From: Chitinophaga pinensis
GTDB lineage: Bacteria > Cyanobacteriota > Cyanobacteriia > PCC-6307 > Cyanobiaceae
NCBI GenBank assembly: GCA_943371815.1
Contig: CALRWB020000003.1
Location: forward strand, 68,707-108,706
DNA: 40,000 nucleotides
Reading direction: 5' to 3'
Part shown: piece by piece, positions 1 through 40,000 of the stretch
How positions within the stretch are numbered: the stretch's first letter is position 1
Layout: every line of letters starts with the position of its first letter
Position numbers and translations under genes: made by a program
The notes under the pieces: model-generated
Database searches by the model: none
Told to the model about the DNA's origin: nothing
The model's input: only the letters and a program-made list of their open reading frames with translations

Positions 1-283
1 TTTTACACACAGGCATGACTACCGGGAACCGCATATAGGCAACAGATGCAGCGGTTGCTTTGATCGACATAGTTGTCCCCGCCCTGCGTCGTCAGGCGGC
101 TGGAGGTGGTATTGCAACTAGGGCGCCGGGTGAATTGGGTTGCCACCAGGCCGTCAAACACCCACCTGAATCCCTCGTCGAGTCCTCGCGCTGCGTCAAG
201 GATCGGGCCATGCGCCCCGTTGGGGCGTCCTTGTCACATCCCTGCGGCTGGCCGTTGGGGGTGGGGTTCTCTGCCGTCTCTAG

Positions 284-901
284 ATGGCTTCCCCGCTTTC
301 CACCTCACGCCAGCAGCAGCAAGCCAAGGCCCTTAGCCGCTCTGCCCTCCTGGCCCGCGATGCCTTGGTGCTGGAGCACCTGCCGCTGGCTGATGCCGTT
401 GCCTCAGCTGCAGCCCGCCGCTTCTTCCCTTTGGTCGAGCGGGAGGATCTGATCCAGGTAGCCCGTGAGGCGCTGATTCGCTCCGCTCCCAGCTGCCGCG
501 CTGGCGAGCCTGCCGCTCCATACCTGCGCCGCTGCATCAGCGGGGCCCTGCAGCATCACCTGCGGGATCGCGTGCGCCTCGTGCGAGTGCCCAGGCAGGT
601 CCACGAAGCAGGTGATTGCCCCTTGGGCCACAGCAGCCTCGATGCCAGCACCAATGGCGAGCCTTGCCTGCTCGGTCAGCTGGCCAGCCCAGAGCAAGAA
701 GCAGCCGGGCCCGCTGATGATCTGGCGCTGGAGCAGCTAGTAGAGCAGCTGCCTGCAGCTCAAGCCACGGCCCTGAGGCTCACCATCCTGGAGGGCCTGT
801 CGCTCCGGCAGGCAGCAGAGCAGCTGCAAATCAGCGCCATGTCGGTTCAGCGGGCCCAAAAGAAGGCAATCGAGTCCCTGCGGAAGCTGCTCCAGGCCTG
901 A
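284..901 (+). CDS. RNA polymerase sigma factor, sigma-70 family (group-3/SigF-like), full length
   Basis: 205-aa ORF. Region-2-like block EDLIQVAREALIRS...YLRRCISGALQHHLRDRVRLVRVPRQV. C-terminal region-4 HTH: LSLRQAAEQLQISAMSVQRAQKKAIESLRKL. Confidence 0.8.
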   Translation: MASPLSTSRQQQQAKALSRSALLARDALVLEHLPLADAVASAAARRFFPLVEREDLIQVAREALIRSAPSCRAGEPAAPYLRRCISGALQHHLRDRVRLVRVPRQVHEAGDCPLGHSSLDASTNGEPCLLGQLASPEQEAAGPADDLALEQLVEQLPAAQATALRLTILEGLSLRQAAEQLQISAMSVQRAQKKAIESLRKLLQA

Positions 902-1107
902 GGCCTTGGGCCGCCTCTGGCGGCCTTAAACCCTTGCTCCACCCACTCGCGCCTGCTCAGGGTTCCGCTGCGGTTCCTACAGACACAAGCTTTGATTCCT
1001 TGTCTTGCCCACCAGTGGCTTGCTCCGGGCTTCCTCAGTCTGAGGCATTCCTGCGTCATGCCTCCGCTTCGGGAAGTCCCTTCGCTGCGCCCCATGGCGC
1101 CGATTTC

Positions 1108-1431
1108 ATGGCTTCTCATTCAGCTGCCGCCTCACCGTTCTGCAGGCCTGAGGAAGATCCGTTCCTGCTGCTCGAATCCACGCTGCGCTCGATGGAGGAG
1201 ATCCTGCGCCGTAGCCGCGGGTTGCCGCTGCGTCGCACCTGGATCGAGCAGCCCTATGGAGAGGAAGAGATCACGATCCTGGAAGAGGAGGTGATCCCCG
1301 CGATCCAGCAATGCCTGGCGCGGGTGGATGAGCTCGATGAGCGGCTGCTGGCCCAGCAGGAGCTGCTGCAGCGTTGCCAGCTGGAGGCTGGTCGTGAGGC
1401 GCTGGCTGAGTTGAGGCTGCAGATGGCCTGA
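1108..1431 (+). CDS. Hypothetical acidic coiled-coil protein (start uncertain; ORF opens at TTG 934)
   Basis: ATG at 1108. E/L-rich helical sequence (EEILRRSRG...VDELDERLLAQQELLQRCQLEAGREALAELRLQMA). The antisense 222-aa ORF looks like a typical L/Q-rich shadow frame. Confidence 0.45.
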   Translation: MASHSAAASPFCRPEEDPFLLLESTLRSMEEILRRSRGLPLRRTWIEQPYGEEEITILEEEVIPAIQQCLARVDELDERLLAQQELLQRCQLEAGREALAELRLQMA

Positions 1432-1955
1432 GGCCCAGGGCCCGCCGGGAGCCCTGATCCCGGCATCTCTTTTCTGATGTGTCCAGTCCGGCAGTGGCTC
1501 ACTCCGCATCTGATCGAGGTCCAGCTCAGGTCGTCTGGTCATGCCGGCGGTGGCGGAGCGCAGCGGCAGGGCAGCACGGAGGTGGCGGTGGTCCATAGCG
1601 CCGGAGAGCACTTCCCCGATGGTCCGCCCCTCGGCCAGCAGCCACCAGAAGCGGTGGGCTGACAGCGCCACAGCGTCAAGGCCAAGGCGAGCACCTGAGC
1701 GGTGACCTTGACCCCGTGGCTCAGGGGCGTGGAGGGGGGCGTTTCTTCTCCAGTTCGCCATGGAAGCCACCACCAATCCCTGCCGATCCCGCCAGCGCAA
1801 GCCACAGCGCCGTCATCCAGTGCAGGTCGCCCAGCAGCTGGTGCTCTTCTCCCTGCCGGTTCCACAGCCGATCGGCTGCTGCTGGGATCTGATCTGCCCA
1901 GAGGCCGGCTGGGAGGAGCCGCTTAGCTGGAGCGTGTAGAGCCTCCAGCCGGCTC

Positions 1956-2183
1956 TCAGCGCCGTGCGCCCGTGGCGGGCTTGAGCTGGCTGAGCTCCTG
2001 GGCCTCGGCCTCCTGGAGGTGCTGCGACCAGGCATGGCGCAGATCGTTGTGGGTGACCCGGTAGCCCAAGCGCCGTGCGGTCTGCAGCAGCTCATTGCGG
2101 GTGCGGCAACGGCGCAAGACGCCCTGGAGTTGAGCATTGGCTTCTGCATCAACCACCATCCGCTCCAGATCCGACCAGCTCAT
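1956..2183 (-). CDS. Nif11-domain-like small protein (75 aa from internal ATG)
   Basis: MSWSDLERMVVDAEANAQLQGVLRRCRTRNELLQTARRLGYRVTHNDLRHAW fits the Nif11 N-terminal domain pattern. GGAGGGAG lies immediately upstream of the ATG at 2183. Confidence 0.6.
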   Translation of the reverse strand: MSWSDLERMVVDAEANAQLQGVLRRCRTRNELLQTARRLGYRVTHNDLRHAWSQHLQEAEAQELSQLKPATGARR

Positions 2184-2314
2184 CTCCCTCCGCTCTGGGG
2201 GCATTGGCACCATCGCGCAGGTGGCGAGGTTGGCCAGGTTCAGCAAGGCACGCTTCGCTCGATTCTTTGCGATCAGCTGAGAGACCCTGATGGGGCTGCT
2301 GAGTGGCGTGGCTT

Positions 2315-3559
2315 TCAGATGCCCCGGGGCCAAAGCAGGCCGCTGGTAGGGCGAGCTGAGCCGCCGGGGCTGCCTCCACCATCACCACCTCCTCCGCTTC
2401 CTCCTCCCCCGCCGCCTGAGCCAGGGTCCAGCAGTGGTCCCTGCTGCGGATGCTGGCGTGCGCCCACCGCACTCATGTGCGGGAAGTTGCGGATGAAGTC
2501 CGCCGAGCCCGTCACCAGCTGCAGACCGATCGGCGGCAGGCCGGTGATGAAGTGCAGTTCGTTCGACTCCTTCCACTGGCTCAGGCTGAGGGCTGAGCGC
2601 CAGGGGCTGCTCTGGTTGTGACTGATGCCAGTGGGCACCCACAGCCAGACGTCACGGTCGCTGGAGCGCTGGCCCAGCTGGATCATCACCCCGTCGGAGC
2701 GTGTCACCCTGCCGAAATGGGTGCTGGCGCCGCGCGTGCTGGTGGAGCCGATGTAGAGCGGCGCCGGCAGCTGGATTAACGGCGGCGGGCTGTCAAACAG
2801 GCCCTGGGGCTGAAGCACGAAGTCGTAATGGCCCAGGGCAATTCCACTGCGCAGCTGGTGGCCGCTGGCGTAGATGCTGCTACCGATGGCAGAAGGCAGG
2901 CCGCCAAAGCGATCGCCTGAATAGCCGTGCAGCACGATCTGGCCATAGAACTGCCGGTCGGTCTTGGGGAAGATCGCGATCGAGTTCCAGCCCAAGGTGC
3001 CGGGGCTCTTGTAGAGGGCATGGCAGCTGTCGCGGTGCAGGTCCTCATTGCCGCCGTAGGTCTTGAGCGCCCAGCAGAAAAACTCCTGGCCAGGCGTGGT
3101 GTCGCGTGCGATCAGCAGGATTGCGCCGGCGCTGGTTGCCCCGATGAGGGAGCTGTCGACATAGGCCAGTCCGGTGCTGTTGGCGGAGGAGTTGCTGTAG
3201 GTGCCGTAGCCACCGTTGCCGGTGGTGTCTGAGAAGGTGCTGGCCTTGGCGCTGCCGAACATCGCGCTGCTGCTCGATTGGGTCTCGCCCTGGGCAGTAA
3301 GGCTGTCGGTGATGAACCAAAGGTGAGCGGGGTCGGCGGGATGGCCGAGTTGCCAGGTGTAGCCCCAGCGGTTGGCGGTGGCATCGGCGTGGGAGCGAAT
3401 CACCGAAAGGGGGGTGCTGGCATTGCCGGGCAGGGCATTGACCTCCGTTGCAAAGGCCCGGAAGGCCCCATCGAGCTGCATGCCGAACCCGGCGGGATCC
3501 TTGCTGGTCCACTTCCAGGTGCCGGGGGCAAACACCTGGCAGAACACCTGATAAGTCAT
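2315..3559 (-). CDS. Virion/tail-module protein with Gly-rich C-terminus, function unknown
   Basis: Start MTYQVF at 3559 is preceded by GGAGGTGG and overlaps the upstream stop (ATGA). Last large gene of the structural operon. C-terminal GSGGGGGGSGGGGDGGGS tract. Confidence 0.6.
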   Translation of the reverse strand: MTYQVFCQVFAPGTWKWTSKDPAGFGMQLDGAFRAFATEVNALPGNASTPLSVIRSHADATANRWGYTWQLGHPADPAHLWFITDSLTAQGETQSSSSAMFGSAKASTFSDTTGNGGYGTYSNSSANSTGLAYVDSSLIGATSAGAILLIARDTTPGQEFFCWALKTYGGNEDLHRDSCHALYKSPGTLGWNSIAIFPKTDRQFYGQIVLHGYSGDRFGGLPSAIGSSIYASGHQLRSGIALGHYDFVLQPQGLFDSPPPLIQLPAPLYIGSTSTRGASTHFGRVTRSDGVMIQLGQRSSDRDVWLWVPTGISHNQSSPWRSALSLSQWKESNELHFITGLPPIGLQLVTGSADFIRNFPHMSAVGARQHPQQGPLLDPGSGGGGGGSGGGGDGGGSPGGSARPTSGLLWPRGI

Positions 3560-4464
3560 TCCCCACCTCCAGCCGGTGGCGGGTTGGTGTTGGCCTCTTT
3601 GGTGCGCAGCAGCAGGCCATGGCTGCCGATCCCCAGCCACTCACTGCCATCAGGCAGCTTGTAGTAGTTCAGCGCAGCGCTGCTGATGTTCAGGGAAGCA
3701 AAATCCGGCGGAAGGATCAGGGGCTGCCAGAACTGGGCTGGTTCATTGGCGCTTTCGTAGTAGCTCCAGTCGGTGGTGGCAATCACCAGCTCAGCGGGGC
3801 GGCGGATCATCACCGGTGCCGTGAAGCTCTCCCGCAGCAGGTAGCGGGAGCCGGCGGGCTGGCCGGAGCGGGCGTTCCAGCTCACCGCCCGCAGGGCATC
3901 GAAGGTGGTGGAGGGAGGCGAGGCCGCCAGGATCCAGTGGCCGGAGACCTGATCGCGGGCGATCAGCAGCGGCATCGCCATCCGGTTGGTGAAACGGTGC
4001 TGGCTGTAAGCGAAAACGAAGTATTCAGCCCCTGGTGTCAATGACCAGCCCACCTGAGCGTTGAGGGGCAACGGCGTGAGGCTCCAGTCGCCGGTGGAGG
4101 AGGTGACATTGCCGGCGGGATAGATCCAGCCCAGTTCGTTGTCGGCACCGACGAACGGCTCGCTGTTGCCGATGCCGGGCATGATCCGCAGGCTGGTGCC
4201 GGTGAGAAATACCTCGAGGATCAGCACCGCCGGCTCGCCGCCCGGCGTGAGCTGCGAGAGGGTCGCCTCGATGCGCCAGCCGCAGGGGTCGCTGGCGGTG
4301 GCAGCGGGGTTGGGCGCCGTGGCGATGCGCAGCTGGTGCTGGTTCACCTGGGCGTTGGCCGCGGCGATCCAGTTCTCCAGGTAGCCGTTCACCTCGACGG
4401 TGACCGAGGGCCAGGTGACGGCTGTGCCGACGCGGCTGATGTCGATCAGGGTTCGGCTGCTCAT
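3556..4464 (-). CDS. Hypothetical virion/tail-module protein
   Basis: 302-aa ORF tightly packed in the minus-strand structural operon. Its stop overlaps the next start. Confidence 0.6.
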   Translation of the reverse strand: MSSRTLIDISRVGTAVTWPSVTVEVNGYLENWIAAANAQVNQHQLRIATAPNPAATASDPCGWRIEATLSQLTPGGEPAVLILEVFLTGTSLRIMPGIGNSEPFVGADNELGWIYPAGNVTSSTGDWSLTPLPLNAQVGWSLTPGAEYFVFAYSQHRFTNRMAMPLLIARDQVSGHWILAASPPSTTFDALRAVSWNARSGQPAGSRYLLRESFTAPVMIRRPAELVIATTDWSYYESANEPAQFWQPLILPPDFASLNISSAALNYYKLPDGSEWLGIGSHGLLLRTKEANTNPPPAGGGE

Positions 4465-4474
4465 GGGGTGCTCC

Positions 4475-4900
4475 TCATGGCGCCAGCACCACCGCCGTCA
4501 CGGTGAGGGCGATGGCGGCCTGACTGGTGCCGGTGTTGCGCACCAGCGCACGCAGGGGAGGTTGGGGTGAGGCGGTTGTTACCTCGCCGGAGAAGTAGGT
4601 GCCGCCCGGCGGTGCGGACACGACGAGGGCCTCAGCGGTGGTGGCCAGATCGAGCAGCACGCCACTACCGGGGGCGGGATCGCGGCTCACCGGGCGGCTG
4701 CCGTCGGCCTCCCTGGCGTTAGCTGAGCTGTAGAGGCTCACCCAGGCCGGTGCATCGGTGCTGATGGCCAGGAAATGGCCGAGGCGCCCCATACCGGGCA
4801 GGTCCAGCAGGGCACTGGAGCCCGGCAGCAGGGGCGTGGTGGTGCGGGTCACGCTCACCTGCTGTCCGGGAACCTGGGTGCGCGGCAGCCAGCTGGCCAT
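4475..4900 (-). CDS. Hypothetical virion/tail-module protein
   Basis: 141-aa ORF with 10-nt and 21-nt gaps to its operon neighbours. Confidence 0.55.
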   Translation of the reverse strand: MASWLPRTQVPGQQVSVTRTTTPLLPGSSALLDLPGMGRLGHFLAISTDAPAWVSLYSSANAREADGSRPVSRDPAPGSGVLLDLATTAEALVVSAPPGGTYFSGEVTTASPQPPLRALVRNTGTSQAAIALTVTAVVLAP

Positions 4901-4921
4901 GACTGGTTCAGTAGGCGGAGA

Positions 4922-6166
4922 TCAGGGCAGTACCTCGATGCGGCGGATTGCCCGCACCTGGGTGGCGGAGGCGATCGTCTTGCTCTCGGCAAACTGATCG
5001 CCCAGGTAGGTCATCCGCTGGTAGGCGGTGCCGCTGGCGACCTGGGTGGAGGTCCAGTGGAAGAAGGGATCGTCGCCGTAGTTCTCGTCGAAGTGCTTGA
5101 GCGTCTCCGCCCCACCAGCGCGGAAGGAGAGCACTGAGGTGAGGGCCGGATTGCTGTCGGTGTAGTTGCCGCCGGCCGGCACCGCATAGGGGTTGGCGCC
5201 ATAACCAGCACCTGAATACGTGCCATTGGCTGTCGCCTCCGGCTTGAAGGACCGGTACAGCACATCCCACTCCTGGGTGGCGGGCAGGTACCAGTCGTCG
5301 TAGCCGCTGATGGAGAGGGTGCGGCAGAAGCGTGCAGCGGGGTGGCTGGTGTTGTTCATCGCTTCGCTGTTCGCCCATCCGTCGAACACGCTGGAGGTGC
5401 CGCTGGTGGCGGTATTGGCGCTCTTCCAGGCCAGGTTGAGCGCCGAGCCAAAGGTCTTGGGCGAAATGATCAGCGCGTGCGTAGCCACGCCATTGGCGGT
5501 GTGACTGATCAGCCCCGCGTAGTAGCCGCCCTGGAAGGAGCTGCCGATGGCGGGCAGATCGGCCACGCGGATGGGCCCGAGCTGAAAGACGGTGCCGGTG
5601 AGCAGATCGAGGTAGAGGTCGCCATCCACCGCACCAGGAATGGTCAGCGGCGGTGCACCACTGCCGGTGAACCAGCCTGTGCCGCGGGGGCCGATCAGAC
5701 CATCGGAGCCGGCCGGGCCTTGGATACCTTGCGGTCCCTGCGGGCCAGCCGGTCCTTGGGGACCAGCCCCGCCAGCGGGGCCGGCCGCACCTGCAGGTCC
5801 CTGGGGTCCCTGGATGGAGCCGCCATTCACCCAGCTGTTGCTGCCCGAATCCCAGATCCGCAGCGAGTCATCAGCCTGCACCAGGTAGGCATCGCCCTGG
5901 GCGGCATTGGCCGGCAGGTTGGCGATCGCCGCCACCTGACCCTTGAAGTTGATGCCGATGCCCGCCGGACCCTGGATGCCCTGGCTGCCAGCAGGACCAG
6001 CGGGGCCTGATGGGCCGGGGGGACCTTCTGGGCCTTGCAGGCCGGCAGGTCCCTGGGCGCCTTGAAGACCAGCAGGCCCTTGGCTGCCCTGAACGCCGGG
6101 ACCGCCCTGCGGGCCGGCAGGTCCCTCAGGACCGCGAATTGAACCGGTGGAACTCCAGGAACCCAT
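4922..6166 (-). CDS. Collagen-like tail fibre protein with DUF1566-like C-terminal domain
   Basis: Two Gly-X-Y blocks of about 20 and 15 triplets (GPEGPAGPQ..., [13 protein letters not shown]...). Fibre motifs GDAYLV and [16 protein letters not shown]-terminal [18 protein letters not shown] resembles DUF1566. ATG at 6166; the listed GTG at 6199 lies inside the upstream motif. Confidence 0.8.
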
Positions 6167-6193
6167 GGCAGCCAGTGGGCGGTGCGCCCGTCG

Positions 6194-6214
6194 CGTCACT
6201 GCCTATTGCCATGG
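6194..6214 (-). promoter_or_regulatory. Conserved intergenic motif, copy 1 (CCATGGCAATAGGCAGTGACG in gene orientation)
   Basis: Identical 21-mer to 9299-9319. Lies 27 nt upstream of the fibre gene ATG, in the gap after the 6256 stop. Confidence 0.5.
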
Positions 6215-6255
6215 AGCTCTTTGAGTAGCTCGGAGCCCCATCTAATGAAGCGCTC

Positions 6256-6642
6256 TCAGCTGAGCAGCAGAGAAATGGTCAGCCCTGCCGGCGAGCCAGC
6301 CACGGCGGTGATCTCCAGCCACATCCAGTGCTCAGCTGGAACAACGGCATTCGCAAAGCTGCTGAACGCTGTACCACTGCTGGTGCTGCTCACCGTCATC
6401 GCTGAGCTGGTCGAGGCCGCGCCAGTGGCCGATGTATCGGCCCCGTGGCGGAGATGGAAGCTGACGCTTGGACTGCTGCCGCCGCTCAGCACCGCATCCA
6501 CCCTGGTGACGGATAGCGAATGGAGAGCACGCAGCACGATGCGCTTCTCGTTGGCCTGCGGTGCGGCAAGCCAGATGGTCTGAGGCGGTGTCGCTCCGGG
6601 TGGACCCAACAGCGAGGTCAGCTGGCGCCAGGAAAGGGGCAT
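6256..6642 (-). CDS. Hypothetical virion protein
   Basis: 128-aa ORF within the structural operon. Confidence 0.5.
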   Translation of the reverse strand: MPLSWRQLTSLLGPPGATPPQTIWLAAPQANEKRIVLRALHSLSVTRVDAVLSGGSSPSVSFHLRHGADTSATGAASTSSAMTVSSTSSGTAFSSFANAVVPAEHWMWLEITAVAGSPAGLTISLLLS

Positions 6643-6676
6643 CGAGGGGAGCAGTGGCCGCTATGTCCTCTTGCCA

Positions 6677-7453
6677 TCAGGCCGCCAGCTCGTAGACCTG
6701 CCCTCTCAGCCGGTCCAGATAAAAGTCCCCCACCGCCGGTGACGGCTGCAGGGTGGAGGGCGGCGGGCCGTCGCCGGAATACCAGCGGGTGGCCCTACTG
6801 CCGACACCCGATTCCTGCACCACCGCCAGGGCCGGCTCGCCGCTGCTCGGGTCCGGCATGAAGCCCAATCCGCCATTGGGGTGAAGGCGCAGGCGCCAGA
6901 CGACGGCATGGCGGCCGTCGTAGGGCTCACCGGTGATGCCGCCGCTGGGGATCAGTGGCTGGATCACGCCTGCTGTGCCGCCACCGCCATCGCGATTGTT
7001 GAGCAGTTGCTGGGGCGGCACCGGACAGCCCACCAAAGCGACCTGCAGGGTGGCGATCAGCATGCCCAGCTGCACCTGCACGGTCACATCGGCCCGCTGG
7101 GCATAGACGTGCCGCAGACGTGGGGCTTGCCTGGAGATCGCCGGCCAGGGCATCACGTTGCTGCTGCCATCACCCCAGGTGATCGAGATCGGCGTGGGGA
7201 TGCTCTGGCGCGGGTTGATCAGCAGCTCGATCGCGGCCGAACCGATCGGTTCGTTCCAGCGGCTGTCGGCTGGCAGCCAAAACAGTTCCAGGTCATCGGC
7301 CGGAATCGGGCCCTTGCGGTAGCCCAGTTCGGCCCAGCGGCTGAACTCCATCGGCAGCACCCATTGCTCCACCCCCGGGCAACCCACTGGTGGAAGCAGT
7401 CGCACCCGTTGGCCGCCCACGGTGCGTGGTTGCTGGGGCAGGGGGTAGGGCAT
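6677..7453 (-). CDS. Fibre-like protein with PKD-like segment
   Basis: ISITWGDGSS...RLRHVYAQRADVTVQVQL resembles a PKD repeat. C-terminal GDGPPPSTLQPSPAVGDFYLDRLRGQVYEL is a typical phage fibre motif. Confidence 0.65.
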   Translation of the reverse strand: MPYPLPQQPRTVGGQRVRLLPPVGCPGVEQWVLPMEFSRWAELGYRKGPIPADDLELFWLPADSRWNEPIGSAAIELLINPRQSIPTPISITWGDGSSNVMPWPAISRQAPRLRHVYAQRADVTVQVQLGMLIATLQVALVGCPVPPQQLLNNRDGGGGTAGVIQPLIPSGGITGEPYDGRHAVVWRLRLHPNGGLGFMPDPSSGEPALAVVQESGVGSRATRWYSGDGPPPSTLQPSPAVGDFYLDRLRGQVYELAA

Positions 7454-7471
7454 GGCCAGCAGGTGGTGGGA

Positions 7472-7873
7472 TCAAATCAGCGGGTCGTCCAGGAGGCCTT
7501 CTGGCAGGGCGCTGAGCGGCGCATCCTGTTCCGCAGGTGCACTCGGCTGGGGGAGGGGAGCAGCGTCGGCCGCGGCCTCCGGATTCAGCTCTTCCCTGGA
7601 TTTGCGGCTCCGCTTGCCGCGGGCTGATGCAGTTCTTGCATCACCTGCTCCCTCGTGCTCCGGCTCAGATGGCAGAGCAGCGGTTGTTGGTTCGCTGCCC
7701 TCCTCCGCAATGCGGATGTCCCTTGTGGCCGCAGGCGCTTTCGCCCCGACCACGCGCCACCCGATTGCCAGCCAGCCGGGTAAATGCACCGGCCAGACAT
7801 GGCGCTCCTCCGGCCCCTTGCTGATGCGCAGCATCCCTGCCGTCTGGGAACCTGCTCCGTGCAGCGCTGTCAT
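7472..7873 (-). CDS. Hypothetical virion protein
   Basis: 133-aa ORF. Its start is 2 nt from the upstream stop. Confidence 0.5.
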   Translation of the reverse strand: MTALHGAGSQTAGMLRISKGPEERHVWPVHLPGWLAIGWRVVGAKAPAATRDIRIAEEGSEPTTAALPSEPEHEGAGDARTASARGKRSRKSREELNPEAAADAAPLPQPSAPAEQDAPLSALPEGLLDDPLI

Positions 7874-7875
7874 GG

Positions 7876-8313
7876 TCAGGCCGGCAGGGTGGCGGTAAGG
7901 CCCACCACCATCCCCTCGGGCGTCGAGGGGGTGACGACAGCCTTGGCAAAGCAGAGCGCCGGCAGATCGGCGTTATCGACATCGGCCGTGTCCAGCAGGA
8001 TGTCGTGGCCGCTGATGTAGGCCTCCACCCGGCCACCTTCTGCTGGCACAGCGACGGTGGCGACGGGGATGAAGGTGCCCCTGGTTCCGTCGCGCAGCTC
8101 GGGCGCCAGGTGCAGCACCACCGTCACCGCAGCGCTGTGGCCGGGGTGGGACACCAGTAGGGAGAAGCGGGCAGCGGCATCAAGCTTGGTGTTGAGCTTC
8201 ACTACCTCACCGCTGCTGAACACCTTCTCGGTGTCACGGGTGGCGGAGCGGTTGGTCCAGCCCACCAGCAAGGTGGCGGCATCCAGCAAAGGGTTGGCTT
8301 TGAGGCGGGTCAT
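7876..8313 (-). CDS. Hypothetical head-associated protein (immediately downstream of capsid gene)
   Basis: Internal ATG at 8313 (MTRLKANPLL) is preceded by GGAGAA. The longer listed ORF would overlap the capsid gene. Confidence 0.55.
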   Translation of the reverse strand: MTRLKANPLLDAATLLVGWTNRSATRDTEKVFSSGEVVKLNTKLDAAARFSLLVSHPGHSAAVTVVLHLAPELRDGTRGTFIPVATVAVPAEGGRVEAYISGHDILLDTADVDNADLPALCFAKAVVTPSTPEGMVVGLTATLPA

Positions 8314-8347
8314 GGGTCGTTCTCCAGTCAGGGAATTCAGGGGGCGA

Positions 8348-9265
8348 TCAAGAGATCGGGGCGATGGAGTGGAGCCGGCCGGCAGCGCGCGGATGCATGA
8401 CGCCAAAGCCGACGTACCAGTCGATGCGTGTACGGAATACAGGTGCATCCGGCACCTCACCCAGGTCACGCACCGAGATGCCGTAGCGGCTCTGGAACGG
8501 GCCCTGCAGGCCGGTCACCGCCTGATCGCCAAAGGTGCAGCAATAGATCGAGCTGGTACCGCCGGCCTCGCCGTAACCCAGCACTTCCAGTCCCTGGGCG
8601 TCGCGATCGACCGTGAGGATCTGGCACTCCTGGTAGTGATGCACCATCACGCCCAGGTTGTTGGTGCTCACGTTGTAGATGCCCTGGCCAACCGTCTGGC
8701 GGGCGAGGGCATTGAGCTGGCGGCGCATCGCCTTGCTCATCACCAAATACTTCTTGCCGCCGTAGGAGTTGACCGAGTCGATCAGCTCATCGAGCTTGTC
8801 GAAATCGAGTGCTCCGCCACCGTTGTTGAGGGCCATCTCAGCTCCAGGGGAGAGGCGCCGGGCCAAGCCGTCAAAGCCCCGGCCCTGGCTGGCGGTGGCA
8901 TCACCGTTGATCAGGGCCGCCTCCAGCGTTAACCGCATCGAGCGCACCTTCATCTCGGTCTGTGCAGCCCGGGCTTCTGGGCCCTGCAGGTCCACGATCG
9001 AACGGTCCACATCGACGTCGCCGCCAAAGAGGTGCACGGCTTCTGACTGGGGGTCAACGACGCCGTAGCTCTGCTTGTAGCCCTCGTTCACGGCCCGGAA
9101 GCCCACCGAGGGGAGTTCCTTCTCGACGGAATAGAAGAGACCGCCGCCAGCGATGTTCATGAACGGCAGCCAGCTGAGCAGTTCGCCCTCAGCGAAGGTC
9201 TTGATCACCGCCAGGTGCTCTAGGCGGGTCTCGTACTTGGCTGCCTCGATCAGGGTGAGGCCCAT
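8348..9265 (-). CDS. Major capsid protein (probably HK97-fold)
   Basis: 305 aa from ATG 9265, with AGGAG 11 nt upstream. Positioned after the scaffold-like gene. Sequence is typical of phage major capsid proteins (...DFDKLDELIDSVNSYGGKKYLVMSKAMRRQLNAL...). Confidence 0.7.
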   Translation of the reverse strand: MGLTLIEAAKYETRLEHLAVIKTFAEGELLSWLPFMNIAGGGLFYSVEKELPSVGFRAVNEGYKQSYGVVDPQSEAVHLFGGDVDVDRSIVDLQGPEARAAQTEMKVRSMRLTLEAALINGDATASQGRGFDGLARRLSPGAEMALNNGGGALDFDKLDELIDSVNSYGGKKYLVMSKAMRRQLNALARQTVGQGIYNVSTNNLGVMVHHYQECQILTVDRDAQGLEVLGYGEAGGTSSIYCCTFGDQAVTGLQGPFQSRYGISVRDLGEVPDAPVFRTRIDWYVGFGVMHPRAAGRLHSIAPIS

Positions 9266-9298
9266 TGGTGCTGCACTCCTGGGGCCTGGCCCCTGTGA

Positions 9299-9319
9299 CG
9301 TCACTGCCTATTGCCATGG
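9299..9319 (-). promoter_or_regulatory. Conserved intergenic motif, copy 2
   Basis: Identical 21-mer to copy 1, 33 nt upstream of the capsid ATG. Here it continues into the palindrome GTGACGTCAC. Confidence 0.5.
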
Positions 9320-9523
9320 TCAGAACGTGGCTCCACAGCAGCGCATCCAAACGGGGAATCTGCAGGGCGTCGGTCGCCATCCCAGTCGGCGAGGGGAAGA
9401 AGGGATGCACCGCTGCCCCAGCCGTCTCGCCCTTGCAAGGATCAGGCCGGGCGCCTCTGCGAGACGTCCTTGCCAGGTCGCTACAGCCGGGGCCTGACGC
9501 GGGTGTCCCTCGCCTTCCTTGAG

Positions 9524-9748
9524 ATGGCTTCCTCGTTCCTTTGCTCTCCAGCCGCCGTCGAGATCCGCCAGCTGGTGGTTCACTCCTATCCCGATGGCAT
9601 CAAGGCCGCCGGTGCCGAGCGCGTCACGGTCTTTTATGGCCGCCAGGGCAAGCCGGTGAAAAAGCCCCGCTTCCTGCCGGCTGAGCTGGCCCACCAGCTG
9701 GCCCGCAAGCTGCAGGCCAAGCGCCTCGGCACCGTCTCAGTGCTCTGA
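9524..9748 (+). CDS. Small hypothetical protein (74 aa), plus-strand moron
   Basis: ATG at 9524. About 85% G/C at third codon positions by my count. Sits upstream of DoxX on the same strand. Confidence 0.45.
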   Translation: MASSFLCSPAAVEIRQLVVHSYPDGIKAAGAERVTVFYGRQGKPVKKPRFLPAELAHQLARKLQAKRLGTVSVL

Positions 9749-9901
9749 GGGCTCTGCCCTTTGGGCCTCGGGTCCCGCCCCGGTGGAGCTGCGGTTCCCC
9801 GGGGCTTTCCGCTGCCAAGCGGATCAGGACAGCGGGCAGACGAGCAGCACCTACCGACGAGTGGCCACCGACCAGACAATGCGCTGAGTAGACCTCACCC
9901 C

Positions 9902-10276
9902 ATGACCACTCTGAGCAGCCGCCCCTCATTGCTGAACCGCATCGCTCGGGTGCTGCTCTGCCTGGTGTTCATCCATGCGGTGATCGGCAAGCTGACGAGC
10001 TTTGCCGGTCCGGCTGCCGCCATTGCGGCCAAGGGTCTGCCGTTGGCACCGGTACTGCTGGTGGCGGCCATGGCCTTGATGGCGGTGGGTTCGGCCCTGG
10101 TGATCAGCGGCTGGAGGGCCCGCCTGGGGGCGGTGCTGCTGTTGGTGTTCCTAGTGCCCACCACCCTGCTGTTTCATGGCGATGTGAGTGATCCCGGCGA
10201 GCGGATCCAGCTGCTCAAGAACCTGGCGATCGTGGGCGGCCTGCTGCTGGTGGCCGATCAGAACAGCAAGGCCTGA
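9902..10276 (+). CDS. DoxX-family membrane protein
   Basis: 124 aa from ATG 9902. Hydrophobic DoxX-like sequence: LLNRIARVLLCLVFIHAVIGKL...LVFLVPTTLLFHG...NLAIVGGLLLVA. Confidence 0.8.
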   Translation: MTTLSSRPSLLNRIARVLLCLVFIHAVIGKLTSFAGPAAAIAAKGLPLAPVLLVAAMALMAVGSALVISGWRARLGAVLLLVFLVPTTLLFHGDVSDPGERIQLLKNLAIVGGLLLVADQNSKA

Positions 10277-10539
10277 GAGGGATTTCCCAGAACCTGAAAA
10301 ATTTCCGAGGCACCCTACGCCGCTGCCAGAAACAGGGGGAATACCCCTCGCGAGTTTGGGTTTTTCTGCGGGGATCTGCAGGCTTCTGCAAGGAGTTGCA
10401 GGGAGCTGATTTTGAAACGCAAATTATGAGCAAATCTCGCGATTTTTTTCGCGTCAGTTTCTCCCTTTTTGATTGTTGATTGTTTGCTCGCTTGTGTATT
10501 CCCAGGTTCGGGCGGTGGCGGGGTTGAATCAGTTGCGCG

Positions 10540-10926
10540 TCAGTGGCGGTGGGGTTGATTGGTTGAGCGTTGGGCTGCTTGCTCCGCAGCATCCATCCGT
10601 CGGGCAAGACCAGTGGCCCAGCGGCGGCCGGGTTCACCACCCCAGCCATCCCAGGCTTGACGGCCCTTGCCGTACTGATCCCAGCTGGAGCCCTGCTTGT
10701 CCACCTCGTGGCGGGCGAAGTAGCTCACCATCCGGTCGATGGTCGCGGGTGAGAGCTGCTGACGGTTGAGCAGCTGCCGGGCTCGTGCCAGCCCCACAGG
10801 CGTCATGCCGCGATTGGAGGGAGGTTGCTTGGCGCGGCGCTCCAGGGCACGCCTGGCTGCAGCGGCAACTGGCTGCGGCGGCCGGAAGGTCAGGCCTCGA
10901 TAAAAGCTGCTCGGCCGCCGTGCCAT
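10540..10926 (-). CDS. Hypothetical phage protein (start uncertain: ATG 10926 or GTG 10956)
   Basis: ORF directly after the scaffold-like gene. Motif GMTPVGLARARQLLNRQQLSPATIDRMVSYFARHEVDK...WDGWGG. Family not confidently recognised. Confidence 0.55.
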   Translation of the reverse strand: MARRPSSFYRGLTFRPPQPVAAAARRALERRAKQPPSNRGMTPVGLARARQLLNRQQLSPATIDRMVSYFARHEVDKQGSSWDQYGKGRQAWDGWGGEPGRRWATGLARRMDAAEQAAQRSTNQPHRH

Positions 10927-10942
10927 TGGAGTGTGCTCGAAC

Positions 10943-11800
10943 TCAACGACGAGCACCGCGGCCGTTCACCGCGAAGGACGCCCGGTAGAGCTCCGAGGCC
11001 GACATCGCCTGGGGGTTGATCGGCTCGCCGTTGCTGCCGATGCCCGATGCCGTAAGCGCACCAGCGGCCTGCATACCAGCCGGGCCCCGCTGCTGGAACA
11101 GGAAGCCGTAAACGGGATGCACGCGCATCTGATCGAGGAACTCGGTCGTGGTCATCGGCCTGCCGTCATCACCGAGCAGGGGCTTGCCCTGGGAGTCGAG
11201 GGGTTCGAGCACGTCCTTGCCGTCGTTGCCGTTGCTCAGCCGGAAGCAGGTGCCCAGCTGCCCTTTGAAGATGTCGAAAAAGGTGCCACGGCCATCGCCA
11301 CCGGTGCGGCCCTCGGCCTCTGAGAAGGCACGCTCAAGTAGACGCTCCTTACGCAGCTGCAGGATCTGCTGCTTGGCGTCATCGCGCTCAGCAGCAACGG
11401 CGGCCACCTTCTGGGCGGATGCTTCCTCCATCTGGCGCTCGCGCAGTTCCACCTGCTGCTCAAGGATCTGCTTCTGGCGTTCAGCGTCCTGCAGGCGGGA
11501 GTATTCCTCAGGGTTGATCTCGGAGAAGCGGTTCAGCTGCTGCTTGAGCGTGCGGATCTCTTTCTCTAGCTGGTTGGTCTTGCGCCGCTCCGCCCGTAGG
11601 GGGTCGGAGGAACGACTGTCGTCTGCGGCGCTAAAAGCCGCCTCAGATTGGGAAGACGTTTGACTGTCGGCGGCATCGCCTGAGACCTGGGCATCGCCAG
11701 TCCCGGGTTCGCTTGCCAGACCGGTGGCGGAGTAATTGTCATCAGCCCCTTGGCCGGCGGCGGCGGTAGGAGCAGTGTTGGAAGTGGTGGCAGTGGCCAT
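10943..11800 (-). CDS. Scaffolding-like protein
   Basis: Start MATATTSNT at 11800. Low-complexity N-terminus, then a long charged coiled coil (EKEIRTLKQQLNRF...QKQILEQQVELRERQMEE...). Lies between the portal block and the capsid. Confidence 0.6.
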   Translation of the reverse strand: MATATTSNTAPTAAAGQGADDNYSATGLASEPGTGDAQVSGDAADSQTSSQSEAAFSAADDSRSSDPLRAERRKTNQLEKEIRTLKQQLNRFSEINPEEYSRLQDAERQKQILEQQVELRERQMEEASAQKVAAVAAERDDAKQQILQLRKERLLERAFSEAEGRTGGDGRGTFFDIFKGQLGTCFRLSNGNDGKDVLEPLDSQGKPLLGDDGRPMTTTEFLDQMRVHPVYGFLFQQRGPAGMQAAGALTASGIGSNGEPINPQAMSASELYRASFAVNGRGARR

Positions 11801-11843
11801 GACCCATCGCGGCTGTCGTGGATGAGCACCCCATCCGGGCTGT

Positions 11844-11864
11844 GCTCTCCACCTATTGCCATGG
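11844..11864 (-). promoter_or_regulatory. Conserved intergenic motif, copy 3 (CCATGGCAATAGGTGGAGAGC)
   Basis: First 13 nt identical to copies 1 and 2; 16/21 overall. Lies 43 nt upstream of the scaffold ATG. Confidence 0.4.
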
Positions 11865-12118
11865 CGCTGAGCACTGACGCCAGAGTGGAGCTGATGCAAA
11901 CACCGCTCCGCCCCACCCCCCGCGAGACCACTGAGGCGATGGTGCGCAACATCGGCCGGGAGCTAGCCGAGATCGAGCAGAAGATGGCTCGCTGCCGTGG
12001 TGATGCGGTGGCGGAGCCCCGGTTAACGGGCACCTGGATGGCTCACCTGCTGATCAGCAGCAACGAGCTCATGCACAACCTTCTGATCGACACGGCCAAG
12101 CGGCCGCCGCGGCTTTAG
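11861..12118 (+). CDS. Small hypothetical protein (85 aa) on the plus strand inside the head operon
   Basis: ATG is the CCATGG core of motif copy 3. About 85% G/C at third positions by my count. Fills the 320-nt gap between minus-strand genes. Confidence 0.4.
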   Translation: MALSTDARVELMQTPLRPTPRETTEAMVRNIGRELAEIEQKMARCRGDAVAEPRLTGTWMAHLLISSNELMHNLLIDTAKRPPRL

Positions 12119-12121
12119 GTC

Positions 12122-13021
12122 TCAGCCCCGCGATAGCTCCAGCTGCCGCGCCAGCCACAGCTCCACTTCCTCGTAGGTGTAGCGAACGAGGTTGCCCAGC
12201 TTCACGAAGGGAGGGCCGTAGCCGCTGGAGTTCCAGCTGTAGATGGTGGAAAGGGAAACGCCTAGGTAGGTCGCCAGGGTTTCGGGCGTGTAGAAGCCGG
12301 CTGGCAGGGCGGTGGTGCTGGTGTCGGCGTTGGCTGCAGCGCGGCGCTTGGGCAGGAACAGCCAGCTCCCCAGCGGCAGTTGATCCGACGGGCGGGCGGT
12401 GATGGTGGGGTTGAGGCTGCGCAGGGTGGTCACGGTGGTGCCGTGGCGTTCGGCCAGCACGTTGAGGCTGTCGCCGGAGCCCACCACCGCCACTCGGTTG
12501 GGCTTGAGCGCCGCCTGGACCCGTTCGCCCAGTAGCGGCTGGGTCAAGGAGCCAATGCCACCAGCGCCGTAGAGCCCACCAAACTCGGTCACGGAAAAGG
12601 CCCCCAGCTGGCCTCGGGTCGGGGAGGGAAGCAGGCCTGGCGTGCGCAGCTCCGACAGCGGCCCCAACCAGACGGCCCCAAAGCAGGGGGTGAGCAGCGC
12701 CGGGGTGGTGGCAGACACCGGCCGGATGCCGCTGGTGCTCCAGCTGATGTCGGCTGCCAGCCAGTCCCAGGGTTGGGACGGTGTCAGTGGCAGCACTGCC
12801 CCGCGAGTCAGGTAGCCCTCGTAGGTGAAGTCCCCCGTGTCGAGTCCGGGGGCGTTCTCCTTGCTGGAGATGCCACGCAGGCGCTTGAGGAACCCCTCAA
12901 AGACGAACCGTCCGGTGCGCTCCGAATCGAGCACGCCGGGGATGGCATTGGAGAACAGCAGGATGCGGGCATTGGCGTAGGGCTGCAGCGCCGAGGGGGG
13001 CAAGGTTGGGGTGCTGGTCAC
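12122..13021 (-). CDS. Protein with LysM domain and C-terminal excisionase/AlpA-type HTH
   Basis: GTG start. LysM-like VVGSGDSLNVLAERHGTTVTTLRSLNP...LPLGSWLFLP. C-terminal YTPETLATYLGVSLSTIYSWNSSGYGPPFVKLGNLVRYTYEEVELWLA resembles excisionase-family HTH. Confidence 0.7.
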   Translation of the reverse strand: MTSTPTLPPSALQPYANARILLFSNAIPGVLDSERTGRFVFEGFLKRLRGISSKENAPGLDTGDFTYEGYLTRGAVLPLTPSQPWDWLAADISWSTSGIRPVSATTPALLTPCFGAVWLGPLSELRTPGLLPSPTRGQLGAFSVTEFGGLYGAGGIGSLTQPLLGERVQAALKPNRVAVVGSGDSLNVLAERHGTTVTTLRSLNPTITARPSDQLPLGSWLFLPKRRAAANADTSTTALPAGFYTPETLATYLGVSLSTIYSWNSSGYGPPFVKLGNLVRYTYEEVELWLARQLELSRG

Positions 13022-13024
13022 GGA

Positions 13025-13543
13025 TCAACCCCGCTCCAGCGCTGCGGTGAAGCTCCCGCCACCGCTGCTCAGCTGGGAGTCGCGGCTCCAGTTCGCCAGG
13101 GTCGGCAGCATCAGCACCAGGGCCTGAGCATGGCTACCCCGCTGCCGCCGCAGGGCCTGTTCGATCGAGAGGCCCACACCAAAACGAGTGATGGTCTCCT
13201 CGCGCAGCAACTCGGTGTCGAACTCGATCACGTCGGCCTTCTTGACCGGCAGCGTCCCGTCCTCCGGCAGTGCATCAGCAATGGCTGCCTTGCGGCGGGT
13301 TTCGATCGGCGCCATCAGCTGCTCCGGGTTCAGCCCTGCCAGTTCAGTGTCGATAGCAGCGATGGCATCCAGTTCCCGCCTGGCGGTGGGGATGGCGTCG
13401 GGGTAGAGCTGCTCCAGATCTGCCATCGCGTCGTTGATGGCGCGGATCCCCGCCATCCGAGCCGGGATCGAGAGGGCGATGCGGATCCCCTCCAGGTCAG
13501 CAGCACGCCAGCGGTAGGGCGGGTCGACGGGGGTCTGGCTCAT
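13025..13543 (-). CDS. Hypothetical head-module protein
   Basis: 172-aa ORF. ATGA overlap with the portal stop. Confidence 0.55.
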   Translation of the reverse strand: MSQTPVDPPYRWRAADLEGIRIALSIPARMAGIRAINDAMADLEQLYPDAIPTARRELDAIAAIDTELAGLNPEQLMAPIETRRKAAIADALPEDGTLPVKKADVIEFDTELLREETITRFGVGLSIEQALRRQRGSHAQALVLMLPTLANWSRDSQLSSGGGSFTAALERG

Positions 13544-15099
13544 GAGGCTGCAGGCGCGGCTGTCTCCTCTTGCCTCAGAGGCACAGGAGCCGTGGGCGCC
13601 GGAGCAAGGCCTACCTCGCCGGCCCGGGTCGCTGGGCTGTCATCCAGCGTTGGACTGCTGATCGCGTTGGCCGTCGCCAGAGCCAGTTGGTGCCGCAGTT
13701 CCTCCCGGCTGATCACGCCCTTATCGAAGAGCTCGATCCATTCCTTCACCTGGGGCTGCGGCTGGATCGGTGGGGTGAGCGGGCTCACCGTCACCTGCAG
13801 ACCGGCACCTGGATCGAGGAGTTCACCGCTTAAGGAACACCAGTGCTGCAGGAGGGTGGAGAACAGCGAGGCTTTCTGGATCGCCATTGCCTGCAGCAGC
13901 GCATAGCTCTGGGAGGCGGTGAGGCTGATCTCCATCTCAGTGCGGGCAGCACCACGGTTCTGGGATGGGATCAGCGCGTCGCGGCGCATGGTGTCATCGA
14001 GGATCTGCAGCCAGGCACGGTGCTCGGCCAGGGACCGGGCGCGGATCTCTACGAACTCGAAGGAGGCATCAGCCGGCAGGTCCATGCAGGTGTTGGGACC
14101 CAGCACGACCGGTCCGGCCTGGCTGTTGCCCATGGCGTCGACCATCCCCTTGCGGACGCCAACGGGAAGAGCAGTCCTGGAGAGGAGCTCCTCGTATTCG
14201 CTCTTACAGCGGAAGTGGTTGAGGTACTGGTGCGCCAGGCCCAGGTGCGGCAGGTCCCCCTCCCCGAAGGCCGAGCCATCGGAGGTGTACCAGCAGGCCG
14301 GCAGCCGGCTGATGCCCTCGTACGTCGTGACCAACGGCTCGTCGCAGCGCCAGCCCGTCGTGGCCTGCGGGTCAGCGCAGACAGGGTGGTGGGCCAGCTG
14401 CAGGCCCGTGACGGCATCACCAGCGGTGAGCAGCTGCAGGCTGCGGTAGTGCCAGCGGTCGGGGGCGTCGGCATCGCCCAGCAGAGCGTTGATCTGCTCG
14501 CTGACAGCCCCTTCAGGGCCGGGAGCCTCGGTGCTGATGGGGAGGCTCACTGGCTCTCGCCAGACGATCTGGCTCGGCAGTCCGTTGGACTCGGGCAGCT
14601 CCCAGTTCAGGCAGTTGGATCGGGGTACCAGCTGGAGGCGGGGGAGAGACAGGCGATCGCCGCGGCGGAGGGCCTCCTGCCGGTCGCCCTCGCTGGGCCA
14701 GCTGTGCTCGGGAGGGAGCACCAGAACCAGGGCGGCGCCATCGCGCAGCACCAGCAGGTCGGCAGCGGACAAGAACACACCCAGGTCCGTGCCCCTCCCA
14801 TCCACATCGGTGAGCACTGAGGTCAGGCTGGCAGGGAGGCTGATCCAACTGCCTCGGCTGAGCATGCCGGCGTAGGTGCGCAGGGCGTCACGGAAGAAGC
14901 CCGAAGGGCGGGCGGCGTCGAGGCGTTTGCGGTAGGCGGTGTCGGGTTCCCGCTCGCCCTTGGGGAGGTAATGCTCCTTGCGATTGCTGCCGTCGGGGGC
15001 GGCGAGAAGGGCCCAGCAGTCGGCGGTGATCTGGAGATCGGGGCATTGCCCCACAAGCACTGAATGGCGCCGCCAAGGAGCATGGTTTAGCAGAGGCAT
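13540..15099 (-). CDS. Portal protein (DUF4055-like N-terminal motif)
   Basis: 519 aa, the first large gene of the head block after the terminase. HYLPKGEREPDTAYRKRLDAARPSGFFRDALRTYAGML matches my recollection of a portal-associated motif. Confidence 0.7.
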   Translation of the reverse strand: MPLLNHAPWRRHSVLVGQCPDLQITADCWALLAAPDGSNRKEHYLPKGEREPDTAYRKRLDAARPSGFFRDALRTYAGMLSRGSWISLPASLTSVLTDVDGRGTDLGVFLSAADLLVLRDGAALVLVLPPEHSWPSEGDRQEALRRGDRLSLPRLQLVPRSNCLNWELPESNGLPSQIVWREPVSLPISTEAPGPEGAVSEQINALLGDADAPDRWHYRSLQLLTAGDAVTGLQLAHHPVCADPQATTGWRCDEPLVTTYEGISRLPACWYTSDGSAFGEGDLPHLGLAHQYLNHFRCKSEYEELLSRTALPVGVRKGMVDAMGNSQAGPVVLGPNTCMDLPADASFEFVEIRARSLAEHRAWLQILDDTMRRDALIPSQNRGAARTEMEISLTASQSYALLQAMAIQKASLFSTLLQHWCSLSGELLDPGAGLQVTVSPLTPPIQPQPQVKEWIELFDKGVISREELRHQLALATANAISSPTLDDSPATRAGEVGLAPAPTAPVPLRQEETAAPAAS

Positions 15100-15110
15100 A
15101 AGGCAGGGGA

Positions 15111-15131
15111 GTCACACTGACTCTTGCCAGG
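15111..15131 (-). promoter_or_regulatory. Conserved intergenic motif, copy 4 (CCTGGCAAGAGTCAGTGTGAC, degenerate)
   Basis: Aligns to the consensus with one 1-nt deletion and one 2-nt insertion. Lies 11 nt upstream of the portal ATG, at the left junction of the low-GC block. Confidence 0.4.
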
Positions 15132-15162
15132 CTTCCCGACACATGAGCATTCAGACCAATAA

Positions 15163-15669
15163 TTAAAGGGCTGACGAGCTGGTCTGCTTGCGACTAATCT
15201 CATTAAAATATTTATGCAGCTGAGAAACTATGATCCAGGTAACGACTACAACCTGAACGAAGCTGCTCGTAGCAAGCATGATCATCCATGGGAACAAGAG
15301 CCTTCCGTGGGGCCTCGAAAACACACCAAGAGACACTGCGGCCGTAGATCCAAGACACAGAAGGGAAAGATAGTAAAGCGAGAAGAAGACCTGGTGATAG
15401 CGATAGCCCCTATACCTGGCAAATGCCCGACCCGAAGAAAGGCCAAATAGTATGGTAATAATTGTCGCAAGAAATCCCATAAAAGTTATTGATGCTGTAA
15501 TGAGTATTTCTGCTATGGGTTCTGATTTCCCATAAAGGGCAAAAGCTAGATCGGGCCATTTCCAAACAGCAAGCTTATAAAGTCCGTATGCGACTGGTCC
15601 ACTCAGCAAGGTCGCCGAGCAGAGCAAGATCGTCAAGATTATCAGTTGTGAATGCGTCGGCTTGCTCAT
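15163..15669 (-). CDS. RexB-like four-TM membrane protein
   Basis: 168 aa with four hydrophobic helices (about residues 8-30, 52-77, 92-116, 123-150). ITILFGLSSGRAFARYRGYRYHQVFFSLYYLSL resembles recalled lambda RexB LTFLIGSRTRRLAKIREYGYMTSVVIVYALSF. Confidence 0.6.
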   Translation of the reverse strand: MSKPTHSQLIILTILLCSATLLSGPVAYGLYKLAVWKWPDLAFALYGKSEPIAEILITASITFMGFLATIITILFGLSSGRAFARYRGYRYHQVFFSLYYLSLLCLGSTAAVSLGVFSRPHGRLLFPWMIMLATSSFVQVVVVTWIIVSQLHKYFNEISRKQTSSSAL

Positions 15670-16507
15670 GATGATTCACCTTTTGAGGAAGAACGTGATT
15701 GCGCTGGATTGCTGTTCTGATTTGTCTAAGTATATCTTGATCCGATCCATTATCAAGTTCATCGCTGACATGGCCACGGCCCGCAAGGTGCAACTCAATC
15801 AACGTGTCATCCAGACTTTCCAGCCTCCCTCGGCAAACAATCTTTTCCGAGGTCTCTATCCCTGGCAGCCGAAGAACCTTAGACATAGCGCGCTGGATGT
15901 TCGACCTCGGGCGAGGCCTAATGATTACCTCGATGCTATCAACATCAGTAAAGTCTTGAATGTCAGCTCCCAAAACATTGACAAAGTGGCCAAATAGAGA
16001 ATGATTGTTTTGGACCTTAATCTCAGAACGCCCGAGAAAAGGGGCGGAAAGAGCTGTTTCGATGCTGGTGCACTCTAGAAATGGATAAAGAATAAATCGG
16101 TACTTATCCAGTCTAATTTCCTTGAGCAGGTCATTTATAAAGCGCGCAAACGAAGGAGCCCTAGGGGCCATCATTGTTGATGTAAATGCCAAATAGCTCT
16201 TTTCGAACAAAACGTATGAGGCACACCCAAGTCGCTCGTTAGCACTTAACAGAGTGTTGATCTCGACGACATCGAGATTGGTGCTATTTATGCGCTTTAT
16301 GACCTCATTCTGCCTTGTTGCCAGGTATAGATAGAAATTTTGGTCAATGCCGAGAAGAAAGTAATTCTCTCCTTCGCGAATAAATTTATTCTTGAATGAA
16401 ATATCATTGAGCGCAGAAAAGCAGGCAAGAAGGGGGCGCACATCAAAAAGGTGATACCTATCTTCCTGTATGTCATGAATGGCGTATCCATAATAGGAAA
16501 GCTTCAT
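15575..16507 (-). CDS. RexA-like soluble protein
   Basis: 310 aa. Several blocks resemble recalled lambda RexA: MKLSYYGY vs MKNGFYATY; KRINSTNLDVVEINTLLSANERLGCASYVLFEKSYLAFTSTMMAP vs KINRSKASVEDIKNSLADDESLGFPSFLFVEGDTIGFARTVFGP; VNVLGADIQDFTDVDSIEVIIRPRPRSNIQR vs LKVLGATDIEGELFDSLDIVIKPKFKRDIKK. Confidence 0.6.
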   Translation of the reverse strand: MKLSYYGYAIHDIQEDRYHLFDVRPLLACFSALNDISFKNKFIREGENYFLLGIDQNFYLYLATRQNEVIKRINSTNLDVVEINTLLSANERLGCASYVLFEKSYLAFTSTMMAPRAPSFARFINDLLKEIRLDKYRFILYPFLECTSIETALSAPFLGRSEIKVQNNHSLFGHFVNVLGADIQDFTDVDSIEVIIRPRPRSNIQRAMSKVLRLPGIETSEKIVCRGRLESLDDTLIELHLAGRGHVSDELDNGSDQDILRQIRTAIQRNHVLPQKVNHHEQADAFTTDNLDDLALLGDLAEWTSRIRTL

Positions 16508-16537
16508 TGGCTCATCGCGCCCTCGGTTAAATATATT

Positions 16538-16565
16538 ATCTTACTATCGCCGTCTCCCTGAGCAA
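16538..16565 (-). promoter_or_regulatory. Candidate sigma-70-type promoter for the Rex-like pair (TTGCTC, 16-nt spacer, TAAGAT)
   Basis: Found in the 120-nt AT-rich spacer upstream of the ATG at 16507. GAGGG lies 12 nt before the ATG. Pattern match only. Confidence 0.3.
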
Positions 16566-16627
16566 GCGATTGAAATACATATCAATGCAGTCGCTATCTT
16601 GCCGTGAAATGATTCTCGTGTCGCCCG

Positions 16628-17134
16628 TCAAGCAACCTCGCTCTTGTCGCACAATGTGCATACCCTAAGGGAGCAAGCAAAGGCAATTTCATGCCATCTT
16701 TCGGGTTTAATACCTAATCTTGTAGGCACTTCAGAGGGCAACAAGCCACGCCTCAGAAGCTTCTGTCCTCGAGCGTGCAATTCCCTCCAACTTGCAGGCA
16801 CTTTGATCAGGAACCCCTTATCACGGAGGTAGTGATACACCTCCCCATTGGCATAGGTGCGGGCATAGGGCCGAAATGATCCCCGCTCCGGGGAGTAGCG
16901 GCGGGCAGCATGGATGATGCCGAGCATGGCGATCTGCTCCAGGTCCTCCTTTGGATGACCAGTCCGGCGGGAGATGTTGCCAGCGACGGTGGCGGCGATG
17001 TCGCCGTGCTGCAGTGCCAACGCATTGGCCGCGGCATGGGGGTTCACTGGCCGATGCCGTCGTGGTTTGGGTGGATAAGCCACCACCCTGGGGCAGGGCC
17101 GATGGGGATGGGACGGATCGAGTGATTGGCTCAT
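16628..17134 (-). CDS. Sigma-70-family (SigF-like) protein lacking region 4; possibly truncated or chimeric
   Basis: Start MSQSLD at 17134, 4 nt after the terminase stop. Region 2: EDLEQIAMLGIIHAARRYSPERGSFRPYARTYANGEVYHYLRDKGFLIKVPASW. Region-3-like: LLPSEVPTRLGIKPERWHEI. Ends 13 residues later with no region-4 HTH. The GC drop begins inside the 3' part. Confidence 0.65.
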   Translation of the reverse strand: MSQSLDPSHPHRPCPRVVAYPPKPRRHRPVNPHAAANALALQHGDIAATVAGNISRRTGHPKEDLEQIAMLGIIHAARRYSPERGSFRPYARTYANGEVYHYLRDKGFLIKVPASWRELHARGQKLLRRGLLPSEVPTRLGIKPERWHEIAFACSLRVCTLCDKSEVA

Positions 17135-17138
17135 TGGC

Positions 17139-18830
17139 TTACCTGGAGAACACCATCGGCACAGGCGAGGTGCCGTAGCCCCGGCCCCGCCAGAACTGCG
17201 CCTCGATCCAGAGGACCCCCTGGCAGAAGGCATCCACCTGGTCGTCCACACCACCTCTGGGCGAGAAGGCCAGAAGTTCCTCGATCAGCGAGTTGGCCTT
17301 GCGGGCAAAGCGCACTTGACCCGCCTCCACCAAGGGCGCAACCGCATGGGCCCTGGATGCCTTGCTGCCCTTGGGAGGAATGGCGATCAGGCCGGGAAGC
17401 TGGCGCTTGAGCAGCTGGCAGACGGCCGGGCCGTTGGCGGCGTCTTCTAGGAGGACGGCATTGGGGCGCAGGCCCTGGCGCTCCAGCGAGGCCAGGGAGG
17501 CCAGCAGGAACTTGATCACCCCCGGCAGGTCCAGCTGCTGCCGGTGGCTCCAGAGCGCCTCGATCTGCAGTTCGGCCCAGGGGTCGGGGGCATGTGCCCC
17601 CACTGCGGAGAGAGATCCACTACCCCTTGCAGCTCCTGCATTGGCGGCCAGCGCCAGGCCCTGCCGGCGAGCATCGGCAGCAGGGTGGCGCTGCGGCTCC
17701 AGCAGACCGAGCAGGGCAAAACCGCATGCGTCGTTGTCTTTTCCGTCCTTGAAGCTCAGATCGCAGCTCAGCACCAAAGGCGCATAGCGGCGTGGCTGGC
17801 CCGGGGCGATCGGCAAAGGAGGCTGGATCCACTGCTTCCGGAACAGCAGGCCTTCAGCGGGGCTGGGGCGCTGCTGGTAGAGGGCGTTCCACCAGTAAGA
17901 GCCCAGGCGGGTGCGGATGCGCTGCAGCACCTCCAGCGGCACCCGCTCGGGGCAGAGCGGCTCGCCGGGCTGGCGCCAGTCGATGACCTTGGTGCATGTA
18001 TGCGGAATCTGCATCGCAATGGATTCCGGTTCGGCGATAGCCGGCAGGTTGAGCACGGTCCAGTGCTCCGGGTTCTCCTCCGCTTCTTGCTCGAGCAACC
18101 AGGCAGTCATGTCGTGGTGGTCCCAGCGGGTCTGCACCACCACCTGGGCCGCCGGCAGCAACCCACCTGTTGCCGTCAGGCCAGGCTCGGCCCGGGTGAA
18201 CCAGACGCTCTTGAGCCAGTCGATCAGCCGCTCCCGTTGCAGCGCCGACTTGGCGTCCTCCGGGCCTTTGTAGGGGTCGTCGATGATCCCAAGGTTGTAG
18301 CCCTTGCCCGTGAACGGGCCCCGCACGCCGGCGGCGATGCAGCCACCCCGCTGGGGCGTCAGCCAGTTGCCCACCGCCGCCGAATCCTTGGAGAGGGCAT
18401 GGCCGGTGCTCCGGTAGTAGTGCCGCGCTTCTCTCGAGTGGGCATAGGCCAGCTCACCGGAGTAGCTGGCAATGGCGCAGAACTGCTGCGGGTGCCGGCT
18501 CACCCAGTAAGCAGGGAACAGGCGCGAAACCAGCTGGGATTTGCCGTGCCGCGGCGGACAGCAGACGATCAGGCGCGTCAGCTGGCCATCGGCCACCTGC
18601 TGGAGCAAGTCGATCAGCAGTTCAGAGAGCTGGTGGAACTGAAAGGTGGGGAAGGCCGAGCGAATGAAGTCGCGAAATAGCAGGCCTTGTCCGGTCGTTG
18701 TCGCCCGGTCAGGGTCGGGAACACCCAGCAGGCCCCAGTCGGCCCAAAGGTCGGTGGCGGGGTCCAGCAGCAGCCCGCCATCGCCAGTGATGGCGTTCGT
18801 CGGTCTGGTTGTCGCGGCGATGCGGCCCAT
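17139..18830 (-). CDS. terL: Terminase large subunit
   Basis: 563 aa. Walker A CCPPRHGKSQ, Walker B-like LGIIDDPYKG, C-terminal nuclease-type region. TGATG overlap with the upstream gene. Confidence 0.9.
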   Translation of the reverse strand: MGRIAATTRPTNAITGDGGLLLDPATDLWADWGLLGVPDPDRATTTGQGLLFRDFIRSAFPTFQFHQLSELLIDLLQQVADGQLTRLIVCCPPRHGKSQLVSRLFPAYWVSRHPQQFCAIASYSGELAYAHSREARHYYRSTGHALSKDSAAVGNWLTPQRGGCIAAGVRGPFTGKGYNLGIIDDPYKGPEDAKSALQRERLIDWLKSVWFTRAEPGLTATGGLLPAAQVVVQTRWDHHDMTAWLLEQEAEENPEHWTVLNLPAIAEPESIAMQIPHTCTKVIDWRQPGEPLCPERVPLEVLQRIRTRLGSYWWNALYQQRPSPAEGLLFRKQWIQPPLPIAPGQPRRYAPLVLSCDLSFKDGKDNDACGFALLGLLEPQRHPAADARRQGLALAANAGAARGSGSLSAVGAHAPDPWAELQIEALWSHRQQLDLPGVIKFLLASLASLERQGLRPNAVLLEDAANGPAVCQLLKRQLPGLIAIPPKGSKASRAHAVAPLVEAGQVRFARKANSLIEELLAFSPRGGVDDQVDAFCQGVLWIEAQFWRGRGYGTSPVPMVFSR

Positions 18831-19402
18831 CAGGCCTTGGCCTCCGGGGGCTTGATCGGTGCCCGCAGCAGGCCACCGATCTCGGCGATCACCCGGAACG
18901 CACCAACCGCGGCGTTGAACTGGCCAGCGTCCATCGCCCGCCGGGCACAGTCATTGAGGGCAAAGATCTGTTCGGCCTGGTGCCGGCGGCGATCGGTGAT
19001 GAGCTCCTGCACCATGCGCTCCCGCGCCAGTGACAGGTACCGGCTGACGGTGCGGACGTTGGTGATCCCCCAGTTTTGTCGGGCATTTGTCCGAATCTCG
19101 ATCAATGGCAGCCGTTGAGCGATCCAGAGTTGTGACTCCGCAACTCGGCGTTCAACCTCCTGGCGACTGGGGCGCGGCGAGAAAGGAGCCTCGGCAGTTG
19201 GTCGAGGGGGCTGGTTGCACCGAGGGTGGGCCCCTTTGGTCGCCTTCTTCTGCTTGCCGTCGCTCCAGACCGGTTTGCCATCCGCATCTTCTGTCGGCGC
19301 TGAGTTGCGCAGTTCTTCCACTGCATCGGCGCCTTCAGGGTGTTCCCCGCTGTGGCAATCTTCTGCGGGAACGTTATCCACGGGCCGCCATTTGGCTGTC
19401 AC
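18830..19402 (-). CDS. Candidate terminase small subunit (start uncertain, GTG)
   Basis: 190-aa ORF immediately upstream of terL and overlapping it. Basic/helical C-terminal half. Assignment is by position only. Confidence 0.45.
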   Translation of the reverse strand: MTAKWRPVDNVPAEDCHSGEHPEGADAVEELRNSAPTEDADGKPVWSDGKQKKATKGAHPRCNQPPRPTAEAPFSPRPSRQEVERRVAESQLWIAQRLPLIEIRTNARQNWGITNVRTVSRYLSLARERMVQELITDRRRHQAEQIFALNDCARRAMDAGQFNAAVGAFRVIAEIGGLLRAPIKPPEAKA

Positions 19403-19423
19403 TAAGTCTAGGCCTTATTGGCC
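19396..19423 (-). promoter_or_regulatory. Possible degenerate, expanded motif copy 5 (GGCCAATAAGGCCTAGACTTAGTGACAG)
   Basis: Shares the GGC(C)AATA(A)GG and AGTGAC halves with the consensus, separated by 9 extra nt. Sits at the start of the terminase block. Confidence 0.3.
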
Positions 19424-19509
19424 TACAAAAAGTAAGAGCTATTGGCTCTATCTGTGCTGTTGAGTGTTGATTTGTGCTGATGCTTGGGAGTTGTTGTGGT
19501 CTGAGTGGC

Positions 19510-19782
19510 TCAGTTCAGGTAATTCCTGGCGTTGCAGGTCTTGTAGGCCGTCGCCTGTGCCCCATCCGGCCAGTTCCTGCCGAACGCCAAGGTCGCGATG
19601 GCGGCATTGATGGGCTCCGAGCTCCAGATGCCGCCATTGGCGTTCAGTCCGACTTTGCAGAGCTGTCTCAGGGCCGCTTCTTCGTCTGGGGTCAGCGCTT
19701 GTGCAGGCAGCACGTTCGTGGCGAGGGCCAGGAGCGTGGTGGCAAGTCCGCTGGTTAGTCGCCTCGTCTGGGATTGGTTCAT
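19510..19782 (-). CDS. Small secreted protein (signal peptide, two Cys)
   Basis: MNQSQTRRLTSGLATTLLALATNVLPAQA followed by LTP... fits a Sec signal peptide with an AQA cleavage site. 90 aa from ATG 19782. Confidence 0.5.
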   Translation of the reverse strand: MNQSQTRRLTSGLATTLLALATNVLPAQALTPDEEAALRQLCKVGLNANGGIWSSEPINAAIATLAFGRNWPDGAQATAYKTCNARNYLN

Positions 19783-19852
19783 GGCTGTTCGCGAGCGTGC
19801 TGGATGGTGTGTACGTCCAGCGCCATCAGTAACGGCAGATGGCGCCATTCAG

Positions 19853-20662
19853 TCAGGTGTCGATGCGTTGCAGGAAGTGCGCTCTGCGGTGGCCGCCGGA
19901 GCCCGCCTCCACCAGGACCCATCCCTTGCTCGCTCCACCAAGGGGTTCGGGCTGTTGTCGTCCGTTCTTCCTGAAGCGTTCTGCTGCGCGGTACAGCTGC
20001 TTCTTGAAGCCTTCGACGAGGTGCGGCTCCAGCTGGGCGATCACCTCGCTGGAGCTCAGCCGAGGGGCCTGCGGTTGCTTGGGTACTGGCGGGGGCAGTG
20101 GAGGTGCCGACCTGGCCTGCCGGGCCTGCTGCAGGCGTTGCTGCCACGCCGCCTCGATCTTGGCCGGGTTGGTGTGGAGAAAGGCCACCAGGGCCTGGCT
20201 GGCCTTGCGGCTGATCGGGTCATAGCCCCAGTTGGCAGCTTCCCCACTCAGCCACCAGCTGGCCAGGGCGACTTCACTGATGGCGTCCTGGATGGCCTCG
20301 GTGCTCCAGCCCTGGCGCATCAGCAGGAACAGCCGGGTGCTTCGCAGCTGATGTCGGGTGGAGTGCCTCCAGTTCAGATAGGCGACAGGGCTTTGTCTTG
20401 CCCTGAGGAAGAGGCTCTCGGCGCTCCCAGGGGCACTGCCTTCTGGCGAGGGCTTGGCCTGGGGCCATCGGAATCCCCAGGGCTTGAGGGCCTCGCCGAG
20501 TTCTCTGAACTCCTTGCTGACCCCGTAAGGAGGCTCCTGGTCCTGATGGGCTCCGCCGGTGGGCGGCGTGGAACCGTTGCCGATCAAGGCCGGGTCCAGC
20601 CAGTTCATTGAGGCGTTTCCAGCATCGGCGCCTCGTTCGCCTGACAACCGCTCCTGTGTCAT
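19853..20662 (-). CDS. Hypothetical protein, paralogue A
   Basis: 269 aa. Shares the pattern LF..(7)..Y(L/M).WR...GW(S/P)(T/S)EA...WL.GEA with the neighbouring gene. Confidence 0.55.
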   Translation of the reverse strand: MTQERLSGERGADAGNASMNWLDPALIGNGSTPPTGGAHQDQEPPYGVSKEFRELGEALKPWGFRWPQAKPSPEGSAPGSAESLFLRARQSPVAYLNWRHSTRHQLRSTRLFLLMRQGWSTEAIQDAISEVALASWWLSGEAANWGYDPISRKASQALVAFLHTNPAKIEAAWQQRLQQARQARSAPPLPPPVPKQPQAPRLSSSEVIAQLEPHLVEGFKKQLYRAAERFRKNGRQQPEPLGGASKGWVLVEAGSGGHRRAHFLQRIDT

Positions 20663-20727
20663 CCAGTGTCGATCTGTGACTAAGGCAAGCTAGCCGCGAT
20701 ATTTGGTGTCACAAGGCGGCAATAGCA

Positions 20728-21276
20728 CTACCCCTGGTGTGGGGAGGCCCTTCTGCGCAGTCGGTGCCCATTCCCATGCCCTCCTGATTCCGGTCCCAGC
20801 TCCACCAACTGCCAGTCCCTGTGTTGCCCACCCAGCTGTACGGGCAACGCTTGATGGTTGCCCCTCACTTTCCTTGAGGCCTGTCTGAGCGCCTTTTCGA
20901 AGGCTGGGAGGGTTACCGCCCTGCCGGCTTCGATCTCCTCCTGGATGAGCTTCTGGGCCTCGCCGCTGGTCATGACCGGGCCGTAGCTAGGAGCCGCGTA
21001 TGCCGGACTCTCCACAGCCTTTTCCTCGAGGGCCCTTTTCTCCCGTGCTGCCGCCGCTCTGCGGGCCTCTCCTTCGAGCCACCCCTTGGCCAGCTTCAGC
21101 TCTTCACTCTCCTCATCGAAGGCCTCGCTGGGCCAGCCGCTGCCCAGCCTTGCCATGCGGGACATGATTTTGAGGCTTGAAAGGATGCTGGCCCTCCAGG
21201 CCATGTAGTGGAGCCGGCTGTAGCCCGCCTCCATGAACAGCCTCTCCACCGGAGTCAATACGTCGCTGCCTTCCAC
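20728..21276 (-). CDS. Hypothetical protein, paralogue B (GTG start)
   Basis: 182 aa. LFMEAGYSRLHYMAWRAS...GWPSEAFDEESEELKLAKGWLEGEA parallels LFLRARQSPVAYLNWRHS...GWSTEAIQDAISEVALASWWLSGEA. Confidence 0.55.
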   Translation of the reverse strand: MEGSDVLTPVERLFMEAGYSRLHYMAWRASILSSLKIMSRMARLGSGWPSEAFDEESEELKLAKGWLEGEARRAAAAREKRALEEKAVESPAYAAPSYGPVMTSGEAQKLIQEEIEAGRAVTLPAFEKALRQASRKVRGNHQALPVQLGGQHRDWQLVELGPESGGHGNGHRLRRRASPHQG

Positions 21277-21351
21277 GGCTGTGTCGATCAGGGTCCTCTT
21301 CAGGCTATGGAGGTCGACTTTTGATCCCCATCTGGGTAGGTCTGGGCCCTT

Positions 21352-22524
21352 TCAGAGCGGCTCAGCGCCTTCGCTGAGAATCGCCAGATAGGCGTCGTAG
21401 GCAAAGAGCCGGTTGCGTTGCCCGCCGGTGATCTCCCGTGCAATGCCCAGGTCCACCAGGGTCTCCAGGGCTTTGGCTGTGGTGCTGAAGCTCAGGCTGC
21501 AGACGCTGCTCAGCTGTTTGATGCTGTTGAGTGGGCGCCGGCACAGGGCCGCAAACACCTGGCGAACGCTGGGGCCTGAACGTCCCAGGCCGCTAAGGCG
21601 GGCCTCATCTGTGCGGAACAACGCCAGCAGGCGATGTGCGGTGGTGACGGCGGCAGTTGCGGTGCTCTCGACGCCTTCTAGGAAGAAATCGATCCAGGCT
21701 TCCCAGTCGCCGTCCTCGCGGATGCCACTTAGCAGTTCGTAGTAGCGGCTGCGGTGCTGCTTGAAGAAAAGGCTCAGGTAGAGCAGCGGCTGCTGAAGCA
21801 CCCCGGCATCGATCAGCATCAGCACGATCAGCAGCCGGCCCAGGCGCCCGTTGCCGTCCAGAAATGGGTGGATGGTCTCGAACTGCACGTGGGCCAAGGC
21901 GGCCCGCACCAGCACCGGCAGGGAGTGAGCCCCATCCGGAGTGCCGTGGATGAAGTGCTCCAGCTGGCCCATGCACGTGTCCACCAGCTCGGGGGGCGGT
22001 GGCACAAAGCTGGCGTTACCGGGCCGGGTGCCGCCGATCCAGTTCTGGCTCCGGCGGAACTCCCCAGGCAGCCGATCGGCTCCGCGGCCCCTGGCAAGCA
22101 AGCGGGAGTGGATCTCCCGCAGAAGCCGCGAGGAGAGGGGGAAGTCCTCCCGCAGCCGCGCCAGGCCGTGCTCCAGTCCTGCCACATAACTGGATACCTC
22201 GACCACGTCATCGAAGGGGACGCCGGGGGCCTCTTCCAGCTCGAACAGCAGCAGGTCTGCGAGCGACGACTGGGTGCCCTCGATCTGGGAGGACAGCAGA
22301 GCTTCCCGCCTCACGTAGGCGTAAAGGAACAGCTCCCGATCCGGCAGCAGGGCTGACACCCCATCCAGACGGCCGCAGGCCAGCAGTGCCCGATCGTGCA
22401 GGGCCTGGAGGGCGCCCTCGATCAGCAAGGGCGGCTCTGGCGGCAACGGCGCTGGCACGAAGGCGCGCACCTCCTCGCCAGCAGTGCTGGTGAGCTCATA
22501 ACGGCCGGCGCTGTCGCGCTTCAT
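21352..22524 (-). CDS. Fic-family protein (class II, N-terminal autoinhibitory helix, C-terminal wHTH)
   Basis: Fic motif HPFLDGNGRLGR. Inhibitory [ST]xxxE[GN] motif SSQIEG in the N-terminal domain. 390 aa. Confidence 0.9.
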   Translation of the reverse strand: MKRDSAGRYELTSTAGEEVRAFVPAPLPPEPPLLIEGALQALHDRALLACGRLDGVSALLPDRELFLYAYVRREALLSSQIEGTQSSLADLLLFELEEAPGVPFDDVVEVSSYVAGLEHGLARLREDFPLSSRLLREIHSRLLARGRGADRLPGEFRRSQNWIGGTRPGNASFVPPPPELVDTCMGQLEHFIHGTPDGAHSLPVLVRAALAHVQFETIHPFLDGNGRLGRLLIVLMLIDAGVLQQPLLYLSLFFKQHRSRYYELLSGIREDGDWEAWIDFFLEGVESTATAAVTTAHRLLALFRTDEARLSGLGRSGPSVRQVFAALCRRPLNSIKQLSSVCSLSFSTTAKALETLVDLGIAREITGGQRNRLFAYDAYLAILSEGAEPL

Positions 22525-22559
22525 GAGCCCTCGGGCGCGAACCTTAAATAGGCTCGCAT

Positions 22560-22593
22560 CTTATTCAAGGATCGGGGCTCATCCTTGAATAAG
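22560..22593. promoter_or_regulatory. Perfect 13-bp inverted repeat (CTTATTCAAGGAT, 8-nt spacer, ATCCTTGAATAAG) upstream of fic
   Basis: Read directly from the sequence. Lies 36 nt upstream of the fic start. Candidate operator or hairpin. Confidence 0.5.
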
Positions 22594-22690
22594 GTTGGAC
22601 CTGGCTGGTCGCCGTGTCTGCCCGAAGAGGTCGGGCTTGGCCTTTTTTGGGCGCTTCTGGGCGCTTCCAGTCGGCCTTTTGGAGCCCCAT

Positions 22691-22712
22691 TTAGGCAAGT
22701 GATTAGGCAAGT
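22691..22712 (+). repeat. Tandem direct repeat TTAGGCAAGT, 2-nt spacer, TTAGGCAAGT
   Basis: Exact 10-mers at 22691-22700 and 22703-22712, about 20 nt from the tRNA fragment. Possible recombinase arm-type sites. Confidence 0.4.
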
Positions 22713-22732
22713 CGAGGCCAGATCCCAGGTGT

Positions 22733-22793
<61 letters not shown>

Positions 22794-22893
22794 TTGCCTC
22801 GAACCTTCGCCCCAAGGGGTATCCAGCACTACGCGTAGCGCCCTTCCCGATTTCGGCCACTCCAGCTAGCGTAGGCTCAGTCGTCAGACCGGG

Positions 22894-23235
22894 ATGACCC
22901 AGCTCCACGATCTGCGCCTGCGCCTGCTGGTGCAACAGGAAAGTGAACGCATTGCCGGTAGCCAGCCAGCCGAGCTGGATCTCTCGGTGGTGCAGGCCCG
23001 TTGCCTTTGCTGGCTAGCCCTGCTCGCAGAAGCCCACGAAGAGCAGGCCACAGACGCGGAAAAGGGTGGCGATGTGGAGCAGGCCATGGGCTGGTTCGCC
23101 GATTCGATGCGCCTGCGCGACGTGATCAACGTGGTGAGCTCGATCGAAATCCCCCTGCCTGCCGCCAGTGAGCAGGATGACGACTGCGGCTTTGTCGACG
23201 GAGATGGTTGGACCGAAGGTCCCCTTGCTGCCTGA
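22894..23235 (+). CDS. Hypothetical protein
   Basis: 113-aa ORF with ATG start, the first gene outside the element. Confidence 0.5.
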   Translation: MTQLHDLRLRLLVQQESERIAGSQPAELDLSVVQARCLCWLALLAEAHEEQATDAEKGGDVEQAMGWFADSMRLRDVINVVSSIEIPLPAASEQDDDCGFVDGDGWTEGPLAA

Positions 23236-23283
23236 GGGTCTGCTTAGGTGCCATGATGGGGTTCGTGAGCACTAGGGAGTGCG

Positions 23284-23802
23284 GTGCCAGAAGAGCCCTG
23301 CCAATGCCCTGATTGCCAACGGTTTTATCGGGAACACGACCGATTGATCCGTGAGAATCCCACCCTGCGCCAGCAGCAGGAGCTCAGTTGGGCTGCGTTG
23401 CAATCCTTTCGCACCCTGGCGGGCCGGGTGATGGAAGAGTTGCAAAAGCAGCAAGAAGCCTCTGAATCGGCCGCTGATTCCGCCACCGACTCCTCCCCCC
23501 CTTCGCTCGCCACGCCCCACGGCCGGGAAGCATCAGCAGCCCCCGCAGGAGCACCAGCCAATGGTGGCCAGGGCGCCGATGAGGGCGATCCCATCCAGCA
23601 GGCCATGGCTGATCTGGAGAACATCAACGCCCATCTGTTCTCGATCGAGGCCTTGATGGAGCGCATCTTTGATGTGCGCGTGCCCGATCAGGTGGAGCAA
23701 AAATTCCGGGAGCTCGCCGGTGAACTCGCCCCCGATCCGCTCAATGCCGATCGGTTGCGGCTCAACCGCCTGCTCCACCAAACCCCAGACCTGCCGGGTT
23801 GA
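23284..23802 (+). CDS. Hypothetical protein (N-terminal CxCxxC, acidic low-complexity middle)
   Basis: 172-aa ORF with GTG start. No recognisable family. Confidence 0.5.
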   Translation: MPEEPCQCPDCQRFYREHDRLIRENPTLRQQQELSWAALQSFRTLAGRVMEELQKQQEASESAADSATDSSPPSLATPHGREASAAPAGAPANGGQGADEGDPIQQAMADLENINAHLFSIEALMERIFDVRVPDQVEQKFRELAGELAPDPLNADRLRLNRLLHQTPDLPG

Positions 23803-23826
23803 CGGACTCCCGGGGAGTTCCCCGGG

Positions 23827-26379
23827 CTAGTCCATGTCGCAGCTGATCGTGATGGGGTAGCTCTCGGCCTGCCAGATGCGCTGGGCGTATTCCTTGATCG
23901 AGCGATCCGAGGAGAAAAAGCCGGTGCGGGCCGTATTGAGCAGCGACATCCGGTTCCAAAGGGGCCGATCCGCCCAGGCCTGATCCACGGCCCCCTGGGC
24001 CCGCAGGTAGTCGTTGAAATCGGCCAGCACAAAGAAGGGGTCGCTGCCGGTGAGATTTTGGAGCAGCGGCCTGAACAGATCGCCATCGCCGTTGCTGAAG
24101 TGGCCCTGCTCGATCAGCCGCAGGATTTCGGTGAGCTCCGGCATGCTGCCGATCAGCTCCCAGGGGCGGTAGCCCTCCTGGCCCAGCGCTGAGATTTCCT
24201 CTGCGGTTTTGCCAAACAGGAAGAAGTTTTCGGCCCCCACCTGCTCGCGGATTTCCACGTTGGCGCCATCGAGGGTGCCGATCGTGAGTGCCCCATTCAT
24301 GGCGAACTTCATGTTGCCGGTGCCAGAGGCTTCCTTGCCGGCGGTGGAGATCTGCTCGGAAAGGTCGGAGGCCGGGTACACCCGCTCGCCCAGCTTCACG
24401 TTGTAGTCGGCCAGGAAGATCACCCGCAGCCTGCCTTCCATATCCGGATCGGCGTTGACCGTTTCGGCGATGCCGTTGATGAAGCGAATAATCAGTTTCG
24501 CCATCGTGTAGCCCGGCGCCGCCTTGCCGCCGAAGATCACCGTGCGAGGGGCAGCGTTGGCCGCAGTGCCATTTTTGATCCGCACGTACTGGGCGATCAC
24601 CTGCAGGGCATTCAGGTGCTGGCGTTTGTATTCGTGGATGCGTTTCACCTGCACATCAAACAGGGAGCTGGGATCCACAGGCACGCCGCTGTGGCGGTGG
24701 ATGTAGTTGCTCAGATCGGTTTTAACCGCCAGTTTGGTGGCGCCCCAGCGCTCCAAAAAGGCGCTGTCGCCTGCGAAGCGCTCCAATTGCTTCAGCTGGT
24801 CGAGGTCCTTCACCCAGCCATCGCCGATCGTTTCGTTGAGTAGGGCCGAGAGCTGGGGGTTGGCCAGGGCCACCCAGCGCCTGGGCGTCACCCCATTGGT
24901 CACGTTGGTGAATTTCTCGGGCCAGAGCGCCGCAAATTCTGGGAACAGATCACTCTTCACCAGGTCGCTGTGCAGGGCCGCCACCCCATTGATGTGGTGG
25001 GAGGCCACCGTGGCCAAATTGGCCATGCGCACGGCCTTGGCGCCGTCTTCATCAATGATCGAGACCTTGGCCAGGAGGGCGTTGTTACCTGGATACTTCA
25101 GGCGCACCTGCTGCAGGAAGCGGCGGTTGATCTCGTAGATCAGCTCCAGATGCCTGGGCAGCAGCGAACCAAACAAGGGCAAGCCCCACTTCTCCAGGGC
25201 TTCGGGCAGCAGGGTGTGGTTGGTGTAGGCCAAGGACCTCGAGGTGATGCTCCAGGCCGCATCCCAATCCAGATGCTTGTCATCGATCAGCAGCCGCATC
25301 AACTCGGCCACGGCGATTGAGGGGTGGGTGTCGTTGAGCTGGACCGCCCAATGGTCGGGGAAGTCCGCAATGGGAATGCCGCGGGCATCGAGGCTGCGGA
25401 TCATGTCCTGGAGCGAGCAGCTCACAAAGAAATGCTGCTGCTTCAGCCGCAGCCGGCGGCCCTCATCGGTGCCGTCGTTGGGGTAGAGCACCTTGGAGAG
25501 GGTTTCCGAGCCCACCTTCTCTTCCACGGCGCCGTAGTAGTCGCCGATGTTGAAGGCATAGAAATCAAAGCTCTCGGTGGCATCGGCCCGCCACAGCCGC
25601 AGCCGGTCGCAGGTGTTCACCCGGTAGCCCAGCACCGGCACGTCGTGGGGGATGCCGATGGCGTGCTCAGCGGGGATCCAGCGCACCCGGTAGGTGCCGT
25701 CGTCGTCCTTGTAGCTCTCGGTGCGGCCGCCAAAGCCCACAAAGCAGGCCTGATCGGGATGGGGGATCTCCCAGGGCCAGCCGGATTTGAGCCATTTATC
25801 GGTGATCTCCACCTGCCAGCCATCGCGGATCAGCTGGTCGAAGATGCCGAATTCGTAGCGAATGCCATAGCCGGTGGCCGGGATCTCAAGCGAAGCCAGG
25901 GATTCCAGGAAGCAGGCCGCCAGCCGCCCCAGGCCGCCATTGCCCAGGCCTGGCTCCTCTTCCACATCGAGGATGTCGTTGATGTCGTTGATGCCAAAGC
26001 GGCGCAGGGCTTCTGCCGCTTCCTCCTGGATACCGAGCATCAGCAGGTTGTTGCCCAGTTGGGGCCCAATCAAAAATTCCGCCGACATGTACGCCACCAC
26101 CCGGGTGGGGGCAGCGCTGATTGCCTCAATGCCCGCCAGATAGCGGGTCATCAGCCGGTCGCGCACGGCGTAGCTGAGCGCCATGTAGAGGTCGTGGCGG
26201 CTGGCGGTGGGGGCGAGCTTGCCCAGGGTGTAGAAGAGGTGCTCGGTCATGCCGTCGAACACGTCTTCGGCCGTAAGGCCACTGCGGTCAGGGTCGGCAT
26301 AGCAGCCGGGGGTGGGCAGGCGCAGGTTGCTGGGTTTGTGTTCGCCCATTTGGGATTGGCCGATTGGTGTGGTGGTCAT
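23827..26379 (-). CDS. glgP: Glycogen/alpha-glucan phosphorylase
   Basis: About 850 aa with hallmark phosphorylase sequence (...[19 protein letters not shown]..., ...[25 protein letters not shown]...). ATG at 26379 overlaps the xfp stop (ATGA). Confidence 0.95.
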
Positions 26380-28805
26380 GGGTTCGCTGCCTCCCAGCGC
26401 CAATTGGTGATCTCCGGGGCATCCATGCCATGGCGGTGGGCGTACTGGCGGTTGGCCAGGATCGCTTCCCGCATGCGCTCTTTCAGGTGGGCGGACCGGG
26501 AGCCCAGGCTGGGCACCCGATCAATCGCATCGATCACCAGGTTGAAGCGATCGATTTGGTTGTTCATCGCCAGCTCCAGGGGAGTGTTGATGTTGCCCCG
26601 TTCCTTGTAGCCGCGCACGTGAAAGTTGGCGTGGTTGGTGCGCCGGTAGGTAAGGCGATGAATTAACCACGGATAGCCATGGAAATTGAACAGAACCGGC
26701 CTGTTCGTGGTGAACAGCACATCAAAGTCGCGGTCGCTCAGGCCGTGGGGGTGCTCGCTCGGCTGGGTGAGGGCAAACAGTTTCACCACATTCAGCACCC
26801 GCACCCTGAGCTGGGGGATCTCCCGCCGCAGGATGGCCACCGCCGCCAGGGTTTCCTTGGTGGGCACATCTCCAGCGCAGGCCATCACCAGATCCGGTTC
26901 ATCGGCCTGCTCCCCGCCACAGGCCTTGGTGCCGCCGTCGTCGTTGGAAGCCCAATCCCATAGGCCGATCCCCTTGGCCACGTGGGCCCGGGCCTGCTCC
27001 AACTCAAGATATTGGAGGTGGGCTTGCTTATCGGACACGATGATGTTGCACACATCGGTTTCGGCCAGGGCCACCTCGGCCACCGCCAGCAGGCAGTTGG
27101 CATCGGCGGGCAGATACACCCGCACCACATCGCCGCTTTTGTTGCCGGCCAGGTCGATGAAGCCGGGGTCCTGGTGGGTGAAGCCGTTGTGGTCCTGGCG
27201 CCACACGGTGGAGGAGATCAGGCAGTTCCAGGCCCCAATTGGGGCGCGCCAGGGGGCGTGGCGCTGGCAGCTCTCCAGCCATTTGGCGTGCTGGTTGAAC
27301 ATCGAGGCGATCACATGGGCGAAGGCCTCGTAGGTGTGGAACAGCCCGTGGCGCCCGGTAAGCAGGTAGCCCTCGAGCATCCCCACCAGGGTGTGCTCGC
27401 TGAGCATTTCCACCACCCGCCCAAAGCGGGCCAGCTCGCTGCCGCCTGCCCCATCGACGCCCGCGTCTTCCGGCAGCAGCTCTTCCATCCACACCTTCTT
27501 ACTGCGTGCGTAGATCGCCTGCAGCCGGTTCGAGGCCGTTTCATCCGGGCCAAACACCCGCAACGAATCGGGGTTGAGGCCGATCGCATCGCGCAGCAGC
27601 TCCCCCAGGGGCGCGGTGTTTTCCGCCTCGATCAGCCCAGGCCCAGGGATTGCCACCCCATAGGTCTCGATCGGCGGCAGCTGCAGGGGGCGGCGCAGCA
27701 GGCCGCCATTGGCGTGGGGATTGGAGCCCATGCGCCGATCGCCCGTGGGCGAGAGCGCCTGCAGCTCGGCGATGAGGCTGCCGTTGGCATCAAACAGCTC
27801 CTCGGGCCGGTAGCTCCTCAGCCAGGCCTCGAGCATGGCCAGCTGCTCGGGGTCGTGCTTGGGGTTGGGCAGGGGCACCTGGTGGCTGCGCCAGAAGCCC
27901 TCGAGCTTGAGGCCGTGCAGCTCCTTGGGGCCCGTCCAGCCCTTGGGGGAGCGCAGCACCAGCATGGGCCACGCGGGCCTGGTGATGTCCTGGCCGCTGG
28001 CGCGCTGTTCTAGGGCCGTGCGGCGGATTGCCTGGATGCGCTGGACGGCGGTGTCCATGGCAGCGGCCATGGCGGCGTGCATCCCCATGGGTTCGGAGCC
28101 CTCCACAAACAAGGGTTGCCAGCCGTAGCCCACCAGCAGGCTCTCCAGCTCAGCTTTGGGCAGCCGGGCCAGCAGGGTGGGGTTGGCGATCTTGTAGCCG
28201 TTGAGGTGCAGCACCGGCAGCACGGCCCCATCGCTGGCGGGATTGAGGAACTTGTTGATGTGCCATGAGGTGGCCAGGGGCCCGGTTTCCGCTTCGCCAT
28301 CGCCCACACAGGCCAGGGCAATTAGCTCCGGGTTGTCGAACACCGCCCCGCAGGCATGGGAGAGCACGTAGCCGAGCTCGCCCCCCTCGTGGATTGAGCC
28401 GGGGGTTTCCGGGGTGCAGTGGGAGCCGATGTGGCCGGGGAAGGAAAACTGCTTGAAAAACCGCCCCAGGCCAGCGGCATCTTGGGATTTGTCCGGATAA
28501 ACGGCGCTGTAGGAGCCATCCAGATAGGTGGGCCCCAGCACCCCTGGCGCCCCGTGGCCGGGCCCTGAGAGGTAGATCATCTCGAGCTGGTGCTCGCGGA
28601 TCACCCGGTTGGCGTGGGCCCAGATGAAGGCCTGGCCCGGGCTGGATCCCCAGTGCCCCAGCAACCGGTTTTTGATGTGCTCGGGCCGCAGCGGTTCGGC
28701 CAGCAGGGGGTTGTCCTGCAGGTAGATCATCCCCACCGCCAGGTAGTTGGCAGCCCGCCACCAGGCATCCAGTGCCGCCAGATCGCACTCCTGATGCGCT
28801 GCCAT
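26376..28805 (-). CDS. xfp: Xylulose-5-phosphate/fructose-6-phosphate phosphoketolase
   Basis: 809 aa. Motifs: [44 protein letters not shown], typical XFP length. Confidence 0.95.
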
Positions 28806-28888
28806 GCCGTCCTTTGGGCCCTTTAAGACGAGCCTAGCGACGGTTTTTAGGGCGCTCGTTTTAGGGTCACGAGCTCCACAGAAGGGCC

Positions 28889-30229
28889 ATGGCCGTGCCG
28901 GCGTTGTTGCTTGAGGTGGGCGGTAGCCACGGGGTGGAGGTGGCCGAAACCCTGATCGCTACCGCCGAGTTTTTGGTGATCTTCGTGGCCGCCCGGGCGA
29001 TGGCGGAGCTGATGGTGCGGATCCAATTGCCCACGATCCTGGGGGAATTGGTGGCCGGGGTGCTGATCGGTGTTTCAGGCCTGCACTTAATTGTGCCCCC
29101 CGAAACCCATGCCCAACTCAACTCCGCGGCCCTTGGCCTGTTGGCCTCCCTGGCCGATGTGGGTCCATCCCAGGTGCAGGAGATCTACCTCGAGGGTTTC
29201 TCGAGCCTCCAGGCCGTCTCCCAGATCGGTCTGTTTGCCCTGCTGTTCCTCACGGGCCTGGAGAGCGAACTCGATGAGCTGGTGGCTGTGGGCCTGCAGG
29301 CCACCACGGTGGCCTTGACCGGGGTGGTGTTGCCCTTTGCCCTGGGCACCTTTGGGCTCTTTTACCTGTTCGGTGTGCCGCTGATTCCGGCGATCTTTGC
29401 CGGGGCCTCCATGACGGCCACCAGCATTGGGATCACCGCCAGTGTGTTTGGCGAGCTGAAGTTTTTAAAAACCAAAGAAGGCCAAACCGTGATTGGCGCG
29501 GCCGTCCTCGACGACATCCTTGGCATCGTGATCCTGGCCGTGGTGGTGGCCTTGGCCGGCGGTGCCGGCTTCAGTGTTGGACCGATTGTCAAATTGGTCA
29601 CTGCCGCCGCTGCCTTTGTGGTGGTGTCGTTGGTGTTGAGCCGTACGGCGGCACCGCTGTTTGATTGGCTGCTGGATCGGCTCAAGGCCCCGGGTGAAGT
29701 GGTGGTGGCGTCGTTTGTGGTGCTTTCGCTCTGCTGCTTTACGGCCCAGGCCATTGGCCTGGAGGCGGCCCTGGGAGCCTTTGCGGCGGGCCTGATCCTG
29801 AGTAGCTCCAAGCACACCCATGCCATCCAGGCCGCGGTGAAGCCCCTGGTGGCCCTTTTCGCCACGATCTTCTTTGTGTTGATTGGCACCGGCATGGATC
29901 TCTCGGTGCTCAATCCCATGCAGCCCGAAAACCGCGAGGGCCTGATCGTGGCCGCCTTCCTGCTCGCGGTGGCCATCGCGGGCAAGGTGGCCTCGGGCTG
30001 GAGCTACGTCAGCGCTGAGAAAACCAACCGCCTGGTGGTGGGTTTGGGGATGCTGCCCCGGGGCGAGGTGGGTTTGATTTTCCTGGGTCTCGGCACCCAG
30101 GCCGGCCTGCTCACCCCGCCCTTGGAGGCGGCGATTTTGCTGATGGTGATTGGCACCACCTTCCTGGCGCCGATCCTGCTCAGACTGGTCCTCTCCAAGC
30201 AAGCCGCCGGTGCCGAACAGGCCGCCTAA
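28889..30229 (+). CDS. Cation:proton antiporter (Na+/H+ exchanger family)
   Basis: 446-aa polytopic membrane protein. [15 protein letters not shown]..., ...GLESELDEL..., ...[11 protein letters not shown]... are typical of CPA-type exchangers. Confidence 0.85.
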
Positions 30230-30263
30230 GCCCAGTCCCCGCTTTGATCCCAGCCGCTGGGGC

Positions 30264-30767
30264 TTGAGCTGGGGGGGATGGTTCGACAACCGCCATGGCG
30301 AATGGTGGCTGCTGGTCCAATTGGCCCTGATCGCCGCCCACCTGCTGCCGGCCTATCCGGCCCCCGGGGCCTGGGGCTATGCCTGGCCCCTGCCAGTGGC
30401 CCTGGCGGGGGTGATCCTGTTTGGCATCGGTCTGTTGCTGGCGATCCAGGCCTTTTGGCGGCTGGGGCCCAGCCTCACTCCCCTGCCCGATCCGATGCCG
30501 GGGGCGGCCCTGGTGACCCAGGGGGCCTATGGCCGCTGCCGCCATCCTCTCTATCAGGCGGTTCTCATCTGCTCTCTCGGGGTCACCCTGGCCCTGGGCA
30601 GCCTGTTGCACCTGGCGTTGCTGGTTGCCCTTTGCGCCCTGTTGGGGGGTAAGGCCCGGCGGGAGGAACGCCAGTTGGTGCTGGTGCATCCGGAGTACGG
30701 CGCCTACCGGCTGGCCACCCCCGCGATTATTCCTGGTCTTCCCTGGCTCGACTGGCGAGGGCCGTAA
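30264..30767 (+). CDS. Isoprenylcysteine carboxyl methyltransferase-family membrane protein (start uncertain, TTG)
   Basis: Membrane protein with GAYGRCRHPLYQAVL (the GxYxxxRHPxY motif of the ICMT/PEMT family). No in-frame ATG after the antiporter stop. Confidence 0.7.
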   Translation: MSWGGWFDNRHGEWWLLVQLALIAAHLLPAYPAPGAWGYAWPLPVALAGVILFGIGLLLAIQAFWRLGPSLTPLPDPMPGAALVTQGAYGRCRHPLYQAVLICSLGVTLALGSLLHLALLVALCALLGGKARREERQLVLVHPEYGAYRLATPAIIPGLPWLDWRGP

Positions 30768-31041
30768 ACAGCCCCCAGCCCGCGGCAATCAAGCCCATGC
30801 TGCTGGCCCAACTCGGTCCCAGGGCCCAGCTCAAGCCCAGGTCCACCACCACCCCCACGGCCAGGGCGAGCAGCAGGCTGGTGGCAGCAAGGAGGAGTTG
30901 TTGGGCGGCTTCGGGCAGGCTTCCGGCAGCGAGCACCGCTTCGAAGCGGGCCAGGGGCAGGCTCAGGGGCAAATACAGGGCCAGGGCCCACAGGCCCATG
31001 CCTGGCAGGAAGGGCAGCCAATCGGGGGAGGGAAGGGCCAA
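30727..31041 (-). CDS. Possible small membrane protein
   Basis: 104-aa hydrophobic ORF convergent with, and slightly overlapping, the methyltransferase gene. Weak support. Confidence 0.35.
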   Translation of the reverse strand: MALPSPDWLPFLPGMGLWALALYLPLSLPLARFEAVLAAGSLPEAAQQLLLAATSLLLALAVGVVVDLGLSWALGPSWASSMGLIAAGWGLFTALASRAREDQE

Positions 31042-31109
31042 GGGAGCGCCTGAGCCAGGGGCTCACAAGATCTGCCTAGCATCGCCTCCAGCGCTGTTGT
31101 TGGCGGGGA

Positions 31110-32132
31110 TTGTTCGTGGTGGCGTCAGTGGGCGGTGGTTCCAGGCTGGGTTCGACAGGTGGTGCGGGCGACTTGGGGTCTAAAAGCTGGAGCTATCTGG
31201 GTCATCCCGTGCACAGCCTGAGCCGGGCCCCCCAAGAGCCTGTGGGGCCGGCGATTTTGCTGGTGCATGGCTTTGGCGCCTCCACCGACCACTTCCGCCA
31301 CAACATCCCCGTCCTCTCTGAGCACCACGAGGTGCATGCCATTGATTTGCTGGGCTTTGGCCGCAGCGCCAAGCCGGCGGAGCTCGCCTACGGAGGTGCC
31401 CTCTGGGCTGGCCAACTCTGCGCCTATGTGGCTGAACGCATTGGCCGCCCCACGGTGCTGGTGGGCAATTCCCTCGGCGGTTTTGCAGCCCTGGCAGCCG
31501 GTGCGGCCCTGGGCGATCAGGCGGCCGGGGTGGTGCTGCTGAATGCGGCTGGGCCCTTCAGCGATGAGCAGGCCCCCCCCAAAGGCTGGGGCAAGATTGC
31601 CCGCCAGACCATCGGCGGCGCCCTGTTCAAAAGCCCCGTACTGCAGCGGATCCTGTTTGAAAACCTGCGCCGGCCGGCCACCATTCGCCGCACCCTCAAC
31701 CAGGTCTACATCGACAAAACCAACGTAGATGAGGCCCTGGTGGAGGCGATCCGCCTGCCATCGCTGGATCCCGGTGCTTTTGGGGTGTTCCGCACCGTGT
31801 TCGATATCCCCAAGGGCCAGCCCCTCGATGAGCTGTTTGCCCAGCTCACCTGCCCATTGCTGCTGCTCTGGGGCATCCGCGATCCCTGGATCAATGCGGC
31901 CGGCCGGCGTGGCGCCTTCCAGCGCCATGCGCCAGCCAACACCACCGAAGTGGTGCTCGAGGCGGGCCACTGCCCCCACGATGAGGTCCCAGAACAGGTG
32001 AACCGGGCACTGTTGGAGTGGCTGGCTGCTCTGGCTACGGTTGAGCCCAGCCCAGAGTTCAATCCCCAGCCCTCTTCTAAGCAGCCCTCCTCCGATGACC
32101 CCCAGCTCCCCGTCCCTGCAGCAGCGCTCTGA
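31110..32132 (+). CDS. Alpha/beta-fold hydrolase
   Basis: ILLVHGFGASTDHFRHNIP...DLLGFGRSAKP...VLVGNSLGG (nucleophile elbow GxSxG)...GHCPHDEVPE. Start codon uncertain. Confidence 0.8.
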   Translation: MFVVASVGGGSRLGSTGGAGDLGSKSWSYLGHPVHSLSRAPQEPVGPAILLVHGFGASTDHFRHNIPVLSEHHEVHAIDLLGFGRSAKPAELAYGGALWAGQLCAYVAERIGRPTVLVGNSLGGFAALAAGAALGDQAAGVVLLNAAGPFSDEQAPPKGWGKIARQTIGGALFKSPVLQRILFENLRRPATIRRTLNQVYIDKTNVDEALVEAIRLPSLDPGAFGVFRTVFDIPKGQPLDELFAQLTCPLLLLWGIRDPWINAAGRRGAFQRHAPANTTEVVLEAGHCPHDEVPEQVNRALLEWLAALATVEPSPEFNPQPSSKQPSSDDPQLPVPAAAL

Positions 32133-32970
32133 GCCCTACCCCCACTGGTCGTTCACCACGGCCACTGGCGATGAGCTGCGGATCGTGCCCGAGCGGGGCG
32201 GCCTGGTCACGGGTTGGCGCAGTGGCGGCCAGGAGTGGCTCTACTTCGATGCCGAGCGCTATGCCGACCCCACCAAATCGATCCGCGGGGGCATCCCGGT
32301 GCTGTTCCCGATCTGCGGCGGCCTCGCCGGCAGCCCCTTGCCCCAGCACGGCTTTGCCAGGGATCTGCCCTGGCAGCTCGAGGCACTCGCCGCTGCTGAT
32401 GGAGCTTCTGCGGGGCCTGGCGTGCGCTTGCGGCTTGTGGACACCGACGCCACCCGGGCGGTGTTTCCCCATGCCTTCACCCTGGAGCTGGATTACCGCC
32501 TGACGCCCGGCTGCCTGGCGATCACGGCCCGCGTCAGCAATACCTCTGCGGCCGCCAGCCCTGCTTTGCCCTTCAGCCTGGGGCTCCATCCCTACTTTGC
32601 GGTGCAGGATCTGGCAGTCGTTCGCCTGGAAGGCCTGCCAGAGCGCTGCTTCGACCACATCCCCATGGCGGAGGCGGCCACCGCCGGCCAGCTGGAGCGG
32701 TTGACCTCGGGCGTGGATTTCCTGGCCCACCCCAGCGGTGCCGTGCGCTTGCTGGATGCCGCCGCTCCTTCAGGGGGCCGTTGGATTGCGATGGAAACCC
32801 AGGCGCCCTTGGATCTGGCCGTGGTTTGGACAGAACCTCCCCGCCCGATGGTGTGCCTCGAGCCCTGGACAGCACCGCGGGGTGCCATGGCCAGCGGCGA
32901 TCGGCTGCTGCAGGTGCCACCCGGCGAGACCCTGGAGCTCGCCTGCACCTACAGGGCTGGCGTGGGTTGA
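32095..32970 (+). CDS. Aldose 1-epimerase-family protein (hexose-6-phosphate mutarotase-like)
   Basis: IRGGIPVLFPICGG...PQHGFARDLPWQL...GLHPYF...LEPWTAP are typical family motifs. ATG at 32095. Confidence 0.8.
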   Translation: MTPSSPSLQQRSEPYPHWSFTTATGDELRIVPERGGLVTGWRSGGQEWLYFDAERYADPTKSIRGGIPVLFPICGGLAGSPLPQHGFARDLPWQLEALAAADGASAGPGVRLRLVDTDATRAVFPHAFTLELDYRLTPGCLAITARVSNTSAAASPALPFSLGLHPYFAVQDLAVVRLEGLPERCFDHIPMAEAATAGQLERLTSGVDFLAHPSGAVRLLDAAAPSGGRWIAMETQAPLDLAVVWTEPPRPMVCLEPWTAPRGAMASGDRLLQVPPGETLELACTYRAGVG

Positions 32971-34157
32971 ACCCCCGGTAGGCGGCCGCGGGCCAGCTGC
33001 TGTTTGGGATCGAATTGGCGTTTGATTGCCTCCACCATGGGCCTGGACGGGGCATCCAGCCAGGCCGGCAGCTCGCTTGTGGCCGGTTGTTTGAGCACGG
33101 TGAGGTAGCCACCCAGCTGGTGGCAGAGCCGCCTAAGGGCTTCGGCCTTGTAGCTGGGCAGATCCGCCGCATCCGCCCAGGCGTAACCCAAGCCACTGCC
33201 GGCGCTGATCACCGCGCCCAGGGCTTGCAGGTTGGGCTGGCTGAGTTCCCGGACCAGTTCGGCGCAACCGCTGGGTTTCACCCCCAAGCGCAGCAGCCAG
33301 GCTGGGTTGGTTGGGCTGCCGGGGCTGTCCTGGTTGGTGTTGCTGTCGCTTGGTGCTGGTCCGCGGCCCTGGGCTTCGCGGGCTTCGAGGGCATCCCGAT
33401 CGAGAGCTTCGGCCCCGAGGCCATAGTCGGCCGCCTTCGCCTGGAGGCAGCTGATTTGCTCGGCCAGGGTGGGGCTGCTGATGCTGGCCAGGCTGATCAG
33501 CAGGCCCCAAAAGCCATTCCCCTGCCGCTGCCAATCCACCCGCTCCGGGCTCAGGCTCGATGCCAGCAGCCACTGGCTCAGGGTTGTGAGCCCCTCGAGC
33601 TCACCTTTGATCCACAGGCCCCGGCGCTCGGGCGGGATGGGCAGGGTGCGCAGGTTGAGCTCGGTGATCAGGGCCAGGGAGCCCCAGCTGCCGGCCAACA
33701 GACGCATCAGGTCGTAGCCGGCCACATTTTTCACCACCTGGCCGCCGGCCTTGGCGGCGGTGCCATCGGCCCGAAGCAGGCCGATGCCAATCACCTGATC
33801 GCGCACGCCCAGGTAGCGCTGCCGGAAGCCCCCGGCCAGCCCCCGCGCCACCAGGCCGCCGATGCTGCCCTGGCTGGGTTGGCCCCAGGGGGCATCCACC
33901 GCCAACCACTGCCTGTGGTGGGCTAGGGCTTCTTGAAGCTCTACCAGTGGTGTGCCGGCCTGCACTCGCACGGTGAAATCGCCGGGGCTGTGCTCGAGGA
34001 TTTGGTTCAGCTTTTGGCAGCTCACCACCGAGCTGGCTGGGCTCACCTTTGGCCCCCAATCCAGGCGGCTGGCCAATCCGGCGGGTAGCCAGGGGGAGGC
34101 CTGCTGGTGCAGCGTGCGCACCAGCTCCTGTAGCTCGCTGGGCTCAGGGGTCATCAC
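32949..34157 (-). CDS. glcE: Glycolate oxidase/dehydrogenase FAD-binding subunit
   Basis: FAD-binding PCMH-type sequence: VRVQAGTPLVELQEAL...GSIGGLVARGLAGGFRQRYLGVRDQVIGIGLLRADGT...KNVAGYDLMRLLAGSWGSL. Confidence 0.8.
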   Translation of the reverse strand: MMTPEPSELQELVRTLHQQASPWLPAGLASRLDWGPKVSPASSVVSCQKLNQILEHSPGDFTVRVQAGTPLVELQEALAHHRQWLAVDAPWGQPSQGSIGGLVARGLAGGFRQRYLGVRDQVIGIGLLRADGTAAKAGGQVVKNVAGYDLMRLLAGSWGSLALITELNLRTLPIPPERRGLWIKGELEGLTTLSQWLLASSLSPERVDWQRQGNGFWGLLISLASISSPTLAEQISCLQAKAADYGLGAEALDRDALEAREAQGRGPAPSDSNTNQDSPGSPTNPAWLLRLGVKPSGCAELVRELSQPNLQALGAVISAGSGLGYAWADAADLPSYKAEALRRLCHQLGGYLTVLKQPATSELPAWLDAPSRPMVEAIKRQFDPKQQLARGRLPGVQPTPAL

Positions 34158-34171
34158 GGCACGATGGTGCC

Positions 34172-35623
34172 ATGGCCGGTCGCTTCAAGATCGTCGTCCT
34201 CGATGACGACCCCACCGGATCCCAGACGGTGCACAGCTGTTCCCTGCTGCTGCAATGGGATCGGGCCACCCTGCTCGAGGGTTTGTCCCGCCCCTCGCCC
34301 TTGCTGTTTGTGCTCGCCAACACCCGGGCGTTGGCCCCCGAGGCGGCGGCGGCCCGGGTTCAGGAGATCGCCCGGGCCCTGAAGGGGGCCATGGCCGAGC
34401 TGGATGCTGGCGCCGGCCCTGATGCTCCAGGGATCGACCACTGGTTGGTCGTGAGCCGCGGCGATTCCACCCTGCGGGGCCATTTCCCCGTGGAAGTGGA
34501 TGGGCTCGAGGCCGAGCTCGGCCCTTTTGATGCCACGTTTTTGGTGCCGGCCTTTTTGCAGGGCGGCCGCACCACGGTGGCGGGGGTGCATCTGCTGCAT
34601 GGGGAGCCTGTTCACACCAGCGCCTTTGGCCGCGATGGCCTGTTTGGCTACGGCACCAGCTTTTTGCCCGATTGGGTGGCCGAAAAAACGGCGGGCCGGA
34701 TCCCCGCAGATCAGGTGGAGCTGGTGGGGCTCGAGGAGTTGGAGGGATCTCTTGATGCTGGGCCCCAGCAGGGAGGTTTCGACCAGGGCAGTTTTCAGGA
34801 CCTTCTGGGGCGCCTAGCCGGGCTGGAGGGCAATCGCTGCGTGGCCGTGGATGCGGAGCGGCCGCAGCAGCTTGGGTTCCTGGCTGCTGCGCTGCGGGAG
34901 CTCACGGCGCCATCGGCCGCCGAACGCTGGGGCCGGCCGCGGCGGTTCCTCTCCCAATCGGCTGCCAGTTGGATTGAGGCCTTGGCCCACTTGCCGCCCC
35001 AACCGCTCACTCCAGCGGGCCTGGCCCAGCTCCGGCGGGTGGATGGGGGCGGTGCGCCCCTTCCGGGGTTGGTGTTGGTGGGATCCCATGTGCCGTTGGC
35101 CGATGCCCAGCTCGAGGTGCTCCTGGCGGAACCCGGATGCGGCGGGGTGGAGATTGCCGTGGCCAAGCTGGCCCGGGTACTGGAGGGGCCCGTTCCCCTG
35201 GACATGCTGGCCTCCATGGAGCAGGCCTGGCTGGAGCAGTTGCAGGCTGTGTTGGTGGTCGGCAAAACGCCCGTGCTCTTCACCAGCCGGGGTGAGTTGC
35301 CATGCCGATCGGCCGCGGAGCGGCGGCGCCTCGGTTTGGAGCTGGCGGCGTTGATGGCCCGGCTGGCGGCGGCCCTGGCCCCCCAAGCGGGCTATCTGAT
35401 CAGCAAGGGAGGCATCACCTCCCACACCCTGCTCGCTGATGGCCTGGGCCTGGCGCGGGTGGAGCTCCAGGGCCAGCTGCTGCCGGGTCTGTCGCTGGTG
35501 CTGACCCCTAGCGATGGGGTGGTGGCTGGCTTGCCCGTGCTCACCTTCCCCGGCAACCTCGGCGACCCCGAAACCCTTAGGGTCGCTTGGGGGTGGATGG
35601 AGGGGAGGGAGCTACGCCCCTAA
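34172..35623 (+). CDS. Four-carbon acid sugar kinase-family protein (DUF1537)
   Basis: N-terminal FKIVVLDDDPTGSQTVH is the signature of this family. About 480 aa. Confidence 0.8.
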   Translation: MAGRFKIVVLDDDPTGSQTVHSCSLLLQWDRATLLEGLSRPSPLLFVLANTRALAPEAAAARVQEIARALKGAMAELDAGAGPDAPGIDHWLVVSRGDSTLRGHFPVEVDGLEAELGPFDATFLVPAFLQGGRTTVAGVHLLHGEPVHTSAFGRDGLFGYGTSFLPDWVAEKTAGRIPADQVELVGLEELEGSLDAGPQQGGFDQGSFQDLLGRLAGLEGNRCVAVDAERPQQLGFLAAALRELTAPSAAERWGRPRRFLSQSAASWIEALAHLPPQPLTPAGLAQLRRVDGGGAPLPGLVLVGSHVPLADAQLEVLLAEPGCGGVEIAVAKLARVLEGPVPLDMLASMEQAWLEQLQAVLVVGKTPVLFTSRGELPCRSAAERRRLGLELAALMARLAAALAPQAGYLISKGGITSHTLLADGLGLARVELQGQLLPGLSLVLTPSDGVVAGLPVLTFPGNLGDPETLRVAWGWMEGRELRP

Positions 35624-36968
35624 AGCTCCAATCCAGCAGCTGCATGGGGTGGGCCACCGGGATCGGCCGCGGGGCTGCGTCCATGTGTTGGCGGATCTGC
35701 AGGCTGCAGCCGATGTTAGCCGACGCCACCCAGTCGGCGCCGGTGGTGGAGAGGTCGGCAGCTTTGATCTGGCCCAGTTCGGCGGCTTCCGTGGGTTGCA
35801 CCAGGTTGTAGATGCCGGCGCTGCCGCAGCACACGCCCGCCTCCATCGCTTCACGCAGCTGGATGTGGGGGATGGCGCCCAGCAGGGCGCGGGGTTGGTC
35901 GCGGATGCCCTGGCCGTGGAGCATGTGGCAGGCATCGTGATAGGCCAGCTTCAGTGGCTTTTCGGAGCTGGTGGGACTGCCATCGGGGTGGGCCAGGGGT
36001 TGGAGGCCTGCCTGGAAGCTTTCGCTGAGGCCCACCTGGGCCAGGAATTCCTGGATGTCGCACACCTGGCTGGCGAAGGCTGAACCCCGTTTGGCCCAGG
36101 CCGGCTGGCTGGCCAGGATGGAGCCATAGGCCTTCATGGTGTGGCCGCAGCCGGATGCGGCCACCAGCACTGCATCCAGGGGGTCGGCGCCGGCGGGTTT
36201 GCCCGGGCCTACCACCGATTCCAGGCTGTCGATCAACTTGCTAGCCAGGTCTTGGGTTTGGGCCGTTTCGCCCTGGTGGTGGGTCACGGCCCCGCAACAG
36301 CCCTGGGCCGGCGGAATCACCACTTCGATGCCATTGGCGGCCAGCACCCGCACCGCCGCCGCGTTCACCGTCGGATCAAACACCCGCTGCACGCAGCCGA
36401 GCACCAGTCCCACCCTGTAGCGGCGCTCCCCCAGGGCGGGAGTCACCAGCGGGAAGCTGTCGTGGAAGGCTTCTTCTGGCAGCTCCGGCAAGAGCTGCTC
36501 CATGGCTGCAAAGGAACCGCCGCCCAGCTTGAGTAGGCCACTGCGGCGCACCAGGGCCTGCAGGGGCGAGCGTGCGTAGCCCCGCAGGCCTTGCAGCACG
36601 GCTCGCAGCCGCTGGGGGTAGGGCAGCAGGGCAAACAGGGCCCTGCGCAACAGGGTTTGGCCGGAGCTGCGCAACTCCGGCGCGTTCAGCTGGGGCCGGG
36701 TGACTTCCAGCAGTTCGTCGTAGCGGACCCCCGATGGACAGGCCGTGACGCAGGCAAAGCAGCCCAGGCAGCTGTCGAAATGGCCGGCCACCGTGGCATC
36801 GAGCGCGAGCTCACCGGCGGCGATCGCCTTGAGGGCATGGATCCGGCCCCGGGGCGAATCCATCTCCGTGCCCAGCACTAAGTAGCTGGCGCAGCTGGGC
36901 AGGCAGAAGCCGCAGTGCACGCAGGGGTCGCTGGGGTTGGCGAGGGGCGTTGCCGTGCTGGTGGTCAT
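35577..36968 (-). CDS. glcF: Glycolate oxidase iron-sulfur subunit
   Basis: Two 4Fe-4S motifs (CVHCGFCLPSCASY, CLGCFACVTACPSG) plus C-terminal CCG-type Cys-rich domains. Confidence 0.85.
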   Translation of the reverse strand: MTTSTATPLANPSDPCVHCGFCLPSCASYLVLGTEMDSPRGRIHALKAIAAGELALDATVAGHFDSCLGCFACVTACPSGVRYDELLEVTRPQLNAPELRSSGQTLLRRALFALLPYPQRLRAVLQGLRGYARSPLQALVRRSGLLKLGGGSFAAMEQLLPELPEEAFHDSFPLVTPALGERRYRVGLVLGCVQRVFDPTVNAAAVRVLAANGIEVVIPPAQGCCGAVTHHQGETAQTQDLASKLIDSLESVVGPGKPAGADPLDAVLVAASGCGHTMKAYGSILASQPAWAKRGSAFASQVCDIQEFLAQVGLSESFQAGLQPLAHPDGSPTSSEKPLKLAYHDACHMLHGQGIRDQPRALLGAIPHIQLREAMEAGVCCGSAGIYNLVQPTEAAELGQIKAADLSTTGADWVASANIGCSLQIRQHMDAAPRPIPVAHPMQLLDWSFRGVAPSPPSTPKRP

Positions 36969-37000
36969 GGGGCCCAGTTTGGCGTCCCCTGGGCCTGGGC

Positions 37001-38440
37001 TCAGAAGTGGCGAATCACGGCTTCGGCAAAGCCGGAGCAGCTCACCGGCTCCACCCGGGGTTCCATCAGCCGGGCCAGGTCGTAGGTGACCTCACCGCCG
37101 GCGATGGCGGCACTGATGCCCTTGGTGATCAGGTCGGCAGCTTCCTGCCAGCCCATGAATTCGAGCATCATCACGCCACTCAGGATCACCGAGCCGGGGT
37201 TGATGCGGTCCAAGCCCGCGTGCTTGGGGGCTGTGCCGTGGGTGGCTTCAAAGATGGCGGCGGTGTCACCGATGTTGGCGCCGGGGGCCATGCCCAATCC
37301 GCCCACCACAGCCGCTGCTGCATCCGAGATGTAGTCGCCGTTGAGGTTGAGGGTGGCAAGCACCGAATACTCCTGGGGCCGGGTTTGGATCTGCTGGAAG
37401 ATGCTGTCGGCGATGCGGTCATCGACCAACACCATCGACTTCCACTTGCCATAGCCGTGGCTTTCGCCGATGCCATCGACCACGCCCTTCACCTCGGCGC
37501 AAATCGCTTCTTTTTTCTCGGGGGTGAGGTTGTCGTAGCCCGGCTCGATCAGGCGGGCGTTGTCCTCGCTGCTGAGGGAGTGGTCCCGCTCCAGGTTGTC
37601 GAGGATCCAGCTTTCCCGCTCGGTGATGCACACGTCGCGGAATTCGCCGGTGGCCAGCTCGTAACCCCAGTCGCGGAAAGCCCCCTCGGTGAATTTCATG
37701 ATGTTGCCCTTGTGTACCAGGGTCACGTGGCGCTTGTTTCCCTCGAGGCGCAGGGCGTGCTGAATCGCTTTGCGGATGTGGCGCTGGCTGCCGTGCTTGC
37801 TCACGGGCTTGATGCCAATTCCTGAGCCGGGAGGGATCTGGCGCTTGCCGAGCTTGCCGTTGGCCGGGATCACCACCGTGTTGAGGTGCTCGATCAGATC
37901 GAGGCAAACCTGGTCATCGGCCTCCCACTCGATCCCCATGTAGATGTCTTCGGTGTTTTCCCGGTAGACGATCACATCGAGGTCTTGGGGCCGCTTGTGG
38001 GGGCTGGGGGTGCCTTCGTAATAGCGGCAGGGCCGCACGCAGCAGTACAGATCGAAAATCTGGCGTAGGGCCACATTCAACGAGCGAATGCCGCCTCCGA
38101 TCGGGGTGGTGAGGGGACCCTTGATGGCCACGCCGTAGGTGCGGATGGCTTCGAGGGTGTCCTCGGGCAGGTACTGGTAGGTGCCGTAAAGCTCGCAGGC
38201 CTCATCGCCTGCAAACACCTTGAACCACTCGATCCGGCGCTCGTTGCCGTAGGCCTGGGCCACGGCCGCATCCAGCACCCGCTGGGTGGCGGGCCAGATG
38301 TCAACGCCGGTGCCGTCGCCGCGGATGAAGGGAATGATCGGATCGTTGGGCACCACCGGGTGGCCGTCTTCAAAGCGGATCGCCGTGCCGCTGGTGGGGG
38401 CGGTGAGTTTTTCGTACTGCCCAGCGGAACTGGTGACCAT
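37001..38440 (-). CDS. icd: NADP-dependent isocitrate dehydrogenase
   Basis: 479 aa. [13 protein letters not shown]..., [22 protein letters not shown]..., [13 protein letters not shown]... are classic IDH motifs. Confidence 0.95.
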
Positions 38441-38509
38441 GGCTGCTGTATTGACGATGGGAGTGAGCCTAGGTTTTACCCATCAAGGGTTCTGCTCACG
38501 GAGAACGGC

Positions 38510-38962
38510 ATGAATGCCTCCGACCAGGCCCAATCCTTGGAGGCGGCCCAGGCGATCGCTTCGGTAGCGGCCCTGTTCCGCGGCCACTTCCCCGATGCCC
38601 GAGCCAATCTCAGCCCCTGGCGCGACGATCCGCTGACCCGCGCATTCGCCCAGGCGGAGAGCCTGGATCTGTCGTTCCATTTCCCCGGTTGGAGCCCCCG
38701 GCTGGAGTGCCGTTCGCTCTTGGTCCAGCTGCAATTGGAATCGGCCCCTGCAGGCGGCCGGCCCCGGTTGTTGGGGGTGTTGATCCGCGGCCTCACCTAT
38801 GAATCCGAGCGCTGGCGGCTGGCCACCATGGGGGATTGGCAGCCCTCGGGCACCCACCGGCCCCATCCGGCTGTCACCGGGGCCCTGCAGGAGTTTTGCC
38901 GGGAGTTGTTTGGCTTGTTTGATCAAGCCCAAAGCGATCCAGCCGGGGGGCAAGCCGCGTAA
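38510..38962 (+). CDS. Hypothetical protein
   Basis: 150 aa from ATG 38510, divergent from icd. Confidence 0.5.
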   Translation: MNASDQAQSLEAAQAIASVAALFRGHFPDARANLSPWRDDPLTRAFAQAESLDLSFHFPGWSPRLECRSLLVQLQLESAPAGGRPRLLGVLIRGLTYESERWRLATMGDWQPSGTHRPHPAVTGALQEFCRELFGLFDQAQSDPAGGQAA

Positions 38963-39050
38963 CCCTTCGCAACCTTGTCGGCACCAGGGCAAAGGCAGCG
39001 CCTACCTTGGCCCCTCTGCTTAGTAGCCGCGCCCAGCGCCTTCGCGTCCA

Positions 39051-39770
39051 ATGTCTGTTGCCCTGGCTTCCCAACTCCGTGAAGGCACCAAAAAGGCCCA
39101 CACGATGGCGGAGAACACCGGCTTTGTGAGCTGCTTCCTCAAAGGTGTGGTCGACAAGGTGAGCTACCGCACCCTGGTAGCCGACCTCTTCTTTGTGTAC
39201 TCAGCCATGGAAGAGGAGATCGGCAAGCTGCGCGCCCAGGGCCATCCCGTTGTGGGCCCCGTGGGCTTCCCCGAGCTCAACCGGCGCGAGACCCTCGAGC
39301 AGGATCTGGCCTTCTATTTCGGCGCCGATTGGCGCTCCAGCATCAAGGCCACCCCGGGGGCCCAGCAGTACGTTGATCGGATCCACCAGGTGGCTGCTGA
39401 AGCTCCCGAGCTGCTGGTGGGCCACCACTACACCCGCTATATCGGCGATCTCTCGGGCGGTCAGATCCTCAAGAACATCGCCCAAAAGGCCATGAACCTG
39501 GGTGAGCACGACGGCCTGCGCTTCTACGAGTTCGACAGCATTGCCGATGAGAAGGGCTTCAAGGTCAACTACCGCGCCGTGCTCGACAGCCTGCCCATCG
39601 ACCAGGACATGGCCGATCGGATCGTGGAGGAGGCTAACCAGGCCTTTCACCTCAACATGACCATGTTCCAGGAGCTGGAAGGCAACCTGGTGGCCGCCAT
39701 CGGCAAGGTGCTCTTCGGCTTCCTCACCCGCCGCCAGCGCGCCGGAAGTACGGAAGCGGTGGCTGCCTGA
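39051..39770 (+). CDS. ho1: Heme oxygenase
   Basis: LASQLREGTKKAHTMAENTGFVSCFLKGVVDK...HHYTRYIGDLSGGQILK is the canonical heme oxygenase 1 sequence. Confidence 0.95.
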   Translation: MSVALASQLREGTKKAHTMAENTGFVSCFLKGVVDKVSYRTLVADLFFVYSAMEEEIGKLRAQGHPVVGPVGFPELNRRETLEQDLAFYFGADWRSSIKATPGAQQYVDRIHQVAAEAPELLVGHHYTRYIGDLSGGQILKNIAQKAMNLGEHDGLRFYEFDSIADEKGFKVNYRAVLDSLPIDQDMADRIVEEANQAFHLNMTMFQELEGNLVAAIGKVLFGFLTRRQRAGSTEAVAA

Positions 39771-39772
39771 GT

Positions 39773-40000
39773 TTGCGTCCGCTGCGGTTTTTGGTGCCAG
39801 GCACCAGCGGTAAGTTCCGCTGCGGTGGCTTGCTGGTGGAATTGCAAACCGCCCGGCTGGTGGCCCAGCTAGTGCCCGCCGAGGTGGTCACCTACCGCCA
39901 ACGGGAGTCAGGCACCCCGTTCCTCGCCGATCTGTTGCGCACGGAGCGCTCCCCCGGGGAAGCCCTTTGGATTGTGAGCTGGGGCTTTGATGTGCCCGCC
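39773..40000 (+). CDS. Partial ORF running off the window end (unknown function)
   Basis: Open frame from TTG 39773 to 40000 (LRPLRFLVPGTSGKFRCGGLLVELQ...). High G/C at third positions. Start not established. Confidence 0.35.
   Translation, partial: MRPLRFLVPGTSGKFRCGGLLVELQTARLVAQLVPAEVVTYRQRESGTPFLADLLRTERSPGEALWIVSWGFDVPA

Follow-up and report, generated by a model that had tools for sequence, protein, structure and literature searches.

A 9-bp box before virion genes in a phage-like element of a Cyanobium genome, a candidate late promoter

Introduction

Picocyanobacteria, to our knowledge, rarely carry prophages, and we know of nothing on the expression timing of their temperate or defective phage elements. 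In cyanosiphoviruses, a group-3 sigma factor is encoded beside terL, and its target was reportedly noted as unknown in 2009. The late promoters of phage T4 consist of TATAAATA alone, which is read by gp55 with gp33. PeSL, which are mobile promoter/stem-loop cassettes, are found at the module junctions of T4-type phages. The sigma-54 promoter is TGGCAC-N5-TTGCW, with GG and GC exactly 10 nt apart. In Synechocystis PCC 6803, the SigF promoter PpilA1-54 carries TAGGC at –32 and GGTAA at –12 (PMC2532724).

In this work, a stretch of 40,000 nucleotides (the window) was analysed, in which an earlier note had described a conserved motif of about 21 nt before the blocks of virion genes and had proposed a dedicated late-promoter set, used with the element's own sigma genes, with a GGC(A/G)ATAG core likened to the –10 region of group-3 sigma promoters. 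The repeat is genuine and represents a 9-bp box before virion genes in a phage-like element of a Cyanobium genome, although the earlier description gave it another core and another extent. The proposal survives every available computational test, but several of its details were wrong. The element shares the gene order terS-terL-sigma with the cyanosiphovirus P-SS2 (ORF003). The TGGCA of the box matches the –24 element of sigma-54 promoters. A sigma-54 promoter was rejected, as TGGCAA-TAGGC-AGTG carries AGTG instead of TTGC and thus lacks the GC required at –12. We know of no rpoN in cyanobacteria.

Results

The Box in the Window

Five clear sites were found in the window, all on the minus strand and each 17–52 nt 5′ of a start codon, together with a possible weak sixth site:

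6194–6214, minus strand: fibre box, an exact 21-mer with core TGGCAATAG at 6211–6203; ATG of the collagen-like fibre at 6166
6659–6680, minus strand: p128b box, core TGGCAAGAG at 6676–6668; p128b ATG at 6642; PWM score 16.7
9299–9319, minus strand: capsid box, an exact 21-mer with core TGGCAATAG at 9316–9308; major capsid ATG at 9265
11844–11864, minus strand: scaffold box, core TGGCAATAG at 11861–11853; scaffold ATG at 11800; PWM score 24.0
15111–15131, minus strand: portal box, core TGGCAAGAG at 15129–15121; portal ATG at 15099; PWM score 15.5
13567–13575, minus strand: possible sixth box, weak, aGGCAAGAG; p172 ATG 23 nt downstream at 13543

The 21-mer CCATGGCAATAGGCAGTGACG occurs in exactly two copies (6214–6194 and 9319–9299, minus strand; 0 expected by chance), which bears out the identity described for the fibre and capsid positions. 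The related sequence proposed at the scaffold site (11864–11844) was also confirmed, the 13-mer CCATGGCAATAGG having its third exact copy at 11864–11852. The portal version (15131–15111) has more than three mismatches to this 13-mer and is upheld by orthology, since GGCAA-N-RG stands there in 31 of 32 distinct portal upstream regions (27 unrelated 5′ contexts; portal identity 52–100%). The distances of 27, 33, 43, and 11 nt to the ATG of fibre, capsid, scaffold, and portal, respectively, were given correctly, whereas the site at p128b and possibly the one at p172 had been overlooked. A scan of the window with TGGCAANAG gave five matches, all on the minus strand and all in intergenic gaps preceding genes, and no match within the window's 17 kb of host DNA. 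With a PWM built from the relatives only, the five sites ranked at the top of the window, the fibre box having the maximum score of 25.6. The two sites with TGGCAAGAG (portal and p128b) scored 15.5–16.7, inside the range of shuffled sequences (maximum 18.4), and therefore their support comes from position and orthology.

The invariant core of the box is TGGCAAYAG, with GGCAA-N-RG as a broader form, and a semi-conserved G-T-G-A with a purine follows 3′ of it at the distance expected for a transcription start. The abrupt onset of conservation had been placed at CCATGG. A sharp 5′ edge does exist, but CCATGG is not the core, as relatives have GGC, GCC, CCC, or ACC before TGGCAA. The likeness of TAGGC to the SigF –32 element was not retained either, because its distance is wrong and the stretch is variable (TAGCC, TAGGT, CAGCT). 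Two further copies that had been suggested are not supported. At the "expanded" copy before TerS (19423–19396, minus strand), no motif is present in most relatives, in which the preceding gene ends a few bases from the TerS start, and a terminator-like hairpin, AGAGCCAATAGCTCT with a T-run (19449–19435), adjoins it. The plus-strand match at 108–125 falls below the score threshold, and relatives show no sequence similarity that far 5′ of the sigma gene.

The virion genes had been described as a tightly packed operon, but opposite-strand genes lie directly upstream of both the scaffold and the capsid site:

11861–12118, plus strand: p85, immediately 5′ of the scaffold box; the identical public contig has it as a called gene
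9470–9748, plus strand: 92-aa gene on the opposite strand, 204 nt from the capsid start
9902–10276, plus strand: DoxX, which together with the 92-aa gene is cargo splitting the scaffold and capsid units

The CCATGG of the scaffold box doubles as the start codon of p85, whose homologues in relatives are 75–94% identical. Of the two plus-strand open reading frames said to take their ATG from CCATGG, the one at 11861 is the called gene and the one at 9316 is not. The p128b box is located directly 3′ of the p258 TGA stop.

Conservation Among Relatives

The comparison set comprised about 70 related loci (~852 kb); counts per gene class refer to distinct upstream sequences, and the information content was derived from 44 non-redundant sites. 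The motif is enriched and strand-biased: TGGCAATAG occurs at 41 sites in distinct contexts across the ~852 kb, 40 of them on the virion-gene strand, and permutations of its letters gave an average of 1.7 sites. The box was present in 11/11 fibre (7 unrelated 5′ contexts), 22/22 capsid (13 unrelated 5′ contexts), and 13/17 scaffold upstream regions, as well as in 9/9 of those of p128b, including relatives with 60–63% protein identity and different 5′ flanks. No box was found before p128a, p145, p133, p258, p141, p302, p414, and p125 (0 of 7–24 upstream regions each), and upstream of TerS, TerL, sig168, and LysM-HTH it occurred at chance level. The pattern is all-or-none by gene class, with the box before the unit-leading virion genes and without it before the eight operon-internal ones. 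The weak p172 site is embedded in the terminal (3′) part of the portal gene, and its conservation in the window could stem simply from coding sequence. In the second family, the p172 equivalent, TGGCAA(G/C)(G/A/T)G, is situated in a non-coding gap past the portal stop.

In the family of relatives with a 62%-identical capsid, CTGGCAACAG is found at the equivalent capsid position, and CAG replaces TAG at all sites of this family, which is a concerted change. The more distant relatives frequently have C in place of the T of TG. The second family also has the box before an opposite-strand gene of a YkuD-type cell-wall enzyme, and its orientation follows the gene. The distance from box to start codon ranges from ~5 nt (p172 site of the second family) to 52 nt, and such variable spacing suits a promoter and not a ribosome-site element. 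Conservation sets in 2–3 nt before TGGCAA, and the information content upstream of the box is ≤0.2 bit; the sequence further 5′ is unrelated between relatives, in many cases owing to an opposite-strand cargo gene at that place. Between relatives, homology breaks off right at the 5′ edge of the box, as expected from recombination at short shared sequences, so the box might have no regulatory role, being either a linker for recombination where modules meet or a sequence inherited with the leader of each gene. We regard this as highly improbable, since five non-homologous genes are preceded by the same box, which stays fixed while the surrounding portal leaders diverge beyond alignment and which always points towards the gene that it precedes, on the opposite strand as well. 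Recombination at the boundaries more plausibly results from the sharing of promoters.

Other Promoter, Operator, and RNA Signals

No sigma-70-type promoter was found before any virion gene. Upstream of the boxes, no –35-like k-mers were enriched (only stop-codon k-mers were), and no conservation beyond position –3 was observed in the 44 non-redundant sites. Where the upstream neighbour lies on the opposite strand, transcription must start at the position of the box, which is the only conserved sequence there. The box could instead bind a regulator, as a late activator site or repressor operator next to an unrecognised promoter, and the protein with LysM and HTH_17 (12122–13021) would be an example of such a regulator. 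This HTH_17/excisionase-type protein is conserved within the virion module of both families, and an asymmetric site of 9–16 bp could suit a monomeric helix-turn-helix protein. Nevertheless, a regulator site is unlikely. There is no dyad symmetry, the TGGCAAYAG core having no symmetric partner and the CCATGG palindrome not being kept in relatives, and no core promoter is conserved on either side. Moreover, the box is only 17–52 nt from the start codons, which leaves no space for a separate –35/–10 pair and a leader at the portal and p128b sites.

As the boxes lie in leaders near start codons, an RNA-level 5′-leader element within longer transcripts (a processing site, stability element, or translational operator) was also considered. 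In the fibre copy, pairing is possible between CCAUGGCA and UGCCAUGG, the latter at the start codon (z = –2.1), and the capsid box is followed by the conserved hairpin GGGGCC-a-GGCCCC and a GGAG ribosome-binding site. On the other hand, the five copies have no common fold (z from –2.1 to +1.2), no Rfam match was obtained in the window, CCATGG is not conserved in relatives, and the box stands anywhere from 5 to 52 nt before the start codon. A promoter would still be required after the opposite-strand genes, where nothing else is conserved, and we consider an RNA element very unlikely.

Sigma Factors of the Element

Two sigma genes are located in the element, both with best matches to SigF/SigB-F-G models:

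16628–17134, minus strand: sig168, a SigF-like sigma factor with regions 2.3–3.1 only, directly after terL
284–901, plus strand: sig205, a further sigma factor, which has regions 2 and 4 and is encoded on the opposite strand at the element's far end

The best profile matches of sig168, the SigF/SigBFG models, cover only positions 42–159 of 258. No match to region 4 was found in sig168, and the protein ends at 168 aa in relatives with a full-length version. Its core, including the DNA-reading regions 2.3–3.0, is conserved across families, and it shows 30–36% identity to the group-3 sigma factors of P-SS2, S-CBS2, and S-CRES1-3. The sig205 gene has its own conserved leader without the box. Its product keeps 75–84% identity in relatives with a capsid identity of only 62%, and no match was found in isolated phages. 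The link of the box to a particular sigma factor is loose, because in one related locus (L007) the boxes are identical despite a diverged N-terminal half of sig168 (46% identity overall) and a split sig205, and because sig205 identity does not track the TAG/CAG split.

The retention of the same box in elements with diverged or split sigma genes would also fit a promoter read by the host group-3 (SigF-type) sigma factor, by which the late genes would be plugged into the host regulon, and GGCAA is one base off the Synechocystis SigF –12 element. Host reading is quite unlikely, however, since two element-encoded sigma genes are retained in each of the two families, and the DNA-reading regions of sig168 are conserved across both. 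Furthermore, the scanned host DNA, which is that of the window only, gave 0 matches in 17 kb, and host SigF promoters require a –32 element that is absent here.

Discussion

A Single-Block Late Promoter

We hypothesize that the box probably acts as a single-block, extended –10-type late promoter for the virion genes of the prophage-like element in the Cyanobium chromosome. Its orientation, its position relative to start codons, the all-or-none gene classes, and its conservation down to 52% protein identity argue for this function, as do the absence of sigma-70-type promoters and the presence of SigF-like sigma genes in the element. The reader of the box is most likely the element's own sigma factor. 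A SigF-like sig168 without region 4 agrees with the lack of a –35 element and with the likeness between GGCAA and GGTAA. On the other hand, sig205 has region 4, yet there is no –35 element; the characterised SigF promoters are bipartite (PMC2532724); and P-SS2, with a homologous sigma factor, shows no box before its capsid gene.

In the proposed mechanism, sig168 (regions 2.3, 2.4, 3.0, and 3.1; no region 4) would bring the host's core RNA polymerase to the box with no –35 contact. Following the geometry of the sigma-70 family, TG would be the extended –10 dinucleotide (–15/–14) and CAAYAG the hexamer from –12 to –7, which places the conserved A at –11. The predicted start of transcription is the semi-conserved G-T-G-A, 4–7 nt past the box, so that minus-strand starts are expected at about 6198–6196 (fibre), 6663–6661 (p128b), 9303–9301 (capsid), 11848–11846 (scaffold), and 15116–15114 (portal). 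It would mean that the box begins five or six transcription units: the portal; p172 with LysM-HTH, provided that the weak site is real; scaffold with p128a; capsid with p145, p133, and p258; p128b; and the fibre with p141, p302, p414, and p125. The boxless TerS, TerL, and sig168 would be transcribed from upstream.

The box is a concrete candidate for the hitherto unknown target of the terL-adjacent group-3 sigma factor of cyanosiphoviruses, and it yields an operon map of the virion module with start sites predicted to within 3 nt. It also explains the insertion points of cargo (RexAB, DoxX, Fic-type, and others), which lie immediately upstream of these candidate promoters. If the –35-independent system is true, it would identify the regulon of a sigma factor shared by cyanosiphoviruses (P-SS2, S-CBS2, S-CRES) and related prophage-like elements, and the pair of sigma factor and box would be usable as a compact orthogonal expression switch in picocyanobacteria (Synechococcus, Cyanobium). 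If it is not confirmed, the box is an ordinary conserved leader motif.

Comparison With Known Systems

By comparison with SigF promoters, the invariant GGCAA matches GGTAA in four of five positions, at a position compatible with the –12 element, and neither the SigF promoters nor the box is of the sigma-70 type. However, the box lacks the –32 element, with no TAGGC-like conservation ~15 nt upstream and no AG-rich tract noted there, its conserved block runs on as YAG and then G-T-G-A, and the terL-adjacent sigma factor here has no region 4. Extended –10 (TGn) promoters likewise have a TG two positions 5′ of a hexamer with A in second place and need no –35 element, and sig168 retains the TG-reading region 3.0, but the hexamer of the box, CAAYAG, ends in G and not in T. 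As in PeSL cassettes, a conserved promoter sequence marks the points at which unrelated cargo genes are exchanged between relatives; here, however, the conserved unit goes with the core gene downstream of it instead of with the cargo. P-SS2, S-CBS2, and S-CRES1-3 are free phages of ~70–108 kb, unlike the prophage-like element, ORF003 of P-SS2 has 214 aa compared with 168 aa for sig168, and no enrichment of TGGCAAYAG was detected in the 16.9 kb around the P-SS2 capsid gene. The T4 late system differs in its unrelated consensus (TGGCAAYAG here) and in its sigma factor, as sig168 can be recognised as SigF-like and its best profile matches include no gp55 family; we know of no counterpart of gp33 or of the sliding clamp here. 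On the other hand, the box, like T4 late promoters, is a single block in the –10 region without a –35 element, sig168 is likewise a sigma factor cut down to its –10-reading part, and in both cases many promoters stand before single virion genes or small gene groups. We tentatively suggest, as a possibility that we hold with some doubt, that the box and the region-4-less SigF-like sigma factor beside terL may form a –35-independent late-transcription system, similar in function to that of T4 gp55 and derived from a cyanobacterial group-3 sigma factor.

The element and its genes

The window has a G+C content of 65%, and ordinary host genes (glycogen phosphorylase, phosphoketolase and others) begin near 23.8 kb. 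Gene calls of contig CALROW020000003.1 (assembly GCA_943369895.1), which matches the window, served as independent annotation; 19 of 20 query proteins were found there with 100% identity, and sig205 with 99.5%.

Features of the element in the window (coordinates, strand, description)
1 to ~23,000: phage-like element, virion genes on the minus strand
284-901, plus: sig205, second sigma factor
1956-2333, minus: 125-aa protein at the end of the fibre operon, cargo-like, borderline Nif11-domain match
ATG 6166, minus: collagen-like fibre
ATG 9265, minus: capsid
9470-10276, plus: 92-aa gene plus DoxX
9902-10276, plus: DoxX membrane protein, cargo-like
ATG 11800, minus: scaffold
11861-12118, plus: p85
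12122-13021, minus: LysM plus HTH_17 protein
between the portal and LysM plus HTH_17 genes, minus: p172, virion-module gene
13540-15099, minus: portal
15163-15669, minus: 168-aa ORF after RexA, without family match
15575-16507, minus: RexA homologue (Pfam RexA, E = 4e-52)
16628-17134, minus: sig168, 168-aa sigma factor
17139-18830, minus: TerL
18830-19402, minus: TerS (small terminase subunit)
21352-22524, minus: Fic/DOC protein, cargo-like

For the other virion-module proteins, PHROG and Pfam scans yielded almost nothing. Genes for terminase, portal, scaffold, capsid and fibre are present, together with the two sigma genes. The interval from the chromate-transporter gene, which lies just left of the window, to glgP showed no integrase, no replication genes, no tape measure and nothing recognisable as a tail gene. 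Related viral contigs have additional genes immediately upstream of TerS. The copy here may be a derivative, whether reduced, satellite-like or domesticated.

A conserved box ahead of the virion genes

The earlier note had described a ~21-nt repeat led by CCATGG in front of the virion genes. This repeat is real: the 21-mer CCATGGCAATAGGCAGTGACG has two exact copies, at 6214-6194 and 9319-9299 (minus strand), against a chance expectation of none, a third exact copy of the 13-mer CCATGGCAATAGG lies at 11864-11852 (minus strand), and the spacings from the start codons of the fibre, capsid, scaffold and portal genes agree with those given there. The exact 21-mer was also found in two Cyanobium sp. 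Cruz-8D1 contigs, one Cyanobium MAG and two contigs filed under a Bradyrhizobium MAG, in all of them ahead of capsid or fibre genes. The Cruz-8D1 genome (NZ_JAGQCD01) has two related elements. The loci L002 and L005 (CALRKN02 contigs, 'Bradyrhizobium ivorense' MAG) carry a Cyanobium-type element with near-identical capsid and fibre leaders, and these contigs are probably mis-binned. Further loci were obtained by exact look-up of the capsid protein, from capsid, TerS and sig205 relatives in viral contigs, with lakes (e.g., JGI 3300027728 and 3300034063) among the contig sources, and from cyanophage P-SS2, giving a comparison set of ~70 loci (852 kb), which includes a second family with a capsid identity of only 62% and a portal identity of 53%. 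An exact look-up of the sig205 protein gave no match, and no earlier description of the motif or of these elements turned up in a literature search.

CCATGG, with which conservation had been said to begin, is often swapped in relatives for GGC-, GCC-, CCC-, GCG- or ACC- followed by TGGCAA, which rules it out as the core, and the box was re-centred on TGGCAAYAG. Within the window's family, TGGCAATAG is the part that does not vary. The second family has CTGGCAACAG at every site, namely ahead of the scaffold gene, the capsid gene, a gene lying 2.1 kb past the capsid start, and the gene for a YkuD-type cell-wall enzyme on the opposite strand. The portal box in the window is TGGCAAGAG, and the portal variants, across 52-100% portal identity, follow (T/C)GGCAA-N-(A/G)G. 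When 44 non-redundant sites were aligned by column on TGGCAA, information upstream of position -3 was at most 0.2 bit, with a weak C-(A/C) preference immediately ahead of the core and a semi-conserved G-T-G-A at positions +12 to +15. A search for a -35 element by column information content and by 4/5-mer enrichment upstream found only stop-codon contexts of the preceding gene enriched. Thus, with uninformative upstream columns and no other enriched k-mers, the box has no -35-type partner. A short ORF from the box ATG (MAIG...) was rejected, being out of frame with every downstream gene and losing its ATG in relatives; sigma-54 and NtcA-type readings were ruled out by spacing and sequence.

In the window, TGGCAANAG has five matches, all on the minus strand and in gaps directly ahead of genes, with none on the plus strand and none in the 17 kb of host DNA. 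One of these sites is new, and one further candidate was noted:

6676-6668, minus: extra box site, which follows the stop codon of p258 directly and precedes the p128b ATG by 25 nt
13575-13567, minus: candidate sixth site, aGGCAAGAG, 23 nt before p172 and within the portal reading frame

The p128b site is kept in relatives with 60-63% protein identity and differing 5' flanks; the p172 sequence is a possible sixth box. With a position weight matrix made only from relatives' sites, the five window sites scored 25.6, 24.0, 23.8, 16.7 and 15.5, the top five in the window, followed by 13.0 and 12.8. Because the maximum in shuffled sequence was 18.4, the two TGGCAAGAG sites rest on position and orthology and not on score alone. 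Two proposed copies were removed. At the 'expanded' copy before TerS, the preceding gene in most relatives ends within a few bases of the TerS start and no motif is present, and a terminator-like hairpin adjoins the window's copy; the match at 108-125 upstream of sig205 is not conserved in relatives. The original observation stands, and more strongly than first stated, with a shifted centre, two copies fewer and one or two more. A perfect TGGCAATAG followed by CTGTGA was also seen at L006 20267-20259 (minus strand), ~1 kb left of window position 1, at the element/host junction, where the chromate-transporter gene of the host ends ~130 nt away. It points to an 89-aa gene and sig205, the next called gene being nearly 500 nt away, and could be a chance match or a feedback promoter.

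Distribution across relatives

For each window protein, distinct upstream sequences from all loci were scored for GGCAAN[AG]G within 150 nt.

Box occurrence by gene (upstream sequences with box; unrelated 5' contexts)
Capsid: 22/22; 13 contexts
Fibre: 11/11; 7 contexts
p128b: 9/9; 4 contexts
Portal: 31/32; 27 contexts
Scaffold: 13/17; 7 contexts
p172: 24/27; 11 contexts
p128a, p145, p133, p258, p141, p302, p414, p125: 0 of 7-24 each
TerS: 2/35, off-consensus matches, chance level
TerL: 4/36, off-consensus matches, chance level
sig168: 6/33, off-consensus matches, chance level
LysM-HTH: 3/25, off-consensus matches, chance level

Enrichment and strand bias, which the earlier note had put forward as checks, were both evident: of the 41 TGGCAATAG sites counted in distinct sequence contexts, 40 lie on the virion strand, and permuting the letters of this 9-mer gives a mean of 1.7 sites.

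The box as a probable promoter

The virion genes had been taken for a tightly packed operon, but p85 and the 92-aa gene plus DoxX lie on the opposite strand, their transcription directed away from the scaffold and capsid genes. Some other relatives have an opposite-strand gene between p128b and the fibre gene, and the slot ahead of the portal gene, occupied by RexA in the window, is filled by other cargo elsewhere. The gene calls thus show that this is more than a single tight operon, and the genes downstream of such inserts need promoters of their own, the box being the only shared upstream sequence. The box follows the orientation of its gene, opposite-strand genes included, at ~5 to 52 nt from the start codon across families (17-52 nt at the window's five sites). 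On these sequence grounds a promoter is the best-supported reading of the box, held with moderate confidence. A search for sigma-70-type promoters found none ahead of any virion gene; consensus matches were confined to the RexA stretch of lower G+C. The five window copies gave no fold in common, and nothing matched Rfam. Less likely readings are a promoter of a host sigma, an operator for a DNA-binding protein and an RNA leader element. At the fibre copy (6214-6160, minus strand), CCAUGGCA of the box and UGCCAUGG around the start codon are exact reverse complements, giving an 8-bp stem with a fold z of -2.1. An RNA switch by this pairing was rejected, since it is confined to the fibre copy and uncompensated in L014/L020; relatives with CCTGGCA or CCCTGGCA show no compensation of the stem.

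Several other features adjoin the boxes. The capsid leader (9298-9266, minus strand) contains a hairpin, GGGGCC-N-GGCCCC, followed by GGAG; its spacing from the box is unchanged between the two families, with differences mostly in its central bases, and it probably stabilises the 5' end of the capsid mRNA or acts in its translation. The p85 start codon lies within CCATGG of the scaffold box, so that the control regions of two divergent genes overlap, an arrangement that is not obligatory because the p85 homologue is ~300 nt from the box in L002, L015 and L020. Between sig168 and the portal box, RexA and the 168-aa ORF (15163-16507, minus strand) have a lower G+C (58-59%) and sigma-70-like promoter matches. 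Since relatives have unrelated genes in this slot, some of them opposite-strand, it resembles a hotspot for cargo or defence genes, placed immediately upstream of a predicted late promoter. In the second family (L026 8699-9442, minus strand, and equivalents in L028-L031), the box precedes an opposite-strand YkuD (L,D-transpeptidase-like) gene just upstream of the capsid gene, possibly with a late cell-wall or lysis function.

The two sigma factors and a proposed mechanism

The best matches of both sig168 and sig205 are SigB/F/G-type (group 3) models. The sig168 protein covers only positions 42-159 of a cyanobacterial SigF model that has 258 positions. All families keep its core, FRPYARTYANGEVYHYLRDKGFLIKVP..WRELHARG (regions 2.3, 2.4 and 3.0), and a 3.1-like helix; region 4 is missing. 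Without that region a sigma factor cannot read a -35 element, in keeping with a single-block promoter. In sig205, regions 2 and 4 are present. No isolated phage has a homologue of it, its identity is still 75-84% in elements with a 62%-identical capsid, and it is preceded by a different conserved leader and not by the box; GGCAACAG at 38-45 (plus strand), considered as a box there, is not conserved in relatives. The TAG versus CAG split of the box is not followed by sig205 and is followed roughly by sig168, with L007 as an exception: there the N-terminal half of sig168 has diverged (46% identity overall) and sig205 is split, and the boxes are nonetheless identical. These mismatches weaken the link between the box and either sigma. 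The conserved sig205 leader is ~150 nt long (about 150-283, plus strand; core 193-236) and contains in all families an inverted repeat, GTCAAGGATCGGGCCATGCGCCCC-loop-GGGGCGTCCTTG, with unrelated sequence further upstream. Similar CAAGGA...TCCTTG pairs lie ahead of other opposite-strand genes in relatives (e.g., L007, L008, L014, L019 and L020), and the leader may act on the non-late genes as a pair of operators or as a structured RNA.

We hypothesize that TerS, TerL and sig168, which have no box, are transcribed from upstream, and that sig168 then guides core polymerase to the boxes ahead of portal, (p172), scaffold, capsid, p128b and fibre. By standard geometry, TG-G-CAAYAG would be an extended -10 element with its key A at -11, and +1 would fall at the G/A of G-T-G-A. 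Primary 5' ends are accordingly predicted 4-7 nt past the box, in the window at about 6198-6196, 6663-6661, 9303-9301, 11848-11846 and 15116-15114 (minus strand), with none expected ahead of p145, p133, p258, p141 or p302. The late-promoter set of the earlier note persists as the best-supported, reasonably likely prediction, on a different core and without two of its copies.

Comparison with known promoter systems

In the one cyanobacterial SigF promoter that has been characterised, the -12 element is GGTAA, which differs from the GGCAA of the box by a single base, but TAGGC at -32 is needed as well (PMC2532724), and this is absent from the box loci. The likening of the repeat's TAGGC to this element does not hold, and by sequence the box system is outside the bipartite SigF class. 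Among cyanosiphoviruses, the group-3 sigma factors of P-SS2, S-CBS2 and S-CRES1-3 share 30-36% identity with sig168, and the gene order terS-terL-sigma is common to the element and P-SS2. According to the P-SS2 paper, which names no promoter for it, this sigma factor probably serves a specific regulon (PMC2784084). No box was found near or before the capsid gene of this outgroup phage, which counts against the proposed reading. The specific interest of the box is that it offers a testable target for the sigma gene of cyanosiphoviruses. The proposed sig168/box system resembles T4 late transcription in its mode of working, but is not a member of it by sequence. In kind, it would be another phage-specific alternative-sigma promoter set.

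What the first reader, a model, noticed from the sequence alone, without database searches (positions are those of the whole stretch)
15140..16860. Low-GC Rex-like (RexA/RexB-type) two-gene exclusion cassette inserted between terminase and portal genes of a cyanobacterial prophage
A ~1.7 kb block is far lower in GC than its surroundings. My 60-nt counts give 23/60 at 15181-15240 and 26/60 at 16681-16740, against 40/60 at both 15001-15060 and 16861-16920. The block encodes a 310-aa soluble protein followed by a 168-aa protein with four hydrophobic helices. From memory of lambda RexA (279 aa) and RexB (144 aa, 4 TM), several blocks line up. For RexA: KINRSKASVEDIKNSLADDESLGFPSFLFVEGDTIGFARTVFGP vs KRINSTNLDVVEINTLLSANERLGCASYVLFEKSYLAFTSTMMAP; LKVLGATDIEGELFDSLDIVIKPKFKRDIKK vs VNVLGADIQDFTDVDSIEVIIRPRPRSNIQR; LTEHYLSEKGHLSAPLN vs LIELHLAGRGHVSDELD. 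For RexB: LTFLIGSRTRRLAKIREYGYMTSVVIVYALSF vs ITILFGLSSGRAFARYRGYRYHQVFFSLYYLSL. Gene order and sizes match the classic prophage sensor plus membrane-effector abortive-infection pair. I do not know of a Rex-type system described in cyanobacteria or cyanophages. The context also differs from lambda: here it is a moron inside the late/packaging region with its own AT-rich spacer and a sigma-70-like promoter, not co-transcribed with a cI repressor. Kiwa (KwaA TM protein plus KwaB DUF4868) is the main alternative assignment, though the gene order here is reversed relative to Kiwa.
Basis: partly seen in the sequence, partly recalled or inferred. Interest (0 to 1): 0.85.

Follow-up and report, generated by a model that had tools for sequence, protein, structure and literature searches.

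The report
RexAB exclusion genes in Cyanobium prophage
A prophage in a freshwater Cyanobium genome carries true homologues of phage lambda's RexA/RexB anti-phage pair, sitting as one of many swappable defence cargos in a fixed slot between a small sigma-like gene and the portal gene.

Summary
Window 15140-16860 has 46.0% GC against 65.7% elsewhere (z = -10). It holds two minus-strand genes.

- The 310-aa protein is a clear RexA: Pfam PF15969 E 3.6e-52; lambda RexA structure 8TWQ by sequence E 2.6e-20 and by fold E 6e-15. The lambda DNA-binding pair R219/K221 is conserved as R226/R228.
- The 168-aa protein is a diverged RexB: PADLOC E 5.7e-13; hhalign 91%; four hydrophobic segments in register with lambda RexB. 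It scores below Pfam's cut-off.
- Both genes are under strong purifying selection (dN/dS about 0.04-0.06).
- They overlap by 95 nt. This overlap is conserved across the clade but absent in lambda. Source gene callers skipped rexB or called it truncated.
- The host is a freshwater Cyanobium.

Related phages share the backbone TerL, a sigma-like gene lacking region 4, and portal. Between sigma and portal they carry Shedu, IetAS, bSEFIR/TIR, AriA-like, NsnA+HEPN and other cargos, including several with no family match. The cassette therefore sits in a defence hotspot, not next to an immunity repressor.

Anti-phage function is inferred from homology, not shown. I rate it a new member of a known kind, of moderate interest.

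The parts
15575..16507 (-). rexA homologue (310 aa), a soluble protein predicted to bind DNA and act as the sensor
   Evidence: Pfam RexA PF15969 E 3.6e-52, 177.7 bits against a cut-off of 25. PADLOC RexA E 1.2e-46. phmmer against PDB 8twq_A E 2.6e-20. BLASTP against lambda RexA 25% identity over 233 aa, E 5e-25. AF2 model pLDDT 89.8; Foldseek top hit 8twq_B E 6.1e-15. lambda R219/K221 align with R226/R228. dN/dS 0.04 against L003 and L007.
15163..15669 (-). rexB homologue (168 aa), a four-helix membrane protein and the predicted effector
   Evidence: PADLOC RexB E 5.7e-13. Pfam RexB E 0.013, 16.4 bits, below the cut-off of 27. hhalign of 23 clade members against 21 PF15968 proteins: probability 91.2%, E 9.7e-7, 126 columns. 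BLASTP against lambda RexB 29% over 96 aa, E 5e-5. Four hydrophobic segments at about 9-30, 52-80, 94-116 and 124-151. dN/dS 0.04-0.06. Not called by the source gene callers.
15575..15669 (-). 95-nt dual-coding overlap. It encodes the C-terminal tail of RexA (absent from lambda RexA) and, in another frame, the N-terminus and first transmembrane helix of RexB. The rexB Shine-Dalgarno AAAAGGTGAA lies just upstream at 15675-15684.
   Evidence: The overlap is 86-125 nt in all 13 clade loci, against a 15-nt gap in lambda. The start region AAAAGGTGAA-N5-ATGAGCAAGCC is conserved in six loci. dS falls to 0.2-0.38 here from 1.4-2.3 outside.
16508..16627 (-). 120-nt spacer upstream of rexA, a possible weak promoter of its own
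   Evidence: A block is shared with L003 and L007. The -10-like element is TAAGAT here and TATAAT in L007. The consensus scan reports no site in this spacer. Inferred only.
16628..17134 (-). sigma-like backbone gene (168 aa; regions 2-3, no region 4). Its variable, low-GC 3' end (about 16628-16830) is the left junction of the cargo.
   Evidence: Sigma70_r2 E 6.6e-12. SigF-type NCBIfam profile matched at positions 42-159 of 258. Aligns to residues 33-122 of 8x6g_H. Conserved in all TerL-related loci; the last ~45 aa are variable and GC drops there. GC3 is 0.70 in the 5' part and 0.52 in the 3' part.
15100..15162 (-). 63-nt spacer between the rexB stop and the portal start, the right junction of the cargo. 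No terminator was found.
   Evidence: GC rises from 0.47 to 0.6-0.7 across it. No terminator-like site in this spacer.
17139..18830 (-). large terminase, the upstream backbone anchor
   Evidence: PHROG 38 terminase large subunit E 2.1e-77. Clusters at >=90% identity with Cyanobium terminases.
13540..15099 (-). portal protein, the downstream backbone anchor
   Evidence: PHROG 145 portal E 1.4e-31 and DUF4055. 57-92% identical in the related loci.

Best explanation
The block is a two-gene RexAB-type phage-exclusion module, homologous to lambda rexA-rexB, carried by a prophage integrated in a freshwater Cyanobium chromosome.

By analogy with lambda and the P. putida RexABpp system, dimeric RexA binds DNA or a DNA-protein complex made by a superinfecting phage. 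It then activates the four-helix membrane protein RexB, which damages or depolarises the membrane and stalls the cell, so the invader cannot replicate.

The module is not an isolated insertion. It occupies a conserved variable slot between a small sigma-like gene and the portal gene. In sister phages that slot holds other defence systems, and cargo appears to be swapped by recombination anchored in the sigma gene and the portal region.

Shown here: homology of both proteins, the fold of RexA, conservation of the DNA-binding pair, RexB topology by hydropathy, obligatory pairing, purifying selection, the hotspot, and the host. Inferred: the trigger, channel activity, the abortive outcome, and expression during lysogeny.
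For: RexA identity:
- Pfam E 3.6e-52 and PADLOC E 1.2e-46.
- Match to 8TWQ by sequence, E 2.6e-20, and by fold, E 6e-15 with probability 1.0, followed by CENP-N as the RexA paper predicts (PMC11077077).
- R219/K221, whose alanine double mutant abolishes DNA binding in lambda RexA (PMC11077077), are R226/R228 here. These positions are basic in 51 and 57 of 57 family members.

RexB identity:
- PADLOC E 5.7e-13, hhalign 91.2%, BLASTP E 5e-5.
- Four hydrophobic segments in register with lambda RexB.

Pairing and function as genes:
- A rexB-like ORF follows and overlaps rexA in all 13 clade loci with downstream sequence, down to 28-34% RexA identity.
- dN/dS is 0.04-0.06 for both genes.

Defence context:
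- 22 IMG/VR contigs with TerL 60-91% identical keep a sigma-like gene after TerL, and the 20 that also reach the portal keep TerL-sigma-slot-portal. None has RexAB; the 19 slots examined (two of them identical in cargo) carry other cargo or are almost empty.
- Cargos: SduA E 2.4e-55; IetA/IetS E 2e-73 and 5e-58; bSEFIR E 4e-40; AriA-like E 5e-73; NsnA E 2e-58 with a HEPN protein; HNH, FRG and DEAD-helicase proteins; and ORFs with no match.

Host: Cyanobium.

Mechanism: taken from lambda and from RexABpp in P. putida (PMC12894663).
Against: - No phenotype, expression or interaction data exist for this pair.
- RexB scores below Pfam's gathering threshold (16.4 against 27 bits). Its topology rests on a hydropathy plot, not a dedicated predictor.
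- No convincing promoter or terminator delimits the cassette. It is co-oriented with the late packaging genes, so it may be transcribed with them rather than during lysogeny.
- The D215-R261 contact of lambda RexA is not conserved.
- The model superposes on 8TWQ with rmsd 17 A and TM 0.42-0.45, so the domain arrangement differs.
- One described Rex-like system, Butters gp30/31, works with reversed roles (PMC12894663), so homology does not fix the logic.
Confidence: 0.75

Rival explanations
1. The pair is expressed mainly with the late packaging operon. It would then serve the phage's own lytic cycle, for example excluding competitors during lytic growth or tuning membrane energetics and lysis timing, rather than protecting the lysogen.
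For: rexAB has the same orientation as TerL, sigma and portal, while most alternative cargos of the slot lie on the opposite strand. No terminator separates it from the flanking late genes, and no consensus promoter lies in the upstream spacer.
Against: The 120-nt AT-rich spacer carries a -10-like element that is TATAAT in L007. The described RexAB-type systems of lambda, CarolAnn, Sbash and P. putida act from the prophage (PMC12894663). Other occupants of the slot are classical defence systems.
Confidence: 0.1
2. Butters-type reversed logic: the RexA-like protein is the toxic effector, and the RexB-like membrane protein only sequesters it until infection.
For: This logic has been described for mycobacteriophage Butters gp30/gp31 (PMC12894663). 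The tight translational coupling through a conserved overlap would also suit an antidote-toxin stoichiometry.
Against: This RexA is detectably homologous to lambda RexA and this RexB to lambda RexB. In lambda, RexB is the effector.
Confidence: 0.07
3. The main role is regulatory rather than defensive. RexA would modulate the lysogeny-lysis switch through DNA binding, as shown for lambda RexA independently of RexB.
For: [quoted passage not shown] The DNA-binding residues are conserved.
Against: Here the genes are far from any repressor or operator region. They sit in a slot that otherwise holds defence systems. Strict co-occurrence with RexB argues for a two-component function.
Confidence: 0.05
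4. It is a decaying or neutral hitch-hiking remnant with no current function.
For: Two relatives are degraded: rexA is frameshifted in Methylovulum (L021), and truncated with no rexB in P. entomophila (L020).
Against: Both ORFs are intact in the window. dN/dS is 0.04-0.06 against relatives with dS above 1.3. The overlap and the rexB start site are conserved.
Confidence: 0.02
5. It is a Kiwa system (KwaA membrane protein plus KwaB DUF4868).
For: Only a superficial likeness: a soluble protein plus a multi-pass membrane protein.
Against: At E<=1 PADLOC returns only RexA and RexB for the two proteins, and Pfam returns no DUF4868.
Confidence: 0.01

Closest known systems
Bacteriophage lambda RexA/RexB exclusion system (Pfam PF15969/PF15968; RexA structure PDB 8TWQ)
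   Same: Both proteins are homologous. The gene order is rexA then rexB on one strand. RexA has the same fold and the conserved basic DNA-binding pair. RexB has four hydrophobic helices and a conserved basic loop between helices 2 and 3, S-x-R-x(4)-R-x-Y-x-Y. Both are carried by a prophage.
   Different: - Identity is only 25% for RexA and about 17-29% for RexB.
- RexA has a C-terminal tail of about 32 aa that lambda lacks.
- The genes overlap by 95 nt, where lambda has a 15-nt gap.
- The pair lies between a sigma-like gene and the portal in the packaging region, not downstream of cI in the immunity region.
- The host is a cyanobacterium.
- The D215-R261 contact is not conserved.
RexABpp of Pseudomonas putida prophage P1 (PP_5643/PP_5644; PMC12894663)
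   Same: A prophage-borne pair of a RexA-like DNA binder and a four-TM effector outside the enterobacteria. It is the nearest experimental precedent for the mechanism: RexA-triggered, RexB-dependent membrane damage and growth arrest.
   Different: RexApp is detectable only by HHpred and RexBpp not at all (PMC12894663). The Cyanobium proteins hit lambda directly. RexABpp lies near a cI-like repressor, and this pair does not.
Actinobacteriophage Rex-like pairs (Sbash gp30/31, CarolAnn gp44/43, Butters gp30/31)
   Same: Two-gene pairs of a cytosolic and a membrane protein that give prophage-mediated exclusion. The RexA homologues are dimeric, non-specific DNA binders (PMC11077077).
   Different: They are too diverged to be found by tblastn from this RexA. 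They are linked to the immunity region. Butters has reversed logic (PMC12894663).
Defence hotspots of temperate phages and satellites (for example the P2/P4 hotspots; from my own knowledge, not checked here)
   Same: A fixed position between conserved backbone genes holds alternative, compositionally foreign defence cargos across related elements.
   Different: The backbone is a Cyanobium phage lineage, and the anchors are a sigma-like gene and the portal. I found no description of this hotspot in the library searches I ran, though none of them targeted it specifically.

Membership tests
RexA (PF15969) | Sequence match to the family profile above the curated threshold | tested here: met
   177.7 bits against a cut-off of 25, E 3.6e-52, covering profile positions 1-231 of 235. 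PADLOC RexA E 1.2e-46.
RexA (PF15969) | Direct homology to lambda RexA | tested here: met
   phmmer against 8twq_A E 2.6e-20. BLASTP E 5e-25, 25% identity over 233 aa.
RexA (PF15969) | Two-domain RexA/RdgC-like fold (split globular domain plus dimerisation domain) | tested here: met
   AF2 model pLDDT 89.8. Foldseek top hits are 8twq_B and 8twq_A (E 6e-15 and 8e-13, probability 1.0), followed by CENP-N. Global TM is only 0.42-0.45 with rmsd 17 A, so the relative domain orientation differs. This fits the closed crystal form versus the open AlphaFold models described in PMC11077077.
RexA (PF15969) | Basic DNA-contacting pair (lambda R219/K221) | tested here: met
   They align with R226/R228. These positions are basic in 51/57 and 57/57 family members.
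RexA (PF15969) | Homodimer that binds dsDNA non-specifically | not testable with these tools
   Needs SEC-MALS and EMSA, or at least multimer modelling with DNA.
RexB (PF15968) | Sequence homology to lambda RexB | tested here: met
   PADLOC RexB E 5.7e-13. hhalign of clade against PF15968 alignments: 91.2%, E 9.7e-7, 126 columns. BLASTP E 5e-5. Caveat: the Pfam model itself gives 16.4 bits, below its cut-off of 27, so this is a diverged subfamily that Pfam does not capture.
RexB (PF15968) | Small inner-membrane protein with four transmembrane helices | tested here: met
   A Kyte-Doolittle 19-residue scan gives four segments above 1.6, in register with lambda RexB. This is a crude method and no dedicated topology predictor was available.
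RexB (PF15968) | Encoded immediately downstream of rexA on the same strand | tested here: met
   True in the window and in all 13 clade loci with downstream sequence.
RexB (PF15968) | Ion-channel or membrane-damaging activity triggered by RexA | not testable with these tools
   Needs membrane-potential and viability assays.
Rex exclusion system (operational definition) | Both genes are required and sufficient to exclude a superinfecting phage | not testable with these tools
   Needs phage challenge of strains that express the pair and each gene alone.
Lambda-type Rex locus organisation | Located in the immunity region and co-transcribed with a cI-like repressor | tested here: not met
   The flanks are TerL and a sigma-like gene on one side and the portal on the other. 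No repressor is adjacent. Distant relatives L020, L076 and L077 do appear to have cI-like HTH genes upstream, judged by eye only. This is a contextual feature, not a protein-family criterion.
Kiwa (KwaA/KwaB) | KwaB DUF4868 protein plus KwaA membrane protein | tested here: not met
   No Kiwa model hit at E<=1 in PADLOC and no DUF4868 in Pfam.
Phage defence hotspot | The same backbone position holds alternative known defence systems in related elements | tested here: met
   22 TerL-related IMG/VR contigs. 19 slots examined, 0.6-5.1 kb, GC 0.46-0.61. They hold SduA, IetAS, bSEFIR, AriA-like, NsnA+HEPN, HNH, FRG and DEAD-helicase proteins, an apparent HigBA-like pair (judged by eye), unmatched ORFs, or are nearly empty.

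The most novel reading that the evidence does not exclude
The slot between the sigma-like gene and the portal is a previously undescribed defence hotspot of a widespread lineage of freshwater picocyanobacterial temperate phages.
- RexAB is one of at least a dozen interchangeable cargos.
- Several cargo genes match no Pfam or PADLOC family and are candidate new defence systems: L024 430 aa, L025 627 aa, L027 200+297 aa, L030 478 aa, L031 260 aa, L033 341 aa.
- The overlapping-gene Rex clade may be undercounted, because callers skip or truncate rexB and two-gene detection rules would then fail.
Probability: 0.65. Interest if true: 0.6.

Novelty: new member of a known kind. Interest (0 to 1): 0.48.

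Why it matters
A 2026 paper counts only five RexAB-like systems as described, in enterobacteria, Pseudomonas and actinobacteria, and all are linked to the immunity region (PMC12894663).

- **Phylogenetic reach.** A clearly homologous pair in a Cyanobium prophage extends the oldest known abortive-infection system to cyanobacteria, which are ecologically dominant primary producers.
- **Portability.** It shows that the module also travels as hotspot cargo in a late-gene region.
- **Detection gap.** The conserved 86-125-nt rexA/rexB overlap is a practical warning. Source pipelines dropped or truncated rexB, so tools that need both genes are likely to miss this clade.
- **Discovery tool.** The hotspot gives a ready-made 'guilt by location' screen for new defence genes in freshwater picocyanobacteria.

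Tried and rejected
- **First AlphaFold run.** The 7-sequence alignment gave pLDDT 51.5 and was discarded. A 57-sequence alignment fixed this.
- **Genome scan with lambda in the alignment.** It had no conserved peptide to search with and was repeated without lambda.
- **Internal rexB promoter.** A site analogous to lambda P_LIT (TTGATA-16-TATACT, 15756-15729) was considered. Its -35 is not conserved in relatives, and the site count is not above shuffles, so I do not rely on it.
- **Sigma gene truncated by insertion.** Rejected. All relatives, including near-empty slots, have the same ~145-175-aa protein ending before region 4.
- **Kiwa.** Rejected.
- **tRNA att site.** None in the window. The left prophage end lies outside the window.
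- **Literature.** Searches for Rex in cyanobacteria or Cyanobium prophage defence found nothing relevant. This covers only the held library.
- **RexB against the PDB.** No solved relative.
Full report
**1. Observation**

The block 15140-16860 has 46.0% GC against 65.7% for the rest of the window. None of 697 other 1721-nt windows falls below 61.7%, so z = -10.3 (profiles). GC3 is 0.47 for rexA and 0.44 for rexB, against 0.81-0.82 for the flanking portal and terminase.

Two minus-strand ORFs fill the block: 310 aa at 15575-16507 and 168 aa at 15163-15669. The flanks are a large terminase (17139-18830; PHROG 38, E 2e-77) and a portal (13540-15099; PHROG 145, E 1e-31).

**2. Identity of the two proteins**

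The 310-aa protein is a RexA.
- Profile hits: Pfam PF15969 E 3.6e-52, 177.7 bits against a cut-off of 25, nearly full length. PADLOC RexA E 1.2e-46. PHROG 12654 'RexA-like exclusion protein' E 1e-24.
- Direct match to lambda: phmmer finds the solved lambda RexA (8TWQ) at E 2.6e-20. BLASTP against lambda RexA from J02459 gives 25% identity over 233 residues, E 5e-25.
- Structure: a first AlphaFold model from seven sequences was unusable, with pLDDT 51.5. A 57-sequence alignment gave pLDDT 89.8. Its best PDB matches by Foldseek are 8twq_B and 8twq_A (E 6e-15 and 8e-13, probability 1.0). Kinetochore CENP-N follows, only weakly (E > 0.03). The RexA structure paper reports this fold relationship for the yeast homologue CHL4 (PMC11077077).
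- Domain arrangement: the global TM-score is low (0.42-0.45) and the rmsd is 17 A. This fits a different domain orientation. The paper describes a closed crystal form and open AlphaFold models.
- DNA-binding residues: the lambda pair R219/K221, whose double alanine mutant abolishes DNA binding (PMC11077077), aligns with R226/R228. These positions are basic in 51/57 and 57/57 family members. The D215-R261 contact is not conserved.

The 168-aa protein is a diverged RexB.
- The Pfam RexB model scores below its threshold: 16.4 bits against 27, E 0.013.
- The PADLOC RexB model gives E 5.7e-13 over residues 14-149.
- Pairwise BLASTP against lambda RexB gives 29% identity over 96 residues, E 5e-5.
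- A profile-profile comparison set 23 clade members, with no lambda-type sequence, against 21 PF15968 proteins. It gave 91.2% probability, E 9.7e-7, over 126 columns.
- A hydropathy scan finds four hydrophobic segments (about 9-30, 52-80, 94-116, 124-151) in register with those of lambda RexB. It finds none in RexA.
- The best-conserved motif is the basic loop between helices 2 and 3: SSGRAFARYRGYRY here, SRTRRLAKIREYGY in lambda.
- The PDB holds no RexB relative.

No Kiwa model appears at E<=1 in PADLOC, and Pfam shows no DUF4868.

**3. Are they real, paired, functional genes?**

- The source gene callers did not call the 168-aa ORF in any Cyanobium-phage locus. They left a 430-740-nt gap between rexA and the portal, and the exact protein is absent from the 15-billion-protein collection.
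- The ORF is nevertheless present and about 85% identical in the close relatives.
- A rexB-like ORF follows and overlaps rexA in every clade locus with downstream sequence, down to 28-34% RexA identity. These include Methylococcaceae and Desulfobulbaceae MAGs and three IMG/VR contigs.
- The overlap is 95 nt in the window and 86-125 nt in all 13 loci. Lambda instead has a 15-nt gap.
- The rexB initiation region AAAAGGTGAA-N5-ATGAGCAAGCC is conserved across six loci whose flanks differ.
- Against L003 and L007, dN/dS is 0.04 for rexA and 0.04-0.06 for rexB outside the overlap.
- Inside the overlap, dS falls from 1.4-2.3 to 0.2-0.38, as expected for dual coding. The rexB frame is the more constrained of the two.
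- The overlapped DNA encodes a RexA C-terminal tail of about 32 residues that lambda RexA lacks.
- Truncated calls of rexB-like proteins (96-105 aa, 137-140 aa) exist in the databases. I attribute the missed calls to limits on same-strand overlap in gene finders. That is my inference.

**4. Host and element**

- The window is contig CALROW020000003.1 of MAG GCA_943369895.1.
- Host: the isocitrate dehydrogenase, phosphoketolase and glycogen phosphorylase encoded at 23.8-38.4 kb cluster at >=90% identity with proteins of Cyanobium usitatum and other Cyanobium. The terminase clusters with 'unclassified Cyanobium' terminases.
- Phage genes: the window carries a phage structural module. It comprises a tail fibre at 4922-6199, the major head protein at 8348-9304, a scaffold protein at 10943-11899, the portal and TerL.
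- Boundaries: host genes abut the module on the right. No tRNA is present, and the left end of the prophage lies beyond the window.

**5. Context: a defence hotspot, not a one-off insertion**

- A terminase-based scan of IMG/VR returned 22 contigs with TerL 60-91% identical. All keep a ~145-175-aa sigma-like gene after TerL, and the 20 that also reach the portal keep the order TerL, sigma-like gene, variable slot, portal.
- The TerL-portal gap varies from 1.1 to 5.7 kb. The 19 slots examined (two of them identical in cargo) are low in GC (0.46-0.61). None of these contigs carries RexAB.
- Known cargos:
  - Shedu SduA (E 2.4e-55)
  - IetA + IetS (E 2e-73 and 5e-58)
  - a bSEFIR/TIR protein (E 4e-40)
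  - an AriA-like AAA_15 ATPase (E 5e-73)
  - NsnA/GmrSD_N with a RiboL-PSP HEPN protein
  - HNH_5, FRG and pentapeptide-repeat proteins
  - a 1142-aa DEAD helicase
  - what looks by eye like a HigBA-like pair
- The remaining slots hold sizeable ORFs with no Pfam or PADLOC match. Three slots (L034, L035, L041) are nearly empty, at 580-650 nt.
- RexAB occupies the same slot in eight further contigs from seven other samples, besides a second assembly of the window's own locus (L002).
- One of these alleles is only 57% identical in RexA, although its portal is 91% identical and the TerL of a same-study contig carrying the same allele (L013) is 89% identical (L012). Rex alleles have therefore been exchanged or acquired more than once.
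- Closely related Rex pairs also occur in other contexts: next to what looks like an IS5-type transposase in L010 (by eye), and next to a T5orf172 gene in L015.
- In every locus the pair is AT-richer than its flanks.

The sigma-like gene belongs to the backbone.
- It matches Sigma70_r2 (E 6.6e-12) and SigF-type NCBIfam models at profile positions 42-159 of 258.
- It aligns to residues 33-122 of a 256-aa sigma factor (8x6g_H).
- It ends before region 4 in all 15 aligned relatives, including those with empty slots. RexAB did not truncate it.
- Its first two-thirds are nearly invariant. Its last ~45 codons are variable and take on the GC of the cargo: GC3 is 0.70 in the 5' part and 0.52 in the 3' part in the window.
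- The left junction of the low-GC block therefore lies inside this gene. This suggests cargo exchange by recombination between the conserved sigma 5' part and the portal region. That is my inference.

**6. Regulation**

- The consensus scan found no promoter in the 120-nt spacer upstream of rexA and no terminator after rexB. Four promoter-like sites in the region compare with 2.1 +/- 1.3 in shuffles.
- By eye the spacer has TTGCTC-16-TAAGAT. The homologous position in L007 reads TATAAT. This is weak support for a promoter of its own.
- A 10/12 promoter-like site inside rexA (15756-15729) recalls lambda's internal rexB promoter (my own knowledge). Its -35 is not conserved in relatives, so I do not rely on it.
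- RexAB is co-oriented with the late genes, whereas most other cargos lie on the opposite strand. Read-through from the packaging operon therefore cannot be excluded.

**7. Most likely mechanism**

The model comes from homology to lambda and to the experimentally characterised P. putida RexABpp (PMC12894663, PMC11077077). Dimeric RexA recognises phage DNA or a DNA-protein intermediate. It then activates RexB, which compromises the membrane and arrests the cell, aborting the infection.
- Shown here: homology, fold, conserved DNA-binding residues, hydropathy-based topology, obligatory pairing, purifying selection, and a defence-hotspot location.
- Inferred: the trigger, the RexA-RexB interaction, channel activity, the outcome for the cell, and expression in the lysogen.
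- Rivals: function within the late operon, Butters-type reversed roles, a regulatory role for RexA, and decay. They are listed with the tests that would separate them.

**8. Comparison with what is known, and novelty**

[quoted passage not shown] All are linked to the immunity region (PMC12894663, PMC11077077).
- Among 50,697 GenBank phage records, this RexA finds homologues in 19. All are enterobacterial lambdoids apart from one record labelled Campylobacter, and none is a cyanophage.
- In one genome per GTDB species, the clade appears in four genomes, none cyanobacterial.
- The whole family comprises 289 clusters at 50% identity among 1.84 billion representatives.
- Library searches found no report of a Rex system in cyanobacteria. 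That is absence within this library only.
- Existing Pfam and PADLOC models recognise the proteins, so this is a new member of a known kind.
- It has three notable variant features: the conserved gene overlap with a RexA tail, a hotspot location in the packaging region, and a cyanobacterial host.

**9. Verdict**

Interest is moderate, at 0.48. The assignment is solid but the system type is known, and function is untested. The added value lies in the hotspot, its unannotated cargos, and the annotation blind spot for rexB.

Noticed in passing
window 16628-17134 (-): A 168-aa sigma-like protein with sigma-70 region 2 and the start of region 3 but no region 4. It is conserved between TerL and portal in every related phage. 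How a sigma factor without the -35-reading domain would work is unclear, as is whether it drives late or cargo transcription.
   Followed up: partly
window 9902-10276 (+), with a 92-aa ORF at 9470-9748 (+): A DoxX-family membrane protein gene lies on the strand opposite to the structural genes, between the scaffold and major head genes. It is conserved in relatives L003, L004 and L007. This looks like a second moron slot.
   Followed up: no
window 21352-22524 (-): A Fic-family adenylyltransferase-like gene (Fic_N + Fic; NCBIfam SoFic-like, E 5e-42) lies between the phage packaging genes and the host glycogen phosphorylase. It could be prophage cargo or a toxin.
   Followed up: no
window 12122-13021 (-): A 299-aa protein inside the structural module combines a faint LysM match with an HTH_17/excisionase-like C-terminus. 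This is an unusual fusion.
   Followed up: no
L024 8805-10097; L025 8295-10178; L027 8539-9141 and 9138-10031; L030 4724-6160; L031 3249-4031; L033 8486-9511; L043 9336-10232: Low-GC genes in the same sigma-portal slot with no Pfam match at E<=1e-3. L030 and L043 were also scanned in PADLOC and had no match at E<=1e-5. They are candidate unknown defence genes by location.
   Followed up: partly
L036 8227-8769, L038 8202-8651, L042 5009-5545 (all -): A conserved ~150-180-aa ORF of unknown function lies directly after the sigma-like gene in the clade with TerL about 60% identical. The L036 copy had no Pfam match.
   Followed up: no
L021 6001-6773; L020 6001-6669: Decayed Rex loci. rexA is split by a frameshift in Methylovulum psychrotolerans. 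In Pseudomonas entomophila rexA is cut at residue 222 and no rexB follows.
   Followed up: partly
GenBank MW057783.1 (hit H8): The record named 'Campylobacter phage CJLB-4' (48,361 bp) matches with the same scores as lambda at nearly the same coordinates (36252-36956 against 36332-37036). It looks like a lambda genome under another name.
   Followed up: no
L076 3349-4089; L077 2023-3256; L020 5088-5975: Distant RexAB relatives appear to have cI/Cro-like HTH genes a short distance upstream, and L077 has a serine recombinase downstream. That resembles the lambda-type immunity context, unlike the Cyanobium locus. This was judged by eye from the translations, not profile-tested.
   Followed up: no
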